A stretch of 64,000 nt of DNA, from NCBI RefSeq assembly GCF_049240005.1, contig NZ_JBMLTK010000028.1, forward strand, positions 8,773 through 72,772, written 5' to 3'. The stretch is from Flavobacterium sp. (GTDB taxonomy: Bacteria > Bacteroidota > Bacteroidia > Flavobacteriales > Flavobacteriaceae). Of the stretch, positions 1 to 64,000 are shown in pieces. A program made the position numbers and the translations under genes. Below the pieces are notes generated by a model. The model had not been told where the DNA came from. It worked only from the letters and a program-made list of their open reading frames with translations, and did not search any database. Within the stretch, counting starts at the first letter, position 1. Every line of letters begins with the position of its first letter.

Positions 1-316
1 CGAAAAAGTCGAGTAAAAAAATACCGACAAACGTGTACAACCAAAGGGGCATTTCGGGTAAGACGTGCAGCAAGCCAAGATCGTATTTGTGCGTGAGGTT
101 TGCGGCCTCCAACAACAGAAACGCCAAAACAAAATTTACTAGAATGGTTGTTCCTGTAAAAAAGAAATTAATTACAGCATGCGACCATTTTTTGTAAGCA
201 AAATTCGCTGCGGGCTTTACGTTTTCGATTAGCCAAAAAAGGGCAATTCCGCCAGCTAAAATACCGGCTCTGTGGTACGATTCTATATGTTTAAAGAACT
301 CAACGATAGCTTCCAT
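1..316 (-). CDS. fatty acid hydroxylase / sterol desaturase-family membrane protein, N-terminal part (runs off the window start)
   Basis: Not in the ORF track because it is truncated. Manual reverse translation from the ATG at 316-314 gives MEAIVEFFKHIESYHRAGILAGGIALFWLIENVKPAANFAYKKWSH...LPEMPLWLYTFVGIFLLDFF. This hydrophobic N-terminus is typical of the family. The diagnostic His boxes lie outside the window. Confidence 0.4.
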   Translation of the reverse strand, partial: MEAIVEFFKHIESYHRAGILAGGIALFWLIENVKPAANFAYKKWSHAVINFFFTGTTILVNFVLAFLLLEAANLTHKYDLGLLHVLPEMPLWLYTFVGIFLLDFF

Positions 317-356
317 GAAATTGATACATTTTTTCAAATATACCAATTTTTACAAA

Positions 357-953
357 TCACTTTAGTTCTCTGAAAGTAAGGTTAATTCGTGGGCCAACTT
401 CTTTTGTGGTTTTTGGAATTTGATGTTTCCAAAAGTGTTGCATACTGCCTTTCATCAATAATAAACTGCCGTCTTCCAATTCCAAATTTATTCTTTGATC
501 GCTCAGTGTATTGTGCTTGAGTTGAAACTTCCGACTAGCACCGAAACTCAGCGAAGCAATCACCGGATTTCGCCCTAACGCACTTTCGTTATCAGCATGC
601 CAACCGTTACTGTCGGCTCCGTTGCGGTATAAGTTTAAAAGTACCGTCGAAAATGAGTTTTCCGCACGTTGCTCGACCCGCTCTTTTAAATGCGTAAGCA
701 GCGGTGTCCAACGGTTTGGTTGCATCACGATACCCGAATAGCCGTATGGCTTTCCTTCATTTCCATAAAGCGCCGTTAATCGCGGTTGTTGGTAGATTTT
801 TCCGAAGATTCGAATCGGATCCGATTGCCAAAGGGTTTCGTGCAGTAACTGCTCAAATAACGTAACGCACTCTTCTTGGCCAATAAATCCAGGAATGTAA
901 ACCAATTCGCCGTCGGGAATATCGAAGTGTATCGGATCTGGTGCAAATAACAT
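357..953 (-). CDS. alkB: AlkB-like 2OG-Fe(II) dioxygenase (alkylated DNA repair)
   Basis: 198 aa. Contains NLYRNGADSNGWHADNE (HxD iron ligands), a distal H in GSMQHFWKH, and RINLTFR at the C-terminus. Confidence 0.8.
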   Translation of the reverse strand: MLFAPDPIHFDIPDGELVYIPGFIGQEECVTLFEQLLHETLWQSDPIRIFGKIYQQPRLTALYGNEGKPYGYSGIVMQPNRWTPLLTHLKERVEQRAENSFSTVLLNLYRNGADSNGWHADNESALGRNPVIASLSFGASRKFQLKHNTLSDQRINLELEDGSLLLMKGSMQHFWKHQIPKTTKEVGPRINLTFRELK

Positions 954-1037
954 ATTTATCGGAACTTCAATACAGATTATTGTTTCTATCGTCTTGTACT
1001 ATTCAACGCAAAAGCCCGTGCTCTTATATAATTCGTC

Positions 1038-1946
1038 TTATCCTAGTTTTGCTTTTCGGTTAATTAGTACAACTGCAATCAGAATTAAGACAATTCCCAG
1101 CCACTGAAAACCGCTTACGCTTTCGTTCAGTAAAAAGAAAGCCATCAAAACCGAAACAGGCAATTCGAGCGAAGCTACAATACTTCCCAAACCTATTCCT
1201 GTGAGCGGAAATCCTTTATTCAATAAAATCGGTGGAATAACTGTGCCGAATAAAGCGAGTATAATTCCCCAAGTGTAAAATATTTCAAAATTAAAGGGCG
1301 TAGATTGTGTGGCGAGGGCAAACGGAAAAACCATGCAAGCACCGCCAATGAGCATCCAAAAGCTCCGTTTTTCGGAAGCTGCACCCGTTGCAATACTGTT
1401 TGCAGTAAACATGGTAGTAGTGAACGAACAGGCCGCTAGAAATCCGAGTGCGAGTCCGCGCCAATCCGGAATGTCTTGTGCTTCAAAAGCTTTCGTGGCA
1501 AGCAAGGTTCCTAATAAAACCACGGCGATAGCCAGTAGTTTAGCAGTGGATGGTTTTTGCTTGCGCAGAATAGCCTCTAAAGCTACGCCAATCCATACCG
1601 TTTGCATCAACAAAACAATGGCAATGGAAACCGGAATAAATTTAACCGATAGATAATAAAAAATGCTGGTAAGTCCCGTAGAAGTACCAGCAATGATTAG
1701 TGATTTTATTTCTTTGGATGTCGGACTCGGTTTTTGAATTTTCGATTTGCCATTGATCCAAACAAGAAGTGCCGTGAAAAGGATTCCTAATGCGAATTGC
1801 GAAGTGGTAACCTCAGCAGTTGTAAAACCTATGCCGCTATCCGATTTATCTGCGTAAGCGAGTTTAACAAAAGTGGCCAGCATGCCGTAAACTGCCGCAC
1901 CTGCTCCTACAAACAGCACTCCTTTCAATACATTTTTTTGTTCCAT
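1038..1946 (-). CDS. EamA/DMT-family transporter
   Basis: About 10 predicted TM helices in two EamA-like halves. I chose the internal start MEQKNVLKG (ATG at 1946). The tracked ORF extension to 2063 would overlap the upstream gene. Confidence 0.8.
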   Translation of the reverse strand: MEQKNVLKGVLFVGAGAAVYGMLATFVKLAYADKSDSGIGFTTAEVTTSQFALGILFTALLVWINGKSKIQKPSPTSKEIKSLIIAGTSTGLTSIFYYLSVKFIPVSIAIVLLMQTVWIGVALEAILRKQKPSTAKLLAIAVVLLGTLLATKAFEAQDIPDWRGLALGFLAACSFTTTMFTANSIATGAASEKRSFWMLIGGACMVFPFALATQSTPFNFEIFYTWGIILALFGTVIPPILLNKGFPLTGIGLGSIVASLELPVSVLMAFFLLNESVSGFQWLGIVLILIAVVLINRKAKLG

Positions 1947-1977
1947 GCGAAAAATTAAGTTCGCAAAGGTACTTTTT

Positions 1978-2646
1978 TCAGCTATTGAAAAACTTAATAC
2001 GTTCCATTCGCATTCCAAAAGGTACGTTTCCGCTCGGAAAGGTGTACGAAACCGATTTACCAACTTTGAGTTTTACGGCTTGTTCGCCCGGCGTTGCAGC
2101 AATAGTGGCGTCGAGTGCGGCTTCCCATTTTTGGTCGATGGTTATTTCAACGGCACCGTAATACAGTTCAGTAATCATATACGCACGTCGTAATCCGGTG
2201 CGGTATTTGTCCCAGTTTTTTGCTTTGAGCTGATCGAGAAGTCGGTCGATGATGATGCGATCGCGGTTCGGAATACTTTTGCCAGTGGCTTCCAAAACCG
2301 AGAATCGCGCATTTTTAACCATGTCTAACTTCGCATCGAGTTTGGCTAACTGCGGAATCCCCAATTGTAAAGCATCGTCGGTTTCAAGTTCTACACTTTC
2401 CTGACTAAAAGCAGCTTCAATACGCGGCAATGTTCGGAAACGCTCCAAGTATTCATCGCATTCGTCTAAACTGATTAAATCCTCAGCTACAAACGCATTG
2501 AAGATATAATTGGGCATACCTTTTCGTTCAAACGAGGGTTTATCAAACCAACCGCCGTCCCAAACGCATTTTCCTAGGGTTAAGTCGGCCAATGCTGCCG
2601 GAATAAGCTCTACATCGTATTTTCTGTAAAAGTCTCTCGCATTCAT
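1978..2646 (-). CDS. hypothetical protein; possible gasdermin-N-like pore-forming domain (see findings)
   Basis: A 222-aa ORF with core-like GC. By-eye similarity to gasdermin N-domain segments: ELIPAALADLTLGKCVW, ESVELE, AYMITELYYGAVEITID, SVSYTFPSGNVPFGMRMERIKF. Confidence 0.7.
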   Translation of the reverse strand: MNARDFYRKYDVELIPAALADLTLGKCVWDGGWFDKPSFERKGMPNYIFNAFVAEDLISLDECDEYLERFRTLPRIEAAFSQESVELETDDALQLGIPQLAKLDAKLDMVKNARFSVLEATGKSIPNRDRIIIDRLLDQLKAKNWDKYRTGLRRAYMITELYYGAVEITIDQKWEAALDATIAATPGEQAVKLKVGKSVSYTFPSGNVPFGMRMERIKFFNS

Positions 2647-2693
2647 AATCGTTCGTATTAGGTTTTAATCTTACGAAGTACGGAAAGTAGCCT

Positions 2694-2726
2694 CAAAAAA
2701 AAATCCCTACTTGTAGGGATTTTTTG
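2694..2726 (-). terminator. rho-independent terminator-like hairpin downstream of the NUMOD4/HNH gene (usable in both directions)
   Basis: aaaaaaaaaatccctac-ttg-tagggatttttt: a perfect stem flanked by A and T runs. Confidence 0.55.
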
Positions 2727-2736
2727 CTTCTCGAAG

Positions 2737-3318
2737 TTATATTTTAATATGACCCCAATTTTCGCCTTTCTTAATTCGGAACAACTGCATTTCGCTGATG
2801 TTGAATTGTCTAGCAAGGGCACGCAATTTAATCTTGCGATTTGGGTCGGCTAAGATTTTTTTCAACTTCACTACATTAGCAACAGTTAATTTACGACCGT
2901 CGCTTTTAATGTTGTGCTGAATGAGTTTGCGTCTGGCTTCTTGTACATGTGGGCTCTTGTTTCCGTGGTCCAACATTTCTTGGTACGTTGCAAACTTCAA
3001 GTTTTCAAGTCGGTCGTTTGCACGCTTGTAATCCAAGTGCAAAACGTAGGTGTGATCTTCGCTAGGTCTTTCCAAGAAAGCTTCAGCTACTAGTTTTCCT
3101 ACAAAAAATACTTTCGACTTCGGACTAACATCGTCGTTAACTTTCACTGGGAGCACACGATATCCATCGCGCTCACCACCTTTTAAAATTTTACCGTCTG
3201 TCATCTCTCTGGAAAAACTTAAAATTCTTCCAAAATTTGAGACAGCATAACGAACTCGTGTCTTGTGACCTAGGAAAATCTCCCTAAATTCTTCTCCAGA
3301 TAATCTTCTGTATCTCAT
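2737..3318 (-). CDS. NUMOD4 motif / HNH-type endonuclease-like protein with a C-terminal HTH
   Basis: YAVSNFGRILS (NUMOD4-like), HLDYKRANDRLENLKF (HNH_3-like H..N..N), and ALARQFNISEMQLFRIKKGENW (HTH-like). Confidence 0.7.
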   Translation of the reverse strand: MRYRRLSGEEFREIFLGHKTRVRYAVSNFGRILSFSREMTDGKILKGGERDGYRVLPVKVNDDVSPKSKVFFVGKLVAEAFLERPSEDHTYVLHLDYKRANDRLENLKFATYQEMLDHGNKSPHVQEARRKLIQHNIKSDGRKLTVANVVKLKKILADPNRKIKLRALARQFNISEMQLFRIKKGENWGHIKI

Positions 3319-3608
3319 AAGGTTCTTTTTTTGTTTGGTTATTCTTAATTAGTTAGAGGGTTTAACTTTGAAAAAAAAATTGAATAATTGTTAATATTTA
3401 AATCATTAATAAATAAACACACGAATACTCAAAAATAAATTCAAAACAAAGTTACGATTCCAAATGTTAAAAACAACATGTATTTCATCGAAAAAAGGTT
3501 TTTCCGTAAAGAAAACTAATTTTTTTTTGTAAGAAAGCGTTTTTGCTGACTCGAGCCCCAAAATAAATTTTGTTTAACGATGTAAAAATGAGTAAATTAC
3601 TCCGTTAA

Positions 3609-4544
3609 ATGAAGATATTTATGCAAAATTTCACATTCTCGGCAAGCCAACTACGGCAACTTTTGGAGCTAAACAGCTTTCCTTATTCTAGAACCGAAAA
3701 GCTTATTTTTGGATTGAGAGGCTGCCTCGCAACAGCAGCTAATCCCGCTAGTTTTAAGACGGAACACAAAATCCAAACCACCGAAGTCAATTACGAAAAT
3801 CCGCGTTGCCTAATTGGTATTTTTAATCCGCTTACCGAAAAAATGGCTCTCTATCCGGGCAGTACCGTTCCGCACTTAAAATACATGAAAAAGCAACAGG
3901 CAGGAACAGGGCGCGCCAATGCTATGCAATCCGGATTTTACGCGTATTACGAAAAAGGTTTTCACAATCCAAGCATCAATGGCGCACATCAAGCCCTGCG
4001 TTTAGCTACTAATATTGTGTTGCGACGAACTACGAACGATCTTGTTTTCACCAACGACGATGCTATTGAAATCGGTAACCCAAACGATAACATTCACGCA
4101 GCCTACGGCGAAAGTCTTACCGGAGCGTACAGCAGCGCAGGTTGCCAAGTCATCTTGGGGCTTCCGAATTCAAAAGGTCGGAATTTTGCACCCAACACCA
4201 GCTACTGGAAACTCTTTCACGATGCCGTTTACAAAGATTCCCCAGCACAAAATCGTTTCTGTTACGCCTTGTTTCGCGGTGCCGACGCCCAGTTTATCTC
4301 CCAAAATCCCGAGGCAATACAAATTCGTTTGCGTTTCGGTTCTAAAGGTCCGCATGTGATTCAACTCCAAAAACGATTGCAAGAACTCGGATTGTTTCAA
4401 ACCAATATCGACGGCGATTTCGGAAGAAACACCTTGCTCGCCGTTCTCGCGTTCCAAAAACAGCACTTTCCTGCAAAAGATATCGATGGAGTAGTGGGAA
4501 AACAAACAGCTCTAAAACTAAATTTGAATTTGCCCACGCTGTAG
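3609..4544 (+). CDS. peptidoglycan-binding-domain protein with an N-terminal Cys/His domain (possible YkuD-like)
   Basis: The C-terminus GSKGPHVIQLQKRLQELGLFQTNIDGDFGRNTLLAVLAFQKQH matches the PG_binding_1 pattern. Upstream is NIHAAYGESLTGAYSSAGCQVILG. No signal peptide is visible. Confidence 0.75.
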   Translation: MKIFMQNFTFSASQLRQLLELNSFPYSRTEKLIFGLRGCLATAANPASFKTEHKIQTTEVNYENPRCLIGIFNPLTEKMALYPGSTVPHLKYMKKQQAGTGRANAMQSGFYAYYEKGFHNPSINGAHQALRLATNIVLRRTTNDLVFTNDDAIEIGNPNDNIHAAYGESLTGAYSSAGCQVILGLPNSKGRNFAPNTSYWKLFHDAVYKDSPAQNRFCYALFRGADAQFISQNPEAIQIRLRFGSKGPHVIQLQKRLQELGLFQTNIDGDFGRNTLLAVLAFQKQHFPAKDIDGVVGKQTALKLNLNLPTL

Positions 4545-4598
4545 TTTATTATCAGCGCTGAGAGGTTTGAAAAAAATGAAGTCATCCCTCTGCTAAGC

Positions 4599-4610
4599 TG
4601 ATAATTGTCA
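4599..4610 (+). promoter_or_regulatory. candidate Crp/Fnr (FNR-type) box TGATAATTGTCA upstream of hemN
   Basis: 7 of the 8 specified bases match TGAT-N4-ATCA. It lies 23 nt upstream of a TAcaTTTG -7 box (4634-4641), which is 14 nt before the hemN ATG at 4655. Confidence 0.5.
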
Positions 4611-4654
4611 TGTTTTCATGCGATTGCCGCCGCTACATTTGCTCAAAAAAGATC

Positions 4655-6004
4655 ATGAATCTCTTTGATAAATACAACACGGCTGCACCGCGCTACACCA
4701 GTTATCCCACTGTTCCCTATTGGGATGAAACTACTTTTTCGACCGTAGTAGCTCTTGAACGCCTGCAACAACAACTCGAAACCGAAAACACGCTCAGTTT
4801 GTACATTCACTTGCCTTTTTGCGAGCGCTTGTGCACGTTTTGCGGTTGTCACAAATATATTACCAAACGCCATGAAGTCGAGCAACCTTATATAGAAGCG
4901 CTGCTTAAAGAGTGGCATCTTTACCTCGAATTATTGCCCGCAAAACCTGTTTTGAAAGAACTGCACTTGGGCGGCGGCACACCAACCTTTTTCAGTCCGT
5001 TGTCGTTAGAGCACTTGCTTACCGAAATTACCAGCTCCGTTGAAGTCGATGCAACTGCCGAACTCGGTTTCGAAGGACATCCGCATTCCACCTCCGCACA
5101 GCATTTACGCGCGTTGCGACGCTTCGGATTTACGCGCGTTAGCTTTGGCGTTCAAGATTATAACCCGCATATACAACAAGCTATAAGCCGACAGCAAACT
5201 TTTAACGAAGTAGCCAAAGTAAGTTTTATGGCGCGCGAATTAGGCTACAAAAGCGTTTCGCACGATTTGGTGTACGGACTTCCCTTTCAGTGTGAAAACG
5301 ATATCATCGACAGCATTGAAAAAACTACAATTTTACGTCCCGATCGCATTTCGTTGTACAGTTACGCACACGTGCCGTGGGTAAAAGGCACCGGACAGCG
5401 CGGTTTTAAAACGTCCGATTTGCCCGAAGGTGCTCAAAAACGCAAGCTGTACGAAATTGCGCGAGAACTGTTACTCGAAAACGATTATGTGGAAATTGGT
5501 ATGGACCATTTTGCGCTGCCCACCGACGATTTGTTTCGCGATAGTTTGTCGGGACAATTGAACCGCAATTTTATGGGCTATACCACCGCCAAAGCCGCTG
5601 TGCAACTGGGTTTGGGTGTTTCGGCTATCGGAAATTCTAAGGCGGCATTTATGCAAAACACCAAAGATTTAAAGCAGTATTATAAGTTGCTCGAAGATAA
5701 TACGTTACCGATAACTAAAGGGCATTTGCTGAGCCATGAAGATTTGTGCATACAGCAGCACATTTTAAATATCATGTGTCGGTTACAAACCACCTGGACC
5801 GACGAGCTGTTTCGGTTCATAGATTTTCAAACCTTGAAAAACAGTTTGCGCACTTTTATGTCCGATGGTTTGCTCGAGCTCACCGAAACGGGCATGCAGG
5901 TTTTAGAGGCCGGCCGACCCTTTTTGCGAAACATTTGTATGGCTTTCGATTTGCGGTTGCAGCGAAAATGGCCCGATATCAAATTGTTCTCCTCGGCAGT
6001 TTAG
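4655..6004 (+). CDS. hemN: oxygen-independent coproporphyrinogen III oxidase (radical SAM)
   Basis: MNLFDKYNTAAPRYTSYPT N-terminus, CxxxCxxC cluster (CERLCTFCGC), and GGGTPTF. I took the start at ATG 4655 because the predicted promoter lies inside the longer tracked ORF. Confidence 0.9.
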   Translation: MNLFDKYNTAAPRYTSYPTVPYWDETTFSTVVALERLQQQLETENTLSLYIHLPFCERLCTFCGCHKYITKRHEVEQPYIEALLKEWHLYLELLPAKPVLKELHLGGGTPTFFSPLSLEHLLTEITSSVEVDATAELGFEGHPHSTSAQHLRALRRFGFTRVSFGVQDYNPHIQQAISRQQTFNEVAKVSFMARELGYKSVSHDLVYGLPFQCENDIIDSIEKTTILRPDRISLYSYAHVPWVKGTGQRGFKTSDLPEGAQKRKLYEIARELLLENDYVEIGMDHFALPTDDLFRDSLSGQLNRNFMGYTTAKAAVQLGLGVSAIGNSKAAFMQNTKDLKQYYKLLEDNTLPITKGHLLSHEDLCIQQHILNIMCRLQTTWTDELFRFIDFQTLKNSLRTFMSDGLLELTETGMQVLEAGRPFLRNICMAFDLRLQRKWPDIKLFSSAV

Positions 6005-6055
6005 GATTTATTTTTTAGGGCACATCCTGCCGTGAAAAATCTGTAAGCGCGGAAT

Positions 6056-6276
6056 TAACGTGGGTTCGACCTAAAAATTTTTATTAGATCGCTTGTAATG
6101 AGTACTTTAATTATAAGAAAATAATCTTCAGGCAGGATTTTTTAAAGCTAACCATTTAAACAGTTGCTTACGGCGTTGTATTTTTTTGAGATACCTCGGT
6201 ATCCCAAAGAAAATACGCCTTGTAATCAACTATTTAAATGATTTCTAATTTCGATTTTTATATCGAACTCACGTTA
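6056..6276 (+). mobile_element. MITE-like element, copy A (~221 bp, 14-bp terminal inverted repeats)
   Basis: Left end TAACGTGGGTTCGA and right end TCGAACTCACGTTA (13/14 complementary). The right ~135 bp (6141-6276) is highly similar to 27018-27153. Confidence 0.6.
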
Positions 6277-6310
6277 TTTGCAATCCGCGCGAAAAAATCG
6301 TTTACGGCAG

Positions 6311-6440
6311 GTCGGGCTGTTCACTGCAAGGCGCACCAGCAAACGGCGTTTCAGCCGCGTGTTGGTTCGGCTTCTTGGGTCGCCGCACCGCCACGGGCTT
6401 CAATTGCCGTTTGCTGGCACGGCTTTCCGTTGCCATCCCT
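6311..6440 (+). repeat. GC-rich structured intergenic repeat (family copy G1)
   Basis: Starts gtcgggctgttcactgcaagg and ends ggctttccgttgccatccct. The ends are shared with the copies at 26788-26922 (reverse), 46818-46890 and 58388-58467. Confidence 0.5.
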
Positions 6441-6632
6441 TGTGCGGAAATGCGTGCAAAAGTGATAAAATATTGAATTTCTTGCAGTTTAACTTGACAT
6501 ACGTCTGTGTTAAAGTGATACTCGTACCATGTAGCTGAACGATCGTGCAGGCTTTTTGGGCATAGCAACGTTGCGAATAAGTACTGGTTAAACTTCAAGT
6601 TAAGTTTGAATCACAATACCATTTTAAAAAAA

Positions 6633-7466
6633 TTAAAGATTAGAAACAACCATGTTTTTATTAAACTTACCAAAAGTATTTGGTGTTTGTTTTGGATTAT
6701 ATGATTTAACCTCTTTAAAAACAAAGTCATGCAATTCTTTAATTGTTATTCGTTTATCTAAATTGAGGTCTGCCTTACCTTGCAATCCTTCAATTAAAAA
6801 ATAGCTAAAAACGCCTTGCTTTAATTGATTGTACTCTAAGCTGTATTCATTAGCTCGGGCAGCAACCATAACAGCTACCTCCACATCATTAATTTTTGTT
6901 GAATTTTGATTTAATGAACGTGATTGACTCTTGATATCTTTTGGAGTGTTTTGCTTTAGTGCTCCAGAGTGACAAGCATCGGCGAATATTAATTTTACTT
7001 GGCATTTTGCTGACTTTATAATATCTTTTAAATCAGAAAAATAAAGTAAGTTATAAGCTTTCCCTGTTTCTGGGTTGTATAATCCATCATGGGGAACAAA
7101 CGCTCCTTGTGTTCCATGCCCAGACCAAAAAAAAATTACCCGATCACCTTCTTGTGCACGTTCAAATAACTGCTTGGCATATTTTATAATGTTTGCCTTT
7201 CTTGCAGTTTCATTTTTTAATACATAGATGTTGCCAACTGGAACTTTACCTCCTTTTTCACTCTTGAGAAAACTGACAAATTTCTCAGCATCATTGACTG
7301 TCCATTTTAAATCTTTTGCGGTATTTTCATATTTGTAATCCGCTATGCCAATCACTACAGCGTAGGTGTTTTTTATCACTTTTTCATTATTATCCTGCTT
7401 GCAAGTAAAGGCCAAGAGAGAGAATACAACTAGAAATTTAAAAAATTGACATTGCAGCTTTATCAT
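6633..7466 (-). CDS. caspase-fold peptidase (Peptidase C14 family), predicted lipoprotein
   Basis: YAVVIGIADY, FFWSGHG (catalytic His) and FADACHSG (catalytic Cys). The N-terminal signal has a lipobox-like LLAFTC. Confidence 0.85.
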   Translation of the reverse strand: MIKLQCQFFKFLVVFSLLAFTCKQDNNEKVIKNTYAVVIGIADYKYENTAKDLKWTVNDAEKFVSFLKSEKGGKVPVGNIYVLKNETARKANIIKYAKQLFERAQEGDRVIFFWSGHGTQGAFVPHDGLYNPETGKAYNLLYFSDLKDIIKSAKCQVKLIFADACHSGALKQNTPKDIKSQSRSLNQNSTKINDVEVAVMVAARANEYSLEYNQLKQGVFSYFLIEGLQGKADLNLDKRITIKELHDFVFKEVKSYNPKQTPNTFGKFNKNMVVSNL

Positions 7467-7476
7467 TATGATAGAA

Positions 7477-8388
7477 TTAATGAGTAAAAAAAGTCCTTTT
7501 GAATAAAATATAAATCAGAAATACAAAAGAGATGATGAATAATACTCGCAAACCATTAAAACCAAACTTATCTCTTTTTGTTGACAATAATTCCTTTTCT
7601 TTCGAGGATTTTACTCGATTAAACACCTGCGCTATAGATAGCCATTCAATTTCATAATTATCCCCTTTGTTTATTTCATCATCAACCGCAATTTCGATAA
7701 TTATTGCTGTATTATTATCTTTTGATTCCAATTCACATTGGTTTTGAATTAGTGCAATCTTTTGCTCAACAGACTTTCTTTTGTCTACTAATGTTGTTAT
7801 TAAATCATAATCACTCCAAGCTTCGTTAACGCCATCGGTACAAAGGAAGAAAATATCTCCACTATCTACTTTGTCAATTTTAATAATTTCTGGAGTGGTG
7901 GTCTTGTTTTCTTTGTTAGCTACAATTGCCTTACTAATTCTGTTATTCATGGGGTGATGCCGACCTTCTTCTCTAGTTATTTCACCCGATTTTACTAATT
8001 CACTAACAATAGAATGATCCCAAGTGTGCCAAACTAAATTTTCTTTAGGCTTCAACCAATACAAACGACTATCACCAATATGGGCTATAAACGCATTATT
8101 TTTATTAAAAAACAAACAACAAAAAGTAGTTCCCATTCCAATAGTTTCAGGGTTTTGACCGTACCTTTCATTTAATGCTTTTTGTGCATCAACAAGCAAC
8201 TTTTCAATGTTAAGTTTGGTAATTTCAATTGGATTTTCTAAAATAAAATCCTTTATAAAATTACTAGCAACTTCTCCTTTAGTATGACCACCAACACCAT
8301 CACAAACAATAAAAGTAGTGCTGTTACTACCAAAGGCATCTTCTTGGTTAGCGCGTTTGCCCAGTTGTGAAAAAGAAATTGACTTCAT
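7477..8388 (-). CDS. PP2C-family Ser/Thr protein phosphatase with a C-terminal TM anchor
   Basis: RANQEDAFG, VCDGVGGH, HIGDSRLY, LCTDGV, DNNTAII. C-terminal helix LRVLFIISFVFLIYILF. Confidence 0.9.
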   Translation of the reverse strand: MKSISFSQLGKRANQEDAFGSNSTTFIVCDGVGGHTKGEVASNFIKDFILENPIEITKLNIEKLLVDAQKALNERYGQNPETIGMGTTFCCLFFNKNNAFIAHIGDSRLYWLKPKENLVWHTWDHSIVSELVKSGEITREEGRHHPMNNRISKAIVANKENKTTTPEIIKIDKVDSGDIFFLCTDGVNEAWSDYDLITTLVDKRKSVEQKIALIQNQCELESKDNNTAIIIEIAVDDEINKGDNYEIEWLSIAQVFNRVKSSKEKELLSTKRDKFGFNGLRVLFIISFVFLIYILFKRTFFTH

Positions 8389-8389
8389 T

Positions 8390-9436
8390 TTATTTTGGTG
8401 TTTTTATGCCAAGTCCAGCAAGCATTTCTTTTGCTTCAGCATCATTAGTAGTAGCCGCTTTTTGAAGCCAAGTAACCGCCAATGCTTTATCTTTTATAAC
8501 TCCATCACCTTGAAGATACATCTTACCTAACATTACCATCGAACTAGTATCCTTTTTATTTGCCGCCTTTAAAAACCATTCAAAAGCTAACTTATTATCT
8601 TGCTTTACTCCTATTCCATTGAGGTATAAGTTCCCTAATTCGTGCATTCCATACTTATTTCCCATTTTGGCTGACTTTTCAAACCAATAAAAAGCTTTTG
8701 AGACATCAAGAGAGGTATGTAAACCCACTTGGTAATTTCTTCCGACTTCAACCATATCTTGAGAACTATTTAAAAGAGCTGCTTTAAGCTTAAAGGCAAA
8801 CGCTTTTTCATCACTTTTGGGAACACCCTTACCTAAAGTAAACATAGCGCTTAAATTATGTAAAGCTTCAATATTATCTTGGTCAGCAGCCATCGAAAAA
8901 TAATAAAATGCCAACCTAAAATCAACCTCTTTGCCAAAACCATTGAAGTACATTTCTCCTATTTTATTCATGGCATCACTACTTTTGGATGAAGCTTGAC
9001 TGAAAAAGTCAAAAGCCTTTGGGTAGTTTTCTTCCATATAGTAAAGTAGTCCAATTCTGTATATCGCTTCTTCGGAGCCGTTATCTTTTGCTTTATTTAA
9101 ATAAGTAAGTGCTTTGGGGATGTCTTTTTTAAAATTTGAATCCCATGAATAAAATTTACCCAAAGCCAACAGAAATGAATCGTCTTGCTCTGCTATAGGC
9201 TCAATCCATTTTTGCAATTGCACTTCGTCAAACTCAAAGGTTAAATTATCTTGTAATACAATGTATGATAGTGCTGCTAAAGCTGTTTTATCTCCTTTTT
9301 CGGCTTCCGGCCATAGTTGATTGTAAGCGGCTTCGTATTGTTCTTCTAGAAAGAATTTTTTAATTTCATTTATGTTAACTTGAGAGTAGGAGTTTATTGA
9401 GAGGAGGGTTAATATAATGATTATTGTTTTTTTCAT
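8390..9436 (-). CDS. secreted Sel1-repeat (SLR/TPR-like) protein
   Basis: Signal peptide MKKTIIIILTLLSINSYSQ. Repeated units of the form A..WF.KAA..G...A...LG.MY..G.GV..D. Confidence 0.85.
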   Translation of the reverse strand: MKKTIIIILTLLSINSYSQVNINEIKKFFLEEQYEAAYNQLWPEAEKGDKTALAALSYIVLQDNLTFEFDEVQLQKWIEPIAEQDDSFLLALGKFYSWDSNFKKDIPKALTYLNKAKDNGSEEAIYRIGLLYYMEENYPKAFDFFSQASSKSSDAMNKIGEMYFNGFGKEVDFRLAFYYFSMAADQDNIEALHNLSAMFTLGKGVPKSDEKAFAFKLKAALLNSSQDMVEVGRNYQVGLHTSLDVSKAFYWFEKSAKMGNKYGMHELGNLYLNGIGVKQDNKLAFEWFLKAANKKDTSSMVMLGKMYLQGDGVIKDKALAVTWLQKAATTNDAEAKEMLAGLGIKTPK

Positions 9437-9448
9437 AACTAGTTAAAA

Positions 9449-11278
9449 TTAATTATGTGGTAAAGTTGGGGAAAATCGATCAACATCTTTTTTTGCAGGT
9501 TCATATCCATTAATATATGCTTTATTATAATATTCATATGCCATAGCATCACTTTGATCTAAATAGTATCCATTTTCATACATTAAACCAATATTATAAA
9601 AGCTTTCTTTGGTATTAGCATCTTTAAAGAATTCATATGCTTTTTGATAATTTTTTTGCTCTAAAAAGCATAATCCAATATAATTTAAGGCATCAAATTG
9701 ATTTTCTGCATTATAAGTTATTGATGAAGCAAATAATTTTTTTGCTTCTTCATAATCTTTTAATTCAAAATAACATACTCCTAAATAGTAATTTAATTCT
9801 CTTGATTTTTCTTGATCTTTTTCTATTGCCAACCTATACCTAATAATTGCTGACTTGTATTCACCCTTGTCAAAATAAGAATTCGCTTCTTTTATAATTG
9901 ATTGTATTGAATTGATTGAGTCATACTTTTTATCAACATAGGATTTTGTTATAGATTCAGGAATGATTTCAACATCATCTGAGGTATTGTCCTTGTATAT
10001 CTTTATGATAGAAGAGAGTAGAATTATAAAAAAAACCGTTCCAAAAATGTACAAAAAAACTTTAAACTCCTCTTTTCTGTAGTATAAAATTTTTGTTTCG
10101 ACCGATTTAATATTAGATTTTTCATCTTTTACACTAACTTTATAAGTACCTGGATTTAAGTTTAGAAAAGTTTTTTCAGTAGTATATTTACCATCATTTA
10201 TTGAATATGTAAAATTTTTGCCTAGTGGGTAAAGAATTTCAATTGAACCTGTTTTCTTTCCTTTTTGAGGATGTGTCGTTTTAACTAAAGGGGTTTCAAT
10301 TTTATTGTATTTAACAGTTTCTTCAACTACAGTTTCTTCATTTTTTATTAAAATTTCTTTTTTTTGTTCATTTTTAAAAATAATATCTAATAACTCATCA
10401 GCAGTTTTAACCCTATAATTAGGATCTCTTACGAGACATTTTTCGGCTATTTTTTGCCATCTTTTCGGGAGTTCTTCAATATTTTCAGAGATTTTTTCAT
10501 TCAAAATTTTATCTCCTATACCTTGTCTTGAAACAGACGTATTATTTTTTGGTGTAGAATTGAATAGTGATTTACCTGTAAAAAGTTCATATATAATAAC
10601 ACCATAAGCCCATAAGTCAGTGTTATAATAAATTTTTGTATCTCCTTTAATTTGTTCGGGAGAACTATATTCTACTGTACCACCTTGTACACTATTTTCA
10701 ATGAAACTTTCAACTTCTTGATTTACAATTTTAGACAAACCAAAATCTGTAATCAATGGTGTAATTAATCTTCTTTTTTCATCATAATGTATAAGTATGT
10801 TTGAAGGTTTTAAATCACGGTGTATTCTATTGTTTTTATGTAGAAACGACAGTCCTTTTAAAATATCTACTGCAATATTTTCTTTATCATCAAAAGATAA
10901 TTCTTTTTGTAATTCTTTTCCTTTTTCGTGTTCTTCTTCATAACTAACACCATTAAGTTTTATTAATTTACTTAAGTTACCATAAGGGTAATATTCCATA
11001 ATGATATAATCGTATTCACCATGATCTGTCTTAATATTTATTACATCTTTATAATAAGCTATATTATCGTTTGGAGATAAATCCTTTATGACTTTGAATT
11101 CTTCTTCTAAGGAATATTTCTTACCATCGATAAATTTTACCTCAGAACGTTTAATAGCATATTGATAGTTATCTCTATCATTGTATTTTGCCTTAAAGAC
11201 AACAGAAAAAGCCCCATTTCCTCTGAAATCTTTTTCAATATCAAATTTGTATAGTTGTCTTAACTGTTCGTAATTCAT
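9449..11278 (-). CDS. membrane Ser/Thr protein kinase with extracytoplasmic TPR/Sel1-like repeats
   Basis: GNGAFSVVFKA..YAIKR, HRDLKPSNIL, DFGLSK, SSPEQ. TM helix FLYIFGTVFFIILLSSIIKIY, then TPR/Sel1-like repeats. Confidence 0.9.
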   Translation of the reverse strand: MNYEQLRQLYKFDIEKDFRGNGAFSVVFKAKYNDRDNYQYAIKRSEVKFIDGKKYSLEEEFKVIKDLSPNDNIAYYKDVINIKTDHGEYDYIIMEYYPYGNLSKLIKLNGVSYEEEHEKGKELQKELSFDDKENIAVDILKGLSFLHKNNRIHRDLKPSNILIHYDEKRRLITPLITDFGLSKIVNQEVESFIENSVQGGTVEYSSPEQIKGDTKIYYNTDLWAYGVIIYELFTGKSLFNSTPKNNTSVSRQGIGDKILNEKISENIEELPKRWQKIAEKCLVRDPNYRVKTADELLDIIFKNEQKKEILIKNEETVVEETVKYNKIETPLVKTTHPQKGKKTGSIEILYPLGKNFTYSINDGKYTTEKTFLNLNPGTYKVSVKDEKSNIKSVETKILYYRKEEFKVFLYIFGTVFFIILLSSIIKIYKDNTSDDVEIIPESITKSYVDKKYDSINSIQSIIKEANSYFDKGEYKSAIIRYRLAIEKDQEKSRELNYYLGVCYFELKDYEEAKKLFASSITYNAENQFDALNYIGLCFLEQKNYQKAYEFFKDANTKESFYNIGLMYENGYYLDQSDAMAYEYYNKAYINGYEPAKKDVDRFSPTLPHN

Positions 11279-11302
11279 GTCATGAATTTAAATTATTATA
11301 AA

Positions 11303-12973
11303 CTATTTTAATTTAACTGTACCTGATTGCTCTTGAAAACCATAAACTTCTTTTGTTTCTTCATTATAGTAATTGTGTTCATTTATTTTGTACGATCCAA
11401 CCATTCCTTTATTTGTAATTTCAACAATCAATTTAAATGGAACTAGAGTTGGGTTTTTAAATCCACTTCCTTTTGTACCCAAATTTATAACGCCATTAAA
11501 TTCAATTTGTTTGTTAGATGATTTAGGTTTTACCTTATAGTTATAGCTATTCAAATCCCAAGTTCCAAATAAATTTTTATTATCCGTATTTCCGGTAATT
11601 CTATATGACCCATCAGTATTTTTAGTTAATTTCATAAAACATTTGGTTGTTTTATTTACAGTAGCGTTATAGATTACTCCTTCAAAATTCCTCGGTAAAT
11701 TTGAGTTTGTTAATCTGTCGAAATTATCACTTAAATTTGAATCATTGTTTAAATTTTTACTGACTTTACGAGATTCTATGGAGTCTAGTTTATTTAAACT
11801 ATCTTTTCTCTGATTGATCACATTTTTACTTTTTTCTTCAAAAAAGTCTCTATTATAAACATCTTTTGACGGCTGCTTCTCTTGTGTTGGTCCTAAATTA
11901 TTTTTACTTTCTATATTATTCCATATGATGAGAGATAACAGAATTACACTTACTAGTAGTAAAACATATTTTAAGAATTTGAAGTCATTTTTTTTTGGGT
12001 TTGTGAATGATTTGTTTTGAACCACATCTAAAATAGTCGATTGATTTTTTTGATGAGTTTCACTTTTATTAATTTCATAACTCCTATCAGGATTTTCAAT
12101 AATCTTTAATAATGTAGTTGTTGATTTTATTCTTTCATTTGGGTCTTTAATGAGGCATAATTTAGCAATATTTCTCCATATTGGTGGGAGTTCATTTAGT
12201 TTATCTGAAATATTTAAATTTACTATTTGGTTAAAAATTTCTACATCATTACTATGACTTCCTGTATGCGATGTTGTATTACTAAATAATTGTTTTCCTG
12301 TAAAAATCTCGTATATAATTACTCCATATGCCCAAAGATCAGAATTGAATCTAATTTCATTATTTTTAAGTTGTTCAGGTGAGCTATATCCCAATGTTCC
12401 ACCACTAAAACTATTGTTTATTAAACTGTTTTTGTTATTCATTGCTTTTTTAGAAAGCCCAAAATCAGTTATTAATGGTATAATGATTCTATCTTTTGCT
12501 TTACCATAAACATGAATAAGAATGTTTGAAGGCTTTAAGTCCCTATGAATAATGTTGTTAGCATGTAAAAAATCTATACCTTTAAGTAGCTGGATAGCAA
12601 TGCTTTCTTTTTCTTGATTGTTCAGTTTTTCACTTTTTATTATGTTATCTAAATTACCATCCTTATAAAACTGTAAGATTGCATAATCAAAAATACCTTG
12701 TTGTGTTTCAAAAGTAAACACATATTCATAGTTGGCTATGTTAGGATGACTCCCTAGATTCTCTAGGGCTTTAAACTCATCTTTTAATGAAAACTCTCTA
12801 CCATCAATTATTTTTACTTCAGAAACCTTTATGGCAACTTCTCGATGTAAAACAGTGTCAAGGGCTTTGTAGACTTTTCCAAAAGCACCATTACCGATTA
12901 AGTCGGTTTTGATGTTGTAATGAAATCGTTTAAAAAAATCGTCGATTGTTTTGATTTGATTGTATTTTGACAT
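11303..12973 (-). CDS. membrane Ser/Thr protein kinase (paralog) with a distinct beta-rich C-terminal domain
   Basis: GNGAFGKVYKA..VAIKV, HRDLKPSNIL, DFGLSK, SSPEQ. TM helix YVLLLVSVILLSLIIW, followed by an uncharacterised C-terminal domain of ~210 aa. Confidence 0.9.
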   Translation of the reverse strand: MSKYNQIKTIDDFFKRFHYNIKTDLIGNGAFGKVYKALDTVLHREVAIKVSEVKIIDGREFSLKDEFKALENLGSHPNIANYEYVFTFETQQGIFDYAILQFYKDGNLDNIIKSEKLNNQEKESIAIQLLKGIDFLHANNIIHRDLKPSNILIHVYGKAKDRIIIPLITDFGLSKKAMNNKNSLINNSFSGGTLGYSSPEQLKNNEIRFNSDLWAYGVIIYEIFTGKQLFSNTTSHTGSHSNDVEIFNQIVNLNISDKLNELPPIWRNIAKLCLIKDPNERIKSTTTLLKIIENPDRSYEINKSETHQKNQSTILDVVQNKSFTNPKKNDFKFLKYVLLLVSVILLSLIIWNNIESKNNLGPTQEKQPSKDVYNRDFFEEKSKNVINQRKDSLNKLDSIESRKVSKNLNNDSNLSDNFDRLTNSNLPRNFEGVIYNATVNKTTKCFMKLTKNTDGSYRITGNTDNKNLFGTWDLNSYNYKVKPKSSNKQIEFNGVINLGTKGSGFKNPTLVPFKLIVEITNKGMVGSYKINEHNYYNEETKEVYGFQEQSGTVKLK

Positions 12974-12984
12974 TTTCTCTCGGA

Positions 12985-13545
12985 TTATTGATTTTCCTGT
13001 AAAAAACTTATTACCTGAGCCACTTTTTCAGCTTGATCATTTTCACTTATGGCAAACTCAAGAGTCTCATTTCTTTCAAGCTCTTCATAACTAATCTCTC
13101 CATCACCATAATACGTGATTCTTCCTTTTGTTTGATGCAATTGTTTGCCGTTTTCAGTTGTGAAACTTGGATAGGCATACCAACTAGATAGGAATACAAA
13201 TTTTACACTTTGAGTGGCAGCATTATATTCTGTTTCTGAATCAATAATTTCATAAGTAGGATTTTCGCCTGAAAAAAAGGAAACTGCCTTCATGTATTTT
13301 TTTGTGAATTCTGCGATAGAAGCCTCAGCCATAATTCTTTTTCTTTCAATAGCTTCTCTTTTAAGTTCTTCTTGAACTGCTGCAATCGAATCTTGTTTGG
13401 CCTGATAAATACTGTCTTGAACTCTTTGGTATTCCTCTTGAGTAATTACAGAATCAACCTCGGATTGAATTGTTTGGTCTTGTTCTTTTTTTATACAGGA
13501 CGTAAAAATGGATGCCATGATTAGTATTAAGACTATATTTTTCAT
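12985..13545 (-). CDS. lipoprotein of unknown function
   Basis: Signal peptide plus lipobox (IFTSC), a Q/E-rich coiled-coil-like stretch, then a globular C-terminus. There is an 11-nt gap to the kinase gene. Confidence 0.7.
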   Translation of the reverse strand: MKNIVLILIMASIFTSCIKKEQDQTIQSEVDSVITQEEYQRVQDSIYQAKQDSIAAVQEELKREAIERKRIMAEASIAEFTKKYMKAVSFFSGENPTYEIIDSETEYNAATQSVKFVFLSSWYAYPSFTTENGKQLHQTKGRITYYGDGEISYEELERNETLEFAISENDQAEKVAQVISFLQENQ

Positions 13546-13566
13546 AATTTTTAGTTTTAAAATGGT

Positions 13567-14283
13567 TTACAGAATTGTTACTTGAATTATCGTTCTACCT
13601 AATCGGATTTTATCATTGTTTTGAAGTACAATTATTTCATTTCTAGACTTGTCTTCAAAGGTCTTTAGCTTTTCTTCATTTATAAAAGTATGGTTTAAAC
13701 TACCATTATCCTGAATTGAAAAAGTATTGTTCTTGTCGTTACGCTTAATAAGAGCATGGGCTCTTGACATCATAGTGTCTTCCGTTTCAATGGCAATATC
13801 GGGTTGGATTGTTGTATTGTTTTTTCTGCCAATTGTCAAGAAAGGTTGTGAAATTTCAAAATGCTGCTCTTTGTTATTTTCAGAAGCTAAAACTAACAAG
13901 GAGAGTTTTTTTTCTGTTTGATTAACACTTCCTACTTTGGTTTTATTGGTTACTGCATTTCCATTTGAAGTATCATTTGCAACAGGTACAGTTAAAAACA
14001 TCATCTTTTTGCAATGAAAACACTTGTTTTTGATGCTTTTACCTTCTGAACCTTCGGTAGTTACGATGGTATTTTCTTTATTGCAAAAAGAACAATTTTC
14101 TTTGAATATTACTTTCTTCATAGTACTTGTTTTTGAATCTTGAATAGTTTTTATCAATCCTATTCGATGGTTACAATTGGAGCAAGTGAATTGCAATGAA
14201 TTCCATTCTTCTTGATTATTAGGTAAATTAGATATCCCGATAGATATGTCACAATTTGGACACTTAAAAAGTTGCTTTTCCAT
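13567..14283 (-). CDS. double zinc-ribbon + FHA domain protein
   Basis: Four CxxC pairs (CPNC, CSNC, CSFC, CFHC). C-terminal FHA signature LTIGRKNN...MSRAHALIKR...IQDNGSLNHTFINEEKL. Confidence 0.8.
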   Translation of the reverse strand: MEKQLFKCPNCDISIGISNLPNNQEEWNSLQFTCSNCNHRIGLIKTIQDSKTSTMKKVIFKENCSFCNKENTIVTTEGSEGKSIKNKCFHCKKMMFLTVPVANDTSNGNAVTNKTKVGSVNQTEKKLSLLVLASENNKEQHFEISQPFLTIGRKNNTTIQPDIAIETEDTMMSRAHALIKRNDKNNTFSIQDNGSLNHTFINEEKLKTFEDKSRNEIIVLQNNDKIRLGRTIIQVTIL

Positions 14284-14288
14284 AATGA

Positions 14289-15269
14289 CTAGCTGTAAAA
14301 TCCATCAATCGAGTCATCATTACTGATGTTATTATCTGCTTCATCATTCAAATTTCCTTGAAGGTCGTTTTCATCAAGTTCATCAGCTTCGGTATCTTCT
14401 TGATCATCTTCATTTTGATCGTCCTTTCCCTCATAATCCTCATCATCAGCACCTTGACCAATACTTATAGGTCCTCCAATAGGAAGCACTTCACCTGTCA
14501 TTGTATAAGCAGCTCCAAATTGAATTTCATTGCCAACAACATTCACATCCATCAATATAATATCTGCATCTCCATCAAAATTGGTGTCCAAAACGAGGTC
14601 ATGAATTTCATTACCATTCGCATCTACAAGAAAGATATCTGGCTTTCCATCATTATTGCTATCGAGCTCTTTGATGATTTTTTGTTCAAAATCATGGTCT
14701 AATTCATCAATTATTTCATACTTTACTGGTTCTGGTTCATTTCCACCTGGTTCTGGTTCGTCAATTGGACTATTCATAGGAATTGTAACACTTGAATCAA
14801 CTTCTTGTATTTGCGTAGTTTCCTCATCAATCGATTGCCAATATTCTTGATGCTGTTCAACAGTCATACTATTCCATTCTTCTTTGGTGTAGGTATTGTA
14901 TAATTTCCCTTGGTATTCAAAAAAACCACCGGGTCCAACTTCTTCTCGAGCAGTTGCGTAAGCGTTTTCAAAATCCATAGCATCAGTCACCGATTTTGCA
15001 AAAGGTGCCTCTGTACAAATAACCACAGCATCATCAGAAACTTCATTATCATTGGAATCAGGAGTTGGATCTGTTGGCTTCACAATTTTATTATTGGATT
15101 TAGAGATAAATCCCATTAAAGCAAATGCCCCAGCTCCTATTGCAATCCCCGCTAAACCAATCTCTGTTTTAAGAAGTGTATCTTTTTGAATTTTTGATAA
15201 TCCCCTTAAAACAATATTCCCTTTACTTTTGGGTTGTTCGTTGTTTCTATTATCAATTGTCGTTTCCAT
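14289..15269 (-). CDS. single-pass membrane protein with a highly acidic C-terminal region and DxDxDG-like calcium-binding loops
   Basis: TM helix IGLAGIAIGAGAFALMGFI. Loops DSNNDGKPD and DTNFDGDAD. Long D/E-rich tail. Confidence 0.7.
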   Translation of the reverse strand: METTIDNRNNEQPKSKGNIVLRGLSKIQKDTLLKTEIGLAGIAIGAGAFALMGFISKSNNKIVKPTDPTPDSNDNEVSDDAVVICTEAPFAKSVTDAMDFENAYATAREEVGPGGFFEYQGKLYNTYTKEEWNSMTVEQHQEYWQSIDEETTQIQEVDSSVTIPMNSPIDEPEPGGNEPEPVKYEIIDELDHDFEQKIIKELDSNNDGKPDIFLVDANGNEIHDLVLDTNFDGDADIILMDVNVVGNEIQFGAAYTMTGEVLPIGGPISIGQGADDEDYEGKDDQNEDDQEDTEADELDENDLQGNLNDEADNNISNDDSIDGFYS

Positions 15270-15367
15270 GATTTTGCTATTTATTTTGTTTTACAGTGTA
15301 AAGGTGCAATGGATATGCTTTGAGTTTTAATAAATTGTACGAAATCAATTGTTGGCTGTACAAAACC

Positions 15368-16039
15368 TTATTTATTATAAATTGCACCGCATTTTTTTGG
15401 ACAGACTTTATTCTTTTTCAGTTTTAACCATGAGTAATTTTCATCATGAATTGGAAAAATATAATCGCATTTAGGATTTGGACAGTTATACTTAGCTATA
15501 AAGTCATGTTTTTTGTTTTCAAATTTTTTTGAAATTAAGTACACATAAATAACTATGGTTGCACTTAAACAAGAGATAATTAGAGAAACTGCATTTAGAA
15601 TTCCTTCTTCACTGAAGTAAGCTTTTGAAACACCTATTAATCCTATAAATGGTATACAAATAGATTGCAAACTTCTTAATTCTCTAATTTTTTTACTTTT
15701 CTTTTTATACGTTTCATAAATAATTTTTCTTTGATCAAACTCTTCTGAATAATCAGTTTTGTTTTCATTTAAAATAGTAGTATAACGCTCGACTATTTCA
15801 CCTAAATCAACAATATATTTAGTTTCTACCCCTAAAGTTATTTTATCCTCCACGGTGACTATTTTACTAACAATAGGGTTGCCATTGACATAAGTCCCGT
15901 TTGTTGAATTCAAGTCTTGCAATAAAATTTCTCCGTTGTCAATAATTATTTTAGCATGAACTCTGCTCACTGATGAAAATTCTCCTGGTACTAATAGTGT
16001 GTTTTCACCCGTTACTTCTCTTCCTATCAAAAATTCCAT
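15368..16039 (-). CDS. FHA domain - two TM - zinc-ribbon protein
   Basis: N-terminal FHA LIGRE...SRVHAKIIIDNGEILLQDLNSTNGTYVNGNPI, two hydrophobic helices, and C-terminal CPNPKC...CPKKC. Confidence 0.8.
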   Translation of the reverse strand: MEFLIGREVTGENTLLVPGEFSSVSRVHAKIIIDNGEILLQDLNSTNGTYVNGNPIVSKIVTVEDKITLGVETKYIVDLGEIVERYTTILNENKTDYSEEFDQRKIIYETYKKKSKKIRELRSLQSICIPFIGLIGVSKAYFSEEGILNAVSLIISCLSATIVIYVYLISKKFENKKHDFIAKYNCPNPKCDYIFPIHDENYSWLKLKKNKVCPKKCGAIYNK

Positions 16040-16041
16040 GT

Positions 16042-16731
16042 TTATTCTGGTGTTTCTTCGTAATTAATTTTTGCTGTTTCCCACATTAATCGTTTTATGA
16101 GATAAGGGAATTGTTTATTGTATTTTGGAAATTCCAATATTGCACCATTGCTAAACTGAATTTGTTTTCCTTTAATGGTTTTGATCATATTCAAGTTCAA
16201 GATGATACTTTTTCCAAAGCGTTCAATAAACTCCATCGATATAAAGTAAGATTCTAACTCTTTTAACTTTTTAGAGACAACCAGTTTTGAATGATCATCA
16301 AAGTAAATTTCTGAATAATTGCCACTCCCTTTTATATAAGTAATCGTATTGGGATTAATATAATCTCTAGATTGAAGGGATGGAATTTCTATTTTTTGGA
16401 CAAATAAATGAGCATTATTGATTAAGAATTTATCGAATCCAGACTTTAAGTCGTTTTTCCAGTCATGTGCATCAATATCCACAAAGTAAGCTGCATTAAT
16501 TTTCCAAGCTAGCTTGGCAACCTTTGGAGATTTTGATAAAATGAAAAGCGGCGCTTGAAATGCAAGCAGTTGCTCTCGTATCTGTTTTCGCTCTTCTTTA
16601 CTTTCATCTTGAGCATGAAAAAAAACTACGCTTTCAGGTAATATAACCTTAGTAGCATATGCTAAACCATTTAATTTATTTTTGATTTCCAAGACCTTGT
16701 GTGCCTCTATGTTTCTGAAGATAAGCTGCAT
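16042..16731 (-). CDS. LytTR-family DNA-binding regulator with a degenerate receiver-like N-domain
   Basis: The C-terminus ITYIKGSGNYSEIYFDDHSKLVVSKKLKELE fits LytTR. The N-domain is REC-sized but lacks the acidic DD pocket (it starts MQLIFRNIEA). Confidence 0.8.
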   Translation of the reverse strand: MQLIFRNIEAHKVLEIKNKLNGLAYATKVILPESVVFFHAQDESKEERKQIREQLLAFQAPLFILSKSPKVAKLAWKINAAYFVDIDAHDWKNDLKSGFDKFLINNAHLFVQKIEIPSLQSRDYINPNTITYIKGSGNYSEIYFDDHSKLVVSKKLKELESYFISMEFIERFGKSIILNLNMIKTIKGKQIQFSNGAILEFPKYNKQFPYLIKRLMWETAKINYEETPE

Positions 16732-16748
16732 GTAAGAATTGTTTTAAA

Positions 16749-16756
16749 CAAATCTA
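16749..16756 (-). promoter_or_regulatory. candidate Bacteroidota -7 promoter box (TAGATTTG on the minus strand) for the LytTR-led operon
   Basis: The plus strand reads caaatcta, 17 nt upstream of the ATG at 16731, and matches TAnnTTTG. Confidence 0.3.
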
Positions 16757-17457
16757 AAAATTTATCTTTTTCTTTCTTTATTTAAGTTGAAAAACAATGA
16801 ATTAGCTTATCAGTTCTTAATATTTGAAAGTAATTTTTTTATTTCAAAACAACTAGGGTCTAAGATTCTTTATAACTTAAAATAGTTGCTATTTTAACTT
16901 TAGTAATTGTGAAAATACTAGAGTTGTTTTGTTCCTATTCTCTTATTAAATTTAGGATAATTTAAAAATTATTAATTGAAATAAGGTCTATTGTTCTATC
17001 TTCTGCGTGTTTACCTTTATTGGATATTTTGGTAAGTCTTTGGCAAGAGTCGAAACTTTCAACTGTTTTGTGACCTTCTTGAAAAGATTTCTCAAAAGAA
17101 AATTTATGTTTTAAAAGTCGCAAAAAGGTGAGTAAAAGTTGAATGCAAAGGGACATTGTTTTTGTTAGCTGACAACTAAAAAAGACTGCCAACAGTTTGA
17201 GCGCCTTATTGTATTAATTGGCTCTGTTGATGTTTTTTCAAAATTTCTTCAAAGTATAAAAGAAGCTCTATTATAATGTAAGAATAGGGTATACATTCTG
17301 AATTTGCATCTATAAATCCGTGCTTCTAGTGAAGTACACCTTGTTGTAATGCTAAATTTAATGTGCATGTAAATTGAAAAATAGTACTTGACAGATTTTA
17401 AATTTCTGTTTTCAAATTCCTCACTTTCCAAATCAGTTCTAGCTTGCTTTCTCTGAA

Positions 17458-17916
17458 CTAAACATTCAAATCCAGTTGTCGGTTTTCGGCGGCGGCTTTT
17501 TCGTCTTTTACATGTCCGATTGCAAAGCCTATCGACATACCAAACGGAAATCCTAAACCGAGCAGGCCCATATTGTTGGCCACAGTACCAATAGCAACGC
17601 CAATCGGTATGCCAAAGGCGCTCATGCCAAAAAGTGTAAACAATACGCGGTAATGATTTTTTGGCACCCATTTGAGCTCTTTTTTTACCTGTTGCAAAAT
17701 TTGCGCCTGACTTTTAGCGATGAGTCTTAGTAACTGATTTTCGGGCAATACCGCAGCATTAATGCGTTCGATGTGCTCGTTTACAAAGGCCTCAGTGCTT
17801 TCGGGCATTGCGCGTTTACTGAGCTCGCTGAGTAATTTCTCGAAAACGGCAACCGCTTTTATTGCTTTTACACTTAGGTTTTCGCGGTTTCGGACTTGAA
17901 GAGGTTTCAATGACAT
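17458..17916 (-). CDS. hypothetical membrane protein (core-like GC)
   Basis: 152 aa. Helical N-terminal half and glycine-rich TM region GIPIGVAIGTVANNMGLLGLGFPFGMSIGFAIG. Its GC is visibly higher than both flanks. Confidence 0.6.
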   Translation of the reverse strand: MSLKPLQVRNRENLSVKAIKAVAVFEKLLSELSKRAMPESTEAFVNEHIERINAAVLPENQLLRLIAKSQAQILQQVKKELKWVPKNHYRVLFTLFGMSAFGIPIGVAIGTVANNMGLLGLGFPFGMSIGFAIGHVKDEKAAAENRQLDLNV

Positions 17917-18161
17917 GGCAATTACGGTTTAGGGTTGGGTTTGGCGTAAAGATACGAACCTGAGTTTTATTAAAAATTAACCTAAGTTCATTGATTCCAA
18001 CATATTAAGTTTAGCGTGATCTAGTTTACTTAGCCAAATGCATAAATTGCCAGTTAATTCATTTGACTTCCTTGTTGTACTCTAGTTTCTGATATAATGC
18101 CTGCCTCTAAATAGGTTATCTACTTCTTTTCTGACATCAATTTGTATTCAAATTTATATCA

Positions 18162-21100
18162 TTAAGTATTAGAATGATTTTCAACAGCGATAATAACTTC
18201 ATTTTTTTGATTATTTATTTTGGTTAATATTGTATCTAAATAGTCATCGCCAAAATGGTTTCTAATCCAATTAATTTCGCTAGTAAATGCTTTGACTTCT
18301 TTTTCACTTGAATGGAAGTCGATTTTTTTTCTGCCTAATCTACCAAGAGTTCTTACTGATAAAGTATGATACTTTTTTATGTCTTTTATTAGCATTCTAA
18401 CAAATTTTGCTAAGCTTTCTTCACTTCCTGACAGTATTTTTAAGTACACGTTTAAATTTTCAAGAGCTTTTGCTTCTAATGCAATATCACTTCTACCTAT
18501 TTTATAATTTGGCTTGAATGATTTAATTTTTTCATAATTAATCCAAAAGTCTTTTGAAAGCGGCAACTTAATTTCGTTAAATTCACACTGAGTGTTTAAT
18601 AACAAATCGTCAAAAGTTACTTCTTTGATGTTAGTATAACCTTCCTCTTCTTTTTCAATAATTTGCGCGAAAAGACTTAATCCTTTTTTTCTTAAGACAT
18701 TTAGTTGATAGTTGTCCGTTTTTTTAGCTGATTTTACTCTTGTTGGTAAATTGCTTATTTTCTTTATTAATTCTGGATATTGTGTTTCTATTTCATTATA
18801 GATATTTCTAATATGTGTTGATGTATTAATCCCGCCACTTTCATCTGGATTTTGATTTAGTTTAAAGTAGAGACCTGACGCTGTTGGTTCCTCTTCTTCA
18901 TCAAATATTTTAGCATCTTCACCTAACGAACTATGAATTAAATACATTTTTTGAGCTGCTATTTCTCTTGATTTTACTATATCAGCTCCTATTTCCGAGG
19001 GAAAAAAGTTATAAATGTGTAGTTCGTCAAATACTTTCGCTCCAATACGATTAATACGACCTACTCTTTGAATAACTCTTGTTGGATTCCAAGGAATATC
19101 GTAATTGATAATTACGCCTGCACGATTTAAATTGAACCCTTCAGATAGTTTATCACTCGTTAATAATATGTCGAAATGATTGGTTTGTCCGTCTTTTCTT
19201 TGCGCATTGAAATCTGAATTCAGACTTTTAGCCAATTCTTTTGAAACCTTACCATCACAAACTAATAATCGCATTCCGAATTTCTCACGGAAATATGGCT
19301 CTAAATGTTTAATAGTATCAACATATTCTGAAAACAATATGACTTTTCTGTTTTTGTCTTTTTCTAAAATAGATTGTATTTCATTTGCTATACGTTCTCT
19401 TTTTGGGTCGTTTTCTACAATTTTTAGTTTTTTTAGTTGGCTTTGAATTTCTTGAAAAACTAAAATATCACTTTCAATATGTTCCAAAAATTCAGTCCTT
19501 CTTTGGAAATCATTAATATCATAAACAGTATTGTTTTTTGGAACTTTTTTATTTAATAAATCTTTAGAATATTCGCTTAAAATTCTATCAATATCGTCTT
19601 CATCATATGACTTAATTTTATCAATTAAACCTCTGTCTAATATGTATTTGCCATTAGACTTTTCAATGAAATCACGTACTAAAATATGCACTTGTAAAAA
19701 ACGATCTATTGATTGACTAAATGCCCCAAATGAACTTTCGAAACGCTTTACTAATAAGCGTCTCATGAAGTCAAATAAGTTTTGCTGTTGTTGGAATTGT
19801 CTGTTGCCTTGTTCGTCTAGTTGATCCTCGTCTACAATTTTTTCATAACTGAAAGGTTGATAGATTGCTCCTTTGAATCTGCCGTTTTCTTCAAAGTATT
19901 CATTTAATATTCTGTCATAAAATGTATTTTGTTCATGTGATAAATGATAAAATAATTCAACAGGGTCTTTAACGGTAGATAAATCACCAACCTCTGCTTT
20001 ATAAACGTAATCTTCTTTTAAATCTAATCGATTTCTTCTAATTACTACAGAGGAAATTATACTCTTGATTTGATTTGCCAATAATTTAGTTTCATGTCTT
20101 ACCACATTAACGTCTATGGGTAATTCCTTAGCTAGCATGGTGCGATATAATGTTTCTGCTTTTTGACGCTTAGCCGGTTTGTTAGAATTCCAGTTTTTGA
20201 TTATGTCTGAAAGACGTTTGTATTTATAATTGAATGCTCTGAATAAACCTTCTAAGTTATCATCAATTGTGATACCTGATTTACCAGGTACAATAAATAG
20301 TTTTAATAATGAAAATATATCCGCGGGTGAATTATTGAATGGTGTAGCTGTCAATAAAATTACGGTTCTGTCTCTACAGATGGTAAGTAAAGATTCATAA
20401 TCTGCGGAATCTTGATTCCTAAAATAATGTGCTTCGTCGACAATAACAACTTTAATTCCTTTTGTTTGAATTGTATCTGCTAAATCTTCTAATTTTCCTC
20501 TACTTTCTACTTCCCAATCATACAATTTAAATTCATTAATATAACCCCACCAACCTGTATTGTATGTTTTATCACCCATTAATCCTGGAGGACAAATAAC
20601 CATTCCTCTTTTGCCTAAGTTTTTAGCTATTAGAGAGGCAATTACTGATTTCCCCAAACCTACCACATCGGCAATAATAACTCCGTTGTATTCCTCAATA
20701 ATAGATAATGCTTGGTTTACTGCATCGGTTTGATAGCTGTATTTTTTATATCCAATTTCTTCCAGAAGATTTTCTACTTCGGGTTTTATTTGTTTTTGTT
20801 GTTGTAGGTCTAAATAGGTTTTTAGAATCAAGACATAAGCTTCAAAAGGAGTTACTGAAGCTGCTTGCGATTTGTGCTGAATGAATTGTATCAAAAACTC
20901 TTTTCTGTTTTCGATTTCTGAAATTGGAATAGCTCGTTCCCAAAGTTCATCAAAATAGTTTTCAGCTTCGGTAAAACCATAATCTTTTATTTCTACATTG
21001 AATTCTTCCTGACCCGATAATCCTGCACGCGTTAAGTTACTACTACCTGTAATAAACTGCCCTATCATTGCTTGTATTTCTGCCTGTTCTTGGTTTAAAC

Positions 21101-21521
21101 GGAATAGGTATAACTTAGCGTGGTTTGAATTTTCGGTTTTACGAATGATTAATCGTTTTTCGTTTAACATTTGTAGAAAGAACTCTACTTGATTGTAGAA
21201 TGCTTCTGTGTCCATTTCTTCATTGTTAATGGCATTTCCCATAGAAGTCATGAATTGATTGAATAGGTCGTCTTGTGACTGTTCCTCTTCTTGGCTACCG
21301 TGTTCTACAATTTTATTTAAGATTTGATCTACTTGAAGTCCAACCAATAATTTTAGTGTTAGGTTTTCGTTCTTTTTTAAGTTTTCAAAAAGTTCTTGCC
21401 AACCTGAAAAGTAAAAGAACCCTACTAAAAATTTAAGCTCATCACTAATGCCGATTAATGTATTTAATCTTCCTTTTAATGATTTATTGGTTTTATTATT
21501 GGTTATGAAATTGTTTGCCAT
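18162..21521 (-). CDS. PLD-family (HKD) nuclease domain fused to an SNF2-family ATPase/helicase
   Basis: NHAKLYLF...GSSNLTRAGL (HKD motif), GLGKS (motif I), VIVDEAHYFRN (motif II), LLTATPFNN (motif III), WNPTRVIQRVGRINRIG (motif VI), then an unassigned C-terminus of ~250 aa. Confidence 0.9.
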   Translation of the reverse strand: MANNFITNNKTNKSLKGRLNTLIGISDELKFLVGFFYFSGWQELFENLKKNENLTLKLLVGLQVDQILNKIVEHGSQEEEQSQDDLFNQFMTSMGNAINNEEMDTEAFYNQVEFFLQMLNEKRLIIRKTENSNHAKLYLFRLNQEQAEIQAMIGQFITGSSNLTRAGLSGQEEFNVEIKDYGFTEAENYFDELWERAIPISEIENRKEFLIQFIQHKSQAASVTPFEAYVLILKTYLDLQQQKQIKPEVENLLEEIGYKKYSYQTDAVNQALSIIEEYNGVIIADVVGLGKSVIASLIAKNLGKRGMVICPPGLMGDKTYNTGWWGYINEFKLYDWEVESRGKLEDLADTIQTKGIKVVIVDEAHYFRNQDSADYESLLTICRDRTVILLTATPFNNSPADIFSLLKLFIVPGKSGITIDDNLEGLFRAFNYKYKRLSDIIKNWNSNKPAKRQKAETLYRTMLAKELPIDVNVVRHETKLLANQIKSIISSVVIRRNRLDLKEDYVYKAEVGDLSTVKDPVELFYHLSHEQNTFYDRILNEYFEENGRFKGAIYQPFSYEKIVDEDQLDEQGNRQFQQQQNLFDFMRRLLVKRFESSFGAFSQSIDRFLQVHILVRDFIEKSNGKYILDRGLIDKIKSYDEDDIDRILSEYSKDLLNKKVPKNNTVYDINDFQRRTEFLEHIESDILVFQEIQSQLKKLKIVENDPKRERIANEIQSILEKDKNRKVILFSEYVDTIKHLEPYFREKFGMRLLVCDGKVSKELAKSLNSDFNAQRKDGQTNHFDILLTSDKLSEGFNLNRAGVIINYDIPWNPTRVIQRVGRINRIGAKVFDELHIYNFFPSEIGADIVKSREIAAQKMYLIHSSLGEDAKIFDEEEEPTASGLYFKLNQNPDESGGINTSTHIRNIYNEIETQYPELIKKISNLPTRVKSAKKTDNYQLNVLRKKGLSLFAQIIEKEEEGYTNIKEVTFDDLLLNTQCEFNEIKLPLSKDFWINYEKIKSFKPNYKIGRSDIALEAKALENLNVYLKILSGSEESLAKFVRMLIKDIKKYHTLSVRTLGRLGRKKIDFHSSEKEVKAFTSEINWIRNHFGDDYLDTILTKINNQKNEVIIAVENHSNT

Positions 21522-21593
21522 TCTTTTAGTTACGTTTATTCACTTATCTATTTTTTAAAATATTGATATGTTTTGTTTTCTTGTGTTAGTCAA

Positions 21594-22046
21594 TTATTGT
21601 TCTTGATTGTTTAAATGAATTGTTTTAGCCTCAATTATTTTCATTTTTAATTCGATGCTAAAATCATCTTCATAAATGAATGAAGTAATTATTTCATGTA
21701 ATAAATCTCTATCTATTATGTTATCAGCAACATCAACAGCAATATATTCTATTTCTCTCATGAATCTACCAACTATGAAATCTAATTGATTGATTTCGAA
21801 AAAGTAAGCTGTTAAAACAACTGATGCTCTTTTGTTTCCATCAGAAAACGCATGATTTTTATTTAAGGCATAAAACAAATAAGCTGCTTTATCTTCTATA
21901 GTTGGATAATACCCATCATGTTGAACAAAATCTAAAACCGCTTCCAAATGTCCTTTGTCTTTTATGCCAAATAAACCACCTGATTTTTCTATTATATAGT
22001 CGTGTTCTTTGATAGCATATTCTATGTCAAAATAATTGAATTTCAT
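21594..22046 (-). CDS. Fic/Doc (death-on-curing) family protein
   Basis: HAFSDGNKRAS matches the Fic core HxFx[DE]GNGR/KR. 150 aa. A 3-nt gap separates it from the upstream RhuM gene. Confidence 0.85.
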   Translation of the reverse strand: MKFNYFDIEYAIKEHDYIIEKSGGLFGIKDKGHLEAVLDFVQHDGYYPTIEDKAAYLFYALNKNHAFSDGNKRASVVLTAYFFEINQLDFIVGRFMREIEYIAVDVADNIIDRDLLHEIITSFIYEDDFSIELKMKIIEAKTIHLNNQEQ

Positions 22047-22049
22047 ACC

Positions 22050-23051
22050 CTATCTGTCTTTTAATCTTTTGAATACATCTATGTTTTCATCAATTCTTTC
22101 TTCAAGAGTTTTGCTTTTTTCACCTAAGAACCTATCAAAGTCTGTCTTTGAAACACTATCTATATATTGTTCAAGATTTTCATGCAAAACTTGCCTGAAA
22201 CCATAATCTCTTGTAGCCATTTTTGTTCTTGCATCGTTGATTAATGGTGTAAATAATGGATGTTCTGCAAAGTTTTCAAGAAGATTATCCATTTCTGCCT
22301 TAGCCAATTTTCTATTATACTTTAACGACAATGATTTCATTTCGTGTGCTAAACCATTTTCAAAAGAAGCTATTAATTTTAAAACTTCAGCATACATGGT
22401 GTCTCTTACGTTTTCATTTGCTTCTAATTTTAAAACTCTTTTATACTCGTCTGCTTTTTCTTTAAAAACACATTGATAAATTTTATCTGTGTAGTATGAG
22501 TATTTGAAAGGACCTAAGTCTAAATATTCTTTTAAGGCATTTGTAAATTCTTTACGATAATGAGGTTCTTTTAATATTGTATTAAAAAAGTCTTCATCGC
22601 GTTGGTTGATGTATTTTGTAGAACCTCCTGTTTTTTGGTTTAAACTATCAATTACAATATCAAGCATTTTGCTTCTTAAAGCTTTTGCCATATCGCTCTC
22701 TACTAAAAGCATTCCGATGTTTAAAAACGATCTAAAATTAAACACGCCTAACTGTGGAGTTCTGCTAGACAAGTTTAGAATATGACCAAATTCTTCTTTG
22801 AATTCTTTTAATGATTTACCCTTTAATACATTATAACCGTTATGCTTTAGCTCTTTTTCATTATTTTCTAAGTAACGTTCTATTGTTACAACATCTATTT
22901 GATAAAATTCAGCAATTTGCTGTTTTGTGAATACATATTGTTCTTTAAAATACATACCCGGTATACCTACATAGTCTTGTAATTGCATTATGACTATATA
23001 GTTATTTAGAATGTTTTGACGGTCAATATTTGAAACGGTTAAATCTTTCAT
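22050..23051 (-). CDS. RhuM-family protein
   Basis: N-terminus FTKQQIAEFYQIDVVTIERYLENNEKEL and the overall length fit RhuM proteins seen in R-M loci. I chose the start MKDLTV (ATG 23051) over the tracked 23135. Confidence 0.75.
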   Translation of the reverse strand: MKDLTVSNIDRQNILNNYIVIMQLQDYVGIPGMYFKEQYVFTKQQIAEFYQIDVVTIERYLENNEKELKHNGYNVLKGKSLKEFKEEFGHILNLSSRTPQLGVFNFRSFLNIGMLLVESDMAKALRSKMLDIVIDSLNQKTGGSTKYINQRDEDFFNTILKEPHYRKEFTNALKEYLDLGPFKYSYYTDKIYQCVFKEKADEYKRVLKLEANENVRDTMYAEVLKLIASFENGLAHEMKSLSLKYNRKLAKAEMDNLLENFAEHPLFTPLINDARTKMATRDYGFRQVLHENLEQYIDSVSKTDFDRFLGEKSKTLEERIDENIDVFKRLKDR

Positions 23052-23290
23052 TTTCTGACTTTTTTGTTTTATTTTACAAGCACCTGCTACAAAACTGAGT
23101 TCTACTCTTTCACTACTTTTGTTACAACACAACAATTTTATTACTAAAAATTATTTAAAAAAACAATTATTGTTGATAACTTTTTTATGTTCTCCTCATT
23201 CATGAGGGAAACATATTGTGTTATTGTTGAAAAACCCTTATTTTACTGGTCTTTTGGTTTAGATTATTTTTAGTGATTTTATTCACAATT

Positions 23291-26200
23291 TTAATAAACA
23301 TAGCTGTTATACTCCTGCTCGCTTAACCCAAACTCTGGATCTACCACCAAAACTTCAGCATAACTAAGCTCATAAAGTTTGTAAACCATAAGGTCGATTT
23401 GGTTTTCTAATTCTGTAGTGTCGAGGTTTTGTTTTTTATTTTCTATTATTTTATTAACTTTATCTACTATTAACTTTTGGATATTTGATTCAACAATTTT
23501 TATCGGTAATTTTCTTAAAAATGTCAACTTGACTTGAGCAAAAACTTTACCACTCTCTGTTATTAAAAGCTTATAAAGAAAGTTACCAAATTTTGAATTT
23601 AAAATTGATAGGATATACTTCAATTCAAAATTTTTATCGTTCTTTATGATGGAATGAACTGAGTCAATACAATAAAATTCATCTTCTATAAATGTTGCAA
23701 TTAAATCAGCAGATGTTTGTCTCAGAAAAATTTTCGGTTCTCTAAAAAACTTATCATCTCTTTTACACCATAACCATTCTCCATATTCAATAAAATTTTC
23801 TTTCCATTTATCTTCGTATCTATGAAAATCTTTTCCTCTCATTACTGGTTTTGAATACTTTGAAATGATTGAATCATTAAAATAATTTTTCTTTTCACCT
23901 TGAACCTTAGCATAAACTGTAATTCCCTGAGTGCTATGTGTTATTGTCCCAAGATTTACAGTATTCGCAGAGTATTTTTTTAAAATTTTGTAATTATCTA
24001 TTGTTTCGAAATCAAACGAAGTTGAATCATAATCATCTTGCAAAAGTTCTGATTTTTTTAACAAATTTAAGCTGTTATTTTGTATTAAATATTTTGTGAA
24101 TTTTGTTTTAAATGATTTATTACTTTTTGATTTAATTAAAAAAGTTAGTGAACTATCCACAATAGCTGTTTCGAAAACATTCTCAATTCTTTCAGTTACT
24201 TCAATTATATTTGTTTTACTTCTAATATAATTCCTTAATTCTTGAAATTGAGTATAAACAGTAAAAGTATGTGGTGTTATGTATGAAAGGATGCCTTTGT
24301 GATTTAAATAATCTATTCCGATTTTAAAAAAGAAAATATATAAATCATAATGTTTTGATAAAACGTCTTTAAATAACTTTTGAAAAAACTCTTTATCTTT
24401 TTTATTTGAAACTTCTACATAAGGCGGATTCCCAATTACCACATCAAATTTTTCTACGCCAAACATCCAATCAGGGTCAAACCAGGCAGAGCTTTCGTTA
24501 CTAAAGGGTTTCCATGCAGCTAATTGTTGTGCGCGCTTGTTTTGTCCGCCGGATTTGAGTTCGTTTTTATAGATTTCTTGTTGCAGTTTTTCGAAGTCGG
24601 ATTTTAGTGTTCGCTTTTCAGTTGGCGAAGCTTGTAAATAGGCGTTTCTTATTTTTTGCAATTGCGTTTGCAATTGAGCCGTTTCACCAAAATCAAACTC
24701 AACAGCTTTTTCTTTGTTTTCTTGTTCTAATCCAATCAATGTGTTTGCCGTAACAAACTTAAATTCCAAATTAGGCAACGGAATAATACCTCTGTTCTCG
24801 GCAGTATCATTAATATTTTCGTCTATGATTAAAGAAAGAAAACTCCTTAGTTTAGAGATTTCTGCAGCAACGGGTTGAATATCTACACCGTAAATAGAGT
24901 GTTGGATTACGCCCAATTTTCTGGCATAATCACTTGTAGCCGACGATAACTTTTCTTCCATTATTTTACGCATAATGGCATTGTCAATTTTCTCTAATTG
25001 CTTCGCTTTCCACCAAACCGCACCTTTATCTAATTTTTTAAGTAATGCAATTATCTTGTGTAAAACTCCCATAGGGAAAGCTCCCGAGCCACAAGCTGGA
25101 TCCAGGATTTTTACATCGCTCAAAGCTTCGAGAATTGCGATGGTTTGTTTGCTGTCGAAAGGATTTTCGGTATCGTCTTTTAGTAGAATCTCTAGTTTTT
25201 CTTCTTCGTCGATATTGGTTTTGGTTTTGATGTATTGCAATAGTGATTGTTCCACCATATAATCGACAATCTCACGAGGTGTATAAAAGCTTCCTGTAGA
25301 TTTACGGGCACTTTTCTCGGTATCTGGGTCTATTTCTGCCAAAAGATTTTCGAAGATAGTTCCCAACATTTCGGGGTCTATACTTACCTCAAAATCGTTT
25401 GAACTATTTTCATCAATTGTAAAATTGTATTGTTCTAAAACTTCAAAAAAATCTTTAAACCATTGATTAGGAATATGTAGTGCAAAATTGGCTTGATGAA
25501 TTCCTTCACTGTCTTTTGGGAAAAAATCATCCGCTTGCGCTTCAAAAAGTCCGCCATTTAAGAACGGAACTAGCTCATGGTTGTTAGGTAACTGATAAGG
25601 TTTTCTTTCATCGCCCTTTTTTTTATTCAAGATCAAAAAGAACAATTTTTCAAGAATTGAATGATAGTAATCATGCCTTTCGTTATCTACACTGGCTACC
25701 ATTTTTGACGAAAGCCATTCTTCGGGGATCAACGGAAGACCATTGTCTGACTTCTTATTTTTCAGAAACCAGCAAAAAATGGTTCTGCCGATAAGTCGTA
25801 CACCAAACTCTTGGTATTCTTTTCTATAATCATTTATTGGCTTGGTAGGCAATTGTAAGCAAGGGTTAAAAGACACTTCTTTCTTATTGATGCTTACTTT
25901 ACCACCTATAAGGCTATAAAAAGCGGTTGCAATTTCTTCGTAGAATTTTTTATTTAGTTTTTCAACACTAAATGCTTCTTGTATTTCTTCTAGCGAGCTA
26001 AAATTACATCCGTTAATTCTGTTTTTGAATGTTTTGTTGGTTCTTGCTGGGTCAACAAAGTAAGTGTAACGTTTCCAGCTAGAAAATTTTTGATTTTTGT
26101 TGCCGTAATTTCTGCGAATGAACGAAAAGCGGAAACAGCCATTTTCGTCATAAAATATAAAAATGGCACCATCTTTAAAATCTGCTGAAAGTACTTTTTT

Positions 26201-26455
26201 GGCAATGTCGAACTGGATTTTCTTTGAGGAGCGTTCAGATAGTATTCCTTGATATTTACAAGTAAAAACAAGTAAATCAGACGCATCGCTAAAGGTAGCT
26301 TCACCTATTTTTATTAATTCTGAAAATCGTTGAAAATCGTTTTCAGTCAATATGTAGTTTAGGTCTTCGGAAATCTTTCGGAACGATGAAATTTTATCAA
26401 AAAAGAAATCGCCTACCAACTGAACAGAGAAATTTTGAATGAAAGGTATCGTCAC
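23291..26455 (-). CDS. large gamma-class N6-adenine DNA methyltransferase with a C-terminal specificity region (Eco57I/Type IIG-like architecture)
   Basis: ILDPACGSGAFPMG (motif I) precedes VVIGNPPYVE (motif IV). A TRD-like C-terminus of ~350 aa follows. I could not assign the ~300-aa N-terminal region to a nuclease. Confidence 0.9.
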   Translation of the reverse strand: MTIPFIQNFSVQLVGDFFFDKISSFRKISEDLNYILTENDFQRFSELIKIGEATFSDASDLLVFTCKYQGILSERSSKKIQFDIAKKVLSADFKDGAIFIFYDENGCFRFSFIRRNYGNKNQKFSSWKRYTYFVDPARTNKTFKNRINGCNFSSLEEIQEAFSVEKLNKKFYEEIATAFYSLIGGKVSINKKEVSFNPCLQLPTKPINDYRKEYQEFGVRLIGRTIFCWFLKNKKSDNGLPLIPEEWLSSKMVASVDNERHDYYHSILEKLFFLILNKKKGDERKPYQLPNNHELVPFLNGGLFEAQADDFFPKDSEGIHQANFALHIPNQWFKDFFEVLEQYNFTIDENSSNDFEVSIDPEMLGTIFENLLAEIDPDTEKSARKSTGSFYTPREIVDYMVEQSLLQYIKTKTNIDEEEKLEILLKDDTENPFDSKQTIAILEALSDVKILDPACGSGAFPMGVLHKIIALLKKLDKGAVWWKAKQLEKIDNAIMRKIMEEKLSSATSDYARKLGVIQHSIYGVDIQPVAAEISKLRSFLSLIIDENINDTAENRGIIPLPNLEFKFVTANTLIGLEQENKEKAVEFDFGETAQLQTQLQKIRNAYLQASPTEKRTLKSDFEKLQQEIYKNELKSGGQNKRAQQLAAWKPFSNESSAWFDPDWMFGVEKFDVVIGNPPYVEVSNKKDKEFFQKLFKDVLSKHYDLYIFFFKIGIDYLNHKGILSYITPHTFTVYTQFQELRNYIRSKTNIIEVTERIENVFETAIVDSSLTFLIKSKSNKSFKTKFTKYLIQNNSLNLLKKSELLQDDYDSTSFDFETIDNYKILKKYSANTVNLGTITHSTQGITVYAKVQGEKKNYFNDSIISKYSKPVMRGKDFHRYEDKWKENFIEYGEWLWCKRDDKFFREPKIFLRQTSADLIATFIEDEFYCIDSVHSIIKNDKNFELKYILSILNSKFGNFLYKLLITESGKVFAQVKLTFLRKLPIKIVESNIQKLIVDKVNKIIENKKQNLDTTELENQIDLMVYKLYELSYAEVLVVDPEFGLSEQEYNSYVY

Positions 26456-26787
26456 GTCTTGGTTGTTTAAACGTTATAATAAAATGATTCGAATATAAGA
26501 CAATCTCAATAGAAATATTGTTGAAAAGTTTATTGAAACAACTACGTATTACTCATCGCACGATATATCACAGTTTTAAATTTAAAGGGCTCTAAATAGC
26601 GTTGTACTAATTGTAAATATTTTGATTACACAACGTGCTTTTTGTTGGTGTCTGTTCGATAGAAAAATTGGTTTACTGGCGTTCGATAAAAAAAGTGAGA
26701 TTACACCTTTAAGATGACCACTGAGGCGCAGCTTTACACGAAATGCACCTGAGTTAGTGCACTAGTTTTTACGGTAACGACTTTCCC

Positions 26788-26922
26788 GGCCCCGATTGCA
26801 GTGGAAATAACGCTGCAGCGGTGGCGTGTGCGGGCGTTTTTAGCGCGGCGACTGGCAGAAGCCCCGCAGAAAACTGCCCAAACCGCCGCCGCAAAAGCGG
26901 TATTGCAATGAAAAGCGGGAAT
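26788..26922 (-). repeat. GC-rich structured intergenic repeat (family copy G2, inverted relative to G1)
   Basis: ccccgattgcagtggaaata ... attgcaatgaaaagcggga. Its reverse complement shares its ends with the copies at 6311-6440 and 46818-46890. Confidence 0.5.
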
Positions 26923-26933
26923 AGCCGCATAAA

Positions 26934-27153
26934 TAACGTGAGTTTGATATAAAGATCTACGTTCGAACGCTTAAATTGAGTCGTTTAAATAGTTCACGGG
27001 AATTTTTGCTGAGCTATTTTGAAAGCTAATCATTTAAACAGTCGCTTACTGCCTTGTATTTTTTTGAGGTACCTCGGTATACCAGGAAAATACGCCTTGT
27101 AATCAACCGTTTAAATGATTTCTAACTTTAATTTTTACATCGAACTCACGTTA
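26934..27153 (+). mobile_element. MITE-like element, copy B (~220 bp)
   Basis: Left end TAACGTGAGTTTGA and right end TCGAACTCACGTTA (13/14 complementary). Same orientation as copy A. The right ~135 bp is near-identical to 6141-6276. Confidence 0.6.
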
Positions 27154-27187
27154 AAGAAACAACCCCAACGAAGAGTTTTGAAGAATT

Positions 27188-27886
27188 TTAACGGCAGGCT
27201 GGTTGTTGCATGACCATTAACTCGACAGTGCTTGGCGATACATACGGTATGCCTAAGCCTAAACCTTTGCAAACCAGCCACAAACCCAATAGCGCGATGA
27301 AGAGTGGTAACAAAGGCGCGGCTTTGCGAACCAACACAGCGGCCGAACTCAGTAAAAGTGTGGTTGCCGCCAATAAGGGCGCAGTTCCTAAACCAAAAAG
27401 CAACATGTATAAACTGCCGTTAAGCGCGTTTCCGCTGGCTGTGGCGCCAAAAAGTGCCATGTATATCATCCCACAAGGTAAAAATCCGTTGATGAGTCCA
27501 ACACTAAACGCTTTCACGGTCGGATTGTTCGGAACTAAAGGCAAAATGCCTGCTCGTAATTTTTGAAACAGTTGCAAACTCCAACGACTGCCCAGCAAAG
27601 CGGTAAACCTACGTTCGCGCAGTACAGCATATACCAGCATTAACGCACCCACAACTACCGCCATTTCTTGCTGCCAGCGCGCTAAGCCCAATTGCGCACC
27701 TGCGAGACCAAATAGTAAGCCTAGAAATCCGTAGGACAACGTTTTTCCGAGCACGTACAAACTTACGCGCCACCAACGACTGCGCTCGCCAGTAGGCTGA
27801 CCTACGGCAAACCAACTCAACGGACCACACATGCCCATGCAGTGCACAGACGATAATAATCCTAAAACAACGGCGCTTGTAAACAT
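27188..27886 (-). CDS. TauE/SafE-like membrane protein, last gene of the cbb3 maturation cluster
   Basis: Polytopic membrane protein with an N-terminal HCMGMCGPL motif. Contiguous with the fixH-like gene (1-nt gap). Confidence 0.65.
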   Translation of the reverse strand: MFTSAVVLGLLSSVHCMGMCGPLSWFAVGQPTGERSRWWRVSLYVLGKTLSYGFLGLLFGLAGAQLGLARWQQEMAVVVGALMLVYAVLRERRFTALLGSRWSLQLFQKLRAGILPLVPNNPTVKAFSVGLINGFLPCGMIYMALFGATASGNALNGSLYMLLFGLGTAPLLAATTLLLSSAAVLVRKAAPLLPLFIALLGLWLVCKGLGLGIPYVSPSTVELMVMQQPACR

Positions 27887-27887
27887 C

Positions 27888-28331
27888 TTATTCTACGTAA
27901 AGGTTTTGCTTAAATCTAAGGTCTTTTCCATTTTGCCGCCACTCGAATGTAGCGTACCACAAGCCTTTTTCGAGCTTGCTTTTGGGAATGTTTAGAAACT
28001 GTTTGGAGTGTATTTGAAACGGTACTTCAAAATCGGATTTTTGGCTCGAAGGTCTTAAAAATGCAGCCGTTCCGATAAGTGTTTCGGCTTGGTTTTGAAA
28101 GCGTATTTCGACAGTGGTTGTTGTTTGCGAAATTTGTGGCTTTAAGTCTTCGGTTACAGCCGTTTCCGCGTCGAATTGTTTGTTGATTTTCTTTTCCTGA
28201 CGGTAGTAATCTTCGAGCATTAACTCGTGATCGTAAGCGCTGTCGGTTTGTACTTTAATCACAAAATATAAGATAAATGCTATAAAACAGGCAAAAGCCA
28301 GGAGTACGTAACGGGATCCATTTGTTTTCAT
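27888..28331 (-). CDS. ccoH: FixH/CcoH-like protein
   Basis: 147 aa with an N-terminal TM helix and a beta-rich domain. Sits immediately downstream of ccoG. The symbol is assigned from position and size only. Confidence 0.6.
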   Translation of the reverse strand: MKTNGSRYVLLAFACFIAFILYFVIKVQTDSAYDHELMLEDYYRQEKKINKQFDAETAVTEDLKPQISQTTTTVEIRFQNQAETLIGTAAFLRPSSQKSDFEVPFQIHSKQFLNIPKSKLEKGLWYATFEWRQNGKDLRFKQNLYVE

Positions 28332-28342
28332 AAGTTTAGTTT

Positions 28343-29764
28343 TTAAAAGTATTCACGCGGACCTAAAAACTCGGTTGTGGCGTCTTCGATTTTCTTGCCG
28401 TTGGCCCAGATTTCGATATTTAGTTGCGTTTTTTCTCTTTTAAGTTCGGTTTCTGGAATTCGGATAAAGAAAGTTCCCTTAGCGAGTTTTTCGCTTCCGA
28501 TGATAAACGAACTGCCGCCCACGCGATTAATTTGTGCATTTGGGTAGGTAATGCGCAGTTCGGTGTTTTGAATATCGTGCGTGGTTTTGTTGACAATTTT
28601 GTAGGTAAACACATTTTCAATGTACGTTCCTTGATGTTGAAACAGTTGTCCGGGAAGTCGGAGTACCGTGGCTTCAACCTCGTTGCGTTGTTGCAGCGTT
28701 ATTCCTAAAACAAGGAGCAAAATGGCAAGAACAACGGCATAGGCTTTCATTCTAACGGTAAACACAAACGGCATCTGATTTTCAATTTCTTTTTCGCTGG
28801 CGTAGCGTATGAGTCCTTTTGGTAAGCCTACGTGTTGCATGATGCTGTCGCACTCGTCGATACAAGCGGTGCAATTGGTGCATTCGAGTTGCACGCCGTT
28901 TCGGATATCGATTCCGGTCGGACACACAAAAACGCATTGTTTGCAGTCGATGCAGTCGCCTTTTCCGCTGTTGCTGCGGTCTTCGTTTTTATTGAATTTG
29001 AATCGGCCAACTTCTTTTTCTCCGCGTTTATGGTCGTACATCACGTTAACGGTTTTGTCGTCTACCAATACACCTTGCATTCTGCCGTACGGGCAAACAA
29101 TGAGACAAACTTGTTCGCGAAACCAGCTGTATATGAAATAAAATACCGCAGTGAAAATGAGTAGTGATATAAAAGTTCCAAGGTTGTTTGCGGGTCCGGT
29201 TTCTATAAGTTTGTACAATTCATTACTTCCGATGAGGTAAGCTAGAAATACGTTGGCAATCCAGAACGAAATCACAGCAAACAGAAACCACTTGAGTAGG
29301 CGTTTTCTGATTTTTTCGTTTGTCCACGGCATTTTATCCAACTGCATTTGTGCGGTGCGATCGCCGTCGATCCAGAATTCGATTCGTCGGAACAGCATTT
29401 CCATAAAAATCGTCTGCGGGCAAAACCAGCCGCAGAATATGCGTCCGAATGCCACGGTAAAGAGCGCCAAACCAACCACACCGATGATCATCACTAAAAC
29501 GAAAATGTGAAAGTCTTGCGGCCAGAACGGGAATCCGAATAAGGAGAATCGGCGTTCAAGGACGTTAAACATCAGAAATTGTTGTCCGTTTACATGAATA
29601 AAAGGTGCGCTAAAGAGAAACGCCAGTAGCATGTAGCTCAGTGCTTTGCGTCGGTTGTACCATTTTCCCTTCGGAATTTTGGGATAAATCCAGGCGCGCT
29701 TTCCTGCGGCGTTCACTGTGCTGATGGCGTCTCTAAAACTGCTGTCGGTTGAATGTGCAGCCAT
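28343..29764 (-). CDS. ccoG: cbb3 oxidase accessory 4Fe-4S protein CcoG/FixG
   Basis: CIDCKQCVFVCPTG and CTNCTACIDEC ferredoxin motifs, CGWFCP, and several TM helices. Confidence 0.85.
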   Translation of the reverse strand: MAAHSTDSSFRDAISTVNAAGKRAWIYPKIPKGKWYNRRKALSYMLLAFLFSAPFIHVNGQQFLMFNVLERRFSLFGFPFWPQDFHIFVLVMIIGVVGLALFTVAFGRIFCGWFCPQTIFMEMLFRRIEFWIDGDRTAQMQLDKMPWTNEKIRKRLLKWFLFAVISFWIANVFLAYLIGSNELYKLIETGPANNLGTFISLLIFTAVFYFIYSWFREQVCLIVCPYGRMQGVLVDDKTVNVMYDHKRGEKEVGRFKFNKNEDRSNSGKGDCIDCKQCVFVCPTGIDIRNGVQLECTNCTACIDECDSIMQHVGLPKGLIRYASEKEIENQMPFVFTVRMKAYAVVLAILLLVLGITLQQRNEVEATVLRLPGQLFQHQGTYIENVFTYKIVNKTTHDIQNTELRITYPNAQINRVGGSSFIIGSEKLAKGTFFIRIPETELKREKTQLNIEIWANGKKIEDATTEFLGPREYF

Positions 29765-29776
29765 TTTTTAGCGAAA

Positions 29777-30697
29777 TTAGGGTTGAAGTGCTGCGACTGA
29801 TTTTTCTTTGGAAGTGGTTTCGTCGGCGAGTTTGGCCTCGGGTTCAGCGGCTTTAGCATCTTTTGGATTGCTGCCTTGAAGTGATAAAACATAGCTCGCT
29901 ACTTTCTGAATTTCGGTAGGTTTTATCACGGCTTTCCAAGCAACCATGCCCTTGCCGTCGCGTCCGCCTTCCATTACGGTGTTGAAAACGTTTTTAATGC
30001 CTCCGCCGAGAATCCAATAGTTGTCGGTTAAATTCGGACCAATTTGTCCGCCGGCATCAGCTCGATGGCACGCTACACAGTTGGTTTGAAAAATAGCTTT
30101 ACCTTCGGCTAGATCTTTGGCATCGGTAAGTAAAGTAACTTTTTCTTTATCCATTAAATCCGGAGCAGTTTTTAAGTACTGTTCTACTTCCTGCTGAGCT
30201 ACAGCCATTTCGGTGGTAAATTCTTGCGCTTGGTTGTAATCGCCAACCACGTGAAAGCGAACCAAATAAATCAGGCCGAAAACAATGGTAATGTAAAAGG
30301 AATAAACCCACCAAGGCGGAAGTTCGTTGTCGAGTTCTTTGATACCGTCGTAGTTGTGATCGAGCAGTAATTCGCCTTCATGCGCCAGAGGTTTTGATTT
30401 GGTAAGACGTTGTTTCCATTTTTTAAAGAACGGACTCTCAAGTAAAGGAAGTGCTTCAAGTGCATCGATTTTCTGTTGTTCTTCTTTGCTTAGCAGTAAG
30501 TATTTAATGGTAGCGAGCGCTTTGAACAGCATTTCGATACAAAGCAAAATCACAAAGAACACAAGCAGTGAAAGCGTTACCATTGGGTATTTAATAAACG
30601 CGGGCATGCTCCCGGTATCGAGTACGTATTCGGTTCCTCCAACAGCCAATCCGAAGAAAAAGCTGATTCGTAAAAGGGGAATTAAATTAGTTTTCAT
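29777..30697 (-). CDS. ccoP: cbb3-type cytochrome c oxidase subunit III (CcoP)
   Basis: TM N-terminus, the conserved LLDHNYDGIKELDNELPPWW segment, and a single CVACH haem-c site. Confidence 0.85.
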   Translation of the reverse strand: MKTNLIPLLRISFFFGLAVGGTEYVLDTGSMPAFIKYPMVTLSLLVFFVILLCIEMLFKALATIKYLLLSKEEQQKIDALEALPLLESPFFKKWKQRLTKSKPLAHEGELLLDHNYDGIKELDNELPPWWVYSFYITIVFGLIYLVRFHVVGDYNQAQEFTTEMAVAQQEVEQYLKTAPDLMDKEKVTLLTDAKDLAEGKAIFQTNCVACHRADAGGQIGPNLTDNYWILGGGIKNVFNTVMEGGRDGKGMVAWKAVIKPTEIQKVASYVLSLQGSNPKDAKAAEPEAKLADETTSKEKSVAALQP

Positions 30698-30714
30698 GTG
30701 AGTTGATTTAGAGG

Positions 30715-30885
30715 TTATTCTTCAACAAAGGGAAGCGACTCCAGTTTTTGAAGCGAAGGTTTTGAATAGGTGTACACCCAAAAAAACAGTCCGACGAAAA
30801 AGCTGAAGAACAGCAATAGTGATAAGATGGGATAGATTTCGATCCCGTCGATATTTTCGAGATTTTGCTTGACAAACTTGAGCAT
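30715..30885 (-). CDS. ccoQ: small CcoQ-like membrane protein
   Basis: Not in the ORF track (56 aa). Manual translation gives MLKFVKQNLENIDGIEIYPILSLLLFFSFFVGLFFWVYTYSKPSLQKLESLPFVEE. It lies between ccoNO and ccoP. Confidence 0.55.
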   Translation of the reverse strand: MLKFVKQNLENIDGIEIYPILSLLLFFSFFVGLFFWVYTYSKPSLQKLESLPFVEE

Positions 30886-30889
30886 ACAC

Positions 30890-33067
30890 TTATTTTTTAA
30901 TTTTAATATCGGTTCCGAGTCGTTGCAAATACGCTATGAGTGCTACGACTTCCCGCTCGTGCATTTCCACAAACTTTTCGTTGTTAGCCGCAGCTTTCTT
31001 TTTACTGGCTTCGTATGCTTTTACGAAATCGGGATCGTTAAACAGATTTTTTTCAATTTGTTGTGCTTGCGCAGACATTTGATTTTTTGCGTTGGCGATA
31101 TCGCTTTGGCTGTACGGAACGCCCAGGGTTTGCATCGCGAACATTTTTTGTTCGATTTGCGAATAATCGGCGGCTTTATTTGCGAAAAGCCATTGATACG
31201 CCGGCATAATCGAACCTGGCGAGGTACTCTGTGGATTGTATAAATGGTTGAAATGCCAGTTGTCGTTGTATTTTCCGCCGATGCGCATCAAATCCGGACC
31301 GGTTCTTTTGGAACCCCATAAAAACGGATGGTCGTACACGTATTCGCCCGATTTGGAATACGTTCCGTAGCGCACCACTTCGGAACGGAACGGCCGAATC
31401 ATTTGTGAGTGACACGAAACGCAGCCTTCGCGGATGTAGATATCGCGTCCTTCTAACTCCAGCGGTGAATAGGGCTTAACGCTTGTTATGGTTGGAATAT
31501 TCGATTCGATAAGTAGAGTCGGAATTATCTGAATGCCCCCGCCAATAAGTATGGCTACTGTGGCCAACAAGGTTAGTTGTATCGGGCGACGCTCTAGCCA
31601 GCTGTGCCACTTTTCGTTGCCGTAGCGCTTGTTGCTGAGTTTTTCTAAGGCAGGAGCTTCAGCCGCGTCGTCGGTGACACCTTGTGATGCACGAACAGTT
31701 GCAACAACATTGTAAATGAGCAATACCACACCTACGAGATATAAAGTTCCGCCGATGGCGCGCATCCAATACATCGGAATGATTTGAGTTACCGTTTCGA
31801 GGAAGTTTCCGTATTGTAAGGTGCCGTCTGCTTTAAATTCTTTCCACATCGAAGCTTGTGTGAAACCTGCCACATACATCGGAATCGAATACAGAACTAT
31901 CCCCAAAGTACCTATCCAAAAATGAATGTTTGCGAGTTTTATCGAATGCAGTTCGCGCTTGAATAACTTCGGAAGTAAATAGTAAATCATTCCAAAAATC
32001 AAGAAACCGTTCCAGGCCAAAGCACCTACGTGTACGTGTGCGATGATCCAGTCGCTAAAGTGTGCAATAGCGTTGATATTCTTTAGAGAAAGCATCGGAC
32101 CTTCAAAAGTGGCCATTCCATACCCAGTGATGGCAACTACAAAGAATTTTAAAACCACATCGGTACGAACTTTATCCCACACGCCACGCAAAGTGAGCAG
32201 TCCGTTGATCATACCTCCCCAAGATGGAGCGATAAGCATCACAGAAAATACAACACCAAGATTTTGCGCCCAATCGGGTAAAGATGAGTACAGCAAATGG
32301 TGTGGTCCGGCCCAGATATAGATAAAGATGAGCGACCAGAAATGTATGATGGACAATCGGTAGGAATATACCGGACGGTCGGCCGCTTTCGGTACAAAAT
32401 AATACATGATTCCAAGAAACGGCGTGGTAAGGAAAAAAGCCACTGCATTATGTCCGTACCACCATTGTACCAAAGCATCTTGTACACCTGCGTACACCGA
32501 ATAGCTTTTAAATAATGATACCGGAAGTTCTAAGCTATTAAAAATGTGCAATACCGCTACGGTTATTACTGTGGCAATGTAAAACCAGATCGCCACATAC
32601 AAATGTCGCTGACGCCGAACGAGTATGGTGCCAATCATGTTTATCGCAAAAACTACCCATACGAGCGTTATTGCGATGTCGATAGGCCATTCGAGCTCGG
32701 CATATTCTTTACTGGTTGTGATACCTAGCGGTAAGGTAATGGCCGCCGCAACGATGATTAATTGCCAGCCCCAAAAATGGATTTTCCCCAGTAAATCGCT
32801 GTACATACGTGTTTGCAGCAAACGTTGCATCGAATAGTAAACGCCTGCAAACATGGCATTTCCGACAAAGGCAAAAATAACGGCATTGGTATGCAGCGGT
32901 CGAAGGCGTCCGAAACTCAAAAACGAAATACCGTTAGTGAGATTTGGAAACAAAAACATAAAAGCTAAAAGCAAGCCAACGAGCATGCCCACCAATCCGA
33001 AAACAATCGATGCATAGATGAAATTGCGTACAATTTTATTGTCGTAATAGAATTTTTCAGGGACCAT
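30890..33067 (-). CDS. ccoNO: fused cbb3-type cytochrome c oxidase subunits I and II (CcoN-CcoO)
   Basis: 725 aa. A 12+ TM haem-copper oxidase N-part with conserved His residues, and a C-terminal CcoO part with CVSCH. Confidence 0.9.
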   Translation of the reverse strand: MVPEKFYYDNKIVRNFIYASIVFGLVGMLVGLLLAFMFLFPNLTNGISFLSFGRLRPLHTNAVIFAFVGNAMFAGVYYSMQRLLQTRMYSDLLGKIHFWGWQLIIVAAAITLPLGITTSKEYAELEWPIDIAITLVWVVFAINMIGTILVRRQRHLYVAIWFYIATVITVAVLHIFNSLELPVSLFKSYSVYAGVQDALVQWWYGHNAVAFFLTTPFLGIMYYFVPKAADRPVYSYRLSIIHFWSLIFIYIWAGPHHLLYSSLPDWAQNLGVVFSVMLIAPSWGGMINGLLTLRGVWDKVRTDVVLKFFVVAITGYGMATFEGPMLSLKNINAIAHFSDWIIAHVHVGALAWNGFLIFGMIYYLLPKLFKRELHSIKLANIHFWIGTLGIVLYSIPMYVAGFTQASMWKEFKADGTLQYGNFLETVTQIIPMYWMRAIGGTLYLVGVVLLIYNVVATVRASQGVTDDAAEAPALEKLSNKRYGNEKWHSWLERRPIQLTLLATVAILIGGGIQIIPTLLIESNIPTITSVKPYSPLELEGRDIYIREGCVSCHSQMIRPFRSEVVRYGTYSKSGEYVYDHPFLWGSKRTGPDLMRIGGKYNDNWHFNHLYNPQSTSPGSIMPAYQWLFANKAADYSQIEQKMFAMQTLGVPYSQSDIANAKNQMSAQAQQIEKNLFNDPDFVKAYEASKKKAAANNEKFVEMHEREVVALIAYLQRLGTDIKIKK

Positions 33068-33069
33068 AA

Positions 33070-33273
33070 TTAATCGTTTTGAATGGTTTTAGGAGAAACT
33101 ACCGTTGGCGATGTTTCGGTTTTTGAATCGGTTACCGAATCGTCAAATAATACACGAACCGATGGGGTGTAATCGTCGTCGAACTGCCCGTTTTTTACTG
33201 CTTTGAAAAACGCATAGAGAAACAGTAATGCGATGATTAAACTGATGCTGATTAGTAAATAAATAACACTCAT
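33070..33273 (-). CDS. ccoS: cbb3 oxidase maturation protein CcoS
   Basis: 67 aa. MSVIYLLISISLIIALLFLYAFFKAVKNGQFDD is the typical CcoS/FixS pattern. A 2-nt gap separates it from ccoNO. Confidence 0.8.
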   Translation of the reverse strand: MSVIYLLISISLIIALLFLYAFFKAVKNGQFDDDYTPSVRVLFDDSVTDSKTETSPTVVSPKTIQND

Positions 33274-33322
33274 ACCTTAAGATTATAGGAACAAAAGTAG
33301 TTTCGGCTTTTTGGACAAATCA

Positions 33323-33334
33323 TGATATTTATCA
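33323..33334 (-). promoter_or_regulatory. candidate FNR-type box TGATATTTATCA upstream of ccoS-ccoNO
   Basis: Perfect TGAT-N4-ATCA. It is 23 nt from a minus-strand TACTTTTG -7 box (33292-33299), the same spacing as at hemN. Confidence 0.55.
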
Positions 33335-33382
33335 GGTTTGAAACTTTTTTATGCGATAGGTTTTTCCAGATCTGGCGTGGTT

Positions 33383-35755
33383 TTATTTCGATTTGAAGCG
33401 CGCAAACACATTACTCATGATGGTCACAAAACTGATGATGGTAACGGTGCTCAAAGGCATGATAATCGCCGCTACTAAAGGCGATAGCGTTCCGGAAAGA
33501 GCAAAACTCAATCCAACGATGTTGTATAGAAGAGAAATCGTAAATGAGCCATATATGATACGCATCGCATTTTTACTGTACTTTAGGTAAGCGTTTAGTT
33601 TTTCAAAAACCGTTGCGTCGATAATGCCATCACAAGCCGGAGAAAATACGTTCACATCTTCGGCTAAAGCCAATCCGACGTTGCTTTGCATTAAAGCCCC
33701 AGCGTCGTTCAAACCGTCGCCCATCATCAAAACAGTTTTTCCTTCGTCTTGTAGTTTTTTAATGAAGTTGAGTTTTTGCTCGGGTTTTTGATTGAAGTGA
33801 AAACTTACCGAAGCGGGAAGGATGGAAGCTAGTGTGGCTTTTTCCGACGAATTATCACCAGATAAGACAACAATCTGATAGTCGTTTGCCAATTTATGGA
33901 AAAGTTCCGGCAAGTGTTTTCGATAGAGTGTAGAAAAGGTGATGCTTCCTTTGTAAATGCCTTCTATTTCAATATGTACCGCCGTTGCGTGAGTGGTTGT
34001 GTCCACAGCAGCGCCAATCCACGAAGCAGAACCAAGACGCATGTTCGTATTTCCAAGTTTGGCCTCGATTCCTTTTCCCGGAAATTCTGTAAAATCGCTG
34101 AGATCTTCCGCTTTTAATCCCAACAATTCGTTTGAAATCAATCTGCTGAGTGGATGGTTTGATGCGTAAACTGCCGATTTTATGGCAACAAGCTCGTCTT
34201 CGGTAAAGCTGCCCTTCCACGAAAGTGCCGAACTCGACGTGGTGGTAAGTGTTCCGGTTTTATCGAATACTAAAGTGTTTACAGCGGCTAATTGTTCGAT
34301 AACAGCAGCATTTTTTAGATATAGTTTCTGACTTCCTAAAATCCGCAACACATTTCCGAGCGTAAACGGTGCGGTTAAGGCTAAAGCGCACGGACAAGCA
34401 ACGATGAGTACTGCCGTAAGCACCTGAAAGGCCATTTGCAAGCTCGTAAAACTCCAGAAGATAAATGAAATAGCAGCCAAACCGAGCAGGGCAGGAGTGA
34501 AGTATCTACTAATGCGATCGGTGATGGTACTGTATGCTGCGCGTTTGTTTTTAGTAAAAGCTTCGTTAGCCCAAAGTTGTGTCAGATAGCTGTTCGAGAT
34601 ACGCTGACTCACGCGCAGCTTTACTGTTGCGCCATAAAATTTTCCACCGGCGTACAGTTTATCGCCCGATTGTTTGTAAACGGGTTTTTGTTCGCCCGTT
34701 ACAAAACTGTAGTCGAGTTTGGCTGTCGCGGAAAGCAAAATTCCGTCGACAGGTATAAGTTCTTCATTTCGAATGAGGATGATGTCGTTCGGATTGATGT
34801 CGTAAACTGCAACTACAGCTTCCCCACCATCGTCGTTTACACGAGTAACGGCAATGGGGAAGTACGATTTGTAATCGCGTTCGAACGACAAAAATTCGTA
34901 GGTTTTTTGCTGAAAGAGCTTCCCAAGCAACATAAAGAAAATGAGTCCGCACATGCTGTCAAAAAATCCGGCTCCGTGGTCCAAATACATATCAACAATG
35001 CTGCGCACGAACATGGCAACGATTCCGAGTGCAATTGGGATATCCATGTTTAATCGTTTGGATCGGATTGCGTAAAACGCCGATTCGTAGTAGGGGAAGG
35101 CTGCGTATAGAAATGCTGGTAACGACAATCCTAACATCAACCAACGAAAAAACGATTTGTATTGCTCGAGCCAAAATTCACCTACTTCAAAATACTCGGG
35201 AAACGAGAGGAGCATGATGTTTCCGAAAGAGAAAAAAGCTACGCCAATGCGGTACAGTAAGTTTCGGTCGACCGGTTTTTCTTTGGCGTCAAAATGCTCC
35301 AGACTTATACGCGGTTCGTATCCAATATTGGAAAGTATTTGAACCAATTCGAATAGCGAAAGTTTGGGTTGGAAGACAATGCGAACGGTTTTCTTGAGAA
35401 AGTTAACCTGTGAGCGCAGTATAGCAGGAGAAATTTTATGCAGATGCTCGAGTATCCAAATGCAAGAACTGCAATGAATATGCGGAATGTGAAGTGTAAT
35501 GATGTTTGTTTCTTCATTTTGAAATTCGAGCAAAGAGGAAACAATTGCCGGATCTTTTAGAAAAGCATATTTGATACTTGCATCGGCTGGTCTGGCGCCC
35601 GGATTGGCGTCAAAACGGTAGTAATCGCTGAGGTGGTTATCGGTGAAAAACTGATAAATCGTTTTGCATCCAACACAGCAAAAAGCACGTTTGTCGAATT
35701 GAAGTGTGTTTTGTGGGCTAACTAAAGTTCCGCAGTGGTAGCAGGGTGCATTCAT
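33383..35755 (-). CDS. ccoI: copper-translocating P-type ATPase CcoI/FixI
   Basis: N-terminal CYHCG and CCVGC, VACPCAL (CPC), DKTGTLT, GDGLND. Confidence 0.9.
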   Translation of the reverse strand: MNAPCYHCGTLVSPQNTLQFDKRAFCCVGCKTIYQFFTDNHLSDYYRFDANPGARPADASIKYAFLKDPAIVSSLLEFQNEETNIITLHIPHIHCSSCIWILEHLHKISPAILRSQVNFLKKTVRIVFQPKLSLFELVQILSNIGYEPRISLEHFDAKEKPVDRNLLYRIGVAFFSFGNIMLLSFPEYFEVGEFWLEQYKSFFRWLMLGLSLPAFLYAAFPYYESAFYAIRSKRLNMDIPIALGIVAMFVRSIVDMYLDHGAGFFDSMCGLIFFMLLGKLFQQKTYEFLSFERDYKSYFPIAVTRVNDDGGEAVVAVYDINPNDIILIRNEELIPVDGILLSATAKLDYSFVTGEQKPVYKQSGDKLYAGGKFYGATVKLRVSQRISNSYLTQLWANEAFTKNKRAAYSTITDRISRYFTPALLGLAAISFIFWSFTSLQMAFQVLTAVLIVACPCALALTAPFTLGNVLRILGSQKLYLKNAAVIEQLAAVNTLVFDKTGTLTTTSSSALSWKGSFTEDELVAIKSAVYASNHPLSRLISNELLGLKAEDLSDFTEFPGKGIEAKLGNTNMRLGSASWIGAAVDTTTHATAVHIEIEGIYKGSITFSTLYRKHLPELFHKLANDYQIVVLSGDNSSEKATLASILPASVSFHFNQKPEQKLNFIKKLQDEGKTVLMMGDGLNDAGALMQSNVGLALAEDVNVFSPACDGIIDATVFEKLNAYLKYSKNAMRIIYGSFTISLLYNIVGLSFALSGTLSPLVAAIIMPLSTVTIISFVTIMSNVFARFKSK

Positions 35756-35807
35756 AATAATGTCATTTTCCTGAAGCGAAATTCGGTTCTGCGTAGGCGA
35801 AAAGTTA

Positions 35808-35819
35808 TGATAATTGTCA
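35808..35819. promoter_or_regulatory. second copy of the 12-mer TGATAATTGTCA in the ccoI / crp-fnr divergent region
   Basis: Identical to the hemN box. It lies 53 nt from the ccoI ATG and 26-32 nt from the regulator ATG. The flanking -7 boxes are only weak matches. Confidence 0.35.
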
Positions 35820-35844
35820 GTTTTGCCTTAATTTTCGGAAAAAA

Positions 35845-36537
35845 TTGGTGATGTCGAAATGTGAGCAATGCATCGTGAGGCAGTTTAGTGCTGTGAAAGC
35901 GCTATCAAAGGAGCAATTGGTGCGTATGGCTTCTTGTAAAACGTCGTACACGGTGAAGAAAGGCGAGGCAGTTTTTGAGGAAGGCCGCATCACCAACGGC
36001 GTTTTCTGTGTGAAATCGGGTGTTTGTAAGTTATCGAAACTCAGCGCCAACGGCAAAGATCAGATTTTGAAGTTTGCAACAGCCGGCGAATTGCTCGGAC
36101 AACGGTCGCTCATTACAGACGAACCTGCGAATTTAACGGCAACGGCACTCGACGATATGGAAGTTTGTTTCATTCCAAAATCCGAGATTATTGGGTTCTT
36201 CAATGAAAGCAATCAGTTTTCTTTGGAAGTCATGCGTTCTATTTGCGGCGATTTGAAGGAAGCTGATGAGCATAAAGTATCGCTTGCGCAAAAGACCGTC
36301 AAGCAACGTATTGCCGAAGTTTTGCTGTATTTGTATGATAATTTTGGCGTTCTATCCGACGGAAGTTTGCGCATTCAACTTTCCAGAGAAGAACTTGGCG
36401 GTATGGTAGGAACGGCAACAGAAAGTTGTATCCGACTTTTAGCGGAATTACAAAAAGAAGGCTATGTTAAACTCGATCGCAAACACATTAAATTGCTTGA
36501 AATTAATAAGTTACGTCATCTAGCCGAACATTATTAA
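35845..36537 (+). CDS. Crp/Fnr-family transcriptional regulator
   Basis: N-terminal CEQC, a cNMP-binding-like fold (GELLGQRSL), and a C-terminal HTH (REELGGMVGTATESCIRLLAELQKEG). The start may instead be at 35851. Confidence 0.85.
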   Translation: MVMSKCEQCIVRQFSAVKALSKEQLVRMASCKTSYTVKKGEAVFEEGRITNGVFCVKSGVCKLSKLSANGKDQILKFATAGELLGQRSLITDEPANLTATALDDMEVCFIPKSEIIGFFNESNQFSLEVMRSICGDLKEADEHKVSLAQKTVKQRIAEVLLYLYDNFGVLSDGSLRIQLSREELGGMVGTATESCIRLLAELQKEGYVKLDRKHIKLLEINKLRHLAEHY

Positions 36538-36698
36538 CAGACGGGTGATTTACATCTCATCTTTAAACTTCAATGAAATGCCAGCGAGTCGCATCGCTGG
36601 GTCGAAAAATGGAAACAAATCGGTAATCGCAGTACATGGATTAATCGATTTACAACCAATCGTTTTCTAAATCCACAACATAAACCAAATTCTAGGTT

Positions 36699-37106
36699 TC
36701 AATTGCTCTTGTCTTTTGCATTTTTAATGTCGGATAGGTGTAAACGAAGCGCTTCAACCGAAATAGAAATTTCCCAAAATGAGATTCCAAGGGAAATCAG
36801 TAAGCCCAACAAACTCAAACCAAATAGGTAAATACCCGAGGTTTGTTGCTCTAAAAACAACAACAGCATACTAAAAACCGACAAAAACAAGCTCAGTACG
36901 CCAAAGAGTTGCATGTTGCGGATTAACGTTAATCGCAAATTTAAATTTCTGATTTCCAGCAAGGTAGTTCTGCGCTCGTCTTCTTCGTACGATTTTTTTA
37001 AGGATCGAACGATGGTGGCAATGGTTAAGAAGCGGTTGGTGTACGCTAATAAAATAAGCGAAGTAGCCGAAAATAAAAGCGCAGGTGTTTCTATGGATAG
37101 TATCAT
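36699..37106 (-). CDS. DUF2721-like membrane protein
   Basis: MILSIETPALLFSATSLILLAYTNRFLTIATIVRSL plus two further TM helices. An alternative upstream start lies at 37154. Confidence 0.6.
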   Translation of the reverse strand: MILSIETPALLFSATSLILLAYTNRFLTIATIVRSLKKSYEEDERRTTLLEIRNLNLRLTLIRNMQLFGVLSLFLSVFSMLLLFLEQQTSGIYLFGLSLLGLLISLGISFWEISISVEALRLHLSDIKNAKDKSN

Positions 37107-37237
37107 AAGTCTTTTAGATAAGAAAAACAGACAAAATGTCGGTAAATAAGTCAAAAAGTCAGCTAAATTTCCTTTGGAATATAATTTGCCTTATCGCTTG
37201 CAAAAATACAGATGTTTAACTCATAAAACGAAATACC

Positions 37238-37672
37238 ATGAACTTAGTAAAAAGAAATGGCCACAGCGCAAATTTGTTTCCTTCTTTAATTGAAGAATTT
37301 TTTAGACCCGATTGGATGGGTGGCATGCAAAGTGTAAATCACAGCGTTCCGCCGGTAAACATTCGTGAAACCGATAGCGCATTTACCGTCGAGCTTTCAG
37401 CTCCAGGAAAAAACAAAGACGATTTCCATATTGAAATCGACAATGATTTGTTAACCATTTCCAGTGAAGTGAAGACAGAAAATAACGCTGAAGTAGGTAA
37501 ATACACACGTAGAGAATTTACCTTTAGTTCGTTCAAACGTTCATTTACTTTGCCTGATTCGGTTAATACCGACGAAATCAAAGCCAACTACGATAACGGC
37601 ATTTTGAGCATTGCTCTTCCTAAGAAAGAAGAAGCTTTGCCAAAACCAAAGCGCTTGATTGATATTTTGTAA
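37238..37672 (+). CDS. Hsp20/alpha-crystallin small heat-shock protein
   Basis: 144 aa. Alpha-crystallin domain with ANYDNGILSIALPK. Confidence 0.9.
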   Translation: MNLVKRNGHSANLFPSLIEEFFRPDWMGGMQSVNHSVPPVNIRETDSAFTVELSAPGKNKDDFHIEIDNDLLTISSEVKTENNAEVGKYTRREFTFSSFKRSFTLPDSVNTDEIKANYDNGILSIALPKKEEALPKPKRLIDIL

Positions 37673-37691
37673 GTATTTTTCAAGAAAAAAT

Positions 37692-37730
37692 GAGAGTCGA
37701 CTATTATTGGTCGACTCTTTATTTTTTATT
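37692..37730. terminator. bidirectional terminator hairpin after hsp20
   Basis: gagagtcgac-tattattg-gtcgactct followed by ttattttttatttt. Confidence 0.5.
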
Positions 37731-37913
37731 TTCTATCGAACTTTGATACATGCGGTAAAGCACTATACTACCTAAAATTACCGTTCCAACAAAAAAGAGC
37801 ATTCCGACACCAATAAGTAACGTAGCGCCTGGCCAATGCATTAATTTAAACAAACCACCAGCAGTTGAAATTACTAGCCATGCAATCAAACAAAAAAGAA
37901 ACTTCTTACCCAT
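37719..37913 (-). CDS. small two-TM membrane protein
   Basis: 64 aa with two hydrophobic helices. No recognisable family. Confidence 0.45.
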   Translation of the reverse strand: MGKKFLFCLIAWLVISTAGGLFKLMHWPGATLLIGVGMLFFVGTVILGSIVLYRMYQSSIENKK

Positions 37914-38096
37914 AAAAACAACGTTTTATATTTAATTAAATATATCTGTTTTGCTATCAAATATAAAGGAACCATAATACTTTTCAAAACTTTATTAAAT
38001 TATTTAATTTGACAATGATTTTGATCGAATTCAAATTACCTAGTGTCATCCAGTATTGTCAGTATTCAATTTCAAGATTTCGCCTATCTTTAACCC

Positions 38097-39248
38097 ATGA
38101 CTTTAACTGTAGTAATTCTCAATTACAACGTTCGGTATTTTTTGGAGTTGTGTGTTCATAGTGTCGTGAAAGCAACACAAAATTTACAAGCCGAGATTAT
38201 TGTAGTAGACAACAACAGCAGCGATGAATCGGAGCGTGTTTTGCAGGTGTTTCCGCAAATAAAATGGATTCAAACGGGCTATAACTCAGGTTTTCCAAAG
38301 GGAAATAATATAGGTGTTGAGGCCGCAACCGGTAAATATCTGTGCATTCTCAATCCGGATACCGTAGTTCCAGAGGATTTTTTTTCGTCATTTTTGGCTT
38401 TCGCCGAAAGGCATCCAAACTTCGGAATTGTTGGTCCGCATTTAATCGACGGCGCCGGTGCGTATCTTCCCGAAAGTAAACGCGGCGTTCCAACACCGTT
38501 CGTGGCTACTGCGAAAATTTTCAACCTTCACCGGTTATTTCCCAACATATCGTTTTTCAACAGTTATTATGCAGGGCATTTGAAACGCACTGATGTTGCT
38601 GAAGTACCGATTCTGGTTGGTGCATGTATGTTTATGGAAACAGAATTTTACCGACAGTTGAACGGTTTTGACGAGGCTTGTTTTATGTATGCCGACGATA
38701 TCGACTTGTCGTATCGTTCGTTGCTTGCAAACCGAAAAAACTACTATTTGGGTACACTGCTGGGTTTGCATTTCAAAGGCGAAAGTACCGATCGTAACAT
38801 TCAGTATATCAATCGGTTTCGAGAAGCAATGTTGTTTTTCTATCGGAAGCATTTCAAACCGAATTTCCTTTTTAACAATGGCTTGCGATTGGGTGCGTGG
38901 ATTTTCGCAAACTTCAAGAGCAGACAGCAGACGAGAACACAACTTGAACCAACTGCGATTTTTTGGATTGCTTCCAACGAATTGCGCCTCACTGAATTTT
39001 CTTCAATTCTTGAAAAATTCGCAGTTCGCGTGCAAAAAATCGACCCAAATGCCGTACATTCGCAAACGTTTTCGGAAAACGAGCAGAATTTGATAATTTT
39101 TGACTGTAAAAGCGTTTCCTATCAACAAATCTTGGAAATCATGCAAGAAAAGGTACATCCCAAGGTTGGATTTCGGTTTGCATTGGCAAATAGTAAAGTG
39201 CTTGTAGGTAGCGATTCGTCGAACAGCAAAGGTGTTGTTCTGTTTTAA
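38097..39248 (+). CDS. family 2 glycosyltransferase
   Basis: VVILNYNVRYFLELCV, VVDNNSSDES, NSGFPKGNN, YADDIDLS. Confidence 0.85.
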   Translation: MTLTVVILNYNVRYFLELCVHSVVKATQNLQAEIIVVDNNSSDESERVLQVFPQIKWIQTGYNSGFPKGNNIGVEAATGKYLCILNPDTVVPEDFFSSFLAFAERHPNFGIVGPHLIDGAGAYLPESKRGVPTPFVATAKIFNLHRLFPNISFFNSYYAGHLKRTDVAEVPILVGACMFMETEFYRQLNGFDEACFMYADDIDLSYRSLLANRKNYYLGTLLGLHFKGESTDRNIQYINRFREAMLFFYRKHFKPNFLFNNGLRLGAWIFANFKSRQQTRTQLEPTAIFWIASNELRLTEFSSILEKFAVRVQKIDPNAVHSQTFSENEQNLIIFDCKSVSYQQILEIMQEKVHPKVGFRFALANSKVLVGSDSSNSKGVVLF

Positions 39249-39329
39249 TTCCAAAACCCGTTCACATTTTTAAAATTGATTACCGCTTTATAGTAATTTT
39301 GCACCGCAAAGGCGCTTAAGAAAAATATT

Positions 39330-40634
39330 ATGGCAAGATACGAACTGAAGTTACCAAAAATGGGCGAAAGTGTCGCCGAAGCTACCATTACCAATTGGTT
39401 AAAACAAGTAGGCGATAGCATTGCTGCCGACGAAGCTGTACTGGAAATTGCAACTGATAAAGTTGACTCGGAAGTGCCTTCTGAAGTTTCAGGAACTCTT
39501 GTTGAACAATTGTTTCAAAAAGACGATTTAGTTCAGGTCGGACAAACGATCGCCATTATTGAAACTGCTGGTGATGCACCTGCTGCTGCACCAGTTGCCG
39601 AAGTTGCTGCTGCGGTTGCAACCATTGAACAAACGGTTAGTGTCGCAAAAGATTTAGTAACGGCACCCGATTTTAAATCGTCCGATCGTTTCTATTCACC
39701 GCTAGTAAAGAATATCGCCAAAACAGAAGGCGTAAGCTTGGCCGAACTCGATATGATTTCAGGCTCTGGAAAAGACAATCGCGTTACAAAAGACGATCTT
39801 TTGAAGTTTATCGAGAATCGTAAATCAGCACCTCAAGCACCAGCCGTTGTGCCGCAAGTTACCGCCGCTCCCGTTGTTTCTGCTGTTAGCGAAGCACCAA
39901 AGGCAGTTCCGGTTTCGGTAAATGGTGCCGACGAGATTGTGGAAATGGACCGTATGCGAAAACTCATTTCAGGTTACATGGTTGCTTCTGTACAAACTTC
40001 AGCACACGTACAATCGTTTATTGAAGTCGACGTGACCAATATTGTAAAATGGCGCGATAAGGTGAAAACGGCGTTCGAAAAGCGCGAAGGCGAAAAGCTA
40101 ACGTTTACACCAATCTTTATGGAAGCGGTTGCCAAAGCGTTAAAAGATTTCCCGATGATGAATATTTCAGTAGATGGAGATTACATCATCAAAAAGAAAA
40201 ATATAAACTTAGGAATGGCCGCGGCATTACCGAACGGAAACTTAATTGTTCCGGTTATTAAAAACGCCGATCAGCTTAATTTAGTTGGAATGGCTAAAGC
40301 AGTAAACGATTTGGGTAATCGTGCAAAAGCAGGAAAGTTAAAACCAGACGATACGCAAGGCGGAACATACACTGTGACCAACGTAGGAACTTTTGGCAGT
40401 GTATTCGGAACGCCTATTATAAACCAACCGCAAGTAGGTATTTTGGCTTTAGGCGCGATTCGAAAAGTGCCAGCTGTAATCGAAACTCCGGAAGGCGATT
40501 TTATCGGTATTCGTCAGAAAATGTTCTTGTCGCACAGTTACGATCACCGTGTGGTCGACGGTGCACTGGGAGGTAGTTTCGTAAAACGCGTAGCCGATTA
40601 CCTAGAAGCATTCGATGTGAATCGAGATTTTTAA
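39330..40634 (+). CDS. 2-oxoacid dehydrogenase E2 component (dihydrolipoamide acyltransferase)
   Basis: Lipoyl domain (EIATDKVDSEVPS), Ala/Pro linker, E3-binding segment, and catalytic SHSYDHRVVDG. Confidence 0.9.
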   Translation: MARYELKLPKMGESVAEATITNWLKQVGDSIAADEAVLEIATDKVDSEVPSEVSGTLVEQLFQKDDLVQVGQTIAIIETAGDAPAAAPVAEVAAAVATIEQTVSVAKDLVTAPDFKSSDRFYSPLVKNIAKTEGVSLAELDMISGSGKDNRVTKDDLLKFIENRKSAPQAPAVVPQVTAAPVVSAVSEAPKAVPVSVNGADEIVEMDRMRKLISGYMVASVQTSAHVQSFIEVDVTNIVKWRDKVKTAFEKREGEKLTFTPIFMEAVAKALKDFPMMNISVDGDYIIKKKNINLGMAAALPNGNLIVPVIKNADQLNLVGMAKAVNDLGNRAKAGKLKPDDTQGGTYTVTNVGTFGSVFGTPIINQPQVGILALGAIRKVPAVIETPEGDFIGIRQKMFLSHSYDHRVVDGALGGSFVKRVADYLEAFDVNRDF

Positions 40635-40660
40635 TTAAAAAAGACTTTGTGATAAATATG

Positions 40661-40706
40661 GAGACCTTGGATTACAATCAGTAAATCCAAGGTCTGTTTT
40701 TATTTT
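40661..40706 (+). terminator. rho-independent terminator after the E2 gene
   Basis: gagaccttggatt-acaatcagta-aatccaaggtct followed by gtttttatttt. Confidence 0.6.
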
Positions 40707-40938
40707 GGTGCGATACTAAGGTTAAGTTCAAACAAGCAATTATAAATGTGCTTGAAAGTGCTGTTTTTACATAGTACATTACTGTATTCCGAACATCATA
40801 GGGCAGAAAATTGCTTTTTCAAGAGTTAAAGCATGAAATCTAGTCGTTACAAGTACGAAATTTTAATACTAACCCATAATTAATTGGAGCACTTTTCTTC
40901 AAACTACATTTGATTTCTATTTTGTGGAAATTGCAGCA

Positions 40939-42102
40939 TCAATAACTCATTTCAACAATTTCCTTCACTTTAGCGATTGTTATTTGTTGTCGTTCGCCGA
41001 GTGCTTTCCAGCCGCGATTTTCAAAACGTTCAACCACAATTTCGGCAGTGTTTTCATAATTTTCTGTCGCTTCCGAAAGTTTTAGTGGCATTCCCATCAG
41101 TTTTAGAAATGCACTTGTTTTTTCGATGGCTGCCAGCGCTACTTCTTCGTCGGTTCCGCTTAGGTTCCAAACGCGTTTTCCGTACTGCGCTAGTTTGTCT
41201 TTTTTCGTTTCAAAAACAGCTTTGTATAAGTTTGGAGCGATGATTGCCAACGTTCGCGCATGATCGATTTCGTAAAGAGCCGTAAGTTCATGACCAATCA
41301 TGTGCGTAGCCCAATCGGTCGGTACGCCTTTTTGAATCAGGCCATTTAACGCCATCGTAGCACACCACATGAAGTTCGATGCCAGTTTGTAATCCGATGG
41401 ATTTTCAACAACCTCGGGTCCGATTTCCACAAGCGTTTGTAAGATACTCTCGGCAATTCGGTCCTGAAGCAACGCATCGTGCGAGTAGGTGAGGTATTGT
41501 TCCATAACGTGCGTAAATGCATCGACAACGCCATTTTGTAACTGTCGTTTTGGCAAGCTCTGAATCACAGTAGGATCGCAAATCGAAAATTGAGGAAACA
41601 GTGCTTTTCCGCCGAGCGTTAACTTTTCTTGTGTAGCTTCAATGGTAACAACTGCCCCGGAATTCATTTCGCTTCCGGTTGCTGGTATAGTTAGAATGGT
41701 TCCGAAAGGAATAGTTTTTGAACTGTCGATAAAGAGAATGCGCTTTCGCAGAATTTCAATCGGATCGCCTTCAAAATTAACTGCTCCGGAGATAAATTTC
41801 ACGCCGTCGATAACGCTCCCGCCACCAACAGCCAAAACAAAACCGATTTCATTTTCGCGAATAATAGCAACTGCTTTCATCAAAGTCTCGAATCTGGGGT
41901 TGGGTTCAATTCCGCCGAATTCAATGACAGTTTTTCCAGCTAATTGCTTTTTTACTTGCTCGTAAATTCCATTTTTAAAGATACTACCTCCGCCATAAGC
42001 GAGTAAAATAGTTTTATTTTCAGGCAGTAAGCTGCTTAATTTTACAATTTGTCCTTTTCCAAAAACATAGTTGGTTGGATTGAAGTATTCGAAGTTAGTC
42101 AT
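40939..42102 (-). CDS. iron-containing (group III) alcohol dehydrogenase, YqhD/BdhA-like
   Basis: 387 aa. AVGGGSVIDGVKF, and metal-ligand His residues in DAFTHVMEQY and HMIGHELT. Confidence 0.9.
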   Translation of the reverse strand: MTNFEYFNPTNYVFGKGQIVKLSSLLPENKTILLAYGGGSIFKNGIYEQVKKQLAGKTVIEFGGIEPNPRFETLMKAVAIIRENEIGFVLAVGGGSVIDGVKFISGAVNFEGDPIEILRKRILFIDSSKTIPFGTILTIPATGSEMNSGAVVTIEATQEKLTLGGKALFPQFSICDPTVIQSLPKRQLQNGVVDAFTHVMEQYLTYSHDALLQDRIAESILQTLVEIGPEVVENPSDYKLASNFMWCATMALNGLIQKGVPTDWATHMIGHELTALYEIDHARTLAIIAPNLYKAVFETKKDKLAQYGKRVWNLSGTDEEVALAAIEKTSAFLKLMGMPLKLSEATENYENTAEIVVERFENRGWKALGERQQITIAKVKEIVEMSY

Positions 42103-42244
42103 GGTATAAATTTAATGGAGCAAAGTTCGTATTTCGCTTTAAAAGCCGAATTAAAATGAACTTAATGTTTGGTTAAAGTTAATAGGATTGAGCCACCCAA
42201 CTGCAGTAGTTTCTTGGCTATATTTGTACGCTCAAACTCAATCT

Positions 42245-43018
42245 ATGCCACTTTCTTTACACCGACCCATTTGCTTTTTCGATTTAGAAACAACAGGAAC
42301 TGATATCGCACGCGATCGTATCGTAGAAATTTCCATACTAAAAGTTTTTCCAAACGGAAACAAAGAATCGAAAACATGGCTGGTTAATCCAACAATTCCG
42401 ATTCCCGCAGTGTGTACAGCAGTACATGGCATTAGTAACGAGCAAGTAGCCAATGAGCCTACTTTTGCACAACTGGCTCCACAAATACATCAAATGATAA
42501 AGGATGCCGATTTAGCCGGATTCAACTCCGATCGATTTGATATTCCGCTTCTCGCAGAAGAATTGCTCCGTGCAGGTGTCGATTTCGACATGGGCAATCG
42601 CGTATCCGTTGATATTCAGACTATTTTCCACAAAATGGAAGAACGTACACTTAGCGCCGCCTATAAATTTTATTGTGGAAAAAATCTGGAAAACGCGCAT
42701 TCCGCAGCAGCCGACACAAATGCAACCTACGAGATTTTACTCGCACAAATTGAACGTTATCCGAATTTAGCGCACGATACTAAAGGTTTATCTGAATTTT
42801 CAACTAGAAAGAAAATCGCCGATTTTGCAGGAATGATTGCCTACGATAACGACGGAGATGAGATTTTTACCTTCGGAAAACACAAAGGAGCAAAAGTGAC
42901 ACGCATTCTCGAATCGGAACCTGGCTACTTTAGCTGGATTCAAAACGCTGATTTCCCGCTCTATACGAAAAAAGTACTTACGGCAATTAAGTTGAGAAAA
43001 CTGAATACAAAATCATAA
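42245..43018 (+). CDS. DnaQ-like 3'-5' exonuclease domain protein
   Basis: FFDLETTG (ExoI), GFNSDRFDIPLL (ExoII), HSAAADT (ExoIII, DEDDh). I took the start at ATG 42245 rather than the TTG at 42188. Confidence 0.8.
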   Translation: MPLSLHRPICFFDLETTGTDIARDRIVEISILKVFPNGNKESKTWLVNPTIPIPAVCTAVHGISNEQVANEPTFAQLAPQIHQMIKDADLAGFNSDRFDIPLLAEELLRAGVDFDMGNRVSVDIQTIFHKMEERTLSAAYKFYCGKNLENAHSAAADTNATYEILLAQIERYPNLAHDTKGLSEFSTRKKIADFAGMIAYDNDGDEIFTFGKHKGAKVTRILESEPGYFSWIQNADFPLYTKKVLTAIKLRKLNTKS

Positions 43019-43193
43019 AAAAAGCCGTGCGTAGCAGCACAGCGTGGAAATTATTCTTGGTTTTTAATATTGCCAGCTATTTTGGCTCAGATTTATATTA
43101 CCCAGCAATTACGTCGTTTCTCATGAGAATTATTTTTAGAGTAATACAAATTTACGATTTTCTTTTGGTCTTAAATTATTATCGCAAAAAAAA

Positions 43194-43715
43194 TTATCTA
43201 ACCTCTAAACTATCGCCCGTTACGAATTGCTTCGATGTAATTGATGCTTTTGAGTGAAATTCTTGAACGAATATGCTGCTAAAACCAGATAAGGAGTGTT
43301 TAGCAATAATAGTAAGACGAATATATGTGGATTCATCTTGCCATTCTTCTTCCAAATCTTGTGTAGTTCGAACACGCCAAGCATGCAAGCTATTCGGGTC
43401 TGCGGATTTCCTTTCGGGAATGTACGATATAAAGTCCTGTACTAATTTAATGTCCTTTCCTTGAATATTATGACCGCCGATTCCTCCCACTTGTTTGTAA
43501 AAAGTAGGTTCAACACGAACATCAAAAATTTCGGCGGAAGTTTTATTAACGAATTTAAAAAAGTAGTTGATTTGACCATCTAACTCCCTTTTACTGATAT
43601 GCGGCGATATGCTAATTTGAGCGCGTTTTTTTCTAAGAAAGTAAATTAAAAACAAATATGAGGAAATAAGTCCTGTAGCTATACTCAGAAATTGCGAAGT
43701 TAAAATTTCGAACAT
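43194..43715 (-). CDS. hypothetical membrane-anchored protein
   Basis: 173 aa with one N-terminal TM helix. The local sequence is AT-rich. No recognisable motifs. Confidence 0.45.
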   Translation of the reverse strand: MFEILTSQFLSIATGLISSYLFLIYFLRKKRAQISISPHISKRELDGQINYFFKFVNKTSAEIFDVRVEPTFYKQVGGIGGHNIQGKDIKLVQDFISYIPERKSADPNSLHAWRVRTTQDLEEEWQDESTYIRLTIIAKHSLSGFSSIFVQEFHSKASITSKQFVTGDSLEVR

Positions 43716-43840
43716 GGCGGATACAATTTGAAAGGCGTAAAGTGTAAAAATAGTGATTTCTTCGAACTAAATCAACGCGCTTTTTTGAGCATTCGTAACT
43801 AAAATTTGTGCATTTTTGGCAATCGCTAATGCTAACTCAT

Positions 43841-44452
43841 ATGAAGATTATTTGCGTAGGAAGAAATTACGCCGATCACATTGCCGAGCTTAAAAACGAG
43901 ACACCTACCGATCCCGTTTTGTTTTTGAAGCCCGACAGCGCACTCATTCTAAAACAACATCCGTTTGTGATTCCTGAATTTTCATCCGAAATTCATCATG
44001 AAATAGAACTAGTGGTCAAAATCAATAAAGTTGGAAAGTACATCGAACCGCAATTTGCATCGAAATACTACAACGAAATTACTGTTGGCATCGACTTTAC
44101 AGCGCGCGATCTACAACAAAAACTTAAAGATAAAGGACTTCCTTGGGAAAAAGCCAAAGCTTTCGACGGCTCTGCACTTGTCGGTAATTTTCTGCCTGTC
44201 AGCGACTTCGATTCGCTTGAAAATCTTAATTTCGAACTTCGAAAAAACAACCAAAGCGTTCAAGTCGGAAATTCGGCGTTAATGCTAACTAAAATAGATG
44301 ATTTAATTGCCTACATTTCTACGTTCTTTACCTTAAAAATAGGCGACCTTATCTTTACCGGAACTCCAGCCGGCGTAGGTAAAGTCGAAGAAAACGACGT
44401 TCTAGAAGGCTATCTTGAAAACCAAAAACTATTTCGATTACAAATTAAATAA
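43841..44452 (+). CDS. fumarylacetoacetate hydrolase-family protein
   Basis: MKIICVGRNYADHIAE, HHEIELVV, GDLIFTGTPAGVG. Start at ATG 43841. Confidence 0.85.
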   Translation: MKIICVGRNYADHIAELKNETPTDPVLFLKPDSALILKQHPFVIPEFSSEIHHEIELVVKINKVGKYIEPQFASKYYNEITVGIDFTARDLQQKLKDKGLPWEKAKAFDGSALVGNFLPVSDFDSLENLNFELRKNNQSVQVGNSALMLTKIDDLIAYISTFFTLKIGDLIFTGTPAGVGKVEENDVLEGYLENQKLFRLQIK

Positions 44453-44796
44453 TGGCACTACACTATAACCTAGCAAAAGTTTATGCAATTTCTGAAAACG
44501 ACGATGAGTTCGCCAAGCAAATTGCCACACTTTTCGTAACCGAAGTTCCACAAGAAATGGAACTCGTGAAAACAGGAATCGAAACGAAAAAGTACGATCA
44601 AACGCACGCCGCAGCTCATAAAATCAAGCCAACACTCGATTTGCTCGGAATGGATAACGCCTATGAAGAAGTGAAACTCATCGAAGCATGGGCCAAACGA
44701 AAAGGCAAACGCAGAGAGATTAAAGACACCTTCAAGGATTTATCCGTACGTGTAGACAAGGCCGTTCGCGAAATCATGAAAGACTTTTCGCTATAA
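44452..44796 (+). CDS. stand-alone HPt (histidine phosphotransfer) domain protein
   Basis: 114 aa. [16 protein letters not shown] matches the HPt H-x-x-K-G/P pattern. The ATG overlaps the upstream TAA by 1 nt. Confidence 0.65.
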
Positions 44797-44812
44797 GCAA
44801 CATATAAAACTA

Positions 44813-46063
44813 ATGAAAGCAGCAATTCTGACTATTGGCGACGAAATTCTCATCGGACAAATTGTCGATACCAACTCTTCGTTTATCGCAAAAGAACTCG
44901 ATAAAATTGGCATCGCAACCCTAGAAATGCGCTCCATTTCCGACGACCGTCAGCACATCCTTGCCACCTTTCAAGAACTGCAAAATCAATTCGATTTAGT
45001 AGTAATAACCGGCGGTTTAGGACCAACAAAAGACGATATCACCAAAAAAACCATCGCCGAGTATTTTAACGATACACTCGTTGAAAACACAGCCGTTTTA
45101 GAACACGTGCGTAAGATGTTGGAAAAGTATTTCAACCGACCGCTCTCGCAACTCAATAAAGATCAGGCGCTTGTTCCTACGCAAGCAACTATTTTGTTTA
45201 ACGACTACGGAACAGCTCCCGGCATGTGGTTGCAAAAAGAAAATACCGTTTTTGTTTCCTTACCTGGCGTTCCATACGAAATGAAACATCTCGTAAAAGA
45301 CCGTCTTATCCCGCTTTTGGTTGAAAAATACGACCGTCCGTTTATCGTGCACCAAACAATTATGACCTACGGGCAAGGGGAAAGCCTCATTGCCGAACGC
45401 ATCGCGCACTGGGAAGATGCCTTACCCGAATTCGTTAAATTAGCGTATTTGCCGAGTCCTGGTCGTGTGCGTTTACGACTCACAGCACGCGGCAGCAACG
45501 AACAGCTGCTTAAAGACGCCGTGAAAGCGCAGGTCGATTTACTCCAAGAAATCATTGGCGACATTATCGTTGGCACCGAAGAAACCGATTCGATCGAAGT
45601 AGTTGTAGGTCGTAAATTAACTCAGGCCAAACGAAGCATAGCTACTGCCGAAAGCTGTACCGGCGGAAAAATCGCGCAGGTGCTCAGCAGTGTGGCGGGA
45701 GCTTCGCAGTACTTTTACGGCAGTATGGTTACCTATCGTACCGAATCGAAAACCGAATTGCTGGGCATTTCAAAACAAACCTTAAGTGAATTTGGTGTCG
45801 TTAGTGCCGAAACAGCGAAGCAAATGGCAAAGGCAGTTCAGGCGAAATTCGGAACCGATTTTGCATTGGCAACTACCGGAAATGCAGGTCCGAGCGCCGG
45901 CGACGAGCGGCAGCCTGCAGGTAAAGTTTTTATCGGGCTGGCCACGCCAAATGCAGTAGAAGCATTCGAGTTCGACTTCGGGCAACCGCGCGAAAAAGTC
46001 ATCGATAGAGCGGTCGCAAAAGCACTCGAATTACTTCAAAAAGAAATTTTAAAATTTTTGTAA
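44813..46063 (+). CDS. cinA: competence/damage-inducible protein CinA (MoCF-binding + PncC-like deamidase domains)
   Basis: [36 protein letters not shown], and a C-terminal ATAESCTGG. Confidence 0.9.
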
Positions 46064-46138
46064 TTATAATTTTGCTGTAAGGTTTCTTTTCACTTACTTT
46101 GCACGCTCAATTTGAATAACGAATTAAAGATTACGATA

Positions 46139-46375
46139 ATGTCAAGAGTTTGCGACTTAACGGGTAAAAGAGCGATGGTTGGTAACAACGTATCGCATGC
46201 GATGAACAAGACGAAAAGAAAATTTTCGGTTAACTTGATTAAGAAACGTTTCTATTCTGTAGAAGAAGGACGTTGGATTACGCTGCGTGTTGCCGCTTCT
46301 ACCATCAAAACCATCAACAAGAAAGGTTTCGAGGCTGTTGTGAAGCAAGCTCAGAAAGACGGTTTTATCGGTTAA
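46139..46375 (+). CDS. rpmB: 50S ribosomal protein L28
   Basis: [29 protein letters not shown]. Start at ATG 46139. Confidence 0.9.
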
Positions 46376-46393
46376 TCCTAAAAAATACGCACA

Positions 46394-46576
46394 ATGGCAA
46401 AGAAAGGTAACAGAATTCAGGTAATTTTAGAGTGTACAGAGCACAAGACATCTGGTGTTCCAGGTACATCTCGTTATATCACAACAAAAAACAAAAAGAA
46501 CACGCCCGATCGTATGGAGATTAAAAAATTCAACCCGATCTTGAAGCGCGTAACTGTTCACAAAGAAATCAAGTAA
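46394..46576 (+). CDS. rpmG: 50S ribosomal protein L33
   Basis: [18 protein letters not shown]...[21 protein letters not shown]. Confidence 0.9.
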
Positions 46577-46588
46577 TTTTAGGAACTC

Positions 46589-46741
46589 ATGGCAAAGAAA
46601 ACCGTAGCAACGTTACAAACACAATCAAAAAGATTGTCAAAAGCTATCAAAATGGTGAAATCTCCTAAAACCGGAGCGTACGTGTTCGTTGAGGCTATCA
46701 TGACTCCCGAGCAAGTAGACGAGTTTTTGAAAAAGAAATAA
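46589..46741 (+). CDS. DUF4295-like small basic protein
   Basis: Not in the ORF track (50 aa). Manual translation gives MAKKTVATLQTQSKRLSKAIKMVKSPKTGAYVFVEAIMTPEQVDEFLKKK. Its position after rpmG is conserved in Bacteroidota. Confidence 0.7.
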   Translation: MAKKTVATLQTQSKRLSKAIKMVKSPKTGAYVFVEAIMTPEQVDEFLKKK

Positions 46742-46759
46742 TCACAACTTGACCAGCAT

Positions 46760-46792
46760 AAGCCGCTTTCTCATGGAAGGCGGCTTTTTTAT
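46760..46792 (+). terminator. terminator-like hairpin after the rpmB-rpmG-DUF4295 unit
   Basis: aagccgc-tttctcatggaag-gcggctt followed by ttttattt. Confidence 0.5.
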
Positions 46793-46817
46793 TTATCTTT
46801 GTTTTTTAGAAGCTTTT

Positions 46818-46890
46818 TCCCGCTTTTCACTCCAATCTTTTTTGCGGCTTAAGCCGAACCGCAAAAAAGGATTTCCGTTGCAATCGGGGC
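46818..46890 (+). repeat. GC-rich structured intergenic repeat (family copy G3, short form)
   Basis: tcccgcttttcactccaatc - cttttttgcgg..ccgcaaaaaag (11-bp perfect stem) - ggatttccgttgcaatcgggg. Confidence 0.5.
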
Positions 46891-46920
46891 TAGGGCATTC
46901 GTTACCAAAATAGTACACAC

Positions 46921-47874
46921 ATGAATTTCTTCAAGAAAATCTTCTCTTCCGAAAAAAAAGAAACACTCGATAAAGGACTCGAAAAAACCAAAACCAGCTT
47001 CTTCGGAAAGCTCACCAAAGCTATTGCCGGAAAATCTAAAGTCGACGATGAGGTACTCGATAATCTCGAAGAAATCCTAATCAGTTCCGACGTAGGTGTA
47101 AATACGACCATCAAAATCATCGAACGAATCGAAAAACGCGTGGCCGCCGATAAATACCTCGGAACCGCCGAACTTAACCAGATTCTTCGCGATGAAATTT
47201 CGGCCCTTTTAGCCGAAACCAACTCCGGAAACGAAACCGATTTTAGCATCCCGACCGGTAAAAAACCATACGTAATTATGGTTGTGGGTGTAAACGGTGT
47301 CGGAAAAACCACCACTATTGGCAAACTTGCATCGCAATTAAAGGCGGCAGGCTATTCGGTAGTGCTCGGAGCGGCCGATACCTTTCGCGCAGCTGCCATC
47401 GATCAGTTACAAATTTGGGCCGATCGGGTAGGAGTGCCGTTGGTCAAACAAAATATGGGCAGCGATCCGGCTTCTGTAGCTTTCGATACGCTAACATCTG
47501 CCGTAGCTCAAAACGCCGACGTCGTAATCATCGATACCGCTGGTCGTTTGCACAATAAGGTAAACCTCATGAACGAACTTTCGAAGGTAAAGCGCGTGAT
47601 GCAAAAAGTAGTTTCCGATGCACCACACGACGTCATGCTCGTACTCGATGGTTCAACCGGACAAAACGCTTTCGAACAAGCCAAACAATTCACCGCAGCT
47701 ACCGAAGTTACCTCGCTTGCGGTCACCAAACTCGATGGAACGGCAAAAGGCGGCGTGGTTATTGGTATCTCCGACCAGTTTCAAATTCCCGTGCGTTACA
47801 TCGGCGTTGGCGAAGGCATCAACGATTTGCAAGTATTCAACAAATTCGAATTTGTAGATTCGTTTTTTAAGTAG
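46921..47874 (+). CDS. ftsY: signal recognition particle receptor FtsY
   Basis: GVNGVGKTTTIGKLA, DTAGR, TKLDGTAKGG. Confidence 0.9.
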   Translation: MNFFKKIFSSEKKETLDKGLEKTKTSFFGKLTKAIAGKSKVDDEVLDNLEEILISSDVGVNTTIKIIERIEKRVAADKYLGTAELNQILRDEISALLAETNSGNETDFSIPTGKKPYVIMVVGVNGVGKTTTIGKLASQLKAAGYSVVLGAADTFRAAAIDQLQIWADRVGVPLVKQNMGSDPASVAFDTLTSAVAQNADVVIIDTAGRLHNKVNLMNELSKVKRVMQKVVSDAPHDVMLVLDGSTGQNAFEQAKQFTAATEVTSLAVTKLDGTAKGGVVIGISDQFQIPVRYIGVGEGINDLQVFNKFEFVDSFFK

Positions 47875-48221
47875 TCGTTACTCCGCTACTTGCATGAAAT
47901 CAGCTCGAATTTATTTATAAGTCAATTTTTGGAGTACTGAATGGATTTTAAATCATAAGATTTTACTACATCTTGGGTTCGATATTGCTTTATCAAAAGT
48001 AATTAGTATGTTATAAGACTATTATTTATCGGATTAAAAGTCCCTAAAATATGTTAACTGTAAAATCTAAGTTGGGCAGTAAACTCTTTGAAATTATTAA
48101 GTTAAGTGCTAGTTGTTTTAATATCTCCCTCTTCTTTTTTTGTGTGTTTTTTTCCTTTCAAGTCCTTGTTAACGAGTTGTTAAGCGCTCAAAATCCCAAG
48201 CAAAAGCAGTATAATTGCGCT

Positions 48222-49493
48222 ATGAAATTTAAGTTCACTAAACTCAATATCATTATTGTTGCCGGCTTTTGTGCCATCATAGGTATTTTGATTGCCCAAA
48301 TTTTATGGACGCGTGAAGCCTTCGATCTGGAAGAAAAAAAGTTCAGCGGAAACGTGCGTTTGGCTTTACTCGAAGTGGTTAAGAGTTTGTACGAAGGCAC
48401 TAACCACGAGCTTCCGCCGGTAAATCCGGTTCGTAAAATGGCAAACGATTATTTCGTGGTTAATGTTGAAAACGACTTTGAACCGCAAGTTTTGGAGTTT
48501 TATCTGAAAAAAGAACTTCAGAAATTTGGCATTCAAACCAATTTCGAATACGCTCTATACAACTGTGAAAGCGATAAGATGGTGTACGGCGATTTCGTTC
48601 AATTGAGCGATCACGCGCCCGAAACGGCTCACCAAATCGAATTTCCAAAACACAAATCGTTCGTTTACTATTTCGCCATTCGGTTTCCAGAACAAACCAG
48701 CTACTTACTCGGCAATTTTAAGGTGTGGATTTTCGCAACCGCCGCTTTAGTGCTCATACTGCTCATTTATTTGTATTCGGTAATTATGTTGCTGCAGCAG
48801 AAACGGTACGGCGAATTACAGCGTGATTTTATCAATAACATGACGCACGAGTTTAAAACGCCGCTTTCATCTATTTTGCTTGCTTCCAATTACTTGGAAA
48901 AGAAAACGCAAAGTCCGGAACACCAAAAGTTAAATGCTTACAGTAAGATTATTGTCGACCAAAGTTTACAACTCAACAAGCACATCGAAAATTTGCTTAC
49001 CATGGCCAAATCGGAGCACGGCGGCATGCAAATTTGTGTAGAGCGCATTCGATTTACCGATTTACTCAATGAAGTGGAAGGCAATTTGCGTTTGAAAGTT
49101 CCCGATTTGGTAATCAAACGGTTATTTGACGCCGATTTCGAGCTTGTAGCCGATCCGTTTCACTTTAAGAATGTTGTTTTTAACATCATTGATAATTCCA
49201 TTAAATACTGCAATCAAAGTCCGGAAATTTCGATTGCTGTTGAAGAAAGCGCTTCGGCCATTTTACTCCGCTTTGGCGATAACGGTATTGGTGTACAAAC
49301 AAAAGCCCTACCACATGTTTTCGATAAGTTTTTCCGCGAAAATACCGGCAAACGCAACGAAGTTCGCGGTTTTGGTTTAGGTTTGCATTATGTGAAGCGC
49401 GTGGCAAATTTGCACAAATGGAAGATTACAGCTTTGCACAACAAGCCATCAGGTTTAATTATTCAGTTTGAAATGAAGAAGCATGAAAGCTAG
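48222..49493 (+). CDS. sensor histidine kinase
   Basis: Two TM helices, H-box NMTHEFKTPL, N-box IDNSIKYC, and G-boxes GDNGIG and GFGLGL. Start at ATG 48222. Confidence 0.85.
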   Translation: MKFKFTKLNIIIVAGFCAIIGILIAQILWTREAFDLEEKKFSGNVRLALLEVVKSLYEGTNHELPPVNPVRKMANDYFVVNVENDFEPQVLEFYLKKELQKFGIQTNFEYALYNCESDKMVYGDFVQLSDHAPETAHQIEFPKHKSFVYYFAIRFPEQTSYLLGNFKVWIFATAALVLILLIYLYSVIMLLQQKRYGELQRDFINNMTHEFKTPLSSILLASNYLEKKTQSPEHQKLNAYSKIIVDQSLQLNKHIENLLTMAKSEHGGMQICVERIRFTDLLNEVEGNLRLKVPDLVIKRLFDADFELVADPFHFKNVVFNIIDNSIKYCNQSPEISIAVEESASAILLRFGDNGIGVQTKALPHVFDKFFRENTGKRNEVRGFGLGLHYVKRVANLHKWKITALHNKPSGLIIQFEMKKHES

Positions 49494-50163
49494 AATTTTA
49501 TACGCAGAAGACGACGCAACTTTGGCATTTCTAACCCAGGAAAATCTCGAGGAAAACGGTTTTGAAGTGCATCATTGTACCGATGGTGAACAGGCGATCG
49601 CGGCATTTAAAAACGAAAAGTTCGATTTGTGTGTGCTCGATATTATGATGCCAAAATTTGATGGCTTTGAAGTTGCAACGGAAATTCGCAAGCAAAATAC
49701 CGAAGTTCCAATCATTTTTCTTTCGGCGAAAACCTTGAAGGAAGATCGGATTCGCGGTTTGAAACTCGGCGCCGACGATTATTTGGTAAAACCCTTTTCA
49801 ATTGAAGAACTCTTATTGAAACTGGAGGTTTTTTTGAAACGATCTGGAAAAACGACTGCACAAGAAAGTTTTGAGATTTTTGGAGATTTTCGTTTCAATA
49901 AAGAAAACTATGAAGTTGTCGGACCCAACGGCAACACGCTACTTACCGAGCGCGAAGCGGCCTTGCTAACCTTGTTTTTAAAGAATAAAAATGCCGTTTT
50001 GAAAAGAGAAACGATTTTGGTTGAAATTTGGGGTACAAACGATTACTTTTTGGGAAGAAGTTTGGATGTTTTTGTTTCGCGTTTACGCAAAATTTTTCAA
50101 AGTGATGAAAAAGTTAAAATTGAGAACTTACACGGAATTGGATTTAAATTTGTCGTTAAATAA
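49483..50163 (+). CDS. OmpR-family response regulator
   Basis: AEDDATLA, phospho-acceptor context LCVLDIMMP, KP in YLVKPF, and a winged-helix C-terminus. There is an 11-nt overlap with the kinase gene. Confidence 0.9.
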   Translation: MKARILYAEDDATLAFLTQENLEENGFEVHHCTDGEQAIAAFKNEKFDLCVLDIMMPKFDGFEVATEIRKQNTEVPIIFLSAKTLKEDRIRGLKLGADDYLVKPFSIEELLLKLEVFLKRSGKTTAQESFEIFGDFRFNKENYEVVGPNGNTLLTEREAALLTLFLKNKNAVLKRETILVEIWGTNDYFLGRSLDVFVSRLRKIFQSDEKVKIENLHGIGFKFVVK

Positions 50164-50169
50164 TTAATT

Positions 50170-50562
50170 ATGAAACAATTAATTTTGATTTGCTGCTTTG
50201 TTTTTAGCCTTTCGGCGATGGGCCAGATGCGCCAAGGAATGGGTATGGGACGCGGGAACGGTATGGGAATGGCGCCAACGCCACCAAGAGAAACTAAGAA
50301 AGTAGATATGCTCGAAGAATCATTGAAAGAGCTTACCAAAGAAATAAAATTAGACGATTTTCAGGCGGCTATTATTCGCGGTTACCTCGTTGATTTCAAG
50401 GCTAAAGTTGATGCCATTGTAGCTACCGATGCACCTGACGAAGGCAAAATGGAAAAAATTGAAGTGGAGCGACTCAAGTTTGAAGAGCAGCTAAAACCCA
50501 TTCTCAATCCAAATCAAGTAGAATTGTTTGAAAAGTATAGAAAAAAGAAAAACAAGCGTTAA
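50170..50562 (+). CDS. secreted protein with a Met/Gly-rich N-terminal stretch
   Basis: Signal peptide MKQLILICCFVFSLSAMG, then QMRQGMGMGRGNGMGMAP, then a helical region containing LNPNQVELFEKY. Confidence 0.6.
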   Translation: MKQLILICCFVFSLSAMGQMRQGMGMGRGNGMGMAPTPPRETKKVDMLEESLKELTKEIKLDDFQAAIIRGYLVDFKAKVDAIVATDAPDEGKMEKIEVERLKFEEQLKPILNPNQVELFEKYRKKKNKR

Positions 50563-52772
50563 ACAAGCAAAAGTCCGCTGTTCCTAGCTAATTGAAACGG
50601 TTTTGTTTTTGTAAACTCGTTGAAATTGAGACCGCTTTTCAAAGCTATTTTTTCAGCATTAGCCACAGTGAATTTCTGACCACCATTCAGAAACTGCGCA
50701 GCTAATTTCGTGATCTCAAGCAAGAATTGTAAAAATTCAATTTCAGCCTTTATACGAATCTCTCCTCGTTTGGTAAGATAAACTAATTCCGAAACTGTGA
50801 ATTCACGGCCCTTCTTTTGAACCGTCTTTTCGTTAAGAATGGGTATGGTTCCAAGAAAAACGATTTGTTTGTGGGCATTTAATTCCAAATTTCGTTCGTT
50901 TTCTAAAATAGAAACAATATAGTTTTTTGGAATTGTTGTTTTAGGAATTTTAAAATCAAACCAATCATGCAGCGGAATATCAAAGCCAACGCCGTGCATG
51001 TAATTGTACAACGAGTGCTTTAATCCGCCCGAAAAAATACTGTGATCAATGCCCGTTTTATCAGTAAATTCTAAATCATTTAAAGCAAATTGGTGTGTGG
51101 TTTCTTTAATTTTCACACCGTATTCTTCGGGCTTTTTAGCGATCGGAGCATGCGCAGTTAACGCAAACTGATGCCAAAAACCCGATTGTATCACTCCCGA
51201 TTCAAACAGCTGACGTGTCATTTCCAAACTATCAACGGTTTCTTGAACGGTTTGTGTCGGATACCCATACATCAAATAAGCATGAACTAAAATACCAGCT
51301 TCTGTAAACGAACGTGTTACCTGAGCTACTTGAGCTACCGTAACTCCTTTATCTATGAGTTTTAACAATCGGTCGGAAGCCACTTCTAAACCACCTGAAA
51401 CCGCAATGCATCCCGACGCAGCGAGTAGTTGACAAAGATCGTCGGTAAAATTTCTTTCAAAACGGATATTCGCCCACCAGGTAATTACGAGCTTTCGCCG
51501 AAGAACTTCCAAAGCAAACGCTTTCATTAGCGAAGGTGGAGCAGCTTCGTCAACAAAATGAAAACCAGTTTCGCCGGTTGCTGCAATTAATGTTTCTACG
51601 CGGTCGCACAAAAGCTTCGCAGTAGCGGGTTCGTAAATGCCAATGTAATCTAACGAGATGTCGCAAAACGTACATTTTCCCCAATAGCAGCCGTGCGCCA
51701 TCGTGAGTTTATTCCACCGACCGTCGCTCCATAACTTGTGCATCGGATTGGCCAAGGTAATAAGCGACATGTAATCGTCTAATTTTAAGTCGCTGTAATC
51801 GGGCGTTCCGAGTTGGTTTTGTTTAAAATCGGGAATCAGACTGTTGTTTACGTAACGTACTTCGTTGCTTTCGCAGAAAAAACTGCGTTTGTAAGTATCG
51901 AATTTGTTGTCTCGAATGTTGTGAATGAGTTGTAAAATCGGTGCTTCGCCGTCGTCGAGTGTGATAAAATCGATGAATTCGAACACACGTGGATCGGAAA
52001 CCGACCGCAATTCGGTGTTCGCAAATCCGCCGCCCAGTGCAATTTTAGCATTCGGAACTCGTTTTTTCGCATGTTGCGCAATTCGAAATGCGCTGTACAA
52101 ATTTCCTGGAAACGGCACCGTGAGTAATATCAATTCGGTATTTGGGGGCAGTTCGAGTTTATCGATTTCAGAAAAAAGCAGTGCATCAGTAAATGTCGGT
52201 TCCTGTTGCAAAGCTACGTATAGGTCGTCGAACGAATTTGCACTTCGCCCCAAACGTTCGGCGTAACGTGTAAATCCGAAATGCGAATCAACATTCACGC
52301 CGATGTAGTATTCTAAATCTTCCAGAAATCGCGTTGCTAGATATTTTGCTTTATCGGTAATTCCCAAACTGCCAAAACTAAATTCCAAATCGGTATCGTC
52401 TTGCGTTCGCTGGGCATCCGGCAAAATTCCGTTAACAATTTGGTTGGCAAAAGTTTGATTCTTTCCCTGTAAAAAACGCACAACTGGATCCACGTACTGG
52501 ATGTACTGTTCTTTAAGTTGCGAAATTCGCTCGGAAACGACATCTGGGGCAACTGCTTTTCCATTCACGTAAGTGGAAGAAAAAACAGCTTCTAAACCCG
52601 CTTTCGACAAAATACGAGCGGCAACTTGTAATCCTAAATCGGCTTGAAACGACTCAATACCCTGCGTATTTAAAAAGCCCTTAATGTATGCCGTGGCCGG
52701 ATATGGCGTATTGAGTTGGGTAAATGGCGGTATAAAAAGTACGACTGACAAGCGTTGCGGATTTGCGTGCAA
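50559..52772 (-). CDS. B12-binding-domain radical SAM protein
   Basis: 737 aa. The N-terminus VVLFIPPFTQLNTPYPATAYIKGFL is of the B12-binding-like type. CxxxCxxC cluster in GCYWGKCTFCD. Start uncertain (apparent TTG start). Confidence 0.85.
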   Translation of the reverse strand: MHANPQRLSVVLFIPPFTQLNTPYPATAYIKGFLNTQGIESFQADLGLQVAARILSKAGLEAVFSSTYVNGKAVAPDVVSERISQLKEQYIQYVDPVVRFLQGKNQTFANQIVNGILPDAQRTQDDTDLEFSFGSLGITDKAKYLATRFLEDLEYYIGVNVDSHFGFTRYAERLGRSANSFDDLYVALQQEPTFTDALLFSEIDKLELPPNTELILLTVPFPGNLYSAFRIAQHAKKRVPNAKIALGGGFANTELRSVSDPRVFEFIDFITLDDGEAPILQLIHNIRDNKFDTYKRSFFCESNEVRYVNNSLIPDFKQNQLGTPDYSDLKLDDYMSLITLANPMHKLWSDGRWNKLTMAHGCYWGKCTFCDISLDYIGIYEPATAKLLCDRVETLIAATGETGFHFVDEAAPPSLMKAFALEVLRRKLVITWWANIRFERNFTDDLCQLLAASGCIAVSGGLEVASDRLLKLIDKGVTVAQVAQVTRSFTEAGILVHAYLMYGYPTQTVQETVDSLEMTRQLFESGVIQSGFWHQFALTAHAPIAKKPEEYGVKIKETTHQFALNDLEFTDKTGIDHSIFSGGLKHSLYNYMHGVGFDIPLHDWFDFKIPKTTIPKNYIVSILENERNLELNAHKQIVFLGTIPILNEKTVQKKGREFTVSELVYLTKRGEIRIKAEIEFLQFLLEITKLAAQFLNGGQKFTVANAEKIALKSGLNFNEFTKTKPFQLARNSGLLLV

Positions 52773-52828
52773 AGTTATGTAATTACCATGCTACAACCAG
52801 CCACTCAATTTGCGTAACTTTGCCTGAT

Positions 52829-54433
52829 ATGCCAACATTCGAAAAGCGCGTTATTCCGTATACAGAGACTGGTTTGTTCAACAAACTGATGGTCGATTAT
52901 TTGCAGCAGGCTACAGCGGTTCAGGATTTTTATCATCGTCCGGATCGCCTCGAATCATACGCAGATCAAATTCGCGAAAAGTCGGAGAATTACTCAGATT
53001 TTCACAGACAAACTTTGGTTACTGCATTAGAAACGCAATATCAAGGCTTTGAGCTCACAGAAGCGGTTCGAACAAATTTAACTGCGCTGCGAGAATCGCA
53101 CACATTTACGGTTACAACGGGACATCAACTAAGTTTGTTCACCGGACCGTTGTACTTCATTTACAAGATTGTTTCCGCGATTAATTCTGCGAAAGCATTA
53201 CGGATTGAATATCCAGATTATCAATTTGTTCCGGTGTATTGGATGGCGACTGAAGATCACGATTTTGAAGAAATTTCCAGTTTAGTTACTACAAAAGGCA
53301 AGCTCAAATGGCAAAAGCAAGCGCAAGGAGCCGTTGGCCGATTAGATACTGCTGGTCTTGAACAAATAGCTAAACTTTTAGAATCGGAGTTCAGTACCGG
53401 AAAGAATGCGCAAGAAATTGCAGCCTTGTTCAAAAAAGTATATTTGCAAGCCACCAATTTAGCAGCTGCAACACGCATACTGGTAAATACGCTTTTTGGT
53501 GATACCGGCCTGATCATTGTCGATGGCGACGATCGGGCGCTCAAACAAATTTTTGTTCCGTTTGTTAAACGCGAGTTATTCGAACAATTTTCTTTCAAAG
53601 CTGTAAGCCAAACCAACGAAAAGTTGAAATCGTATGCTGTACAAGTAAATCCGCGAGAAATCAATTTGTTTTATCTTACGTCTGGTCTGCGAAACCGCAT
53701 CGTTAAAGAAGACCAGCACTTTCGCGTAGTAGACACCGATATTTTTTTTAGTGAAAGCGAATTGCAAAATGAATTGCAAGATTATCCGGAGCGTTTTAGT
53801 CCGAATGTTATTTTACGTCCGCTTTACGAAGAAGTGATTCTTCCCAATTTGGTTTACATTGGTGGAGCAGGGGAGTTGGCGTATTGGTTGCAGTTGAAAT
53901 CCATGTTCGAAGATGCGGGCGTTACTTTTCCCATCCTAAAACTTAGAAACGCCGCTGTTATATTACAGCGAAAACAGTTTCAAAAAATGGAACGTTTGCA
54001 GCTAGACATAAGCGATTTACTTCGGTCGGTTACCGATTTAAGTAATCGCGTAGCAATACAGTCGGCAGATTTTCCATTGAGTTTAGATCGCGAACGAGCT
54101 GTCGTTGAAAGCACCTTTGCCTATTTAGAAGGCTTAATTGCGCGTACCGATAAGTCGTTTGCTGGTGCTGTTGCGGCGCAAAAGAAAAAGCAGCTTAACG
54201 GTTTAGATAAATTAGAGAAGCGTTTATTGCTTGCGCAGAAGCGAAAAAGTGCCGATGAAATTGTGCGAGCTTTAGCATTGCGGCAGTTTGTTTTTCCATT
54301 TAATCAGTTTCAGGAACGAATTTTGAATTTTTCGGTTTTTTATGCGGAATTCGGCGCCGCATTTATCGATACCTTACTTCAAGAATTTGAACCTTTTAAG
54401 TCCGAATTAGCGGTCTTCATTGCCGACTCGTAA
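52829..54433 (+). CDS. bshC: bacillithiol biosynthesis cysteine-adding enzyme BshC
   Basis: About 535 aa. The N-terminus IPYTETGLFNKLMVDYL and the C-terminal coiled coil fit flavobacterial BshC as I recall it. Start at ATG 52829. Confidence 0.7.
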   Translation: MPTFEKRVIPYTETGLFNKLMVDYLQQATAVQDFYHRPDRLESYADQIREKSENYSDFHRQTLVTALETQYQGFELTEAVRTNLTALRESHTFTVTTGHQLSLFTGPLYFIYKIVSAINSAKALRIEYPDYQFVPVYWMATEDHDFEEISSLVTTKGKLKWQKQAQGAVGRLDTAGLEQIAKLLESEFSTGKNAQEIAALFKKVYLQATNLAAATRILVNTLFGDTGLIIVDGDDRALKQIFVPFVKRELFEQFSFKAVSQTNEKLKSYAVQVNPREINLFYLTSGLRNRIVKEDQHFRVVDTDIFFSESELQNELQDYPERFSPNVILRPLYEEVILPNLVYIGGAGELAYWLQLKSMFEDAGVTFPILKLRNAAVILQRKQFQKMERLQLDISDLLRSVTDLSNRVAIQSADFPLSLDRERAVVESTFAYLEGLIARTDKSFAGAVAAQKKKQLNGLDKLEKRLLLAQKRKSADEIVRALALRQFVFPFNQFQERILNFSVFYAEFGAAFIDTLLQEFEPFKSELAVFIADS

Positions 54434-54554
54434 AACTATTTCAAAAAGTTATCAGCACGAAAACGTTTTCGCTTTTACAATAGCGATTTCCGTGCAATTT
54501 CTTAATGTTAAATATTTGTAATTTTAGCGTCAAAATCACTTTAAAAGTACAGAT

Positions 54555-57500
54555 ATGAAAAAAATCTACGTTTTTATTGCAATGTTGTTTGCTGCACTAA
54601 CTTTTGGGCAGGTTACATCGGTTGCAATTGTGGGAGAAGCAGCCGGAGGTTGGCCAGGCGAACCAGGTAATCCAGGTCCGATCGACGTGCACCAGATGGC
54701 TTCTACGGATGGTGTGAATTGGACGTACGAGAATTTAGTTGTTACTACAGCTAATTCGCCTACGGGGGTTGAAGGTGGTATTAAGTTCCGAGCTAATAAT
54801 GCTTGGACAATTAACTGGGGTGCCCTTGAATTTCCGGCGGGCACGGGCGTAAACAACGGGCAGAATATTCAAACTGTTGGCGGTGTTTACAACGTAACGT
54901 TTAATTCGGATACAGGTGCTTATACCTTTGTACCGACAGCGAATTTTCCTTCAGTAGGAATCTTGGGAACTGCTTTGGGAGGATTTGATGTAGCTGATAC
55001 CGATCTTGCTACTACAGACGGAATCAATTATTACCTTACGTATACGCAATTCTCCGCAGGTCAAGTTAAATTTAGACTAGACAATGCTTGGGATACCAAC
55101 TACGGCGGAACTACTTTCCCGAACGGTACTGCAACTATTAACGGTGCAAACATTAACGTACCAGCAGGTCTTTACAAAGTGTATTTCAACCTACAAACCG
55201 GCGAATACTCCTTTACTTTACCAAGTATTGGTATGATTGGTACTGCTACAGGCGCTACGAACGGATTTGATGGACCGGACATTAACTTAACTACCACAGA
55301 TGGGATTAATTATACGCTCTATAATTATCCATTTGTAGATGGTTTATTGAAATTCCGTCAAGACGATTCTTGGTCTTTAAATTGGGGTGCAGACGCATTC
55401 CCTACAGGAGTTGGAACACAAAATGGTCCAAATATCCCTGTTTCAGAAAGTAACTACACTGTTAATTTCAATAGAATTACCGGCGCATATAGTTTCGAAA
55501 CACCAATTCCTGCATTAAATGTAGGTATCATAGGAACTGCAGTTTCAGCTTCTGGTTTTGATGGTGATGATGTGAATATGACCACCACAGATGGAATCAC
55601 TTACGTACTCGAAAACTACACATTTACAAACGGTGAAGCCAAGTTCCGTTTAGACGATGCTTGGGTAACTTCGTACGGAGGACCAAACTTCCCTAATGGT
55701 TTTGCACAGAATCCGGGAGTTAATATTCCTGTAACCGCAGGTGTTTATACTGTTAAATTCTACTCGACTAATTTACAATACGAGTTTATCGGAACACCAA
55801 CACATCCAACAGTTGGTATTCTTGGAACAGCAGTAAACGCAAACGGATTTGCAGGTCCAGACGTTAATTTAGTTACAACCGATGGTGAAACATACACACT
55901 TTCTAATTATACCTTCACAAACGGATTAGCTAAGTTCAGATTAAACGATGCTTGGGATACAAACTGGGGTAGTACACTGTTCCCAGAAGGTATCGGTAAC
56001 CAAGGGGGCGATGATATTCCTGTGATTGCAGGAACGTATAATGTTACGTTTACACGTTCAACAGGAGCGTATCAATTTGCAGCAGTGGGCGAGTTCCCAT
56101 CAATCGGACTAATCGGATCGGCGTTAGACGGAACCCTAACTTCCGACACTGATTTAAATTTAACCACTACAAACGGAATCATATACACACTCCCAGAAAC
56201 TACTTTCCTTGAAGGAACAGTTAAGTTTAGACAAAACGATGCATGGACAGTAAACTGGGGTGCTGCAGGTTTTCCAAACGGAGTTGGTGTTCAAGACGGT
56301 GCCGATATTCCAGTACCAGCAGGAACATACTCAGTAACATTTAATCGTCTTACAGGTGCTTACGACTTTGCTGGCGCCGGTTTCCCACTAATCGAATTAT
56401 TGGGAGATGGCTTTATCAACTGGACTACACCAGTAGCTATGACAACTTCAAACGGTGTTGATTATTCGTTGAAAGCACGTAACTTCGTTGGTGGTCCAGT
56501 GAAATTCCGCGAAGGTGGAAACTGGAATGGCAACAACTGGGGAAGCGCTGATTTCCCAACAGGAACTGGGGTACAAGATGGACCAGATATTCCTGTTGTA
56601 GCGAATCGTTATAACGTAGATTTCAATAGATCAACCGGCGCGTACGATTTCAAATTTGTGGAAATCGGTATCATCGGACCAGCAGTTGCTGGTTGGGACG
56701 GGCCTGATGGATTTTTAGCAACAACCGACGGAATCAATTACCAGGCTTCTGGTGCAGACCTTACTGCAGGTCAGCTTAAATTCAGAGAAAATGCTAACTG
56801 GGCTGTAAACTGGGGAAGCGCCGATTTTCCAAGTGGTATCGGAACACAAGATGGACCTGAAATCAATATTCCTGAAACGGGTTCTTATACCATTACGTTT
56901 AACCGAATTACAGGCGCATACACTTTCGAACTTGAAAACGTTACTCCTCAAATAAGTGTTCAAATTGCGGGTGCAGGTTTACTTGAACAAGAAAGTTCAA
57001 TAATGATGACTACAACAGACAATGTTAGCTTCTCTTCTAAAGCAATTACGTTTGTTGGTGGTCCGGTTCGTTTTGTGGTAAACAATGGTCCTGGTTCTGG
57101 AGATTTCAGTTCTGATACGTTCCCTTCAGGTATCGCCGTATTAAACGGTCCAAATATTCCTACTACAGAAAACTTGTTTAACGTTAACTACAACTTAAGT
57201 ACGAAGGCATACAGCTTTGATTTTGTTGAAATTAGTTTAGTTGGAAGTGCGGTTTCTGAAACGTCTGGAGATGATCTTTTATTCACATCCACCGATGGTA
57301 TCAACTACACGCGAGAAGCAGTAGTACTTGTTAACGGTTCGCTTTATTTCCGCCAAAACCAAACAGATGAAACTAAATGGGGTAACGGTACTTTCCCACA
57401 AGGAACTGCGAATCTCGCGGGAAGCGAATTTGCAGTTGAAGAAGGAACCTATAACGTAAGCTTTAACAGAATAACAGGTGCATTCAACTTCGAAATTCCT

Positions 57501-57755
57501 GCATCTGTCGGCGAATTCAATAAAGCAAACATCAAAACGTATCCAAATCCATCAAATAATAGCTGGACAATCGGTGCAGCTTCTATACAAATTAAATCAG
57601 TAAGCGTTTTCGATATCACTGGGAAATTAGTGTACGAAGCTCAAGTAAACGATGTGCAAGCAAAAGTAAATGCCAGTAACTTGCCGATTGGAATGTATTT
57701 TGCCAAAATTTCGACCGAAATCGGAAGCTATACAGCCAAATTGGTTCGTAACTAG
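54555..57755 (+). CDS. T9SS-secreted protein with ten ~96-aa tandem beta-sandwich (SusE/SusF-like glycan-binding?) repeats
   Basis: Signal peptide. Repeats carry the recurring pattern G.A..G..G.D..(L/M).TTDG..Y.......G..KFR.(N/D)(D/N)AW..N(W/Y)G...FP.G.G.Q.G..I.V..G.Y.V.FN..TGAY.F. The C-terminus YPNPSNNSWTI...GMYFAKI...KLVRN is a type A sorting domain. Confidence 0.85.
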   Translation: MKKIYVFIAMLFAALTFGQVTSVAIVGEAAGGWPGEPGNPGPIDVHQMASTDGVNWTYENLVVTTANSPTGVEGGIKFRANNAWTINWGALEFPAGTGVNNGQNIQTVGGVYNVTFNSDTGAYTFVPTANFPSVGILGTALGGFDVADTDLATTDGINYYLTYTQFSAGQVKFRLDNAWDTNYGGTTFPNGTATINGANINVPAGLYKVYFNLQTGEYSFTLPSIGMIGTATGATNGFDGPDINLTTTDGINYTLYNYPFVDGLLKFRQDDSWSLNWGADAFPTGVGTQNGPNIPVSESNYTVNFNRITGAYSFETPIPALNVGIIGTAVSASGFDGDDVNMTTTDGITYVLENYTFTNGEAKFRLDDAWVTSYGGPNFPNGFAQNPGVNIPVTAGVYTVKFYSTNLQYEFIGTPTHPTVGILGTAVNANGFAGPDVNLVTTDGETYTLSNYTFTNGLAKFRLNDAWDTNWGSTLFPEGIGNQGGDDIPVIAGTYNVTFTRSTGAYQFAAVGEFPSIGLIGSALDGTLTSDTDLNLTTTNGIIYTLPETTFLEGTVKFRQNDAWTVNWGAAGFPNGVGVQDGADIPVPAGTYSVTFNRLTGAYDFAGAGFPLIELLGDGFINWTTPVAMTTSNGVDYSLKARNFVGGPVKFREGGNWNGNNWGSADFPTGTGVQDGPDIPVVANRYNVDFNRSTGAYDFKFVEIGIIGPAVAGWDGPDGFLATTDGINYQASGADLTAGQLKFRENANWAVNWGSADFPSGIGTQDGPEINIPETGSYTITFNRITGAYTFELENVTPQISVQIAGAGLLEQESSIMMTTTDNVSFSSKAITFVGGPVRFVVNNGPGSGDFSSDTFPSGIAVLNGPNIPTTENLFNVNYNLSTKAYSFDFVEISLVGSAVSETSGDDLLFTSTDGINYTREAVVLVNGSLYFRQNQTDETKWGNGTFPQGTANLAGSEFAVEEGTYNVSFNRITGAFNFEIPASVGEFNKANIKTYPNPSNNSWTIGAASIQIKSVSVFDITGKLVYEAQVNDVQAKVNASNLPIGMYFAKISTEIGSYTAKLVRN

Positions 57756-57774
57756 TAATTTGAATTAGACTCTA

Positions 57775-57811
57775 AAAGCTCCGTTGATTTACCGTCAACG
57801 GGGCTTTTTTT
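57775..57811 (+). terminator. rho-independent terminator after the T9SS repeat protein gene
   Basis: aaagctccgttga-tttaccg-tcaacggggcttt followed by ttttt. Confidence 0.6.
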
Positions 57812-57861
57812 ATTGCCGAAAAGTAAAATGTATGTTGTACTTTTGCCGAAAATTTAAAAAC

Positions 57862-58281
57862 ATGGCAACGAATCGTACTTTTACGATGATTAAACCTGAC
57901 GCAGTTGAAGCAGGTAATATCGGAAACATCTTGAAAATGATCACCGACGGCGGTTTTAAAATCGTCGCAATGAAATTAACGCACTTGTCGGAAACCGATG
58001 CGAAAAAATTCTACGCTGTGCACGCTGCACGTCCGTTTTACGGAGAATTAGTAGAATTCATGTCGCGCGGACCAATCGTAGCAGCAGTTCTTGAAAAAGA
58101 AAATGCAGTAGAAGATTTCCGTACACTTATCGGCGCTACCAATCCAGCTGAAGCTGCTGAAGGTACCATCCGTAAAGCATATGCAAAATCAATCGGCGAG
58201 AATGCCGTTCACGGTTCAGATAGCGACGAAAATGCAGCCATCGAAGCAGCATTTCACTTCGCAGGTCGTGAAATATTCTAA
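57862..58281 (+). CDS. ndk: nucleoside diphosphate kinase
   Basis: [11 protein letters not shown], and NAVHGSDS containing the catalytic His. Start at ATG 57862. Confidence 0.95.
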
Positions 58282-58303
58282 TTCATAATACGTTTAGAAA
58301 TAA

Positions 58304-58333
58304 GAAAGTCGGCTTTAGGGTCGACTTTTTTTA
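58304..58333 (+). terminator. terminator-like hairpin after ndk
   Basis: gaaagtcgg-cttta-gggtcgacttt followed by ttttt (imperfect stem). Confidence 0.45.
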
Positions 58334-58387
58334 TGGCAGCTGCCTCACAAAATTGCTGCTTCATCGAAAATCGCCGTGGTCGGCACC

Positions 58388-58467
58388 GGGCTGTTCGCTG
58401 CCCCCGATAGCTATCGGGGTGCCACTCGGCAACTGCCGCTCGTGGCAGGATTTTCACTGCCATCCCT
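58388..58467 (+). repeat. GC-rich structured intergenic repeat (family copy G4)
   Basis: gggctgttcgctgcc ... ccccgatagctatcgggg (palindrome) ... ggattttcactgccatccct. The ends resemble the copy at 6311-6440. Confidence 0.45.
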
Positions 58468-58486
58468 GCTGCAAGAAAACCGTTAC

Positions 58487-58774
58487 CTAACGAAGTACCA
58501 CTTCTTTAACAACATCGCGACGTAAGTGCTCGTTAAGCATCTTTACAATTTTATCCTTTCCGAATTGCAACTCCTGACGTAAAACCGACGACGACAATTG
58601 CACATACAACGTACCTTCATTAAAATCGACCGCGAGTGTGTAGCTTTTTACGCCCGATCCCATCACGTCGAACCATGCAGCCGGAACTTCGGTTTTGTCG
58701 AGCCCGCGTTGCCATTTATTTCGTGCAATGAGTTCTTGCAATACGGCTGCAATCGAATTTTCGTTGGATTTCAT
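58487..58774 (-). CDS. DUF721 (DciA-like) protein
   Basis: 95 aa. AWFDVMGSGVKSYTLAVDFNEGTLYVQLSSSVLRQELQF is the typical DUF721 pattern. Confidence 0.7.
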   Translation of the reverse strand: MKSNENSIAAVLQELIARNKWQRGLDKTEVPAAWFDVMGSGVKSYTLAVDFNEGTLYVQLSSSVLRQELQFGKDKIVKMLNEHLRRDVVKEVVLR

Positions 58775-58775
58775 C

Positions 58776-59201
58776 TTACTTGATACTAAAAGGTTGCGGA
58801 CGCTTGTAAAAATAGATCGCTCCTGCCGCTCCTGCGATTTCTAAGGAAGAGCTGTCGATAGCAATGATTTTTTCCGACCATTTTCCGTATCGGGTTTCGT
58901 AGCGCAATAACCAATTTCCTGCGCTGTCGGTAACTGTAAAACGTTCCTGAACGTCGTTAACTAAATAGCGCCCATCGATTTGGGGATACACTTTTTTTCG
59001 AATGCCGTTGCGCGATTTTACCTGTATGAAATCAATGGACTCGTTTACTTTATACTCTTTCTTGTCGCCGTCGGGTAATTCTACTTTTTCGATTTCCCAA
59101 TAGCCGTTTAAATAAGCCAAATCCGATTCCGGAATGTTATCTTTACAACTCACTACTCCAAGGCAAACAAATAAAAATGCCGATTTAATTAAAAGCTTCA
59201 T
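58776..59201 (-). CDS. lipoprotein, lipocalin-like
   Basis: Signal peptide plus lipobox (LGVVSC). Beta-rich, contains GYWEIEKVE. A 1-nt gap separates it from the downstream DUF721 gene. Confidence 0.6.
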   Translation of the reverse strand: MKLLIKSAFLFVCLGVVSCKDNIPESDLAYLNGYWEIEKVELPDGDKKEYKVNESIDFIQVKSRNGIRKKVYPQIDGRYLVNDVQERFTVTDSAGNWLLRYETRYGKWSEKIIAIDSSSLEIAGAAGAIYFYKRPQPFSIK

Positions 59202-59281
59202 AGCTGTAAAATTATCTAATTATTGCCGTACTTTAAACCTTTGCTAAAGGAAATAGTCATACGATTATAAATGTTTTTCCT

Positions 59282-60355
59282 ATGAAACTTTCAATACTAC
59301 CACTTGTCTTTGTTTTGGCATTATTTGCTTGCAGCTCCGATGGCAACAACGATTCGGATAATAATCCGCAGCCCGACACGCTGTATTACCCAACTACCGA
59401 CGCTACGTGGGAGACAGTTACGGCCGAATCTTTGGGCTGGAATACAGCAGCATTTTCGGATTTGTACGCCTTTTTAGAACTCAAAAACACCAAAAGTTTC
59501 ATGATTTTGTACAACGGAAGAATTGTTAGTGAGCAGTATTTTAACGGACATTCGGCACAGTCGCTTTGGTATTGGGCCAGCGCAGGAAAAACGCTTACAA
59601 CGGCTTGTACTGGAATTGCTGCCGAGCAAGGTTTACTCAATGTAAACGCAGCAGTTTCGACCTATTTAGGCGCAGGCTGGACGTCGTTACCCGCAAACAA
59701 AGAGCAATTGATTAAAGTTTCGAATTTACTAACGATGACCAGCGGTCTCGATGATTCGTTAGGAGATAGTGTAGCGCCAGAAAATTTACAGTACGTTGCC
59801 GATGCAGGCACACGTTGGGCGTATCACAATGTTTATGTGAAATTGCAAGACGTTGTTTCGGAGGTTGCAAACAAAACCTGGGCTACATATTTTAACGAGA
59901 ACCTTCGCGATAAAATTGGCATGAACGGATTTTGGTTTAGTTCGGGTGAAGACTTGAGTGTGTACAGAAGCAATACAAAAAGTATGGCACGTTTTGGTTT
60001 GTTGATGAGTAGAAAAGGAAAGTGGTTTGATCAGCAAATAGTACCCGAAGCGTTTTGTGAAGCTGCTACTCAAACCTCGCAAAATTTGAATCGAGCGTAC
60101 GGTTATATGTGGTGGATTAACGGAGAAAGCACGTACCGCTTGCCACAAGTGCAGTTCCAATTCAATGGAAGTTTGATTCCAAGTGCTCCGGCAGATATGT
60201 ATTGTGCGTTGGGTAAAAACGATCAAAAAATTTATATCGTTCCTTCTCGAAAGCTCGTGATTATACGTATGGGCGATTCGGCCGATGGTACTAACTTTGC
60301 CTTATCCGATTTTGACGATGCATTGTGGCAAAAAATAAATGCGGTTATTCAATAA
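59282..60355 (+). CDS. serine hydrolase / beta-lactamase-family lipoprotein
   Basis: Lipobox LALFACSS. SAGKT fits the SxxK nucleophile motif. 357 aa. Confidence 0.75.
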   Translation: MKLSILPLVFVLALFACSSDGNNDSDNNPQPDTLYYPTTDATWETVTAESLGWNTAAFSDLYAFLELKNTKSFMILYNGRIVSEQYFNGHSAQSLWYWASAGKTLTTACTGIAAEQGLLNVNAAVSTYLGAGWTSLPANKEQLIKVSNLLTMTSGLDDSLGDSVAPENLQYVADAGTRWAYHNVYVKLQDVVSEVANKTWATYFNENLRDKIGMNGFWFSSGEDLSVYRSNTKSMARFGLLMSRKGKWFDQQIVPEAFCEAATQTSQNLNRAYGYMWWINGESTYRLPQVQFQFNGSLIPSAPADMYCALGKNDQKIYIVPSRKLVIIRMGDSADGTNFALSDFDDALWQKINAVIQ

Positions 60356-60573
60356 GCATATGATTCAGAGAGTGTACTGCTTCTTAATTGTCCAAGTATT
60401 TTACCAGTTTTTGTTAGTTTGACATACGACTGTACGTTGACCTTGCTTTGATTTTTTTTTAAAATCGCGAGAACGGTATTTATTTTAATTTTTGAAGAGA
60501 ATTATGAGAGACATAAAATTTTGTATTTTCTCTGTAGCTAGTGATAATGCGTAATTCAGGAGGATAATTTTTA

Positions 60574-60700
60574 AAAAACGTAAGGCAACGCTCCGGGGCC
60601 TCCAGCCCGCCTCCGGCATAAAATTACAAAATCGATTTTTAGAGAGCGAATTTTTGGCGTGTTTAAACGTTTATAAACGTTTAGGTTGGTTATCAACAAT
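60574..60700 (+). repeat. 127-bp direct repeat, copy 1 (contains the perfect 18-bp palindrome AAACGTTTATAAACGTTT at 60665-60682)
   Basis: Near-identical to 60915-61041, offset 341 bp. Confidence 0.7.
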
Positions 60701-60914
60701 ATACCTGGCGCGAGGTACTAGATTTGTGGCGTAGCTGATGAGAAAAGTCAGGGGAATGACATGCATTTTAGCGACGGAGCCAGAATCAAATTTGCCATTT
60801 AAGATGGCAAAAACGTTTGGATTGTTAGCCTGACCCAAAAAAGTGATTAGGATGTAAAATTTTATAAATTGAAAAGCTTGAGTGTAGAAAAGGCTTTCAC
60901 GGCCAAAATCGCCA

Positions 60915-61041
60915 AAAAAGGTAAAGCAACGCTCCGGGGCCTCCAGCCCGCCTCCGGCATAAAATTACAAAATCGATTTTTAGAGAACGAATTTTAATCG
61001 TGTTTAAACGTTTATAAACGTTTAGGTAGGTTATGAACAAT
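60915..61041 (+). repeat. 127-bp direct repeat, copy 2 (palindrome at 61006-61023)
   Basis: aacgctccggggcctccagcccgcctccggcataaaattacaaaatcgatttttagaga is shared verbatim with copy 1. The few mismatches lie elsewhere in the unit. Confidence 0.7.
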
Positions 61042-61368
61042 TTTGGCACACTACTCAAGCGCTCCCCGTAGCGTTTCGACAGCAGATAATTCGGCACTAT
61101 TTTCGGTGCACGAACGTCGCGCAACCGATTGAGCGGATTAGCCCACAGCTTGCCCGTATGCAATAGGGCCAAGCGAGGACTATGAGCGAAAGCGGGACGG
61201 CAAAACCGCACGGATTTTCCACCCAATAGTTTTGCCGGTGCGCCCAAATAAAAAATACTAGTTCGCTGTATCTTGAAAATCTAGGTATTTGCGCTGAAAA
61301 AGCGATTTTTGTTCGAGCTCTCGTTTTCAGTAAAAAAGCCTTATTTTTAGCGCAATCTAAATAAGGTT

Positions 61369-63456
61369 ATGAAAAGATTTTTTCCACTAGTATTCATTTT
61401 AACTTCGGTTATGCAGGCACAGACACTTAAGTCGCCAAACGGTAAAATTACCGTGACATTTTCCGCGAAAGAGCAGTTGACGTATGAAGTCAGATTCGAA
61501 AACAAAGTTGTAGTTGATGTGAGTCGACTCGGATTCAAGCTGAAAGATATTGGCGATTTTAGTAACGGATTTCGCGTTGTTGGCGAATCTAGAAGTTCGG
61601 AAAACACCACTTGGCAACCGGTTCTCGGGGAAGTTAGCAACATAAAAAATAACTATAATGAGGTGGTTTTTAATTTATTGCGCGACTCAGATAAACGCCA
61701 GATGAACATTCATTTTCGCGCTTTCGACGAAGGAATTGCTTTTAGATATGAGTTTCCAAAGCAGAGCAACCTGAATTATTTTGTTGTTTCTGAAGAACTT
61801 ACGGCTTTTCAGCTCACTGAAGATTACAAAGCATTTTGGATTCCAGCCGATTTCGACAGCCAAGAATATGTGTATAACGAAACGCCAATCTCGAAAATAG
61901 ATGTCGATAATTTGAATTTGAACAACGGTATTGGCATGAAATCGATTGCTACGCGTTACGGGGTACAGTCGCCATTGATGTTGAAATCGACTACCGGTTT
62001 GTACGTAAATATCTTCGAAGCTGCGGTAGTAAATTATCCGGTGATGCATTTGGCGGTTGACCCAAAATCGTATTTGTTTTCAGCACTTTTGGCGCCAAAT
62101 CCGCTAGGGGAGAAGGCGTATTTGCAAGCGCCCTACAACACTCCGTGGCGAACGGTAATGATCAGTAAAGATGCGCGCGATATCGTGGGTTCGAAAATGA
62201 TTTTGAATTTGAACGAACCGTCGAAAATTAAAGAAACCTCGTGGATAAAGCCCATGAAATACGTAGGTGTTTGGTGGGAAATGCACGTTGGAAAATCGAC
62301 TTGGGATTACGCCGGATCGCAAAACGCACAAAATACAGGTAAGGAGTTAATTGCCTCAGGGAAACATGGAGCTACTACTCAGAATGTGAAGCGCTATATT
62401 GATTTTGCGGCTACGCATGGTTTTGATGGTGTTTTAGTGGAAGGTTGGAATACCGGTTGGGAAGATTGGTTTGGCAACTGGAAAGAAGACGTATTTGATT
62501 TTGTAACGCCTTATCCGGATTTCGACATCAAGGAAATTACCGAATACGCAAAAAGTAAAAACGTGAAAATGATCATGCATCACGAAACCTCGGGTTCGGT
62601 TGCCAATTACGAGCGGCGTTTGGATCGGGCTTTTGCGTTTATGAAAAAGTACGGATACGGAGCTGTAAAAACCGGATACGTTGGAAGAATTATTCCGCGT
62701 GGCGAATTTCACGACGGACAAACGATGTTGAACCACTTTAATTGGGTAGCCGAACGTGCAGCAGAGCAAAGAATTATGGTGAATTCACACGAATCGACAC
62801 GACCAACAGGTTACCACCGTACGTATCCGAATTACATTGCCGCAGAGGCAGCGCGCGGAAACGAGTTTAACGCCTGGAGTAGTGGAAATCCGCCGATGCA
62901 CGAAACGATTTTACCCTTCACTCGTTTGCTTGGCGGACCTATGGATTATACGCCTGGAATTTTTGAAATAAAAATGAGCGCCTACGATCCGGCTAAAAAA
63001 GAGCAGGTGCATACAACCTTAGCCAAACAATTAGCCTTGTACGTGACGCTTTACAGTCCGTTGCAAATGGCAGCCGATTTACCTGAAAACTACGAACGTC
63101 ATTTAGATGCGTTCCAATTCATAAAAGATGTAGCTGCCGATTGGCAAGATACCAAGTATTTGGAAGCAGAACCGGGCGATTATTTAACGGTAGTTCGTAA
63201 AGATAAATCATCAGAGCGTTGGTTTTTGGGTGCAATTACCGATGAAAACGCGAGAAAAACCGAAATTTCGCTCGATTTTTTAACACCGGGCGTGAAATAC
63301 AAAGCTACTGTTTATGAGGACGGTAAAGCTGCACATTGGGAAAAGAACCCAAAATCGTATGCTATAAAAACTATACAAGTGACTTCGAAGTCGAAATTAC
63401 AATTACATTTGGCAGAAGGAGGAGGAGCAGCGGTTTCTATCGTTCCGATTCCCTAA
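61369..63456 (+). CDS. glycoside hydrolase family 97 (SusB-like alpha-glucosidase)
   Basis: 695 aa with a signal peptide. N-terminus LKSPNGKITVTFS, plus GVLVEGWNTGWEDWFG, MHHETSG, AEAARGNEF. Confidence 0.8.
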   Translation: MKRFFPLVFILTSVMQAQTLKSPNGKITVTFSAKEQLTYEVRFENKVVVDVSRLGFKLKDIGDFSNGFRVVGESRSSENTTWQPVLGEVSNIKNNYNEVVFNLLRDSDKRQMNIHFRAFDEGIAFRYEFPKQSNLNYFVVSEELTAFQLTEDYKAFWIPADFDSQEYVYNETPISKIDVDNLNLNNGIGMKSIATRYGVQSPLMLKSTTGLYVNIFEAAVVNYPVMHLAVDPKSYLFSALLAPNPLGEKAYLQAPYNTPWRTVMISKDARDIVGSKMILNLNEPSKIKETSWIKPMKYVGVWWEMHVGKSTWDYAGSQNAQNTGKELIASGKHGATTQNVKRYIDFAATHGFDGVLVEGWNTGWEDWFGNWKEDVFDFVTPYPDFDIKEITEYAKSKNVKMIMHHETSGSVANYERRLDRAFAFMKKYGYGAVKTGYVGRIIPRGEFHDGQTMLNHFNWVAERAAEQRIMVNSHESTRPTGYHRTYPNYIAAEAARGNEFNAWSSGNPPMHETILPFTRLLGGPMDYTPGIFEIKMSAYDPAKKEQVHTTLAKQLALYVTLYSPLQMAADLPENYERHLDAFQFIKDVAADWQDTKYLEAEPGDYLTVVRKDKSSERWFLGAITDENARKTEISLDFLTPGVKYKATVYEDGKAAHWEKNPKSYAIKTIQVTSKSKLQLHLAEGGGAAVSIVPIP

Positions 63457-63498
63457 AATAGAACACACATTAACCAACCAAACATTAAATAAAACTTC

Positions 63499-64000
63499 AT
63501 GAGTGCAGAAAGTCAAAAGACCAATTGGGCGCAGTTTATTCCGCTCGTAACCGTATTCTTTTTTTGGGGATTTGTTGCTGCGAGTAACGACATTTTAATT
63601 CCAGTATTTAAAACGGCATTTAACCTGAGTCAGGGTCAGAGTCAGTTGGTGTCCGTTGCATTTTACATTGCTTATACAGTTGGGTCGATTATTTATATGT
63701 TGATTTCCTATATTACAAAAGGCGATTTAATCAATCGTATTGGATACAAAAATTCGTTGGCACTTGGTTTGGTTATTTCTGCTTTAGGAACAATACTTTT
63801 CTATCCGGCAGCCAACACAGGTTCGTTTCCGTTGATGTTGTCTGGGCTTTTTATTGTTGCTCTAGGATTTTCGCTTCAACAAACAGTTGCAAATCCGTTA
63901 GCAATTGCCTTAGGTCCGATTACAACGGGTTCGCAACGACTAACACTCGCCGGAGGAATTAACAATTTAGGAACTACGATCGGACCTTTATTAGTAAGTT
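63499..64000 (+). CDS. MFS sugar transporter (glucose/galactose or fucose permease family), N-terminal part; runs off the window end
   Basis: Manual translation gives MSAESQKTNWAQFIPLVTVFFFWGFVAASNDILIPVFKTAFNLSQGQSQLV. This is the typical GluP/FucP N-terminus. Confidence 0.75.
   Translation, partial: MSAESQKTNWAQFIPLVTVFFFWGFVAASNDILIPVFKTAFNLSQGQSQLVSVAFYIAYTVGSIIYMLISYITKGDLINRIGYKNSLALGLVISALGTILFYPAANTGSFPLMLSGLFIVALGFSLQQTVANPLAIALGPITTGSQRLTLAGGINNLGTTIGPLLVS

What the first reader, a model, noticed from the sequence alone, without database searches (positions are those of the whole stretch)
6056..27153. A ~20.7 kb AT-rich island bracketed by two same-orientation MITE-like copies, with no integrase
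Element A (6056-6276) and element B (26934-27153) have TAACGTG(G/A)GTT(C/T)GA ... TCGAACTCACGTTA termini and share a ~135-bp near-identical right half. Immediately inside each element lies one copy of the GC-rich repeat family, and these two copies are in inverted orientation to each other (6311-6440 and 26788-26922). Everything between is strongly AT-rich apart from one short gene, whereas hemN and the cco cluster outside have core-like GC. I found no integrase, transposase or tRNA. The direct repeats could mediate RecA-dependent loss or exchange of the whole island. Alternatively they may mark a recombination hotspot where defence cargo is swapped.
Basis: seen in the sequence. Interest (0 to 1): 0.65.

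Follow-up and report, generated by a model that had tools for sequence, protein, structure and literature searches.

The report
Integrase-less defence hotspot between hemN and cco
An AT-rich, 20-kb block of two phage-defence-like gene modules sits in a strain-variable slot between two conserved genes of a freshwater Flavobacterium; the two small transposon-like repeats beside it are real, but other alleles show they are bystanders and not the ends of the island.

Summary
Elements A (6056-6276) and B (26934-27153) belong to a dispersed 220-bp family with terminal inverted repeats. It has 24 exact-core hits in four Flavobacterium-type assemblies and one insertion that differs between strains. 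The DNA between them is about 30% GC, against 42% outside. No integrase, transposase or tRNA was found.

I compared the window with four other alleles of the same hemN/cco junction.
- The variable DNA starts at the inner edges of the two GC-rich repeats, not at the MITEs. These repeats are long-stem relatives of the Rfam Flavo-1 motif.
- The island is two separate insertions on either side of a resident gene, ORF152.
  - Module 1 (6462-17457) is a conserved 10-gene LytTR/FHA/Ser-Thr-kinase/PP2C/caspase cassette.
  - Module 2 (17956-26765) is a methyltransferase/ORF6N-Fic/HKD-SNF2 restriction-like operon. Elsewhere it rides on integrase-bearing islands.
- A close relative has an empty allele: Flavo-1-like repeat, ORF152, Flavo-1-like repeat, MITE A.
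- MITE A is in every allele that reaches its position. MITE B is missing from two alleles.

The best reading is a core-gene-flanked defence hotspot whose cargo is exchanged by homologous recombination. The MITEs insert next to Flavo-1-like repeats but do not move the island.

The parts
4655..6004 (+). hemN-type radical-SAM gene; conserved left flank of the hotspot
   Evidence: Pfam Radical_SAM. The exact protein is found in Logan contig L025. It is 93% aa identical to the D8_MAG copy and 71% to the L092/L014 copy. It is convergent with the cco cluster in distant Flavobacteriia too.
6056..6276 (+). MITE copy A (221 bp; TIR TAACGTGGGTTCGA / TCGAACTCACGTTA; long internal hairpin)
   Evidence: The DNA fold is -39.2 kcal/mol, z = -7. 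Orthologous copies are 96% identical in L024, L014/L092 and L097.
6306..6453 (-). Flavo-1-like long-stem repeat 'palA'; left edge of the variable DNA (homology to other alleles ends at about 6458-6461)
   Evidence: Rfam RF01705 at 23.7 bits, covering model positions 1-76. Alignment of three alleles breaks right after it. A regex for the conserved Flavo-1 end motifs also finds it.
6633..7466 (-). Module 1: caspase-like Peptidase_C14
   Evidence: Pfam E=2.9e-23. PADLOC 'caspase'. NCBIfam caspase_w_EACC1, below its cut-off.
7477..8388 (-). Module 1: PP2C Ser/Thr phosphatase with a C-terminal TM segment
8390..9436 (-). Module 1: Sel1-repeat protein
9449..11278 (-). Module 1: Ser/Thr kinase, one TM segment, TPR domain
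11303..12973 (-). Module 1: second Ser/Thr kinase with one TM segment
12985..13545 (-). Module 1: 186-aa putative lipoprotein of unknown family
   Evidence: No family found. Signal or lipobox-like N-terminus. Position conserved in L099-L102.
13567..14283 (-). Module 1: zinc-ribbon plus FHA protein
14289..15269 (-). Module 1: 326-aa TM protein with an acidic C-terminal tail; marker of the cassette
   Evidence: No family found. Homologues at 38-77% identity are always inside the same cassette.
15368..16039 (-). Module 1: FHA protein with a TM segment
16042..16731 (-). Module 1: LytTR DNA-binding protein, the first gene of the cassette
17458..17916 (-). ORF152: resident small membrane-protein gene with core-like GC, kept in every allele that covers its position; it separates the two insertion slots
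   Evidence: 44.8% GC. Homologues are in L097 (94% aa), L092 (70%) and L024/L094 (63-66%), all at the same junction.
18162..21521 (-). Module 2: HKD (PLD, NgoFVII-type) nuclease fused to an SNF2 helicase
   Evidence: Pfam PLDc_2, RE_NgoFVII, SNF2-rel_dom, Helicase_C. PADLOC 'HKD+Snf2' and DrmD. More than 5000 homologues.
21594..22046 (-). Module 2: Fic/DOC protein (PADLOC candidate PDC-M59B)
22050..23135 (-). Module 2: ORF6N-domain protein (PADLOC candidate PDC-M59A, E=1.9e-116)
23291..26455 (-). Module 2: Eco57I/MmeI-like N6-adenine methyltransferase with a TaqI_C specificity domain (type IIG / PglX-like)
   Evidence: The TRD segment 23606-24399 has no nucleotide similarity to the otherwise 77-93% identical L103 copy.
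26784..26926 (+). Flavo-1-like long-stem repeat 'palB'; right edge of the variable DNA (homology to other alleles resumes at about 26766-26772)
   Evidence: Rfam RF01705 at 32.1 bits, E=6e-5 locally. 93.8% identical to L092, 84% to L094 and 100% to L097 over 45 nt.
26934..27153 (+). MITE copy B (220 bp), a lineage-specific insertion of a different subfamily
   Evidence: Absent from L092 and L094-L096, where DsbD_2 is 41-44 bp from palB. Present in L026 and L027.
27188..27886 (-). DsbD_2-family gene at the end of the cbb3 oxidase (cco/fixH) cluster; conserved right flank
   Evidence: Pfam DsbD_2. Contexts in L026, L092 and L094.

Best explanation
The junction between the convergent hemN gene and the cbb3-oxidase (cco-fixH-DsbD_2) operon is a core-gene-flanked hotspot for accessory DNA in a freshwater Flavobacterium clade.

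**Ancestral layout.** The layout is DsbD_2, Flavo-1-like repeat (palB), ORF152, Flavo-1-like repeat (palA), hemN. The 5' ends of both repeats face inward.

**Two slots.** One slot lies on each side of ORF152, and each accepts cargo.
- In the window, slot 1 holds an 11.0-kb, 10-gene membrane-signalling cassette: LytTR, two FHA proteins, two Ser/Thr kinases, Sel1, PP2C and a caspase-like protease.
- Slot 2 holds an 8.8-kb restriction-like operon: an MmeI/Eco57I-like methyltransferase and an HKD-SNF2 nuclease-helicase, with an ORF6N/Fic pair between them.
- Both modules are about 30% GC, are foreign, and also occur in other genomes at other sites.

**How cargo turns over (inferred).** Cargo is gained, lost and swapped by homologous recombination of incoming DNA. 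The anchors are the conserved sequence on either side of each slot: ORF152, the Flavo-1-like repeats, MITE A and the core genes. This leaves no integrase, att site or target duplication.

**The MITEs.** The two 220-bp elements belong to a mobile MITE family that tends to land 14-59 bp beyond the 3' end of Flavo-1-like repeats. MITE A is an old insertion. MITE B is a recent, lineage-specific one. Neither defines or mobilises the island.

**Shown versus inferred.** The alleles, breakpoints, composition, domain content and MITE family are shown. The recombination mechanism and the defence function of the cargo are inferred.
For: **Empty allele.** L097 comes from a close relative (ORF152 93.6% nt identical). 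It reads palB, 68 bp, ORF152, 97 bp, palA, MITE A. Its spacers are shared with the distant L092, so the empty state is ancestral.

**Other alleles.**
- L092 carries an extra Flavo-1-like copy and a DUF4328 gene in slot 1, with slot 2 empty.
- D8_MAG (L024) carries ORF181 in slot 1.
- L094-L096 carry a 595-bp ORF125 segment in slot 2 that L024 lacks.

**Breakpoints.** They coincide with the Flavo-1-like edges, with the ORF152 stop codon, and with a point about 40-60 bp upstream of the ORF152 start codon.

**No site-specific signatures.** There are no direct repeats at the module junctions and no integrase, transposase or tRNA.

**Ancient synteny.** hemN and DsbD_2 are convergent neighbours 0.6-6.7 kb apart in marine Flavobacteriia.

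**Recombination signatures.**
- Identity between the window and D8_MAG falls from 97-99% to 86-88% in the hemN 3' half next to the hotspot.
- The two flanks give discordant relationships. On the left, the window is 95% identical to D8 while L092 is 74%. On the right, the D8-like allele is 89% identical to L092 while the window is 74%.

**Cargo is mobile and defence-like.**
- Module 1 recurs as the same gene order in L099-L102 at other loci, once beside WYL, GmrSD and AAA defence genes.
- Module 2 is 92.6% identical over 5.5 kb to an operon on integrase-bearing islands.
- PADLOC, Pfam and NCBIfam hits support the domain assignments.

**MITE behaviour.** There are 24 core hits in four assemblies. 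L027 has a polymorphic insertion. MITEs lie next to Flavo-1-like repeats at several independent loci.

**Precedent.** Core defence hotspots in which 29-47% of sites have no mobility gene, with homologous recombination through conserved flanks proposed, are described in PMC10250203.
Against: - Recombination was not observed directly.
- All comparison alleles come from MAGs or short metagenomic contigs. Some are only 0.9-11 kb, and no complete genome of the clade was available.
- Linking L024 and L094 as one 'D8-like' lineage rests on 95-98% identity over about 620 bp.
- The spacers (68 and 97 bp) were replaced rather than cleanly interrupted. That fits allelic replacement, but it also fits illegitimate insertion followed by deletion.
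- How each module first entered the slots is unknown.
- Module 2 rides on an integrase element elsewhere, so a decayed integrative element cannot be fully excluded for that half.
- Defence activity of either module is untested. Module 1 could be a non-defence signalling cassette.
- The high conservation of MITE A and the Flavo-1-like repeats (91-96%, against 74% in coding flanks) could reflect functional constraint instead of recombination.
Confidence: 0.62

Rival explanations
1. One reading: the two same-orientation MITE copies are the functional ends of one 20.7-kb island. RecA-dependent recombination between them deletes or exchanges the whole block, as with a composite element.
For: The copies are in direct orientation and share 138 bp at 89% identity. 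The family is mobile. Short-read assemblies break at both copies.
Against: - The variable DNA begins 180-185 bp inside each MITE, at the Flavo-1-like edges.
- MITE A is present in the empty allele and in both other alleles that reach its position. MITE B is absent from L092 and L094-L096.
- A and B are different subfamily members, and their longest exact match is 22 bp.
- The island is two insertions around a retained gene.
- No single-MITE deletion allele was seen.
Confidence: 0.07
2. One or both modules arrived by site-specific integration of an integrase-bearing island. The mobility genes and att sites were later deleted, leaving only cargo.
For: Module 2 lies on islands with a tyrosine integrase, HTH_17 and a VapE-like primase in L103-L105, at 92.6% nt identity. 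In L100/L101, module 1 is flanked by 67-bp direct repeats.
Against: - tBLASTn finds no remnant of those integrase, VapE or HTH genes in the window.
- Homology to L103 stops within 25 bp of the operon's last stop codon, and inside the methyltransferase gene at the other end.
- There are no direct repeats at either module's junctions, and the L100 repeat is absent from the window.
- There is no tRNA target.
Confidence: 0.15
3. The Flavo-1-like repeats are themselves recombination sites, in the manner of attC or REP/BIME sequences. A trans-acting recombinase would use them to insert or excise cassettes, so the hotspot would be a structured cassette array.
For: - The variable DNA abuts the 5' edge of both repeats in every allele.
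- In L092 the DUF4328 gene is flanked by two direct Flavo-1-like copies, as expected after a single-site cassette insertion.
- The repeats are imperfect hairpins with conserved ends and co-varying stems: 21 of 26 pairs show compensatory changes.
- Published transcriptomics found Flavo-1 hits in sense, in antisense and outside transcribed regions, which hints at a DNA-level role (PMC9723704).
Against: - No recombinase is linked to them.
- I did not see the attC R''/R' core motifs when I inspected the sequence.
- The window's modules are not separated by such repeats.
- The inner borders of both slots are ORF152, not a repeat.
- Only one locus was examined.
Confidence: 0.12
4. The AT-rich block is old resident DNA of this lineage, not an acquired island.
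For: All genes are co-oriented with intact reading frames, and there are no mobility genes.
Against: - A relative with 94% aa-identical ORF152 has an empty allele.
- GC is 12 points below the flanks.
- The same modules occur at unrelated loci elsewhere.
Confidence: 0.02

Closest known systems
Core defence hotspots (cDHS1/2) of Pseudomonas aeruginosa (PMC10250203)
   Same: The boundaries are conserved core genes. Size and content differ widely between isolates. GC is lower than the genome. A large fraction of sites has no detectable mobility gene. Transfer by homologous recombination through the conserved flanks has been proposed.
   Different: - The phylum and the flanking genes differ (hemN / cbb3 oxidase).
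- No tRNA or tmRNA gene lies at the border.
- The site is split into two slots by a resident gene.
- The borders coincide with Flavo-1-like structured repeats.
- Only five alleles were seen here, against more than 1600 there.
Defence-island integration hotspots of E. coli (PMC10121019)
   Same: The hotspots are mapped by flanking core genes, and empty alleles exist.
   Different: According, those hotspots typically hold one MGE type. Here there is no integrase or MGE backbone.
Bacterial MITEs of the TA-target (IS630/Tc1-mariner-derived) kind, such as Neisseria Correia elements or pneumococcal RUP (from my own knowledge)
   Same: The element is about 220 bp and non-coding, with 14-22-bp terminal inverted repeats and a long internal hairpin. 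It is multi-copy, intergenic and polymorphic between strains. The filled and empty sites in L027 versus the window fit a TA duplication.
   Different: I saw no sequence relationship. No autonomous partner with the same termini was found. The duplication length is ambiguous (2-5 bp). This family also shows a marked preference for the 3' side of Flavo-1-like repeats.
Flavo-1 RNA motif (Rfam RF01705; PMC2864571)
   Same: The GC-rich repeats carry both conserved Flavo-1 end blocks and the enclosing helix, and they match the whole model, positions 1-76. A canonical copy lies at 46812-46895.
   Different: The central hairpin is about 91 nt instead of about 24 nt. Scores of 23.7 and 32.1 bits are below the gathering score of 42.
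Integron cassette arrays and attC sites (from my own knowledge)
   Same: Imperfect palindromes with conserved ends and variable stems border co-oriented genes. In L092 one gene is flanked by two direct copies.
   Different: There is no IntI. I recognised no R''/R' core sites. The multi-gene modules are not separated by repeats.
DISARM class 1 and type IIG / BREX PglX methyltransferase systems
   Same: Module 2 combines an Eco57I/PglX-like N6-adenine methyltransferase with SNF2 (DrmD-like) and PLD (DrmC-like) domains.
   Different: No DrmA or DrmB, and no BREX core genes, are present. PLD and SNF2 are fused in one protein. All equivalog models score far below their cut-offs.

Membership tests
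MITE (miniature inverted-repeat transposable element) | Short, non-coding element with terminal inverted repeats | tested here: met
   The element is 220-221 bp with TAACGTG(G/A)GTT(C/T)GA / TCGAACTCACGTTA termini. Its ends are consistent in 20 full-length copies. I inspected it and saw no meaningful ORF.
MITE (miniature inverted-repeat transposable element) | Many dispersed copies in a genome | tested here: met
   Exact 22-mer hits number 7, 8, 3 and 6 in four assemblies, each at a different locus. Further diverged copies lie nearby. These counts are lower bounds.
MITE (miniature inverted-repeat transposable element) | Presence/absence polymorphism at orthologous sites (mobility) | tested here: met
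   L027 has a copy between ccoG and fixH that the 96-97% identical window lacks. MITE B is absent in L092 and L094.
MITE (miniature inverted-repeat transposable element) | Target-site duplication of fixed length | tested here: inconclusive
   The filled and empty sites in L027 allow a duplication of 2-5 bp and fit TA. Old copies show no consistent duplication.
MITE (miniature inverted-repeat transposable element) | Autonomous IS with matching termini that supplies the transposase | tested here: not met
   The only extra termini in the fetched loci belong to further short copies. There is no transposase in the window. Whole genomes could not be scanned, so a partner may exist elsewhere.
Island bracketed and mobilised by flanking direct repeats (composite-type element) | Both repeats delimit the variable DNA, and empty alleles keep one copy | tested here: not met
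   Breakpoints lie inside the MITEs, at the Flavo-1-like edges. The empty allele keeps palB, ORF152, palA and MITE A. MITE B is absent from two other alleles.
Core-gene-flanked defence hotspot | Conserved core genes on both sides across strains and species | tested here: met
   hemN and the cco/DsbD_2 genes flank the site in the window and in L092. Partial alleles L024, L094 and L097 fit the same layout, as do distant Flavobacteriia.
Core-gene-flanked defence hotspot | Content differs between related genomes, including empty sites | tested here: met
   Five distinct alleles were seen, with 0.66 to 20.3 kb between the Flavo-1-like repeats.
Core-gene-flanked defence hotspot | Cargo consists of anti-phage defence systems | tested here: inconclusive
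   Module 2 has RM-type domains and the PADLOC candidate pair PDC-M59A/B. Module 1 has only generic kinase and caspase hits, plus one co-location with defence genes. No functional test was possible.
Flavo-1 RNA (RF01705) | Score at or above the Rfam gathering threshold (42 bits) | tested here: not met
   palB scores 32.1 bits and palA 23.7 bits. The canonical copy at 46812-46895 scores 78 bits.
Flavo-1 RNA (RF01705) | Both conserved end blocks enclosing a hairpin | tested here: met
   The cmscan alignment covers model positions 1-76, with a 91-nt insertion in place of 24 nt. Twenty long copies match an end-block regex. Stem covariation is present.
Integrative island (integrase + att + tRNA-type target) | Integrase or recombinase gene, and direct att repeats at the ends | tested here: not met
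Integron / attC cassette array | IntI integrase and attC sites with R''/R' core motifs between cassettes | tested here: not met
   There is no integrase. I saw no RYYYAAC...GTTRRRY pairs in the repeats when I inspected. No attC covariance model was available.
DISARM | Core genes drmA and drmB (DUF1998) alongside the methylase | tested here: not met
   Only DrmD-, DrmC- and DrmMI-like domains are present. NCBIfam DISARM_DrmD scores 130 bits against a cut-off of 610.
Type IIG restriction-modification enzyme | Nuclease, methyltransferase and TRD in one polypeptide | tested here: inconclusive
   The methyltransferase and TaqI_C TRD are clear. A weak MmeI helicase-spacer hit is present (20 bits, below the cut-off). 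No nuclease domain was detected in residues 1-220.

The most novel reading that the evidence does not exclude
Long-stem Flavo-1-like repeats are DNA-level landmarks that organise accessory-gene slots in Flavobacterium. They would mark, and perhaps catalyse or insulate, the borders where cargo is exchanged. They would also serve as homing sites for a MITE family. This would give a first function to the orphan Flavo-1 motif and define a repeat-guided, integrase-independent hotspot architecture.
Probability: 0.13. Interest if true: 0.7.

Novelty: new member of a known kind. Interest (0 to 1): 0.42.

Why it matters
- It adds a well-delimited example, in Bacteroidota, of a defence hotspot that turns over without any integrase. 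Base-level breakpoints and an empty allele are in hand.
- It shows that conspicuous flanking repeats can mislead. The MITEs look like island ends but are bystanders.
- It yields three leads that can be followed up:
  1. A 10-gene LytTR/FHA/kinase/PP2C/caspase cassette that moves as a unit and sits among defence genes.
  2. A widespread methyltransferase + HKD-SNF2 pair with a variable middle gene.
  3. A link between Flavo-1-like repeats, MITE insertion and cargo borders.

Tried and rejected
- **Exact-protein look-up of the 464-aa hemN ORF.** It found nothing. The shorter start at 4655 worked.
- **Reading 8-kb DNA-search loci as contig ends.** I first made this mistake. One search showed they are fixed chunks, and I corrected it.
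- **Metagenome scan with DsbD_2.** It returned only relatives of 40% identity or less. These were useful for ancient synteny only.
- **Short-read contigs L025-L027.** They break at the MITEs, so they do not span the junction.
- **Direct repeats or target duplications at the module junctions.** None was found.
- **The 67-bp repeat flanking the cassette in L100.** It is absent from the window.
- **Remnants of the integrase, VapE, HTH and RT genes of the L103 island.** None is present in the window.
- **The MITE in phage, plasmid and IMG/VR collections.** No match.
- **Rfam match for the MITE.** Only spurious miRNA-hairpin hits.
- **Promoter and terminator scans around the repeats.** Nothing above the shuffle expectation.
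- **nhmmer iteration on the GC-rich repeats.** It recovered only close copies. A regex on the Flavo-1 end blocks worked better.
- **Literature search for the 10-gene cassette.** No description was found.
- **Reading the repeats as attC sites.** Rejected for lack of core motifs and an integrase.

Full report

Yes. Elements A (6056-6276) and B (26934-27153) carry the reported termini. The 14-nt terminus occurs five times in the window at up to 2 mismatches, against 0.47 expected.

The right 138 bp of the two elements are 89% identical. The left 83 bp are 62% identical, the whole elements 79%, and the longest exact run is 22 bp. Both fold into long hairpins; A gives -39.2 kcal/mol with z = -7.

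The DNA between them is AT-rich. Module 1 is 30.4% GC and module 2 is 30.7%, against 42.3% and 41.7% in the flanks. The short gene at 17458-17916 is core-like at 44.8%.

All island genes lie on the minus strand. No tRNA gene was found. No integrase or transposase domain was found either. A canonical Flavo-1 RNA at 46812-46895 places the window in Flavobacteriaceae.

**2. The 220-bp element is a true MITE-like family.**

A 22-nt core shared by A and B occurs 24 times in public species-representative genomes:
- 7 hits in Flavobacterium sp. D8_MAG_00001.
- 8 hits in C8_MAG_00051.
- 3 hits in F. aurantiibacter TH167.
- 6 hits in a MAG labelled Pseudanabaena. Its contigs have Flavobacterium gene order, so I take this as bin contamination.

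BLAST shows full-length copies with the same ends at unrelated loci. Twenty full-length copies have a median pairwise identity of 83%.

A and B belong to different subfamilies. The best non-orthologous match of B is L003 at 95%. A matches only its own orthologues at 96%, and other copies at 86% or less.

The family has moved recently. Contig L027 is 96-97% identical to the window but has an extra copy between ccoG and fixH that the window lacks. This filled/empty pair fits a TA duplication, although anything from 2 to 5 bp is possible.

No autonomous partner was found. The element has no match in the phage, plasmid or IMG/VR collections.

**3. The GC-rich repeats are Flavo-1-like.**

The repeats just inside the MITEs match Rfam Flavo-1 (RF01705) over the whole model. 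The central hairpin is about 91 nt instead of 24 nt. As a result the scores fall below the 42-bit threshold: palB (26784-26926, +) scores 32.1 bits and palA (6306-6453, -) scores 23.7 bits.

A regex on the conserved end blocks finds 20 such long copies (128-133 nt) in 347 kb of Flavobacterium sequence. An alignment of ten copies gives a hairpin in which 21 of 26 pairs show compensatory changes.

At several independent loci a MITE lies 14-59 bp beyond the 3' end of such a repeat: window A, window B, L009 and L020/L022. That sample was chosen for containing MITEs, so it is biased.

Published transcriptomics could not assign Flavo-1 a function. Hits were found in sense, in antisense and outside transcribed regions (PMC9723704).

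**4. What related genomes have at this junction.**

| Allele | Source | Layout between the core genes |
|---|---|---|
| L097 | Logan SRR29134433; ORF152 93.6% nt and 94% aa identical to the window | palB, 68 bp, ORF152, 97 bp, palA, MITE A. Neither module is present: an empty allele |
| L092 | GCA_943371725.1; flanks about 74% identical | DsbD_2, palB (no MITE B), ORF152, extra Flavo-1-like copy, DUF4328 gene, palA, MITE A, hemN. Only 2.7 kb between the core genes |
| L024 | D8_MAG; left flank 94.8% identical | hemN, MITE A, palA, ORF181, ORF153, palB |
| L094-L096 | D8-like | DsbD_2, palB (no MITE B), 595-bp ORF125 segment absent from L024, ORF153 |

L098 is 100% identical to window 10658-19083, so the window's allele exists in an independent sample.

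In distant marine Flavobacteriia, hemN and DsbD_2 are still convergent neighbours, 0.6-6.7 kb apart.

**5. Breakpoints.**

Homology between alleles ends at about 6458-6461 and resumes at about 26766-26772. These points are the inner (5') edges of the two Flavo-1-like repeats.

Inside the island, homology covers only ORF152 plus about 40-60 bp upstream of it. It stops at the ORF152 stop codon.

The 20.3-kb block is therefore two insertions:
- Module 1 (6462-17457) replaces a 97-bp spacer.
- Module 2 (17956-26765) replaces a 68-bp spacer.

L097 and the distant L092 share both spacers, so the empty state is ancestral. No direct repeats or target duplications flank either module.

**6. The cargo.**

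*Module 1* encodes ten proteins in this order: LytTR, FHA-TM, a 326-aa TM protein with an acidic tail, zinc-ribbon-FHA, a 186-aa putative lipoprotein, two single-pass Ser/Thr kinases (one with a TPR domain), Sel1, PP2C-TM and a caspase-like protease.
- The same gene order recurs at other loci in other Bacteroidota (L099-L102).
- One occurrence is beside WYL, RNase_T, GmrSD and AAA genes.
- It is AT-rich everywhere, at 28-30% GC.
- I found no published description of it.

*Module 2* encodes four proteins:
- An Eco57I/MmeI-like N6-adenine methyltransferase with a TaqI_C specificity domain.
- An ORF6N/Fic pair, matching PADLOC candidates PDC-M59A/B.
- An HKD(NgoFVII-type)-SNF2 protein.

The operon is 92.6% identical over 5.5 kb to one carried on islands with a tyrosine integrase, HTH_17 and a VapE-like primase (L103-L105). 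The specificity-domain segment 23606-24399 is replaced. In L106 the methyltransferase and the HKD-SNF2 gene bracket a Schlafen/AlbA_2 gene instead. None of the mobility genes of the L103 island is present in the window.

**7. Signs of recombination.**

Identity between the window and D8_MAG is 97-99% across most of the left flank. It falls to 86-88% in the 3' half of hemN, next to the hotspot.

The two flanks give discordant relationships:
- On the left, the window groups with D8 (95%) and L092 is distant (74%).
- On the right, the D8-like allele groups with L092 (89%) and the window is distant (74%).

The non-coding repeats are much better conserved than the neighbouring genes. MITE A is 96% identical, palA 85-91% and palB 94%, against 74-76% for hemN, cco and ORF152. 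Recent exchange of these segments or functional constraint could each explain this. I could not decide between them.

**8. Interpretation.**

The best-supported model is a core-gene-flanked defence hotspot of the kind described in P. aeruginosa, where 29-47% of sites carry no mobility gene and homologous recombination through conserved flanks was proposed (PMC10250203). Here the site has two slots around a resident gene, and its borders coincide with Flavo-1-like repeats.

The MITEs are bystanders that home next to those repeats. MITE A predates the cargo differences, and MITE B is a later, lineage-specific insertion.

The main idea, that the direct MITE repeats bracket and mobilise the island, is not.

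The recombination mechanism and the defence function of the cargo remain inferences. All comparison alleles come from MAGs or short contigs.

**9. Novelty.**

This is a new member of a known kind. The 10-gene cassette, the methyltransferase/HKD-SNF2 pair with a variable middle gene, and the link between Flavo-1-like repeats, MITEs and cargo borders are the parts that deserve follow-up.

Noticed in passing
There is one canonical 76-nt copy and several long-stem variants (about 130 nt) that score below the Rfam threshold. The stems co-vary between copies.
   Followed up: partly
window 6056-6461 and 26766-26933, compared with L092, L024 and L097: MITE A, both Flavo-1-like repeats and the 97-bp ORF152 3' spacer are 85-98% identical between lineages whose adjacent coding DNA is only 70-77% identical. 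The cause is unexplained: recent exchange or strong constraint.
   Followed up: partly
L027 358-581 versus window about 28340-28347: A polymorphic MITE insertion lies between ccoG and fixH in a strain 96-97% identical to the window. This shows recent mobility and gives a filled/empty site pair that fits a TA duplication.
   Followed up: yes
window 23606-24399 versus L103: The specificity-domain part of the methyltransferase gene shares no nucleotide similarity with an otherwise 77-93% identical operon. This looks like a TRD swap, and so a different recognition sequence.
   Followed up: partly
L103-L105; L106: The module 2 operon rides on integrase/HTH_17/VapE-type islands, next to a reverse-transcriptase gene and two large unknown genes. 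In L106 the methyltransferase and HKD-SNF2 genes enclose a Schlafen/AlbA_2-HATPase gene instead of ORF6N/Fic. This suggests a two-gene core with a variable middle.
   Followed up: partly
L099-L102; L100 1-67 and 11254-11320: The 10-gene LytTR/FHA/kinase/PP2C/caspase cassette keeps its gene order at unrelated loci. In L100/L101 it is flanked by 67-bp direct repeats (87% identical) that are absent from the window.
   Followed up: partly
L092 10557-10745 and 11924-12100: Two direct Flavo-1-like copies flank a single DUF4328 gene, a cassette-like arrangement.
   Followed up: partly
L025 about 1170-1413 (about 0.9-1.1 kb left of window position 1); L092 15716-15851: Another MITE copy, or a remnant of one, lies between two DUF2805 genes just outside the window.
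   Followed up: no
window 60573-60700 and 60914-61041: A 128-nt direct repeat (94% identical) lies 341 bp apart. Each copy contains the palindrome GTTTAAACGTTTATAAACGTTTA.
   Followed up: no
window 54813-57430 (inside ORF 54555-57755): Repeats spaced at about 285 or 570 bp encode a repeated AA(C/T)TGGGG...TT(C/T)CC motif in a 1066-aa protein.
   Followed up: no
L003, L014, L017, L019, L021, L022, L092 (GCA_943371725.1): A MAG labelled Pseudanabaena sp. UWO311 carries contigs with Flavobacterium gene order (fused ccoNO, hemN synteny) and the same MITE. The bin is probably contaminated.
   Followed up: partly
L020 1262-1655: A tandem duplication of a MITE left-end fragment plus a Flavo-1-like repeat.
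   Followed up: no

Follow-up and report, generated by a model that had tools for sequence, protein, structure and literature searches.

The actinobacterial gene cluster fhaA-fhaB-pstP-rodA-pbpA-pknA-pknB, a regulator of cell-envelope growth or division, combines a membrane FHA protein, a second FHA protein, a membrane-anchored PP2C phosphatase and two bitopic kinases. Among caspase-fold proteases, those of the gasdermin and type III CRISPR-associated systems are cytoplasmic, and in other lineages metacaspases have been associated with cell death. LytTR regulatory systems use a 9-bp repeat with an 11–12-bp spacer (PMC6193735), and phosphorylation of the LytTR regulator AlgR by the Hanks kinase Stk1 provides a precedent for a link between such kinases and LytTR proteins (PMC11197903).

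The cassette described here, located in a 64-kb stretch of DNA analysed as a whole (the window), combines a writer, an eraser, readers, a transcriptional output and a protease in one coherent, co-inherited phospho-signalling unit, as an earlier note on this DNA had proposed. PADLOC, NCBIfam and Pfam do not recognize it as a system, and no description was found in the papers and profile libraries searched, in keeping with the note's view that it is not a named system; the PADLOC part of the DefenseFinder/PADLOC check suggested there gave no system-level call. On balance, we lean towards reading it as a Bacteroidota-specific accessory system that amplifies itself and carries Ser/Thr phospho-signals across the envelope.

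Gene content and recurrence of the cassette

The ORF list of the window contains ten tightly packed minus-strand ORFs at 6633–16731, whose coordinates give gaps of 2, 98, 5, 21, 11, 24, 12, 1 and 10 nt in the order g1 to g10; the gene number, common strand and gap sizes (1–24 nt, one of 98 nt) of the earlier note thus agree with the coordinates. The domains it had claimed for the ten genes were all matched by Pfam or by topology from sequence, and the quoted motifs HRDLKPSN, DFGLS, SGHG and DACHSG were found in the proteins. No Pfam family was assigned to g3 and g5. The features are as follows.

6462–17457, no strand: insertion A, 10,996 nt, the stretch taken up by the accessory cassette, from the contig L092 join
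16042–16731, minus: g1, regulator of transcription; N-domain (residues 2–105) receiver-like but Asp-less, DNA-binding domain of the LytTR type (Pfam, AF2)
15368–16039, minus: g2, FHA domain, 2-TM hairpin and C-terminal Cys4 zinc ribbon (Pfam, TM prediction)
15270–15367, minus: g2–g3 spacer, 98 nt, with operator and probable g3–g10 promoter
15336–15365, minus: LytTR-type operator, direct repeats TTTTGTACA (15357–15365) and TTTCGTACA (15336–15344), 12-bp spacer
14289–15269, minus: g3 (G3), system-defining single-pass membrane protein; one TM predicted, no family match
13567–14283, minus: g4, soluble FHA protein carrying four CxxC motifs (Pfam)
12985–13545, minus: g5, probable lipoprotein, clade-specific accessory; N-terminus MKNIVLILIMASIFTSC
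11303–12973, minus: g6, bitopic Hanks-type Ser/Thr kinase, ~205-aa periplasmic domain without assigned family (Pfam)
9449–11278, minus: g7, paralogous bitopic Ser/Thr kinase, periplasmic TPR/Sel1-like domain (Pfam)
8390–9436, minus: g8, secreted Sel1-repeat protein, variable accessory; signal peptide MKKTIIIILTLLSINSYSQ
7477–8388, minus: g9, PP2C phosphatase with C-terminal membrane anchor (Pfam, TM prediction)
6633–7466, minus: g10, exported caspase-fold protease (C14, metacaspase-like; Pfam)

A matching gene set occurs in ~80 independent loci of Bacteroidota, so the arrangement is not due to chance. The conserved core consists of LytTR, FHA-2TM-Zn-ribbon protein, G3, FHA protein, PP2C, Hanks kinases and usually the caspase, and its synteny spans Flavobacteriia, Saprospiria, Cytophagia and Bacteroidia. 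In the 35 loci with full flanks, genes of the g4 type (FHA4) were found in 35, kinases in 33, PP2C in 32, genes of the g2 type (FHA2) in 30, the caspase in 25 and LytTR in at least 19, the last being a minimum figure from an HMM of uncertain sensitivity. Recurring neighbour pairs were FHA4–PP2C (62 cases), FHA2–G3 (44) and LytTR–FHA2 (33). Since LytTR was found in 19 of the 35 complete loci and the caspase is missing from 10, neither is strictly obligatory. Judged from these comparisons, about six to seven of the ten genes make up the core; the lipoprotein g5 and the Sel1-repeat protein g8 are clade-specific, a correction to the ten-gene composition of the earlier note. The cassette is patchily distributed, occurring in 150 of 185,579 species genomes, and a related strain carries an empty site, i.e., the block is not a universal core locus; co-occurrence of the genes outside this genome is extensive, and the catalytic residues hold across homologues.

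Insertion history and genomic neighbourhood

The G+C content is 0.26–0.33 over about 6–26 kb of the window and 0.40–0.45 outside, which bears out the AT-rich island of the earlier note. Genes for a PLD+SNF2 helicase, Fic/DOC and ORF6N proteins and a type IIG methylase follow at 18162–26455. On metagenome contig L092 from a related strain, window positions 5534–6461 (91% identity) are joined via 97 nt to 17458–17975 (93%), and these via 49 nt to 26766–26999 (95%). The contig thus represents an empty site lacking the cassette and, separately, the R-M-like module, indicating two independent insertions; the module noted as lying beside the cassette does adjoin it, but is a separate insertion. AT-richness, strain polymorphism and defence-type neighbours of the cassette also fit a conflict role.

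An anti-phage or abortive-infection system, in which infection sensed at the envelope would activate the kinases and the caspase or another component would kill or arrest the cell, would account for an AT-rich cassette that is present in some strains and absent from others, at a variable hotspot where an R-M-like module was inserted as well, for the patchy distribution and for the diverse extracytoplasmic sensor domains. Defence-type genes adjoin the cassette in the window and in the related locus groups L001–L002 and L004–L005; in the two nearest clades these are GmrSD/WYL/QueC (L001) and type IIG R-M, FokI, RhuM and pAgo (L004). Similarity was seen between the kinases and the Mad6, PD-T4-6, MkoA and Stk2 models, and between the caspase and a PADLOC caspase model; however, no PADLOC match was obtained at system level, the kinase matches reflect generic Pkinase similarity, and the NCBIfam MAD6 scores of 126–133 bits compare with a cut-off of 460. 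Across about 75 loci, only about 5–6 of 143 immediately flanking genes match PADLOC defence models (E≤1e-10), the others being diverse housekeeping genes; neither a defence role nor closeness to defence genes thus has general support. Moreover, cluster and flank G+C are equal in most loci (median difference –0.007), a G3 relative was found in only 1 of 2.9 million viral contigs, the R-M-like neighbour was inserted independently, the caspase, unlike known defence caspases, is predicted to be exported, and the system has as its dedicated output a transcription factor that probably acts on the cassette itself. We therefore consider a defence function unlikely.

Membrane, cytoplasmic and periplasmic components

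Both kinases are well matched to Pkinase (g6, 4e-48, TM 333–351; g7, 2.8e-44, TM 407–425, with TPR families at residues 463–560). GxGxFG, VAIK, HRD, DFG and SPE motifs are present in g6, and in the kinase family the catalytic K and D are each conserved in 125 of 128 members and DFG in 127. The phosphatase g9 matches PP2C_2 (5.6e-9; TM 277–295) and scores 161 bits against NCBIfam Stp1/IreP, below the cut-off of 230; all 70 homologues keep its metal-binding Asp residues. The FHA domain of g4 (1.2e-12) accompanies CxxC motifs starting at residues 8, 34, 64 and 88. In g2, the FHA domain (1.3e-14) precedes predicted TMs at 121–137 and 153–169; 55 of 59 family members carry the Cys4 tail, and the FHA residues G (65/65), S (61/65) and H (64/65) are kept.

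This parts list parallels that of the actinobacterial cluster, and the best NCBIfam match of g2 is FhaB/FipA (3.1e-9), so that the cassette might be a Bacteroidota counterpart regulating envelope growth or division; an FtsW/RodA-transpeptidase fusion gene directly follows the Prevotella intermedia locus. The g2 score of 37 bits is, however, far below the 125-bit cut-off, peptidoglycan synthases adjoin just one of about 80 loci, and the cassette is accessory rather than universal and lacks PASTA domains. The actinobacterial cluster in turn has no counterpart of LytTR, G3 and the caspase, making such a role improbable.

G3 combines an N-tail on the cytoplasmic side that bears a Thr motif, a single TM, a conserved periplasmic domain of a new kind, repeats of the DxDxDG type and an acidic tail; it has no match in Pfam, NCBIfam or PADLOC. 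Its family (2,344 50%-identity clusters, E≤1e-3) shares the invariant motif AR.EVGPGG.F...TY..EW. The core of the AF2 model (residues 80–160, pLDDT about 85) matched no PDB fold at E≤0.001. The tail motif N-E-E-T-[IV]-[YLIF]-D occurs in 38 of 70 tails (2.8 expected).

N-terminal signal or lipoprotein-like peptides are predicted for g5, g8 and g10. Homologues of g5 are confined to L001, L002, L003 and L009, the most closely related loci. The Sel1 match of g8 (1.1e-49) covers five stretches; in other clades its role is taken by BspA-type LRR (LRR_5), SBBP beta-propeller or TPR proteins, i.e., the periplasmic sensor-type partners are interchangeable.

The protease g10 (Peptidase_C14, 2.9e-23) has plant metacaspase-4 and -9 as nearest solved relatives (E 3e-5). 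His117, Cys165 and Asp163 of DxCHSG are each conserved in 55/55 homologues, and a hydrophobic N-terminal signal peptide directly precedes strand b1 in 58/58, from which export of the protease is predicted. The gasdermin and type III CRISPR precedents cited in the earlier note are thus poor analogies. Its strictly conserved dyad and its position within a LytTR-controlled unit, where positive feedback would raise the caspase dose, could also suit regulated self-lysis or developmental death, the exported caspase acting as effector that degrades proteins of the envelope after firing of the kinase/LytTR loop. Yet the remaining core persists in the loci that lack the caspase, there is no evident gene for immunity or for an inhibitor, and Pfam revealed no holin, lysin or toxin domains in the cassette; we regard this role as the most improbable of those considered.

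Proposed transcriptional control and signalling

The LytTR domain of g1 (E 1.6e-5) scores 25.5 bits at a cut-off of 22.6. The N-domain lacks an acidic pair after strand b1 but has an invariant Ser66 at the end of strand b3. The full-length form has five database members only, most relatives instead being stand-alone LytTR proteins of about 125 aa.

The operator, with the consensus TTTYRTACA-N12-TTTYRTACA, lies in the 98-nt gap upstream of g3 and is the sole exact match in the window. Among 87 loci, 25 of 35 matches with ≤2 mismatches are located 45–100 nt upstream of a same-strand G3 gene, distant relatives included. The operator tracks with LytTR, being present in 17 of 32 LytTR-positive and 2 of 29 LytTR-negative loci, as compared to 6 of 2000 random windows (0.3%). 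Many distant loci keep an operator-bearing spacer of about 85–155 nt, and in relatives a Bacteroidetes –7 box (TAnnTTTG) follows the operator, e.g. TATCTTTGCA; the window's own element, cAccTTTa, is imperfect. The spacer thus probably holds the promoter of g3–g10, and g1 probably switches on this promoter of its own cassette. With operator and probable promoter in the gap, the single operon of the earlier note is better divided into two putative units, the regulator pair g1–g2 and an inducible g3–g10 unit. Operators were seen only inside clusters, hence no effector regulon was identified. Larkinella loci are devoid of LytTR and operator and contain a sigma-70 region-4-like protein instead, which fits an exchangeable transcriptional output.

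For the signalling system we favour, the sequences place the variable repeat or beta-rich domains of both kinases, the Sel1 protein, the lipoprotein, the G3 ectodomain and the caspase on the periplasmic side, and the kinase domains, tail-anchored PP2C, membrane-anchored and soluble FHA proteins and LytTR regulator at the cytoplasmic face. Order of events, substrates and sign of regulation are inferred. An envelope or extracellular cue would alter the periplasmic complex, and the exported metacaspase-like protease, probably Arg/Lys-specific, might cut a periplasmic partner and render the signal irreversible. The kinases would phosphorylate threonines, the leading candidate site being N-E-E-T-hydrophobic-hydrophobic-D in the G3 tail. 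Reading of the phosphorylated sites by the two FHA proteins could release or activate the LytTR regulator, which would bind its operator and drive g3–g10 in a positive feedback, and PP2C would reset the system. The absence of the caspase from 10 of 35 complete loci, the detection of LytTR in only 19 of them, the restriction of the operators seen to the clusters and the imperfect –7 element of the window count against this model.

With respect to known systems, the AF2 model of g1 (pLDDT 73) matches ComE (4cbv), likewise a receiver plus LytTR protein, along its full length (E 2.6e-9), besides the LytTR domain 3d6w and the receiver domains of ComE and CheY. The regulator is encoded beside its FHA membrane partner g2, a partner arrangement as in LytTR regulatory systems, and the geometry of the operator is that of these systems (PMC6193735).

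Gene content, catalytic residues and predicted topology

The ORF listing of the window contains ten minus-strand ORFs within 6633–16731 (g1 to g10). Their coordinates give gaps of 2, 98, 5, 21, 11, 24, 12, 1 and 10 nt, in agreement with the gap sizes claimed in the earlier note, and each domain named there was matched by Pfam; g3 and g5 were assigned to no family in the Pfam scan.

Pfam matches of the cassette proteins
g1, LytTR (PF04397): 25.5 bits, cut-off 22.6
g2, FHA: 1.3e-14
g4, FHA: 1.2e-12
g6, Pkinase (PF00069): 4e-48
g7, Pkinase and TPR: 2.8e-44 (Pkinase)
g8, Sel1: 1.1e-49
g9, PP2C_2: 5.6e-9
g10, Peptidase_C14 (PF00656): 2.9e-23

A hydropathy scan indicated that the kinases g6 and g7 are both bitopic, that the PP2C phosphatase g9 is tail-anchored, that g2 consists of an FHA domain, a 2-TM hairpin and a Cys4 ribbon, that g3 has one TM segment, and that g5, g8 and g10 carry export signals at the N-terminus. 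The architecture of g2 is conserved, with the ribbon present in 55 of 59 members of its family. The Hanks kinase motif set (Gly-rich loop, VAIK Lys, HRD/HxD Asp, DFG, APE/SPE) is complete in g6 and g7; among 128 cluster kinases, the Lys and the catalytic Asp are kept in 125 each and DFG in 127. HLD occupies the HRD position in 83 of the 128 kinases (loci L001–L087, those containing a g3 homologue), which are mostly non-RD, a type of kinase typical of pattern-recognition receptor signalling in plants and animals. The window's own kinases are RD. The metal-binding Asp residues of the PP2C motifs ED, DGxGG, GDS, DG and DN (D17, D30, D106, D185, D224) are kept in 70/70 homologues; since g9 scored 161 bits with the NCBIfam Stp1/IreP equivalog model (cut-off 230), it is not an Stp1/IreP orthologue. 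Both g2 and g4 contain the residue set for phosphothreonine binding by FHA domains (Gly-Arg, Ser-x-x-His, Asn). Conservation in the g4 family is 76/77 for G, 73/77 for S, and 72/77 each for R, H and N; in the g2 family it is 65/65 for G, 61/65 for S and 64/65 for H, the R being kept in only 40/65.

With its His-Cys dyad and caspase/hemoglobinase fold, g10 belongs to Peptidase C14, and the solved structures nearest to it are metacaspase-4 and -9. The dyad (H117, C165) and the Asp of DxCHSG are kept in 55/55 family members. A hydrophobic signal peptide, leading directly into the first caspase strand, was found on 58/58 homologues, and the protease is predicted to be exported. The caspases of gasdermin and type III CRISPR systems, which the earlier note had cited as precedents, are hence not matched by the cassette protease.

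The membrane protein G3, encoded by g3, represents a new family. Beyond the TM segment it has a conserved periplasmic domain (AF2 pLDDT ~85), then DxDxDG-type repeats in the distal part and a conserved acidic-aromatic C-terminus; a Foldseek comparison of the AF2 model with the PDB gave no match at E ≤ 0.001. The cytoplasmic tail contains the motif N-E-E-T-[IV]-[YLIF]-D, often repeated, in 38 of 70 tails as compared to 2.8 expected. The C-terminal motifs (14289–14330 in the window) are N.D[VM]SD[YWF] in environmental clades and DY[VMI]NDA in Bacteroidales. The SD[YWF] tail was present in 6/8 Sel1-positive and 12/59 Sel1-negative loci, a co-occurrence that is only suggestive but may indicate an interaction of the tail with the repeat protein.

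Predicted operator and LytTR regulator

The gap of 98 nt between g2 and g3 harbors a pair of direct repeats that starts two nt past the g2 stop:

15336–15365, minus strand, direct repeats TTTTGTACA-N12-TTTCGTACA

This is the sole exact match to TTTYRTACA-N12-TTTYRTACA within the 64-kb window, and distant loci have the same repeat pair in the spacer between the genes for the FHA-TM protein (g2 type) and G3. When up to two mismatches were allowed, the loci (1.36 Mb) contained 35 matches, of which 25 lie 45–100 nt ahead of a G3 gene in the same orientation. Operator-type sites occur in 17/32 LytTR-positive loci, as compared to 2/29 LytTR-negative loci and 6/2000 random windows, and in many relatives the repeats are followed by a Bacteroidetes -7 box (TAnnTTTG). 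The predicted site, composed of two ~9-bp direct repeats and a 12-bp spacer, has the layout of an AgrA/ComE-type operator; the AgrA and ComE operators have the same repeat and spacer geometry. In LytTR regulatory systems (LRS), nine-bp direct repeats are likewise separated by 11–12 bp (PMC6193735). Repeat pair, distribution and geometry together indicate that the block is made up of a g1–g2 regulator pair and a g3–g10 unit; the 98-nt gap is, as judged from these features, a putative regulatory region, and the g3–g10 unit is probably LytTR-dependent. An Rfam scan of 5900–27300 matched no RNA family. Scanning for sigma-70 promoters and terminators gave results at shuffle level and was uninformative, as expected for AT-rich Bacteroidota DNA.

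The AF2 model of g1 (pLDDT 73) matched full-length ComE in Foldseek (E 2.6e-9) and also the isolated LytTR domain (3d6w, 2.5e-4) and receiver domains, which suggests that g1 is a ComE-like two-domain protein with a receiver-like half and LytTR. The receiver-like half does not have the acidic pair after b1, and an invariant Ser66 closes strand b3. This residue, assigned to the acceptor-Asp position by secondary-structure register and not by residue-level superposition, could be a direct target of a Ser/Thr kinase. The alignment of the g1 family with CheY by hhalign was not significant, the receiver-like fold being recovered solely by Foldseek on the model, and a sequence search of the PDB with g1 returned nothing useful. 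The long two-domain form is rare (5 database members), and LytTR stands alone in most loci. Four Larkinella loci (L012, L029, L033, L048) lack LytTR as well as the TTTYRTACA operator and have a different conserved sequence in the FHA–G3 spacer; in these, the caspase gene is followed by genes for a 195–205-aa protein with a weak match to Sigma70_r4_2 (23 bits, below the cut-off) and an acidic partner of ~160 aa. The sigma-70 region-4-like protein fits an exchangeable transcriptional output.

Recurrence in Bacteroidota and genomic setting

The gene g3, which is without annotation, served as marker in testing whether the genes form a unit. A word index of 5.8 billion proteins yielded 56 homologues, and the G3 profile derived from them matched 2,344 clusters (50% identity) among 1.84 billion representatives. 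Six homologue neighbourhoods shared the gene set at different genomic sites. Scanning 185,579 species genomes for the invariant peptide [AT]ARxEVGPGG confirmed 150 relatives and returned 79 loci. Some loci belong to Flavobacterium, Saprospiraceae, Spirosomataceae (Larkinella, Runella, Emticicia), Paludibacter and Lentimicrobiaceae, and others to Bacteroides, Prevotella/Segatella copri, Leyella, Alistipes and Muribaculaceae. Three contigs are labelled otherwise, one from an unclassified “uncultured bacterium” MAG and two from Firmicutes-labelled MAGs; the latter two have Bacteroidales-type gene content and are probably mis-binned.

Components were searched for with iterated HMMs built from the ten window proteins, and counted in the 35 loci that extend at least 8 kb to either side of G3.

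Components in 35 loci
FHA4 type (as g4): 35/35
Kinase: 33/35
PP2C: 32/35
FHA-TM (as g2): 30/35
Caspase: 25/35
LytTR: at least 19/35
Sel1: 6/35
g5 lipoprotein: 1/35

From these counts, the core comprises six or seven genes, and the usual order is LytTR, FHA-TM, G3, (caspase), FHA, PP2C, kinase(s). A lysis or death module is a possible reading of the gene set; however, the caspase is dispensable in 10 of the 35 complete loci. Only the closest relatives share the ten-gene order exactly, among them L003/L009 (a Flavobacterium MAG, 49% G3 identity). In L001/L002 (77% G3 identity) the order is kept, but there is a single kinase, the place of the second kinase gene being taken by a second Sel1-repeat gene. 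After the caspase gene, L002, the closest relative of the window cassette, additionally has a gene (L002 positions 10376–11212) for a protein of 278 aa in which a PA-IL-like domain (galactophilic lectin; 6.3e-5) was matched; the window has no counterpart of this gene. In other clades, the place of Sel1 is taken by a BspA-type LRR protein of ~350 aa (21 loci) or a secreted coiled-coil protein of ~130 aa (20 loci), and, depending on the clade, by secreted SBBP beta-propeller or TPR proteins. Proteins with FGE-sulfatase domains and kinase ectodomains of the WG_beta_rep type recur in or beside the clusters (L023, L007, and the flanks of several loci) and may be further ligand-binding modules.

In the window, the cassette is part of an AT-rich island with a G+C content of 0.26–0.33 over ~6–26 kb, as compared to 0.40–0.45 outside.

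Features of the island and its flanks
4610–6004, hemN, one flank of the island
6139–6276 and 27017–27153, imperfect direct repeat of ~138 bp, 90–91% identical, spacing 20,877 nt, bracketing the AT-rich island
6462–17457, insertion containing the cassette
17458–17916, minus strand, 152-aa ORF with hydrophobic Gly-rich C-terminal half, no Pfam or PADLOC match
17976–26765, insertion containing the helicase/Fic/ORF6N/methylase module
18162–26455, minus strand, neighbouring module: PLD+SNF2 helicase (HKD+Snf2/DrmD-like), Fic/DOC, ORF6N and type IIG-like methylase
27188–29764, cbb3-assembly genes ccoG and fixH with a DsbD_2-family gene, other flank of the island

A contig of a related strain (L092; 91–95% identity to the window) represents the empty site. 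It joins window positions 5534–6461, 97 nt, 17458–17975 (with the 152-aa ORF), 49 nt, and 26766–26999; relative to that strain the window therefore holds two separate insertions, which rules out one mobile island comprising both the cassette and the R-M module. The 152-aa ORF is also present on the empty-site contig, at a nucleotide identity of 93%, so that it is resident and belongs to neither insertion. Within the cassette, neither an integrase nor a transposase gene was seen. The occurrence of the 138-bp element on six small metagenome contigs (L088–L093) as well marks it as a dispersed intergenic repeat or as the flank of a hotspot. Between hemN and the cassette lies a segment rich in G+C (6277–6461, with a minus-strand ORF at 6302–6598), weaker copies of which (72–77% identity) adjoin the 138-bp element on two of the metagenome contigs, L091 and L093; the segment may be a gene remnant or belong to a more extensive dispersed repeat. 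Across 56 loci, the median difference in G+C between cluster and flanks is -0.007, the clusters being lower by >0.03 in 14. Because cluster and flanks are usually equal in G+C, the system appears to have long been resident in the phylum, with occasional transfer. One G3 relative was found in 2.9 million viral contigs, and carriage by phages was rejected on the basis of this single match.

The neighbouring module itself resembles a composite defence cassette; its Fic/DOC and ORF6N proteins matched the PADLOC candidates PDC-M59B (2.2e-31) and PDC-M59A (1.9e-116), respectively, and its type IIG-like methylase was matched at 2e-85. Defence genes adjoin the window cassette and the loci L001 and L004. 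A defence role of the cassette itself would be consistent with three clade-mates having defence neighbours, with the hotspot location, the AT-rich composition and the patchy distribution, and with the variability of the sensors. However, the 143 immediate flanking genes of ~75 loci are heterogeneous housekeeping genes, of which ~5–6 matched PADLOC models at E ≤ 1e-10, so that the neighbourhoods lend no general support to such a role; moreover, a protease that is exported would be in the wrong compartment when compared with the gasdermin and type III CRISPR precedents. Overall, a role in defence is conceivable but rather unlikely, and it is not supported in general.

Proposed signalling and comparison with known systems

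Judging by sequence, sensor-type ectodomains, secreted partners and the protease are located in the periplasm, and the kinase, phosphatase and FHA parts as well as the DNA-binding regulator in the cytoplasm. GarA and OdhI are known for FHA ligands of the ETTS type. In the proposed signalling mechanism, a cue would reach the periplasmic complex, where the protease, presumably metacaspase-like with Arg/Lys-type specificity, would clip a partner. The kinases would phosphorylate threonines, the best candidate being the motif in the G3 tail by analogy with the ligands of GarA and OdhI, and the FHA proteins would read the phosphorylated residues. The LytTR protein, held or controlled by the adjacent FHA membrane partner as in LRS, would then activate the g3–g10 promoter, giving rise to positive feedback, and PP2C would reset the system.

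It is conceivable, though rather unlikely, that the family acts as the bacterial equivalent of receptor-kinase innate immunity and detects attack on the envelope, by adsorption or injection of phages or by contact-dependent or secreted antibacterial weapons, with an LytTR-amplified outcome that is protective or suicidal. It would be built from interchangeable extracytoplasmic LRR/Sel1/TPR/beta-propeller sensors, from FHA adaptors and an exported metacaspase, and from Hanks kinases that are for the most part non-RD. If true, this would constitute a new class of envelope-surveillance defence that is common in gut Bacteroidales.

The signalling system is real and conserved, and it is apparently undescribed. 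The proposal of the earlier note that the cassette is a candidate undescribed system was borne out in that no model in Pfam, PADLOC or NCBIfam identifies it as a system. When the ten proteins were scanned with PADLOC and NCBIfam, neither a system nor an equivalog was returned; matches in PADLOC-DB v2 were limited to generic kinases, caspases and PP2C, with no credible match for g1–g5 and g8. No description of the cluster was found in the full-text literature, the coverage of which is incomplete, so that an earlier description is possible. The conflict systems of Kaur et al. 2020 and the paper on the YARHG domain were considered as prior descriptions and rejected, as their architectures differ. 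To our knowledge, Hanks-kinase signalling is almost unstudied in Bacteroidota, a phylum that dominates in the human gut and includes oral pathogens. The recurrent, unannotated system occurs in Segatella copri, Prevotella intermedia, Alistipes, Bacteroides, Muribaculaceae and environmental Bacteroidota, and should it prove to sense phages, competitors or host cues, it would have a bearing on how strains of the microbiome differ in fitness. The G3 marker family, the predicted operator with its probable promoter, the candidate phospho-acceptor motif and the compartment of the caspase are directly testable handles. A caspase-fold protease within the periplasm of a signalling pathway, as predicted here, would be unusual, and the cassette is a naturally occurring example of a LytTR regulator that has lost the acceptor Asp of its receiver-like domain and appears to be connected to Ser/Thr phosphorylation.

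Like the LRS HdrRM/BrsRM of Streptococcus mutans (PMC6193735), the cassette encodes a LytTR regulator beside a membrane protein and appears to follow a self-regulatory logic, and the LRS operator likewise consists of ~9–11-bp direct repeats with an 11–12-bp spacer just upstream of the controlled promoter (PMC6193735). However, the LytTR-adjacent membrane protein of the cassette, found in 33 loci, is the FHA-2TM-Zn-ribbon protein g2, which in Pfam shows only FHA similarity and no DUF2154, and which does not resemble HdrM/BrsM. In addition, the predicted operator of the cassette precedes the downstream g3–g10 unit and not the regulator's own gene, and the cassette ties its regulator to Hanks kinases, PP2C and a caspase, components that are missing from LRS. 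With AgrA/ComE-type regulators, g1 shares the match to receiver and LytTR domains and the geometry of 9-bp repeats and 12-bp spacer. The LytTR DNA-binding domain is present, whereas a receiver with acceptor Asp and a cognate histidine kinase are not: Pfam identified no histidine kinase in the cassette, g1 has no acidic pocket, and most family members consist of LytTR alone. Phosphorylation of the LytTR regulator AlgR on Ser by Stk1 in P. aeruginosa is a precedent for control by a Hanks kinase (PMC11197903). AlgR, however, belongs to the canonical response regulators, has a histidine kinase of its own and is not linked to Stk1 (PMC11197903), whereas the cassette co-encodes kinases and regulator, between which FHA readers would intervene.

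The threonine pathway of the Pseudomonas H1-T6SS resembles the cassette: it combines a PP2C and an FHA reader with a bitopic Hanks kinase that has a domain in the periplasm, and its accessory factors, periplasmic proteins and lipoproteins, respond to an envelope cue. This threonine phosphorylation pathway is PpkA-PppA-Fha1-TagQRST. T6SS genes were found neither in the window nor in the loci, and the TagH model (TIGR03354) scored 21–22 bits against a cut-off of 120 bits; in contrast to the H1-T6SS pathway, the cassette has a transcriptional output, two FHA proteins, G3 and an exported caspase, the latter as predicted. The actinobacterial cluster fhaA-fhaB-pstP-rodA-pbpA-pknA-pknB, which is found throughout Actinobacteria, is essential there and has linkage to rodA and pbpA, shares with the cassette two FHA proteins (one membrane-anchored), a membrane PP2C and two bitopic kinases. 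This parallel part list suggests a similar role in division, as does one Prevotella intermedia locus that lies beside an FtsW/RodA-transpeptidase fusion, but such a role is contradicted by the accessory distribution. A peptidoglycan synthase gene adjoins this locus only, relatives were found in 150 of 185,579 species, and an empty site exists; moreover, the cassette has no PASTA domains (Pfam) and adds LytTR, G3 and the caspase. In the Prevotella intermedia locus (L006; GCA_002794335, PGGD01000001.1), which has a second PP2C gene, the fusion gene (1370 aa) directly follows the cluster, an arrangement that echoes actinobacterial pstP-rodA-pbpA.

Among kinase- or caspase-containing defence systems, Stk2, PD-T4-6, MADS Mad6, Mokosh MkoA and the gasdermin and type III CRISPR caspases share Hanks kinase domains of the active type or the C14 fold with the cassette, which in the window is also located at a variable hotspot. 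The similarity is nevertheless generic at the domain level, the partner genes of these systems are absent (Pfam and PADLOC detected no gasdermin, Cas or SAVED domains in the cassette), the caspase is predicted to be exported and not cytoplasmic, and a defence-gene neighbourhood is not general. The conflict systems described by Kaur et al. 2020 have STAND, vWA-MoxR or GTPase NTPases at their centre, and most of the kinases in them are inactive (PMC7159879). They share caspases, TPR/Sel1 and FGE-sulfatase-like domains and occasionally FHA and kinase domains with the cassette, which, however, has no such NTPase and whose kinases are predicted to be active (PMC7159879 for comparison). The cassette combines traits of LRS, of AgrA/ComE regulators and of FHA/PP2C/kinase modules, and it lacks defining features of each: it has neither a histidine kinase nor an acceptor Asp, a DUF2154 partner and T6SS genes are missing, and it is not linked to rodA/pbpA.

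Follow-up and report, generated by a model that had tools for sequence, protein, structure and literature searches.

A methyltransferase gene and an HKD-SNF2 fusion gene that probably form one two-component, ATP-dependent restriction-modification system in Flavobacterium

Introduction

Why a large adenine methyltransferase should be encoded next to a fusion of a nuclease and a DNA motor is the question raised by a locus of Flavobacterium sp. (contig NZ_JBMLTK010000028.1), of which we analysed a stretch of 64,000 nucleotides, the window. A preliminary description, made from the sequence alone, offered two readings. Either the pair is a split, translocating restriction system with methylase and specificity on one polypeptide and nuclease and motor on the other, or a self-contained Type IIG enzyme sits beside an independent, SauUSI-like enzyme.

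Results

Open reading frames predicted in the window coincide exactly with the coordinates given in the preliminary description for both large genes (Table 1), and the domains it had recognised are borne out. The 1054-aa protein has DPACGSGAF ahead of NPPY, the gamma-class order, and its C-terminus, previously called TRD-like, matches Pfam TaqI_C; the second protein indeed joins an HKD/PLD domain to an SNF2 ATPase (Pfam PLDc_2, SNF2-rel_dom and Helicase_C). The module sits within a low-GC island. A RhuM-like gene and a Doc/Fic gene, absent from the earlier description, lie between the two large genes.

Table 1. Features of the locus, with positions in the window; functional names are predictions.
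Feature	Position	Strand	Remarks
Methyltransferase-specificity subunit ('Mod-like')	23291..26455	-	1054 aa; N-terminal domain, helical spacer, gamma-class N6A methyltransferase, TaqI_C
N-terminal domain (NTD)	25826..26455	-	residues 1-210; where MmeI-type enzymes carry nuclease
MmeI-like helical spacer	25544..25792	-	residues 222-304; Pfam MmeI_hel weak, 18.9-20.1 bits
Methyltransferase catalytic core	24026..25378	-	~residues 360-810
Motif I DPACGSGAF	25076-25102	-	residues 452-460
Motif IV NPPY	24419-24430	-	residues 676-679
TaqI_C-type target-recognition domain	23501..23851	-	residues 869-985; Pfam 4.5e-21
RhuM-like gene	22050..23135	-	PADLOC candidate PDC-M59A; embedded cargo, not core
Doc/Fic-family toxin gene	21594..22046	-	PDC-M59B; embedded cargo
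HKD(PLD)-SNF2 fusion ('Res-like')	18162..21521	-	1119 aa
HKD nuclease domain	20922..21521	-	~residues 1-200; single HKD motif
SNF2-type ATPase core	18912..20744	-	~residues 260-870; GLGKS, DEAH, TATP, QRVGRINR
C-terminal region of HKD-SNF2 protein	18165..18911	-	residues 871-1119; uncharacterised

Motifs I and IV of the methyltransferase are intact, and besides TaqI_C the protein matches Pfam Eco57I (5.6e-31) and N6_Mtase. The PADLOC REase_MTase_IIG match is restricted to residues 213-784, and a profile alignment to MmeI (5hr4) covers residues 151-300 (E=5e-7). The recognition domain resembles the C-terminus of BseCI and is the most variable part of the methyltransferase among homologues (mean pairwise identity 0.22). 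The protein is best read as a modification and specificity subunit, in which the TaqI_C domain would read the site and the gamma-class N6A methyltransferase would mark host DNA. The best reading of its origin is descent from MmeI/Eco57I-type (Type IIL/IIG) enzymes, with a different, non-catalytic domain at the nuclease position.

It is this NTD in which a nuclease would be expected if the enzyme were self-contained, and none was detected there. Residues 1-210 match no Pfam family even at E <= 10. Foldseek searches with an AF2 model of the domain (pLDDT 91) returned no match in the PDB at E<0.01 or TM>0.28 and none in BFVD at E<0.003, with PD-(D/E)XK or Cas4-like proteins among the few non-significant BFVD matches; an unusual nuclease could have escaped both Foldseek and Pfam. 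To our knowledge PDB entry 5hr4 does not resolve the nuclease portion of MmeI, and hence the structure library may lack the most suitable comparator. The invariant residues of the NTD among homologues are G51, R109, S111, R129 and T142, with no invariant acidic residue in the domain; the acids D95 and D103 are kept in 76-83% of homologues. Throughout the 540 clusters that contain it, the domain stands at the N-terminus of a protein of ~1000-1250 aa.

In the 1119-aa protein, PLDc_2 matches residues 125-194 (30.4 bits against a cut-off of 27), and the HKD residues are H134-x-K136, GSSN (159-162) and E173. The SNF2 motifs are all present (GLGKS at 288-292, DEAH at 362-365, QRVGRINR at 818-825) in a core that resembles eukaryotic SNF2 remodellers and RapA. 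None of the 85 homologues compared, which reach down to 28% identity, departs from H134, K136, GSSN, E173 or the SNF2 motifs; this argues against an inactive PLD domain, one of the doubts raised at the outset. A PADLOC 'HKD+Snf2' model spans residues 26-866. The C-terminal region matches no PDB sequence and is conserved in the family, if less so than the rest (mean identity 0.48 versus 0.63-0.65). A Pfam search for a modified-base reader (DUF3427, SRA or similar) in the protein gave no match. The family is large, and its members are named 'helicase-related protein' in the sources. We read this protein as the probable restriction subunit, in which a single-motif HKD nuclease is joined to an SNF2-type motor that would translocate or slide on double-stranded DNA.

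If the two proteins act together, their genes should be inherited together. We considered 80 loci with HKD-SNF2 homologues (54-95% identity), which are the best 80 of 270 matches and mostly from Bacteroidota, and therefore are not independent samples. Among these best 80 of 270, 44 are informative in having at least 6 kb of DNA upstream of the HKD-SNF2 gene, and all 44 have a methyltransferase homologue upstream in the same orientation (41 full length, 3 remnants, 0 missing). Ten gene pairs in the same set of 80 abut or overlap, ranging from a 19 bp overlap to an 18 bp gap. Beyond this set, five of six distant NTD homologues from other phyla (those of Dehalococcoides, Dehalogenimonas, Pontiella, Mucilaginibacter and a metagenome) adjoin an HKD-SNF2 gene or pseudogene, in both gene orders, and plasmids of Thermus and Allomeiothermus (also written Meiothermus) encode the methyltransferase, a hypothetical protein and then the HKD-SNF2 protein.

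The two proteins also co-vary. Pairwise identities of the NTD track those of the HKD-SNF2 protein (Mantel r=0.72, 0/2000 permutations), compared with r=0.29 for the spacer, 0.26 for the catalytic core and 0.12 for the recognition domain, and the partial correlation of the catalytic core with the HKD-SNF2 protein given the NTD is -0.24. In these loci no part of the methyltransferase gene lies farther from the HKD-SNF2 gene than the NTD. Since it is the only part of the methyltransferase that co-varies with the HKD-SNF2 protein, the NTD is probably the domain that couples the two. The same pattern could also reflect a stable backbone of both proteins while the remainder of the methyltransferase recombines, and it need not imply contact.

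The two genes in between appear to be of another kind. The RhuM-like protein is matched by PADLOC at 1.9e-116, with the profile beginning at residue 29, and the true start of its gene is probably the ATG at 23051. The Doc/Fic protein matches Pfam Fic (1.9e-11), TIGR01550 DOC_P1 and a PADLOC profile (2.2e-31), and carries the motif HAFSDGNKR at residues 65-73. Of the 80 related loci (best 80 of 270), only two (L001 and L002) carry the RhuM-like gene. The contents of the slot across related loci are AbiEi/AbiEii, SLFN_AlbA_2, AAA_14-DUF4143, Bro-N or RhuM with Doc, and some relatives possess a recognition-domain shufflon with a serine invertase (Milman 2023, PMC9881135). RhuM and Doc genes inside restriction-modification operons have been described previously (PMC3710099). 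The RhuM-like and Doc genes are thus best read as a separate, swappable accessory toxin module in a variable slot, as in Type I operons.

Discussion

Domain content, intact catalytic motifs, strict gene linkage and co-variation are direct observations, and both large genes probably make up one two-component, ATP-dependent restriction-modification system working like Type I or Type III. The split arrangement proposed in the preliminary description thereby gains support, all of it comparative, from co-inheritance, the lack of a detectable NTD nuclease and the intact PLD residues. In such a system, the methyltransferase would bind an unmodified site on incoming DNA and hold or activate the HKD-SNF2 protein through the NTD, presumably in a physical complex. 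SNF2 enzymes translocate on duplex DNA, and ATP hydrolysis may drive the complex along it. In Nuc and BfiI, one active site is built from two single-HKD chains. As one HKD motif supplies only half of an active site, two HKD domains would have to pair before DNA is cut, be it within a dimer or on the encounter of two complexes.

It is conceivable that the genes are merely neighbours, that is, a self-contained Type IIG/IIL enzyme with a cryptic NTD nuclease beside a stand-alone SauUSI-like Type IV HKD-SNF2 enzyme. In its general build the methyltransferase follows MmeI/Eco57I enzymes, some of its homologues carry the public annotation 'type IIL restriction-modification enzyme MmeI' or 'type II restriction endonuclease', and defence genes do cluster in islands, such as the low-GC island here. 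However, chance proximity hardly explains same-strand linkage in 44/44 informative loci (best 80 of 270), often with overlapping stop and start codons, nor its persistence across phyla and in both gene orders. The NTD is without a nuclease signature and the HKD-SNF2 protein without a detectable modified-base reader; moreover, an m6A-dependent nuclease would turn against its own cell if it constantly came with an m6A methyltransferase. We thus regard this reading, the alternative of the preliminary description, as highly improbable.

Less easily dismissed, yet still unlikely, is a BREX- or DISARM-like scheme in which the methylase marks self and the HKD-SNF2 protein makes no site-directed cuts, its motor instead blocking replication of unmarked DNA, degrading DNA non-specifically or needing other host factors. 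The methyltransferase partially matches PglX and DrmMI, and the helicase DrmD, BrxH and HmaA. HKD-SF2 fusions are known from Pbe and BREX-related systems of unsettled mechanism, and HKD-helicase proteins of some systems (Pbe) are reported to be active without detectable DNA cleavage (PMC10853773), which also counts against the main reading. However, none of the profile matches comes near its curated cut-off (DrmD 130 bits versus 610, PglX 109 versus 500), the partners PglZ, BrxC/DUF499, DrmA/DrmB and DUF3780 are not conserved in the 80 loci (best 80 of 270) or the window, and a core of strictly two genes, in which the nuclease active site never varies, rather reflects a minimal classical restriction-modification logic. 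That the locus is a decayed Type-2 BREX-related (Hma-type) system which lost its DUF499 ATPase and DUF3780 genes is very doubtful. Such systems also have an N6-methyltransferase and a helicase whose SNF2 core is preceded by an N-terminal HKD (PMC12839542), and the PADLOC HmaA model matches residues 578-840, but this match is confined to the helicase C-lobe and DUF499 was not found among the large neighbours. Nor is an arrangement of full-length, tightly spaced genes, intact in dozens of species, the pattern of decay.

How does the proposed two-gene system relate to those already known? Like MmeI/Eco57I Type IIL/IIG enzymes, it has after the N-terminus a helical spacer, a gamma-class N6A methyltransferase (Eco57I Pfam) and a C-terminal recognition domain. 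Those enzymes, however, cut with their own N-terminal PD-(D/E)XK nuclease, needing neither partner nor ATP, whereas here the NTD is different and lacks invariant acids, and the methyltransferase gene is always accompanied by a separate one for the HKD-SNF2 protein. With Type III systems (Mod and Res, EcoP15I) it shares a methyltransferase with a recognition domain and a partner uniting nuclease and SF2 ATPase in one chain, and a requirement for two complexes in cleavage is plausible for it too. But the recognition domain of Mod, which is a beta-class methyltransferase, is internal, and Res couples a Rad25/DEAD-like SF2 core to a C-terminal PD-(D/E)XK nuclease, in contrast to the gamma-class methyltransferase, SNF2 motor and N-terminal HKD nuclease found here. 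Type I (HsdMSR) and Type ISP (LlaGI/LlaBIII) systems likewise join ATP-driven translocation to methylation and recognition, and Type I operons take up embedded accessory toxins (AbiE, RhuM, Doc); the present system has neither a separate HsdS subunit nor a PD-(D/E)XK or Mrr nuclease, and consists of two polypeptides rather than three (Type I) or one (Type ISP).

Among systems with related motors, Type-2 BR/Hma, which has been interpreted as restriction-modification-like, also combines an N6-methyltransferase with a helicase whose Swi2/Snf2 core follows an N-terminal HKD endoDNase, but is built on a DUF499 AAA+ ATPase, 98% with DUF3780 (Rakesh & Krishnan 2026, PMC12839542); neither DUF499 nor DUF3780 occurs in the window or the related loci (best 80 of 270). 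Class 1 DISARM (DrmD SNF2 helicase, DrmMI, DrmA/B/C) likewise pairs a large gamma-class adenine methyltransferase with an SNF2 helicase, and both give partial profile matches here. However, DrmA and DrmB are missing, the PLD domain is fused to SNF2 instead of forming a separate DrmC, and profile scores lie far under the family cut-offs. NgoAVII/CglI and SauUSI restrict with a PLD-family nuclease and an SF2 ATPase, and some homologues of the HKD-SNF2 protein match Pfam RE_NgoFVII. Yet in NgoAVII/CglI a B3-like DNA reader belongs to the PLD nuclease itself and the helicase is a separate protein, and SauUSI is a single-protein, modification-dependent enzyme, whereas recognition is here expected from the methyltransferase. 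We therefore do not read the pair as DISARM, as a BREX-related/Hma system or as a Type IIG enzyme.

In the literature we found, the pairing of such a methyltransferase with an HKD-SNF2 protein is mentioned only in passing; the system is little described, yet not fundamentally new in kind. Since the methylase and nuclease-motor genes are inherited together across many bacteria, they most likely serve as one ATP-driven restriction system, and its role may be to protect these bacteria against phages.

Organization of the module and its island

The two large genes of the module encode a 1054-aa methyltransferase and a 1119-aa protein in which an HKD (phospholipase D-like, PLD) domain is joined to an SNF2 ATPase (the HKD-SNF2 protein). 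The pair occupies the right-hand end of an island of low GC (26-34% versus about 42% around it), and between them sit two genes that the preliminary description had not discussed, one RhuM-like and one coding for a Doc/Fic toxin. The listed RhuM-like ORF begins at TTG; since the PADLOC profile aligns only from residue 29 and the homologue at locus L002 has 333 aa, the true start is probably the ATG at window position 23051. Two overlapping small ORFs follow directly downstream of the HKD-SNF2 gene, and the 152-aa ORF downstream of that gene has neither a Pfam match nor a homologue in the best 80 of 270 related loci. A sigma-70 promoter and terminator scan gave the level found in shuffled sequence, Bacteroidota promoters being different from the sigma-70 model.

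The entire low-GC island, module included, lies between two direct repeats of about 138 nt that share about 90% identity and are spaced by 20,878 bp; the window has no further copy, and there are GC-rich stretches immediately inside each. The repeats may mark att-like ends of the island, or an intergenic repeat may simply be present twice; no tRNA was found at the island borders. The island also carries a signalling-type cluster, perhaps a distinct conflict or regulatory system that accompanies the restriction-modification (R-M) module. The sole Rfam match in the window is a Flavo-1 RNA, which together with a 95%-identical locus in Flavobacterium celericrescens indicates a Flavobacterium-like genome.

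Coordinates of the module and of neighbouring features in the window
Feature	Position	Strand	Remarks
Methyltransferase ORF	23291-26455	-	1054 aa; coordinates match the ORF exactly
RhuM-like gene	22050-23135		PADLOC candidate PDC-M59A, 1.9e-116
Doc/Fic toxin gene	21594-22046		motif HAFSDGNKR; PADLOC PDC-M59B
HKD-SNF2 ORF	18162-21521	-	1119 aa; coordinates match the ORF exactly
Small ORF	17458-17916		overlaps the next
Small ORF	17249-17671
Direct repeat, copy 1	6139-6276
Direct repeat, copy 2	27017-27153
Signalling-type cluster	6633-16731	-	caspase-like Peptidase_C14, PP2C phosphatase, Sel1-repeat protein, two Ser/Thr kinases (one with TPR), two FHA-domain proteins, two proteins without family match, LytTR protein
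Flavo-1 RNA	46812-46895		Rfam RF01705, 78 bits

The HKD-SNF2 protein

The fusion of a PLD domain to an SNF2 ATPase noticed earlier at the far end of the module is borne out by a PLDc_2 domain at residues 125-194, which scores above the Pfam gathering cut-off, and by an SNF2 core C-terminal to it that matches SNF2-rel_dom and Helicase_C. Each chain has one HKD motif, with the HxK...GSxN...E constellation of the HKD/PLD superfamily (Nuc/BfiI-like), and none of its residues H134, K136, G159-S-S-N162 and E173 varies among 85 homologues, the most distant of which are 28% identical. Equally invariant in all 85 are the SNF2 motifs GLGKS (which holds the Walker A lysine), DEAH, TATP and QRVGRINR (with the motif VI arginines), and the hallmarks of the SNF2 family are all in place, from Walker A and DEAH to motif III and the arginines of motif VI. 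Neither the HKD domain nor the last 250 residues gave a significant match among PDB sequences, whether searched by sequence or by profile. The PADLOC model 'C3a139 HKD+Snf2' was set aside as a system identity because it describes a type III CRISPR-neighbourhood cluster and no defined system.

Linkage of the two genes

Genomes scanned with aligned HKD-SNF2 homologues yielded 270 confirmed matches, the best 80 of which (54-95% identity, the 95%-identical one being in Flavobacterium celericrescens) were examined. Clustering of their ORFs revealed a fixed order on one strand, with the methyltransferase followed by 0-4 variable genes and then by HKD-SNF2. Among those of the 80 with at least 6 kb of upstream sequence (n=44), the methyltransferase is full-length in 41, a remnant in 3 and absent from none. 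The two genes overlap or lie at most 18 bp apart at 10 loci, are 217 bp apart at one, and are separated by 1.0-3.8 kb at the remainder.

The association extends to distant relatives, as an HKD-SNF2 gene or pseudogene adjoins 5 of 6 homologues of the methyltransferase N-terminal domain (38-50% identity over that query). These five are found in Dehalococcoides, Dehalogenimonas, Pontiella and Mucilaginibacter and on a metagenome contig, often with the helicase gene first. On plasmids of Thermus oshimai (pTHEOS02, L089) and Allomeiothermus silvanus (pMESIL02, L088), three consecutive genes encode, in this order, a methyltransferase (24% identical), a hypothetical protein and an HKD-SNF2 protein (38-40% identical). 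There the annotated 'DNA methyltransferase' is shorter (745-790 aa) and the hypothetical protein has 330-410 aa; in this variant the system may be split further, with specificity on a subunit of its own. Distant copies are often decayed, as in Dehalococcoides mccartyi (L083), Dehalogenimonas (L086), Pontiella (L081) and the distant locus L087, where frameshifted HKD-SNF2 and methyltransferase genes, an IS inside the methyltransferase and truncated remnants are seen, and the system seems to be lost often. Although the sample of 80 loci is weighted to Bacteroidota and phylogenetically non-independent, the recurrence of the linkage in different phyla, with either gene first, speaks for a joint function of the two genes.

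The methyltransferase and its N-terminal domain

The methyltransferase has the gamma-class order, with motif I DPACGSGAF (residues 452-460) ahead of NPPY (676-679), and it matches the Pfam families Eco57I (5.6e-31), N6_Mtase and MmeI_Mtase (28.1 bits). A weak MmeI-type helical spacer spans residues 222-304, and the recognition domain is on the same polypeptide (TaqI_C, residues 869-985, 4.5e-21), in agreement with the C-terminal target-recognition domain proposed in the preliminary description. A profile of 58 homologues finds MmeI (PDB 5hr4, E=5e-7), pairing query residues 151-300 with MmeI 113-264, a stretch made up of the end of the N-terminal region and the helical spacer. The protein is thus a relative of MmeI-type enzymes, and its first ~150 residues presumably sit where MmeI has its PD-ExK nuclease core.

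That the protein had yielded no nuclease motif to the eye is matched by the searches of this region. Residues 1-210 match no Pfam family even at E <= 10, and the best PADLOC Type IIG profile aligns from residue 213 onward only. Across the 58 homologues G51, R109, S111, R129, T142, F162 and F171 are invariant, with no invariant Asp or Glu before E165 (D95 is found in 83% and D103 in 76%). AlphaFold2 predicts an alpha-beta3-alpha-beta3 topology for the domain, with a pLDDT of 91 for residues 1-215 and 85 for residues 1-440. Foldseek searches of the PDB with the 440-residue N-terminal and the 215-residue domain models gave nothing better than E=0.01 or TM 0.28, and a search of BFVD with the 215-residue model gave nothing better than E=0.003. 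The weak top matches (DHH phosphoesterases, CorA, a few PD-(D/E)XK-like viral proteins) were not counted as evidence. As far as profiles and predicted structure go, the domain contains no detectable nuclease and is a family-specific module of unrecognized fold whose conserved positions are rich in basic and hydroxyl residues; a cryptic, atypical nuclease in residues 1-210 is unlikely. Among 1.84 billion representative proteins the domain turned up in 540 clusters, in each case at the N-terminal end of a protein of ~1000-1250 aa or of a fragment of one.

The domain also stands out when pairwise identities of methyltransferase regions and of HKD-SNF2 are compared by Mantel correlation over 43 loci. 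For the N-terminal domain (1-210) r is 0.72, reached in 0/2000 permutations, versus 0.29 for the spacer (211-360; 1/2000), 0.26 for the catalytic core (361-810; 0/2000) and 0.12 for the recognition domain (811-1054; 128/2000), and the correlation of the catalytic core falls to -0.24 after controlling for the N-terminal domain. Proximity does not explain the value of 0.72, since the N-terminal domain is encoded at the gene end farthest from HKD-SNF2. The pattern is suggestive of an N-terminal coupling module in a methyltransferase whose remainder is swapped by recombination.

A variable cargo slot and recognition-domain shufflons

In the best 80 of the 270 loci, the slot between the two genes carries SLFN_AlbA_2/HATPase_c_4 proteins (11 loci), DUF6088/AbiEi with AbiEii (12 loci), a second AbiEi/AbiEii pair (6 loci), AAA_14-DUF4143 ATPases (8 loci) or Bro-N proteins (5 loci), the RhuM-like and Doc genes being confined to the window and its two closest relatives. 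Across these loci (L001-L080) the cargo genes share the strand of the flanking methyltransferase and HKD-SNF2 genes. A role as second-line toxins has been ascribed to RhuM-like and Doc genes inside R-M operons (PMC3710099), and this precedent together with the variable slot content places them as accessory cargo outside the core.

At several loci a serine invertase (Resolvase plus HTH) lies beside inverted copies of the recognition-domain (3') end of the methyltransferase gene. This arrangement occurs at L025 and also at L012, L023, L028, L029 and L063; at L025 the inverted repeat is 95 nt long with 94% complementarity (5460-5554 and 7765-7859). Judged from their layout, the inverted copies represent a phase-variable specificity shufflon; Milman et al. 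(PMC9881135) have catalogued such recognition-domain shufflons. The window itself has no such shufflon.

Relation to known restriction systems

What kind of system the pair forms can be narrowed by comparison. With Type IIG/IIL enzymes (Eco57I/MmeI-like) it shares a gamma-class N6A methyltransferase and a C-terminal recognition domain on one polypeptide. However, those enzymes carry their own N-terminal PD-(D/E)XK nuclease and act alone, whereas here there is no nuclease domain and the partner is obligatory, HKD-SNF2 being linked in 44/44 informative loci and across phyla, so the pair is not Type IIG/IIL. Nor is it Type III, since methyltransferase class, ATPase family and nuclease family all differ: Type III has a beta-class Mod with an internal recognition domain and a Res made of an SF2 ATPase and PD-(D/E)XK, in contrast to the gamma class, C-terminal recognition domain, SNF2-family ATPase and N-terminal HKD/PLD seen here. 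Type I and Type ISP were rejected; Type I needs separate HsdM, HsdS and HsdR, no HsdS or HsdR family was detected, and the Bacteroidota loci among the best 80 of 270 have two conserved genes only. A SauUSI-like Type IV identity, that of a stand-alone protein with a C-terminal modified-base reader (DUF3427), is disfavoured as well, because the HKD-SNF2 protein matches neither DUF3427 nor another modified-base reader, scores 104 bits with NCBIfam 'phospholipD_antiphage' against a cut-off of 1100, and is encoded next to a methyltransferase or its remnant in all 44 informative loci.

DISARM, BREX, Hma, Dpd and Zorya (profiles matching the helicase C-lobe) were rejected on score cut-offs and missing partner genes. 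The matches to DrmD (130 bits versus an NCBIfam cut-off of 610), BrxH, HmaA, DpdE, PglX and DrmMI reflect shared catalytic cores only and are far below the curated cut-offs, and neither the window nor the best 80 of 270 loci have the class 1 DISARM core DrmA (helicase) or DrmB (DUF1998) as conserved neighbours. Of the architectures described so far, that of the Type-2 BREX-related (Hma-type) system comes closest, with a helicase that likewise joins an N-terminal HKD to an SNF2 core. Central to that system is the DUF499 AAA+ ATPase HmaC, and DUF3780 is present in 98% of its members (PMC12839542). Here, the best 80 of 270 loci have no third conserved gene, a scan of ten large neighbours found no DUF499, and no ORF of the window island is of this kind; DUF3780 was sought among the small neighbours, Pfam-scanned in part, and the pair has no conserved small gene beside it in these 80 loci.

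HKD-SF2 fusions are recognized restriction components in several contexts (PMC2292703, PMC10853773), and a table note in Milman 2023 lists a PLD+SNF CDS next to a 'Type II R-M enzyme homologous to Cj0031' (PMC9881135); beyond that note, our literature search, recent discovery papers included, found no named system with the two-gene architecture. Restriction components of the HKD-helicase kind and pairings of a methylase with a helicase are both well established, and the module is no new class of biology. What is new is that the N-terminal domain is a non-nuclease module co-varying with the motor-nuclease, and that the cargo slot is a regular feature.

A proposed mechanism and its implications

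The split system favoured in the preliminary description, with methylase and specificity on one polypeptide and nuclease and motor on the other, gains support from both tests named there: the genes are co-inherited, in 44/44 informative loci and beside 5/6 distant homologues, and the methyltransferase N-terminus yields no nuclease. These findings fit a Type I/III-like logic, in which a reader-methylase works with a partner that has a duplex motor and the only recognizable nuclease. The methyltransferase on an unmodified site would recruit or license HKD-SNF2 via its N-terminal domain, and ATP hydrolysis would then move the complex. In the single-HKD enzymes Nuc and BfiI, two HKD half-sites pair for cleavage, and by analogy cleavage here would require two such half-sites to pair. 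Type III enzymes solve the hemimethylation problem by a two-complex requirement; if the lone recognition domain methylates one strand of an asymmetric site, the same solution might, speculatively, apply here.

In its predicted function, the module is a distinct, widespread and barely described variant of ATP-dependent restriction-modification. A bolder proposal, which we regard as tentative and rather unlikely in its entirety, is that the pair is a distinct and widespread ATP-dependent R-M type in which a Type IIL-derived methylase has had its own nuclease replaced by an undescribed fold that is itself the dedicated docking or activation domain for HKD-SNF2, cleavage occurs when two single-HKD subunits meet, and the operon is a standard landing pad for second-line toxins. 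If true, two-site, collision-type restriction would here be reached in a new way, through the meeting of two single-HKD subunits.

With the module, the ATP-dependent restriction enzymes would gain a defined two-gene architecture, a nuclease-less IIL-type methylase with HKD-SNF2. Such pairs are common in Bacteroidota and extend to Chloroflexota, Deinococcota and other phyla, under inconsistent public labels ('helicase-related protein', 'MmeI', 'type II restriction endonuclease'). The architecture offers a testable case of a single-chain R-M enzyme ceding cleavage to a separate motor-nuclease, with the likely interface in one specific domain of ~210 residues. With their variable cargo slot, and with the recognition-domain shufflons of the relatives, these loci are useful as markers of defence islands and, if the methylation motifs are determined, genome-wide m6A patterns would become assignable to these genes.
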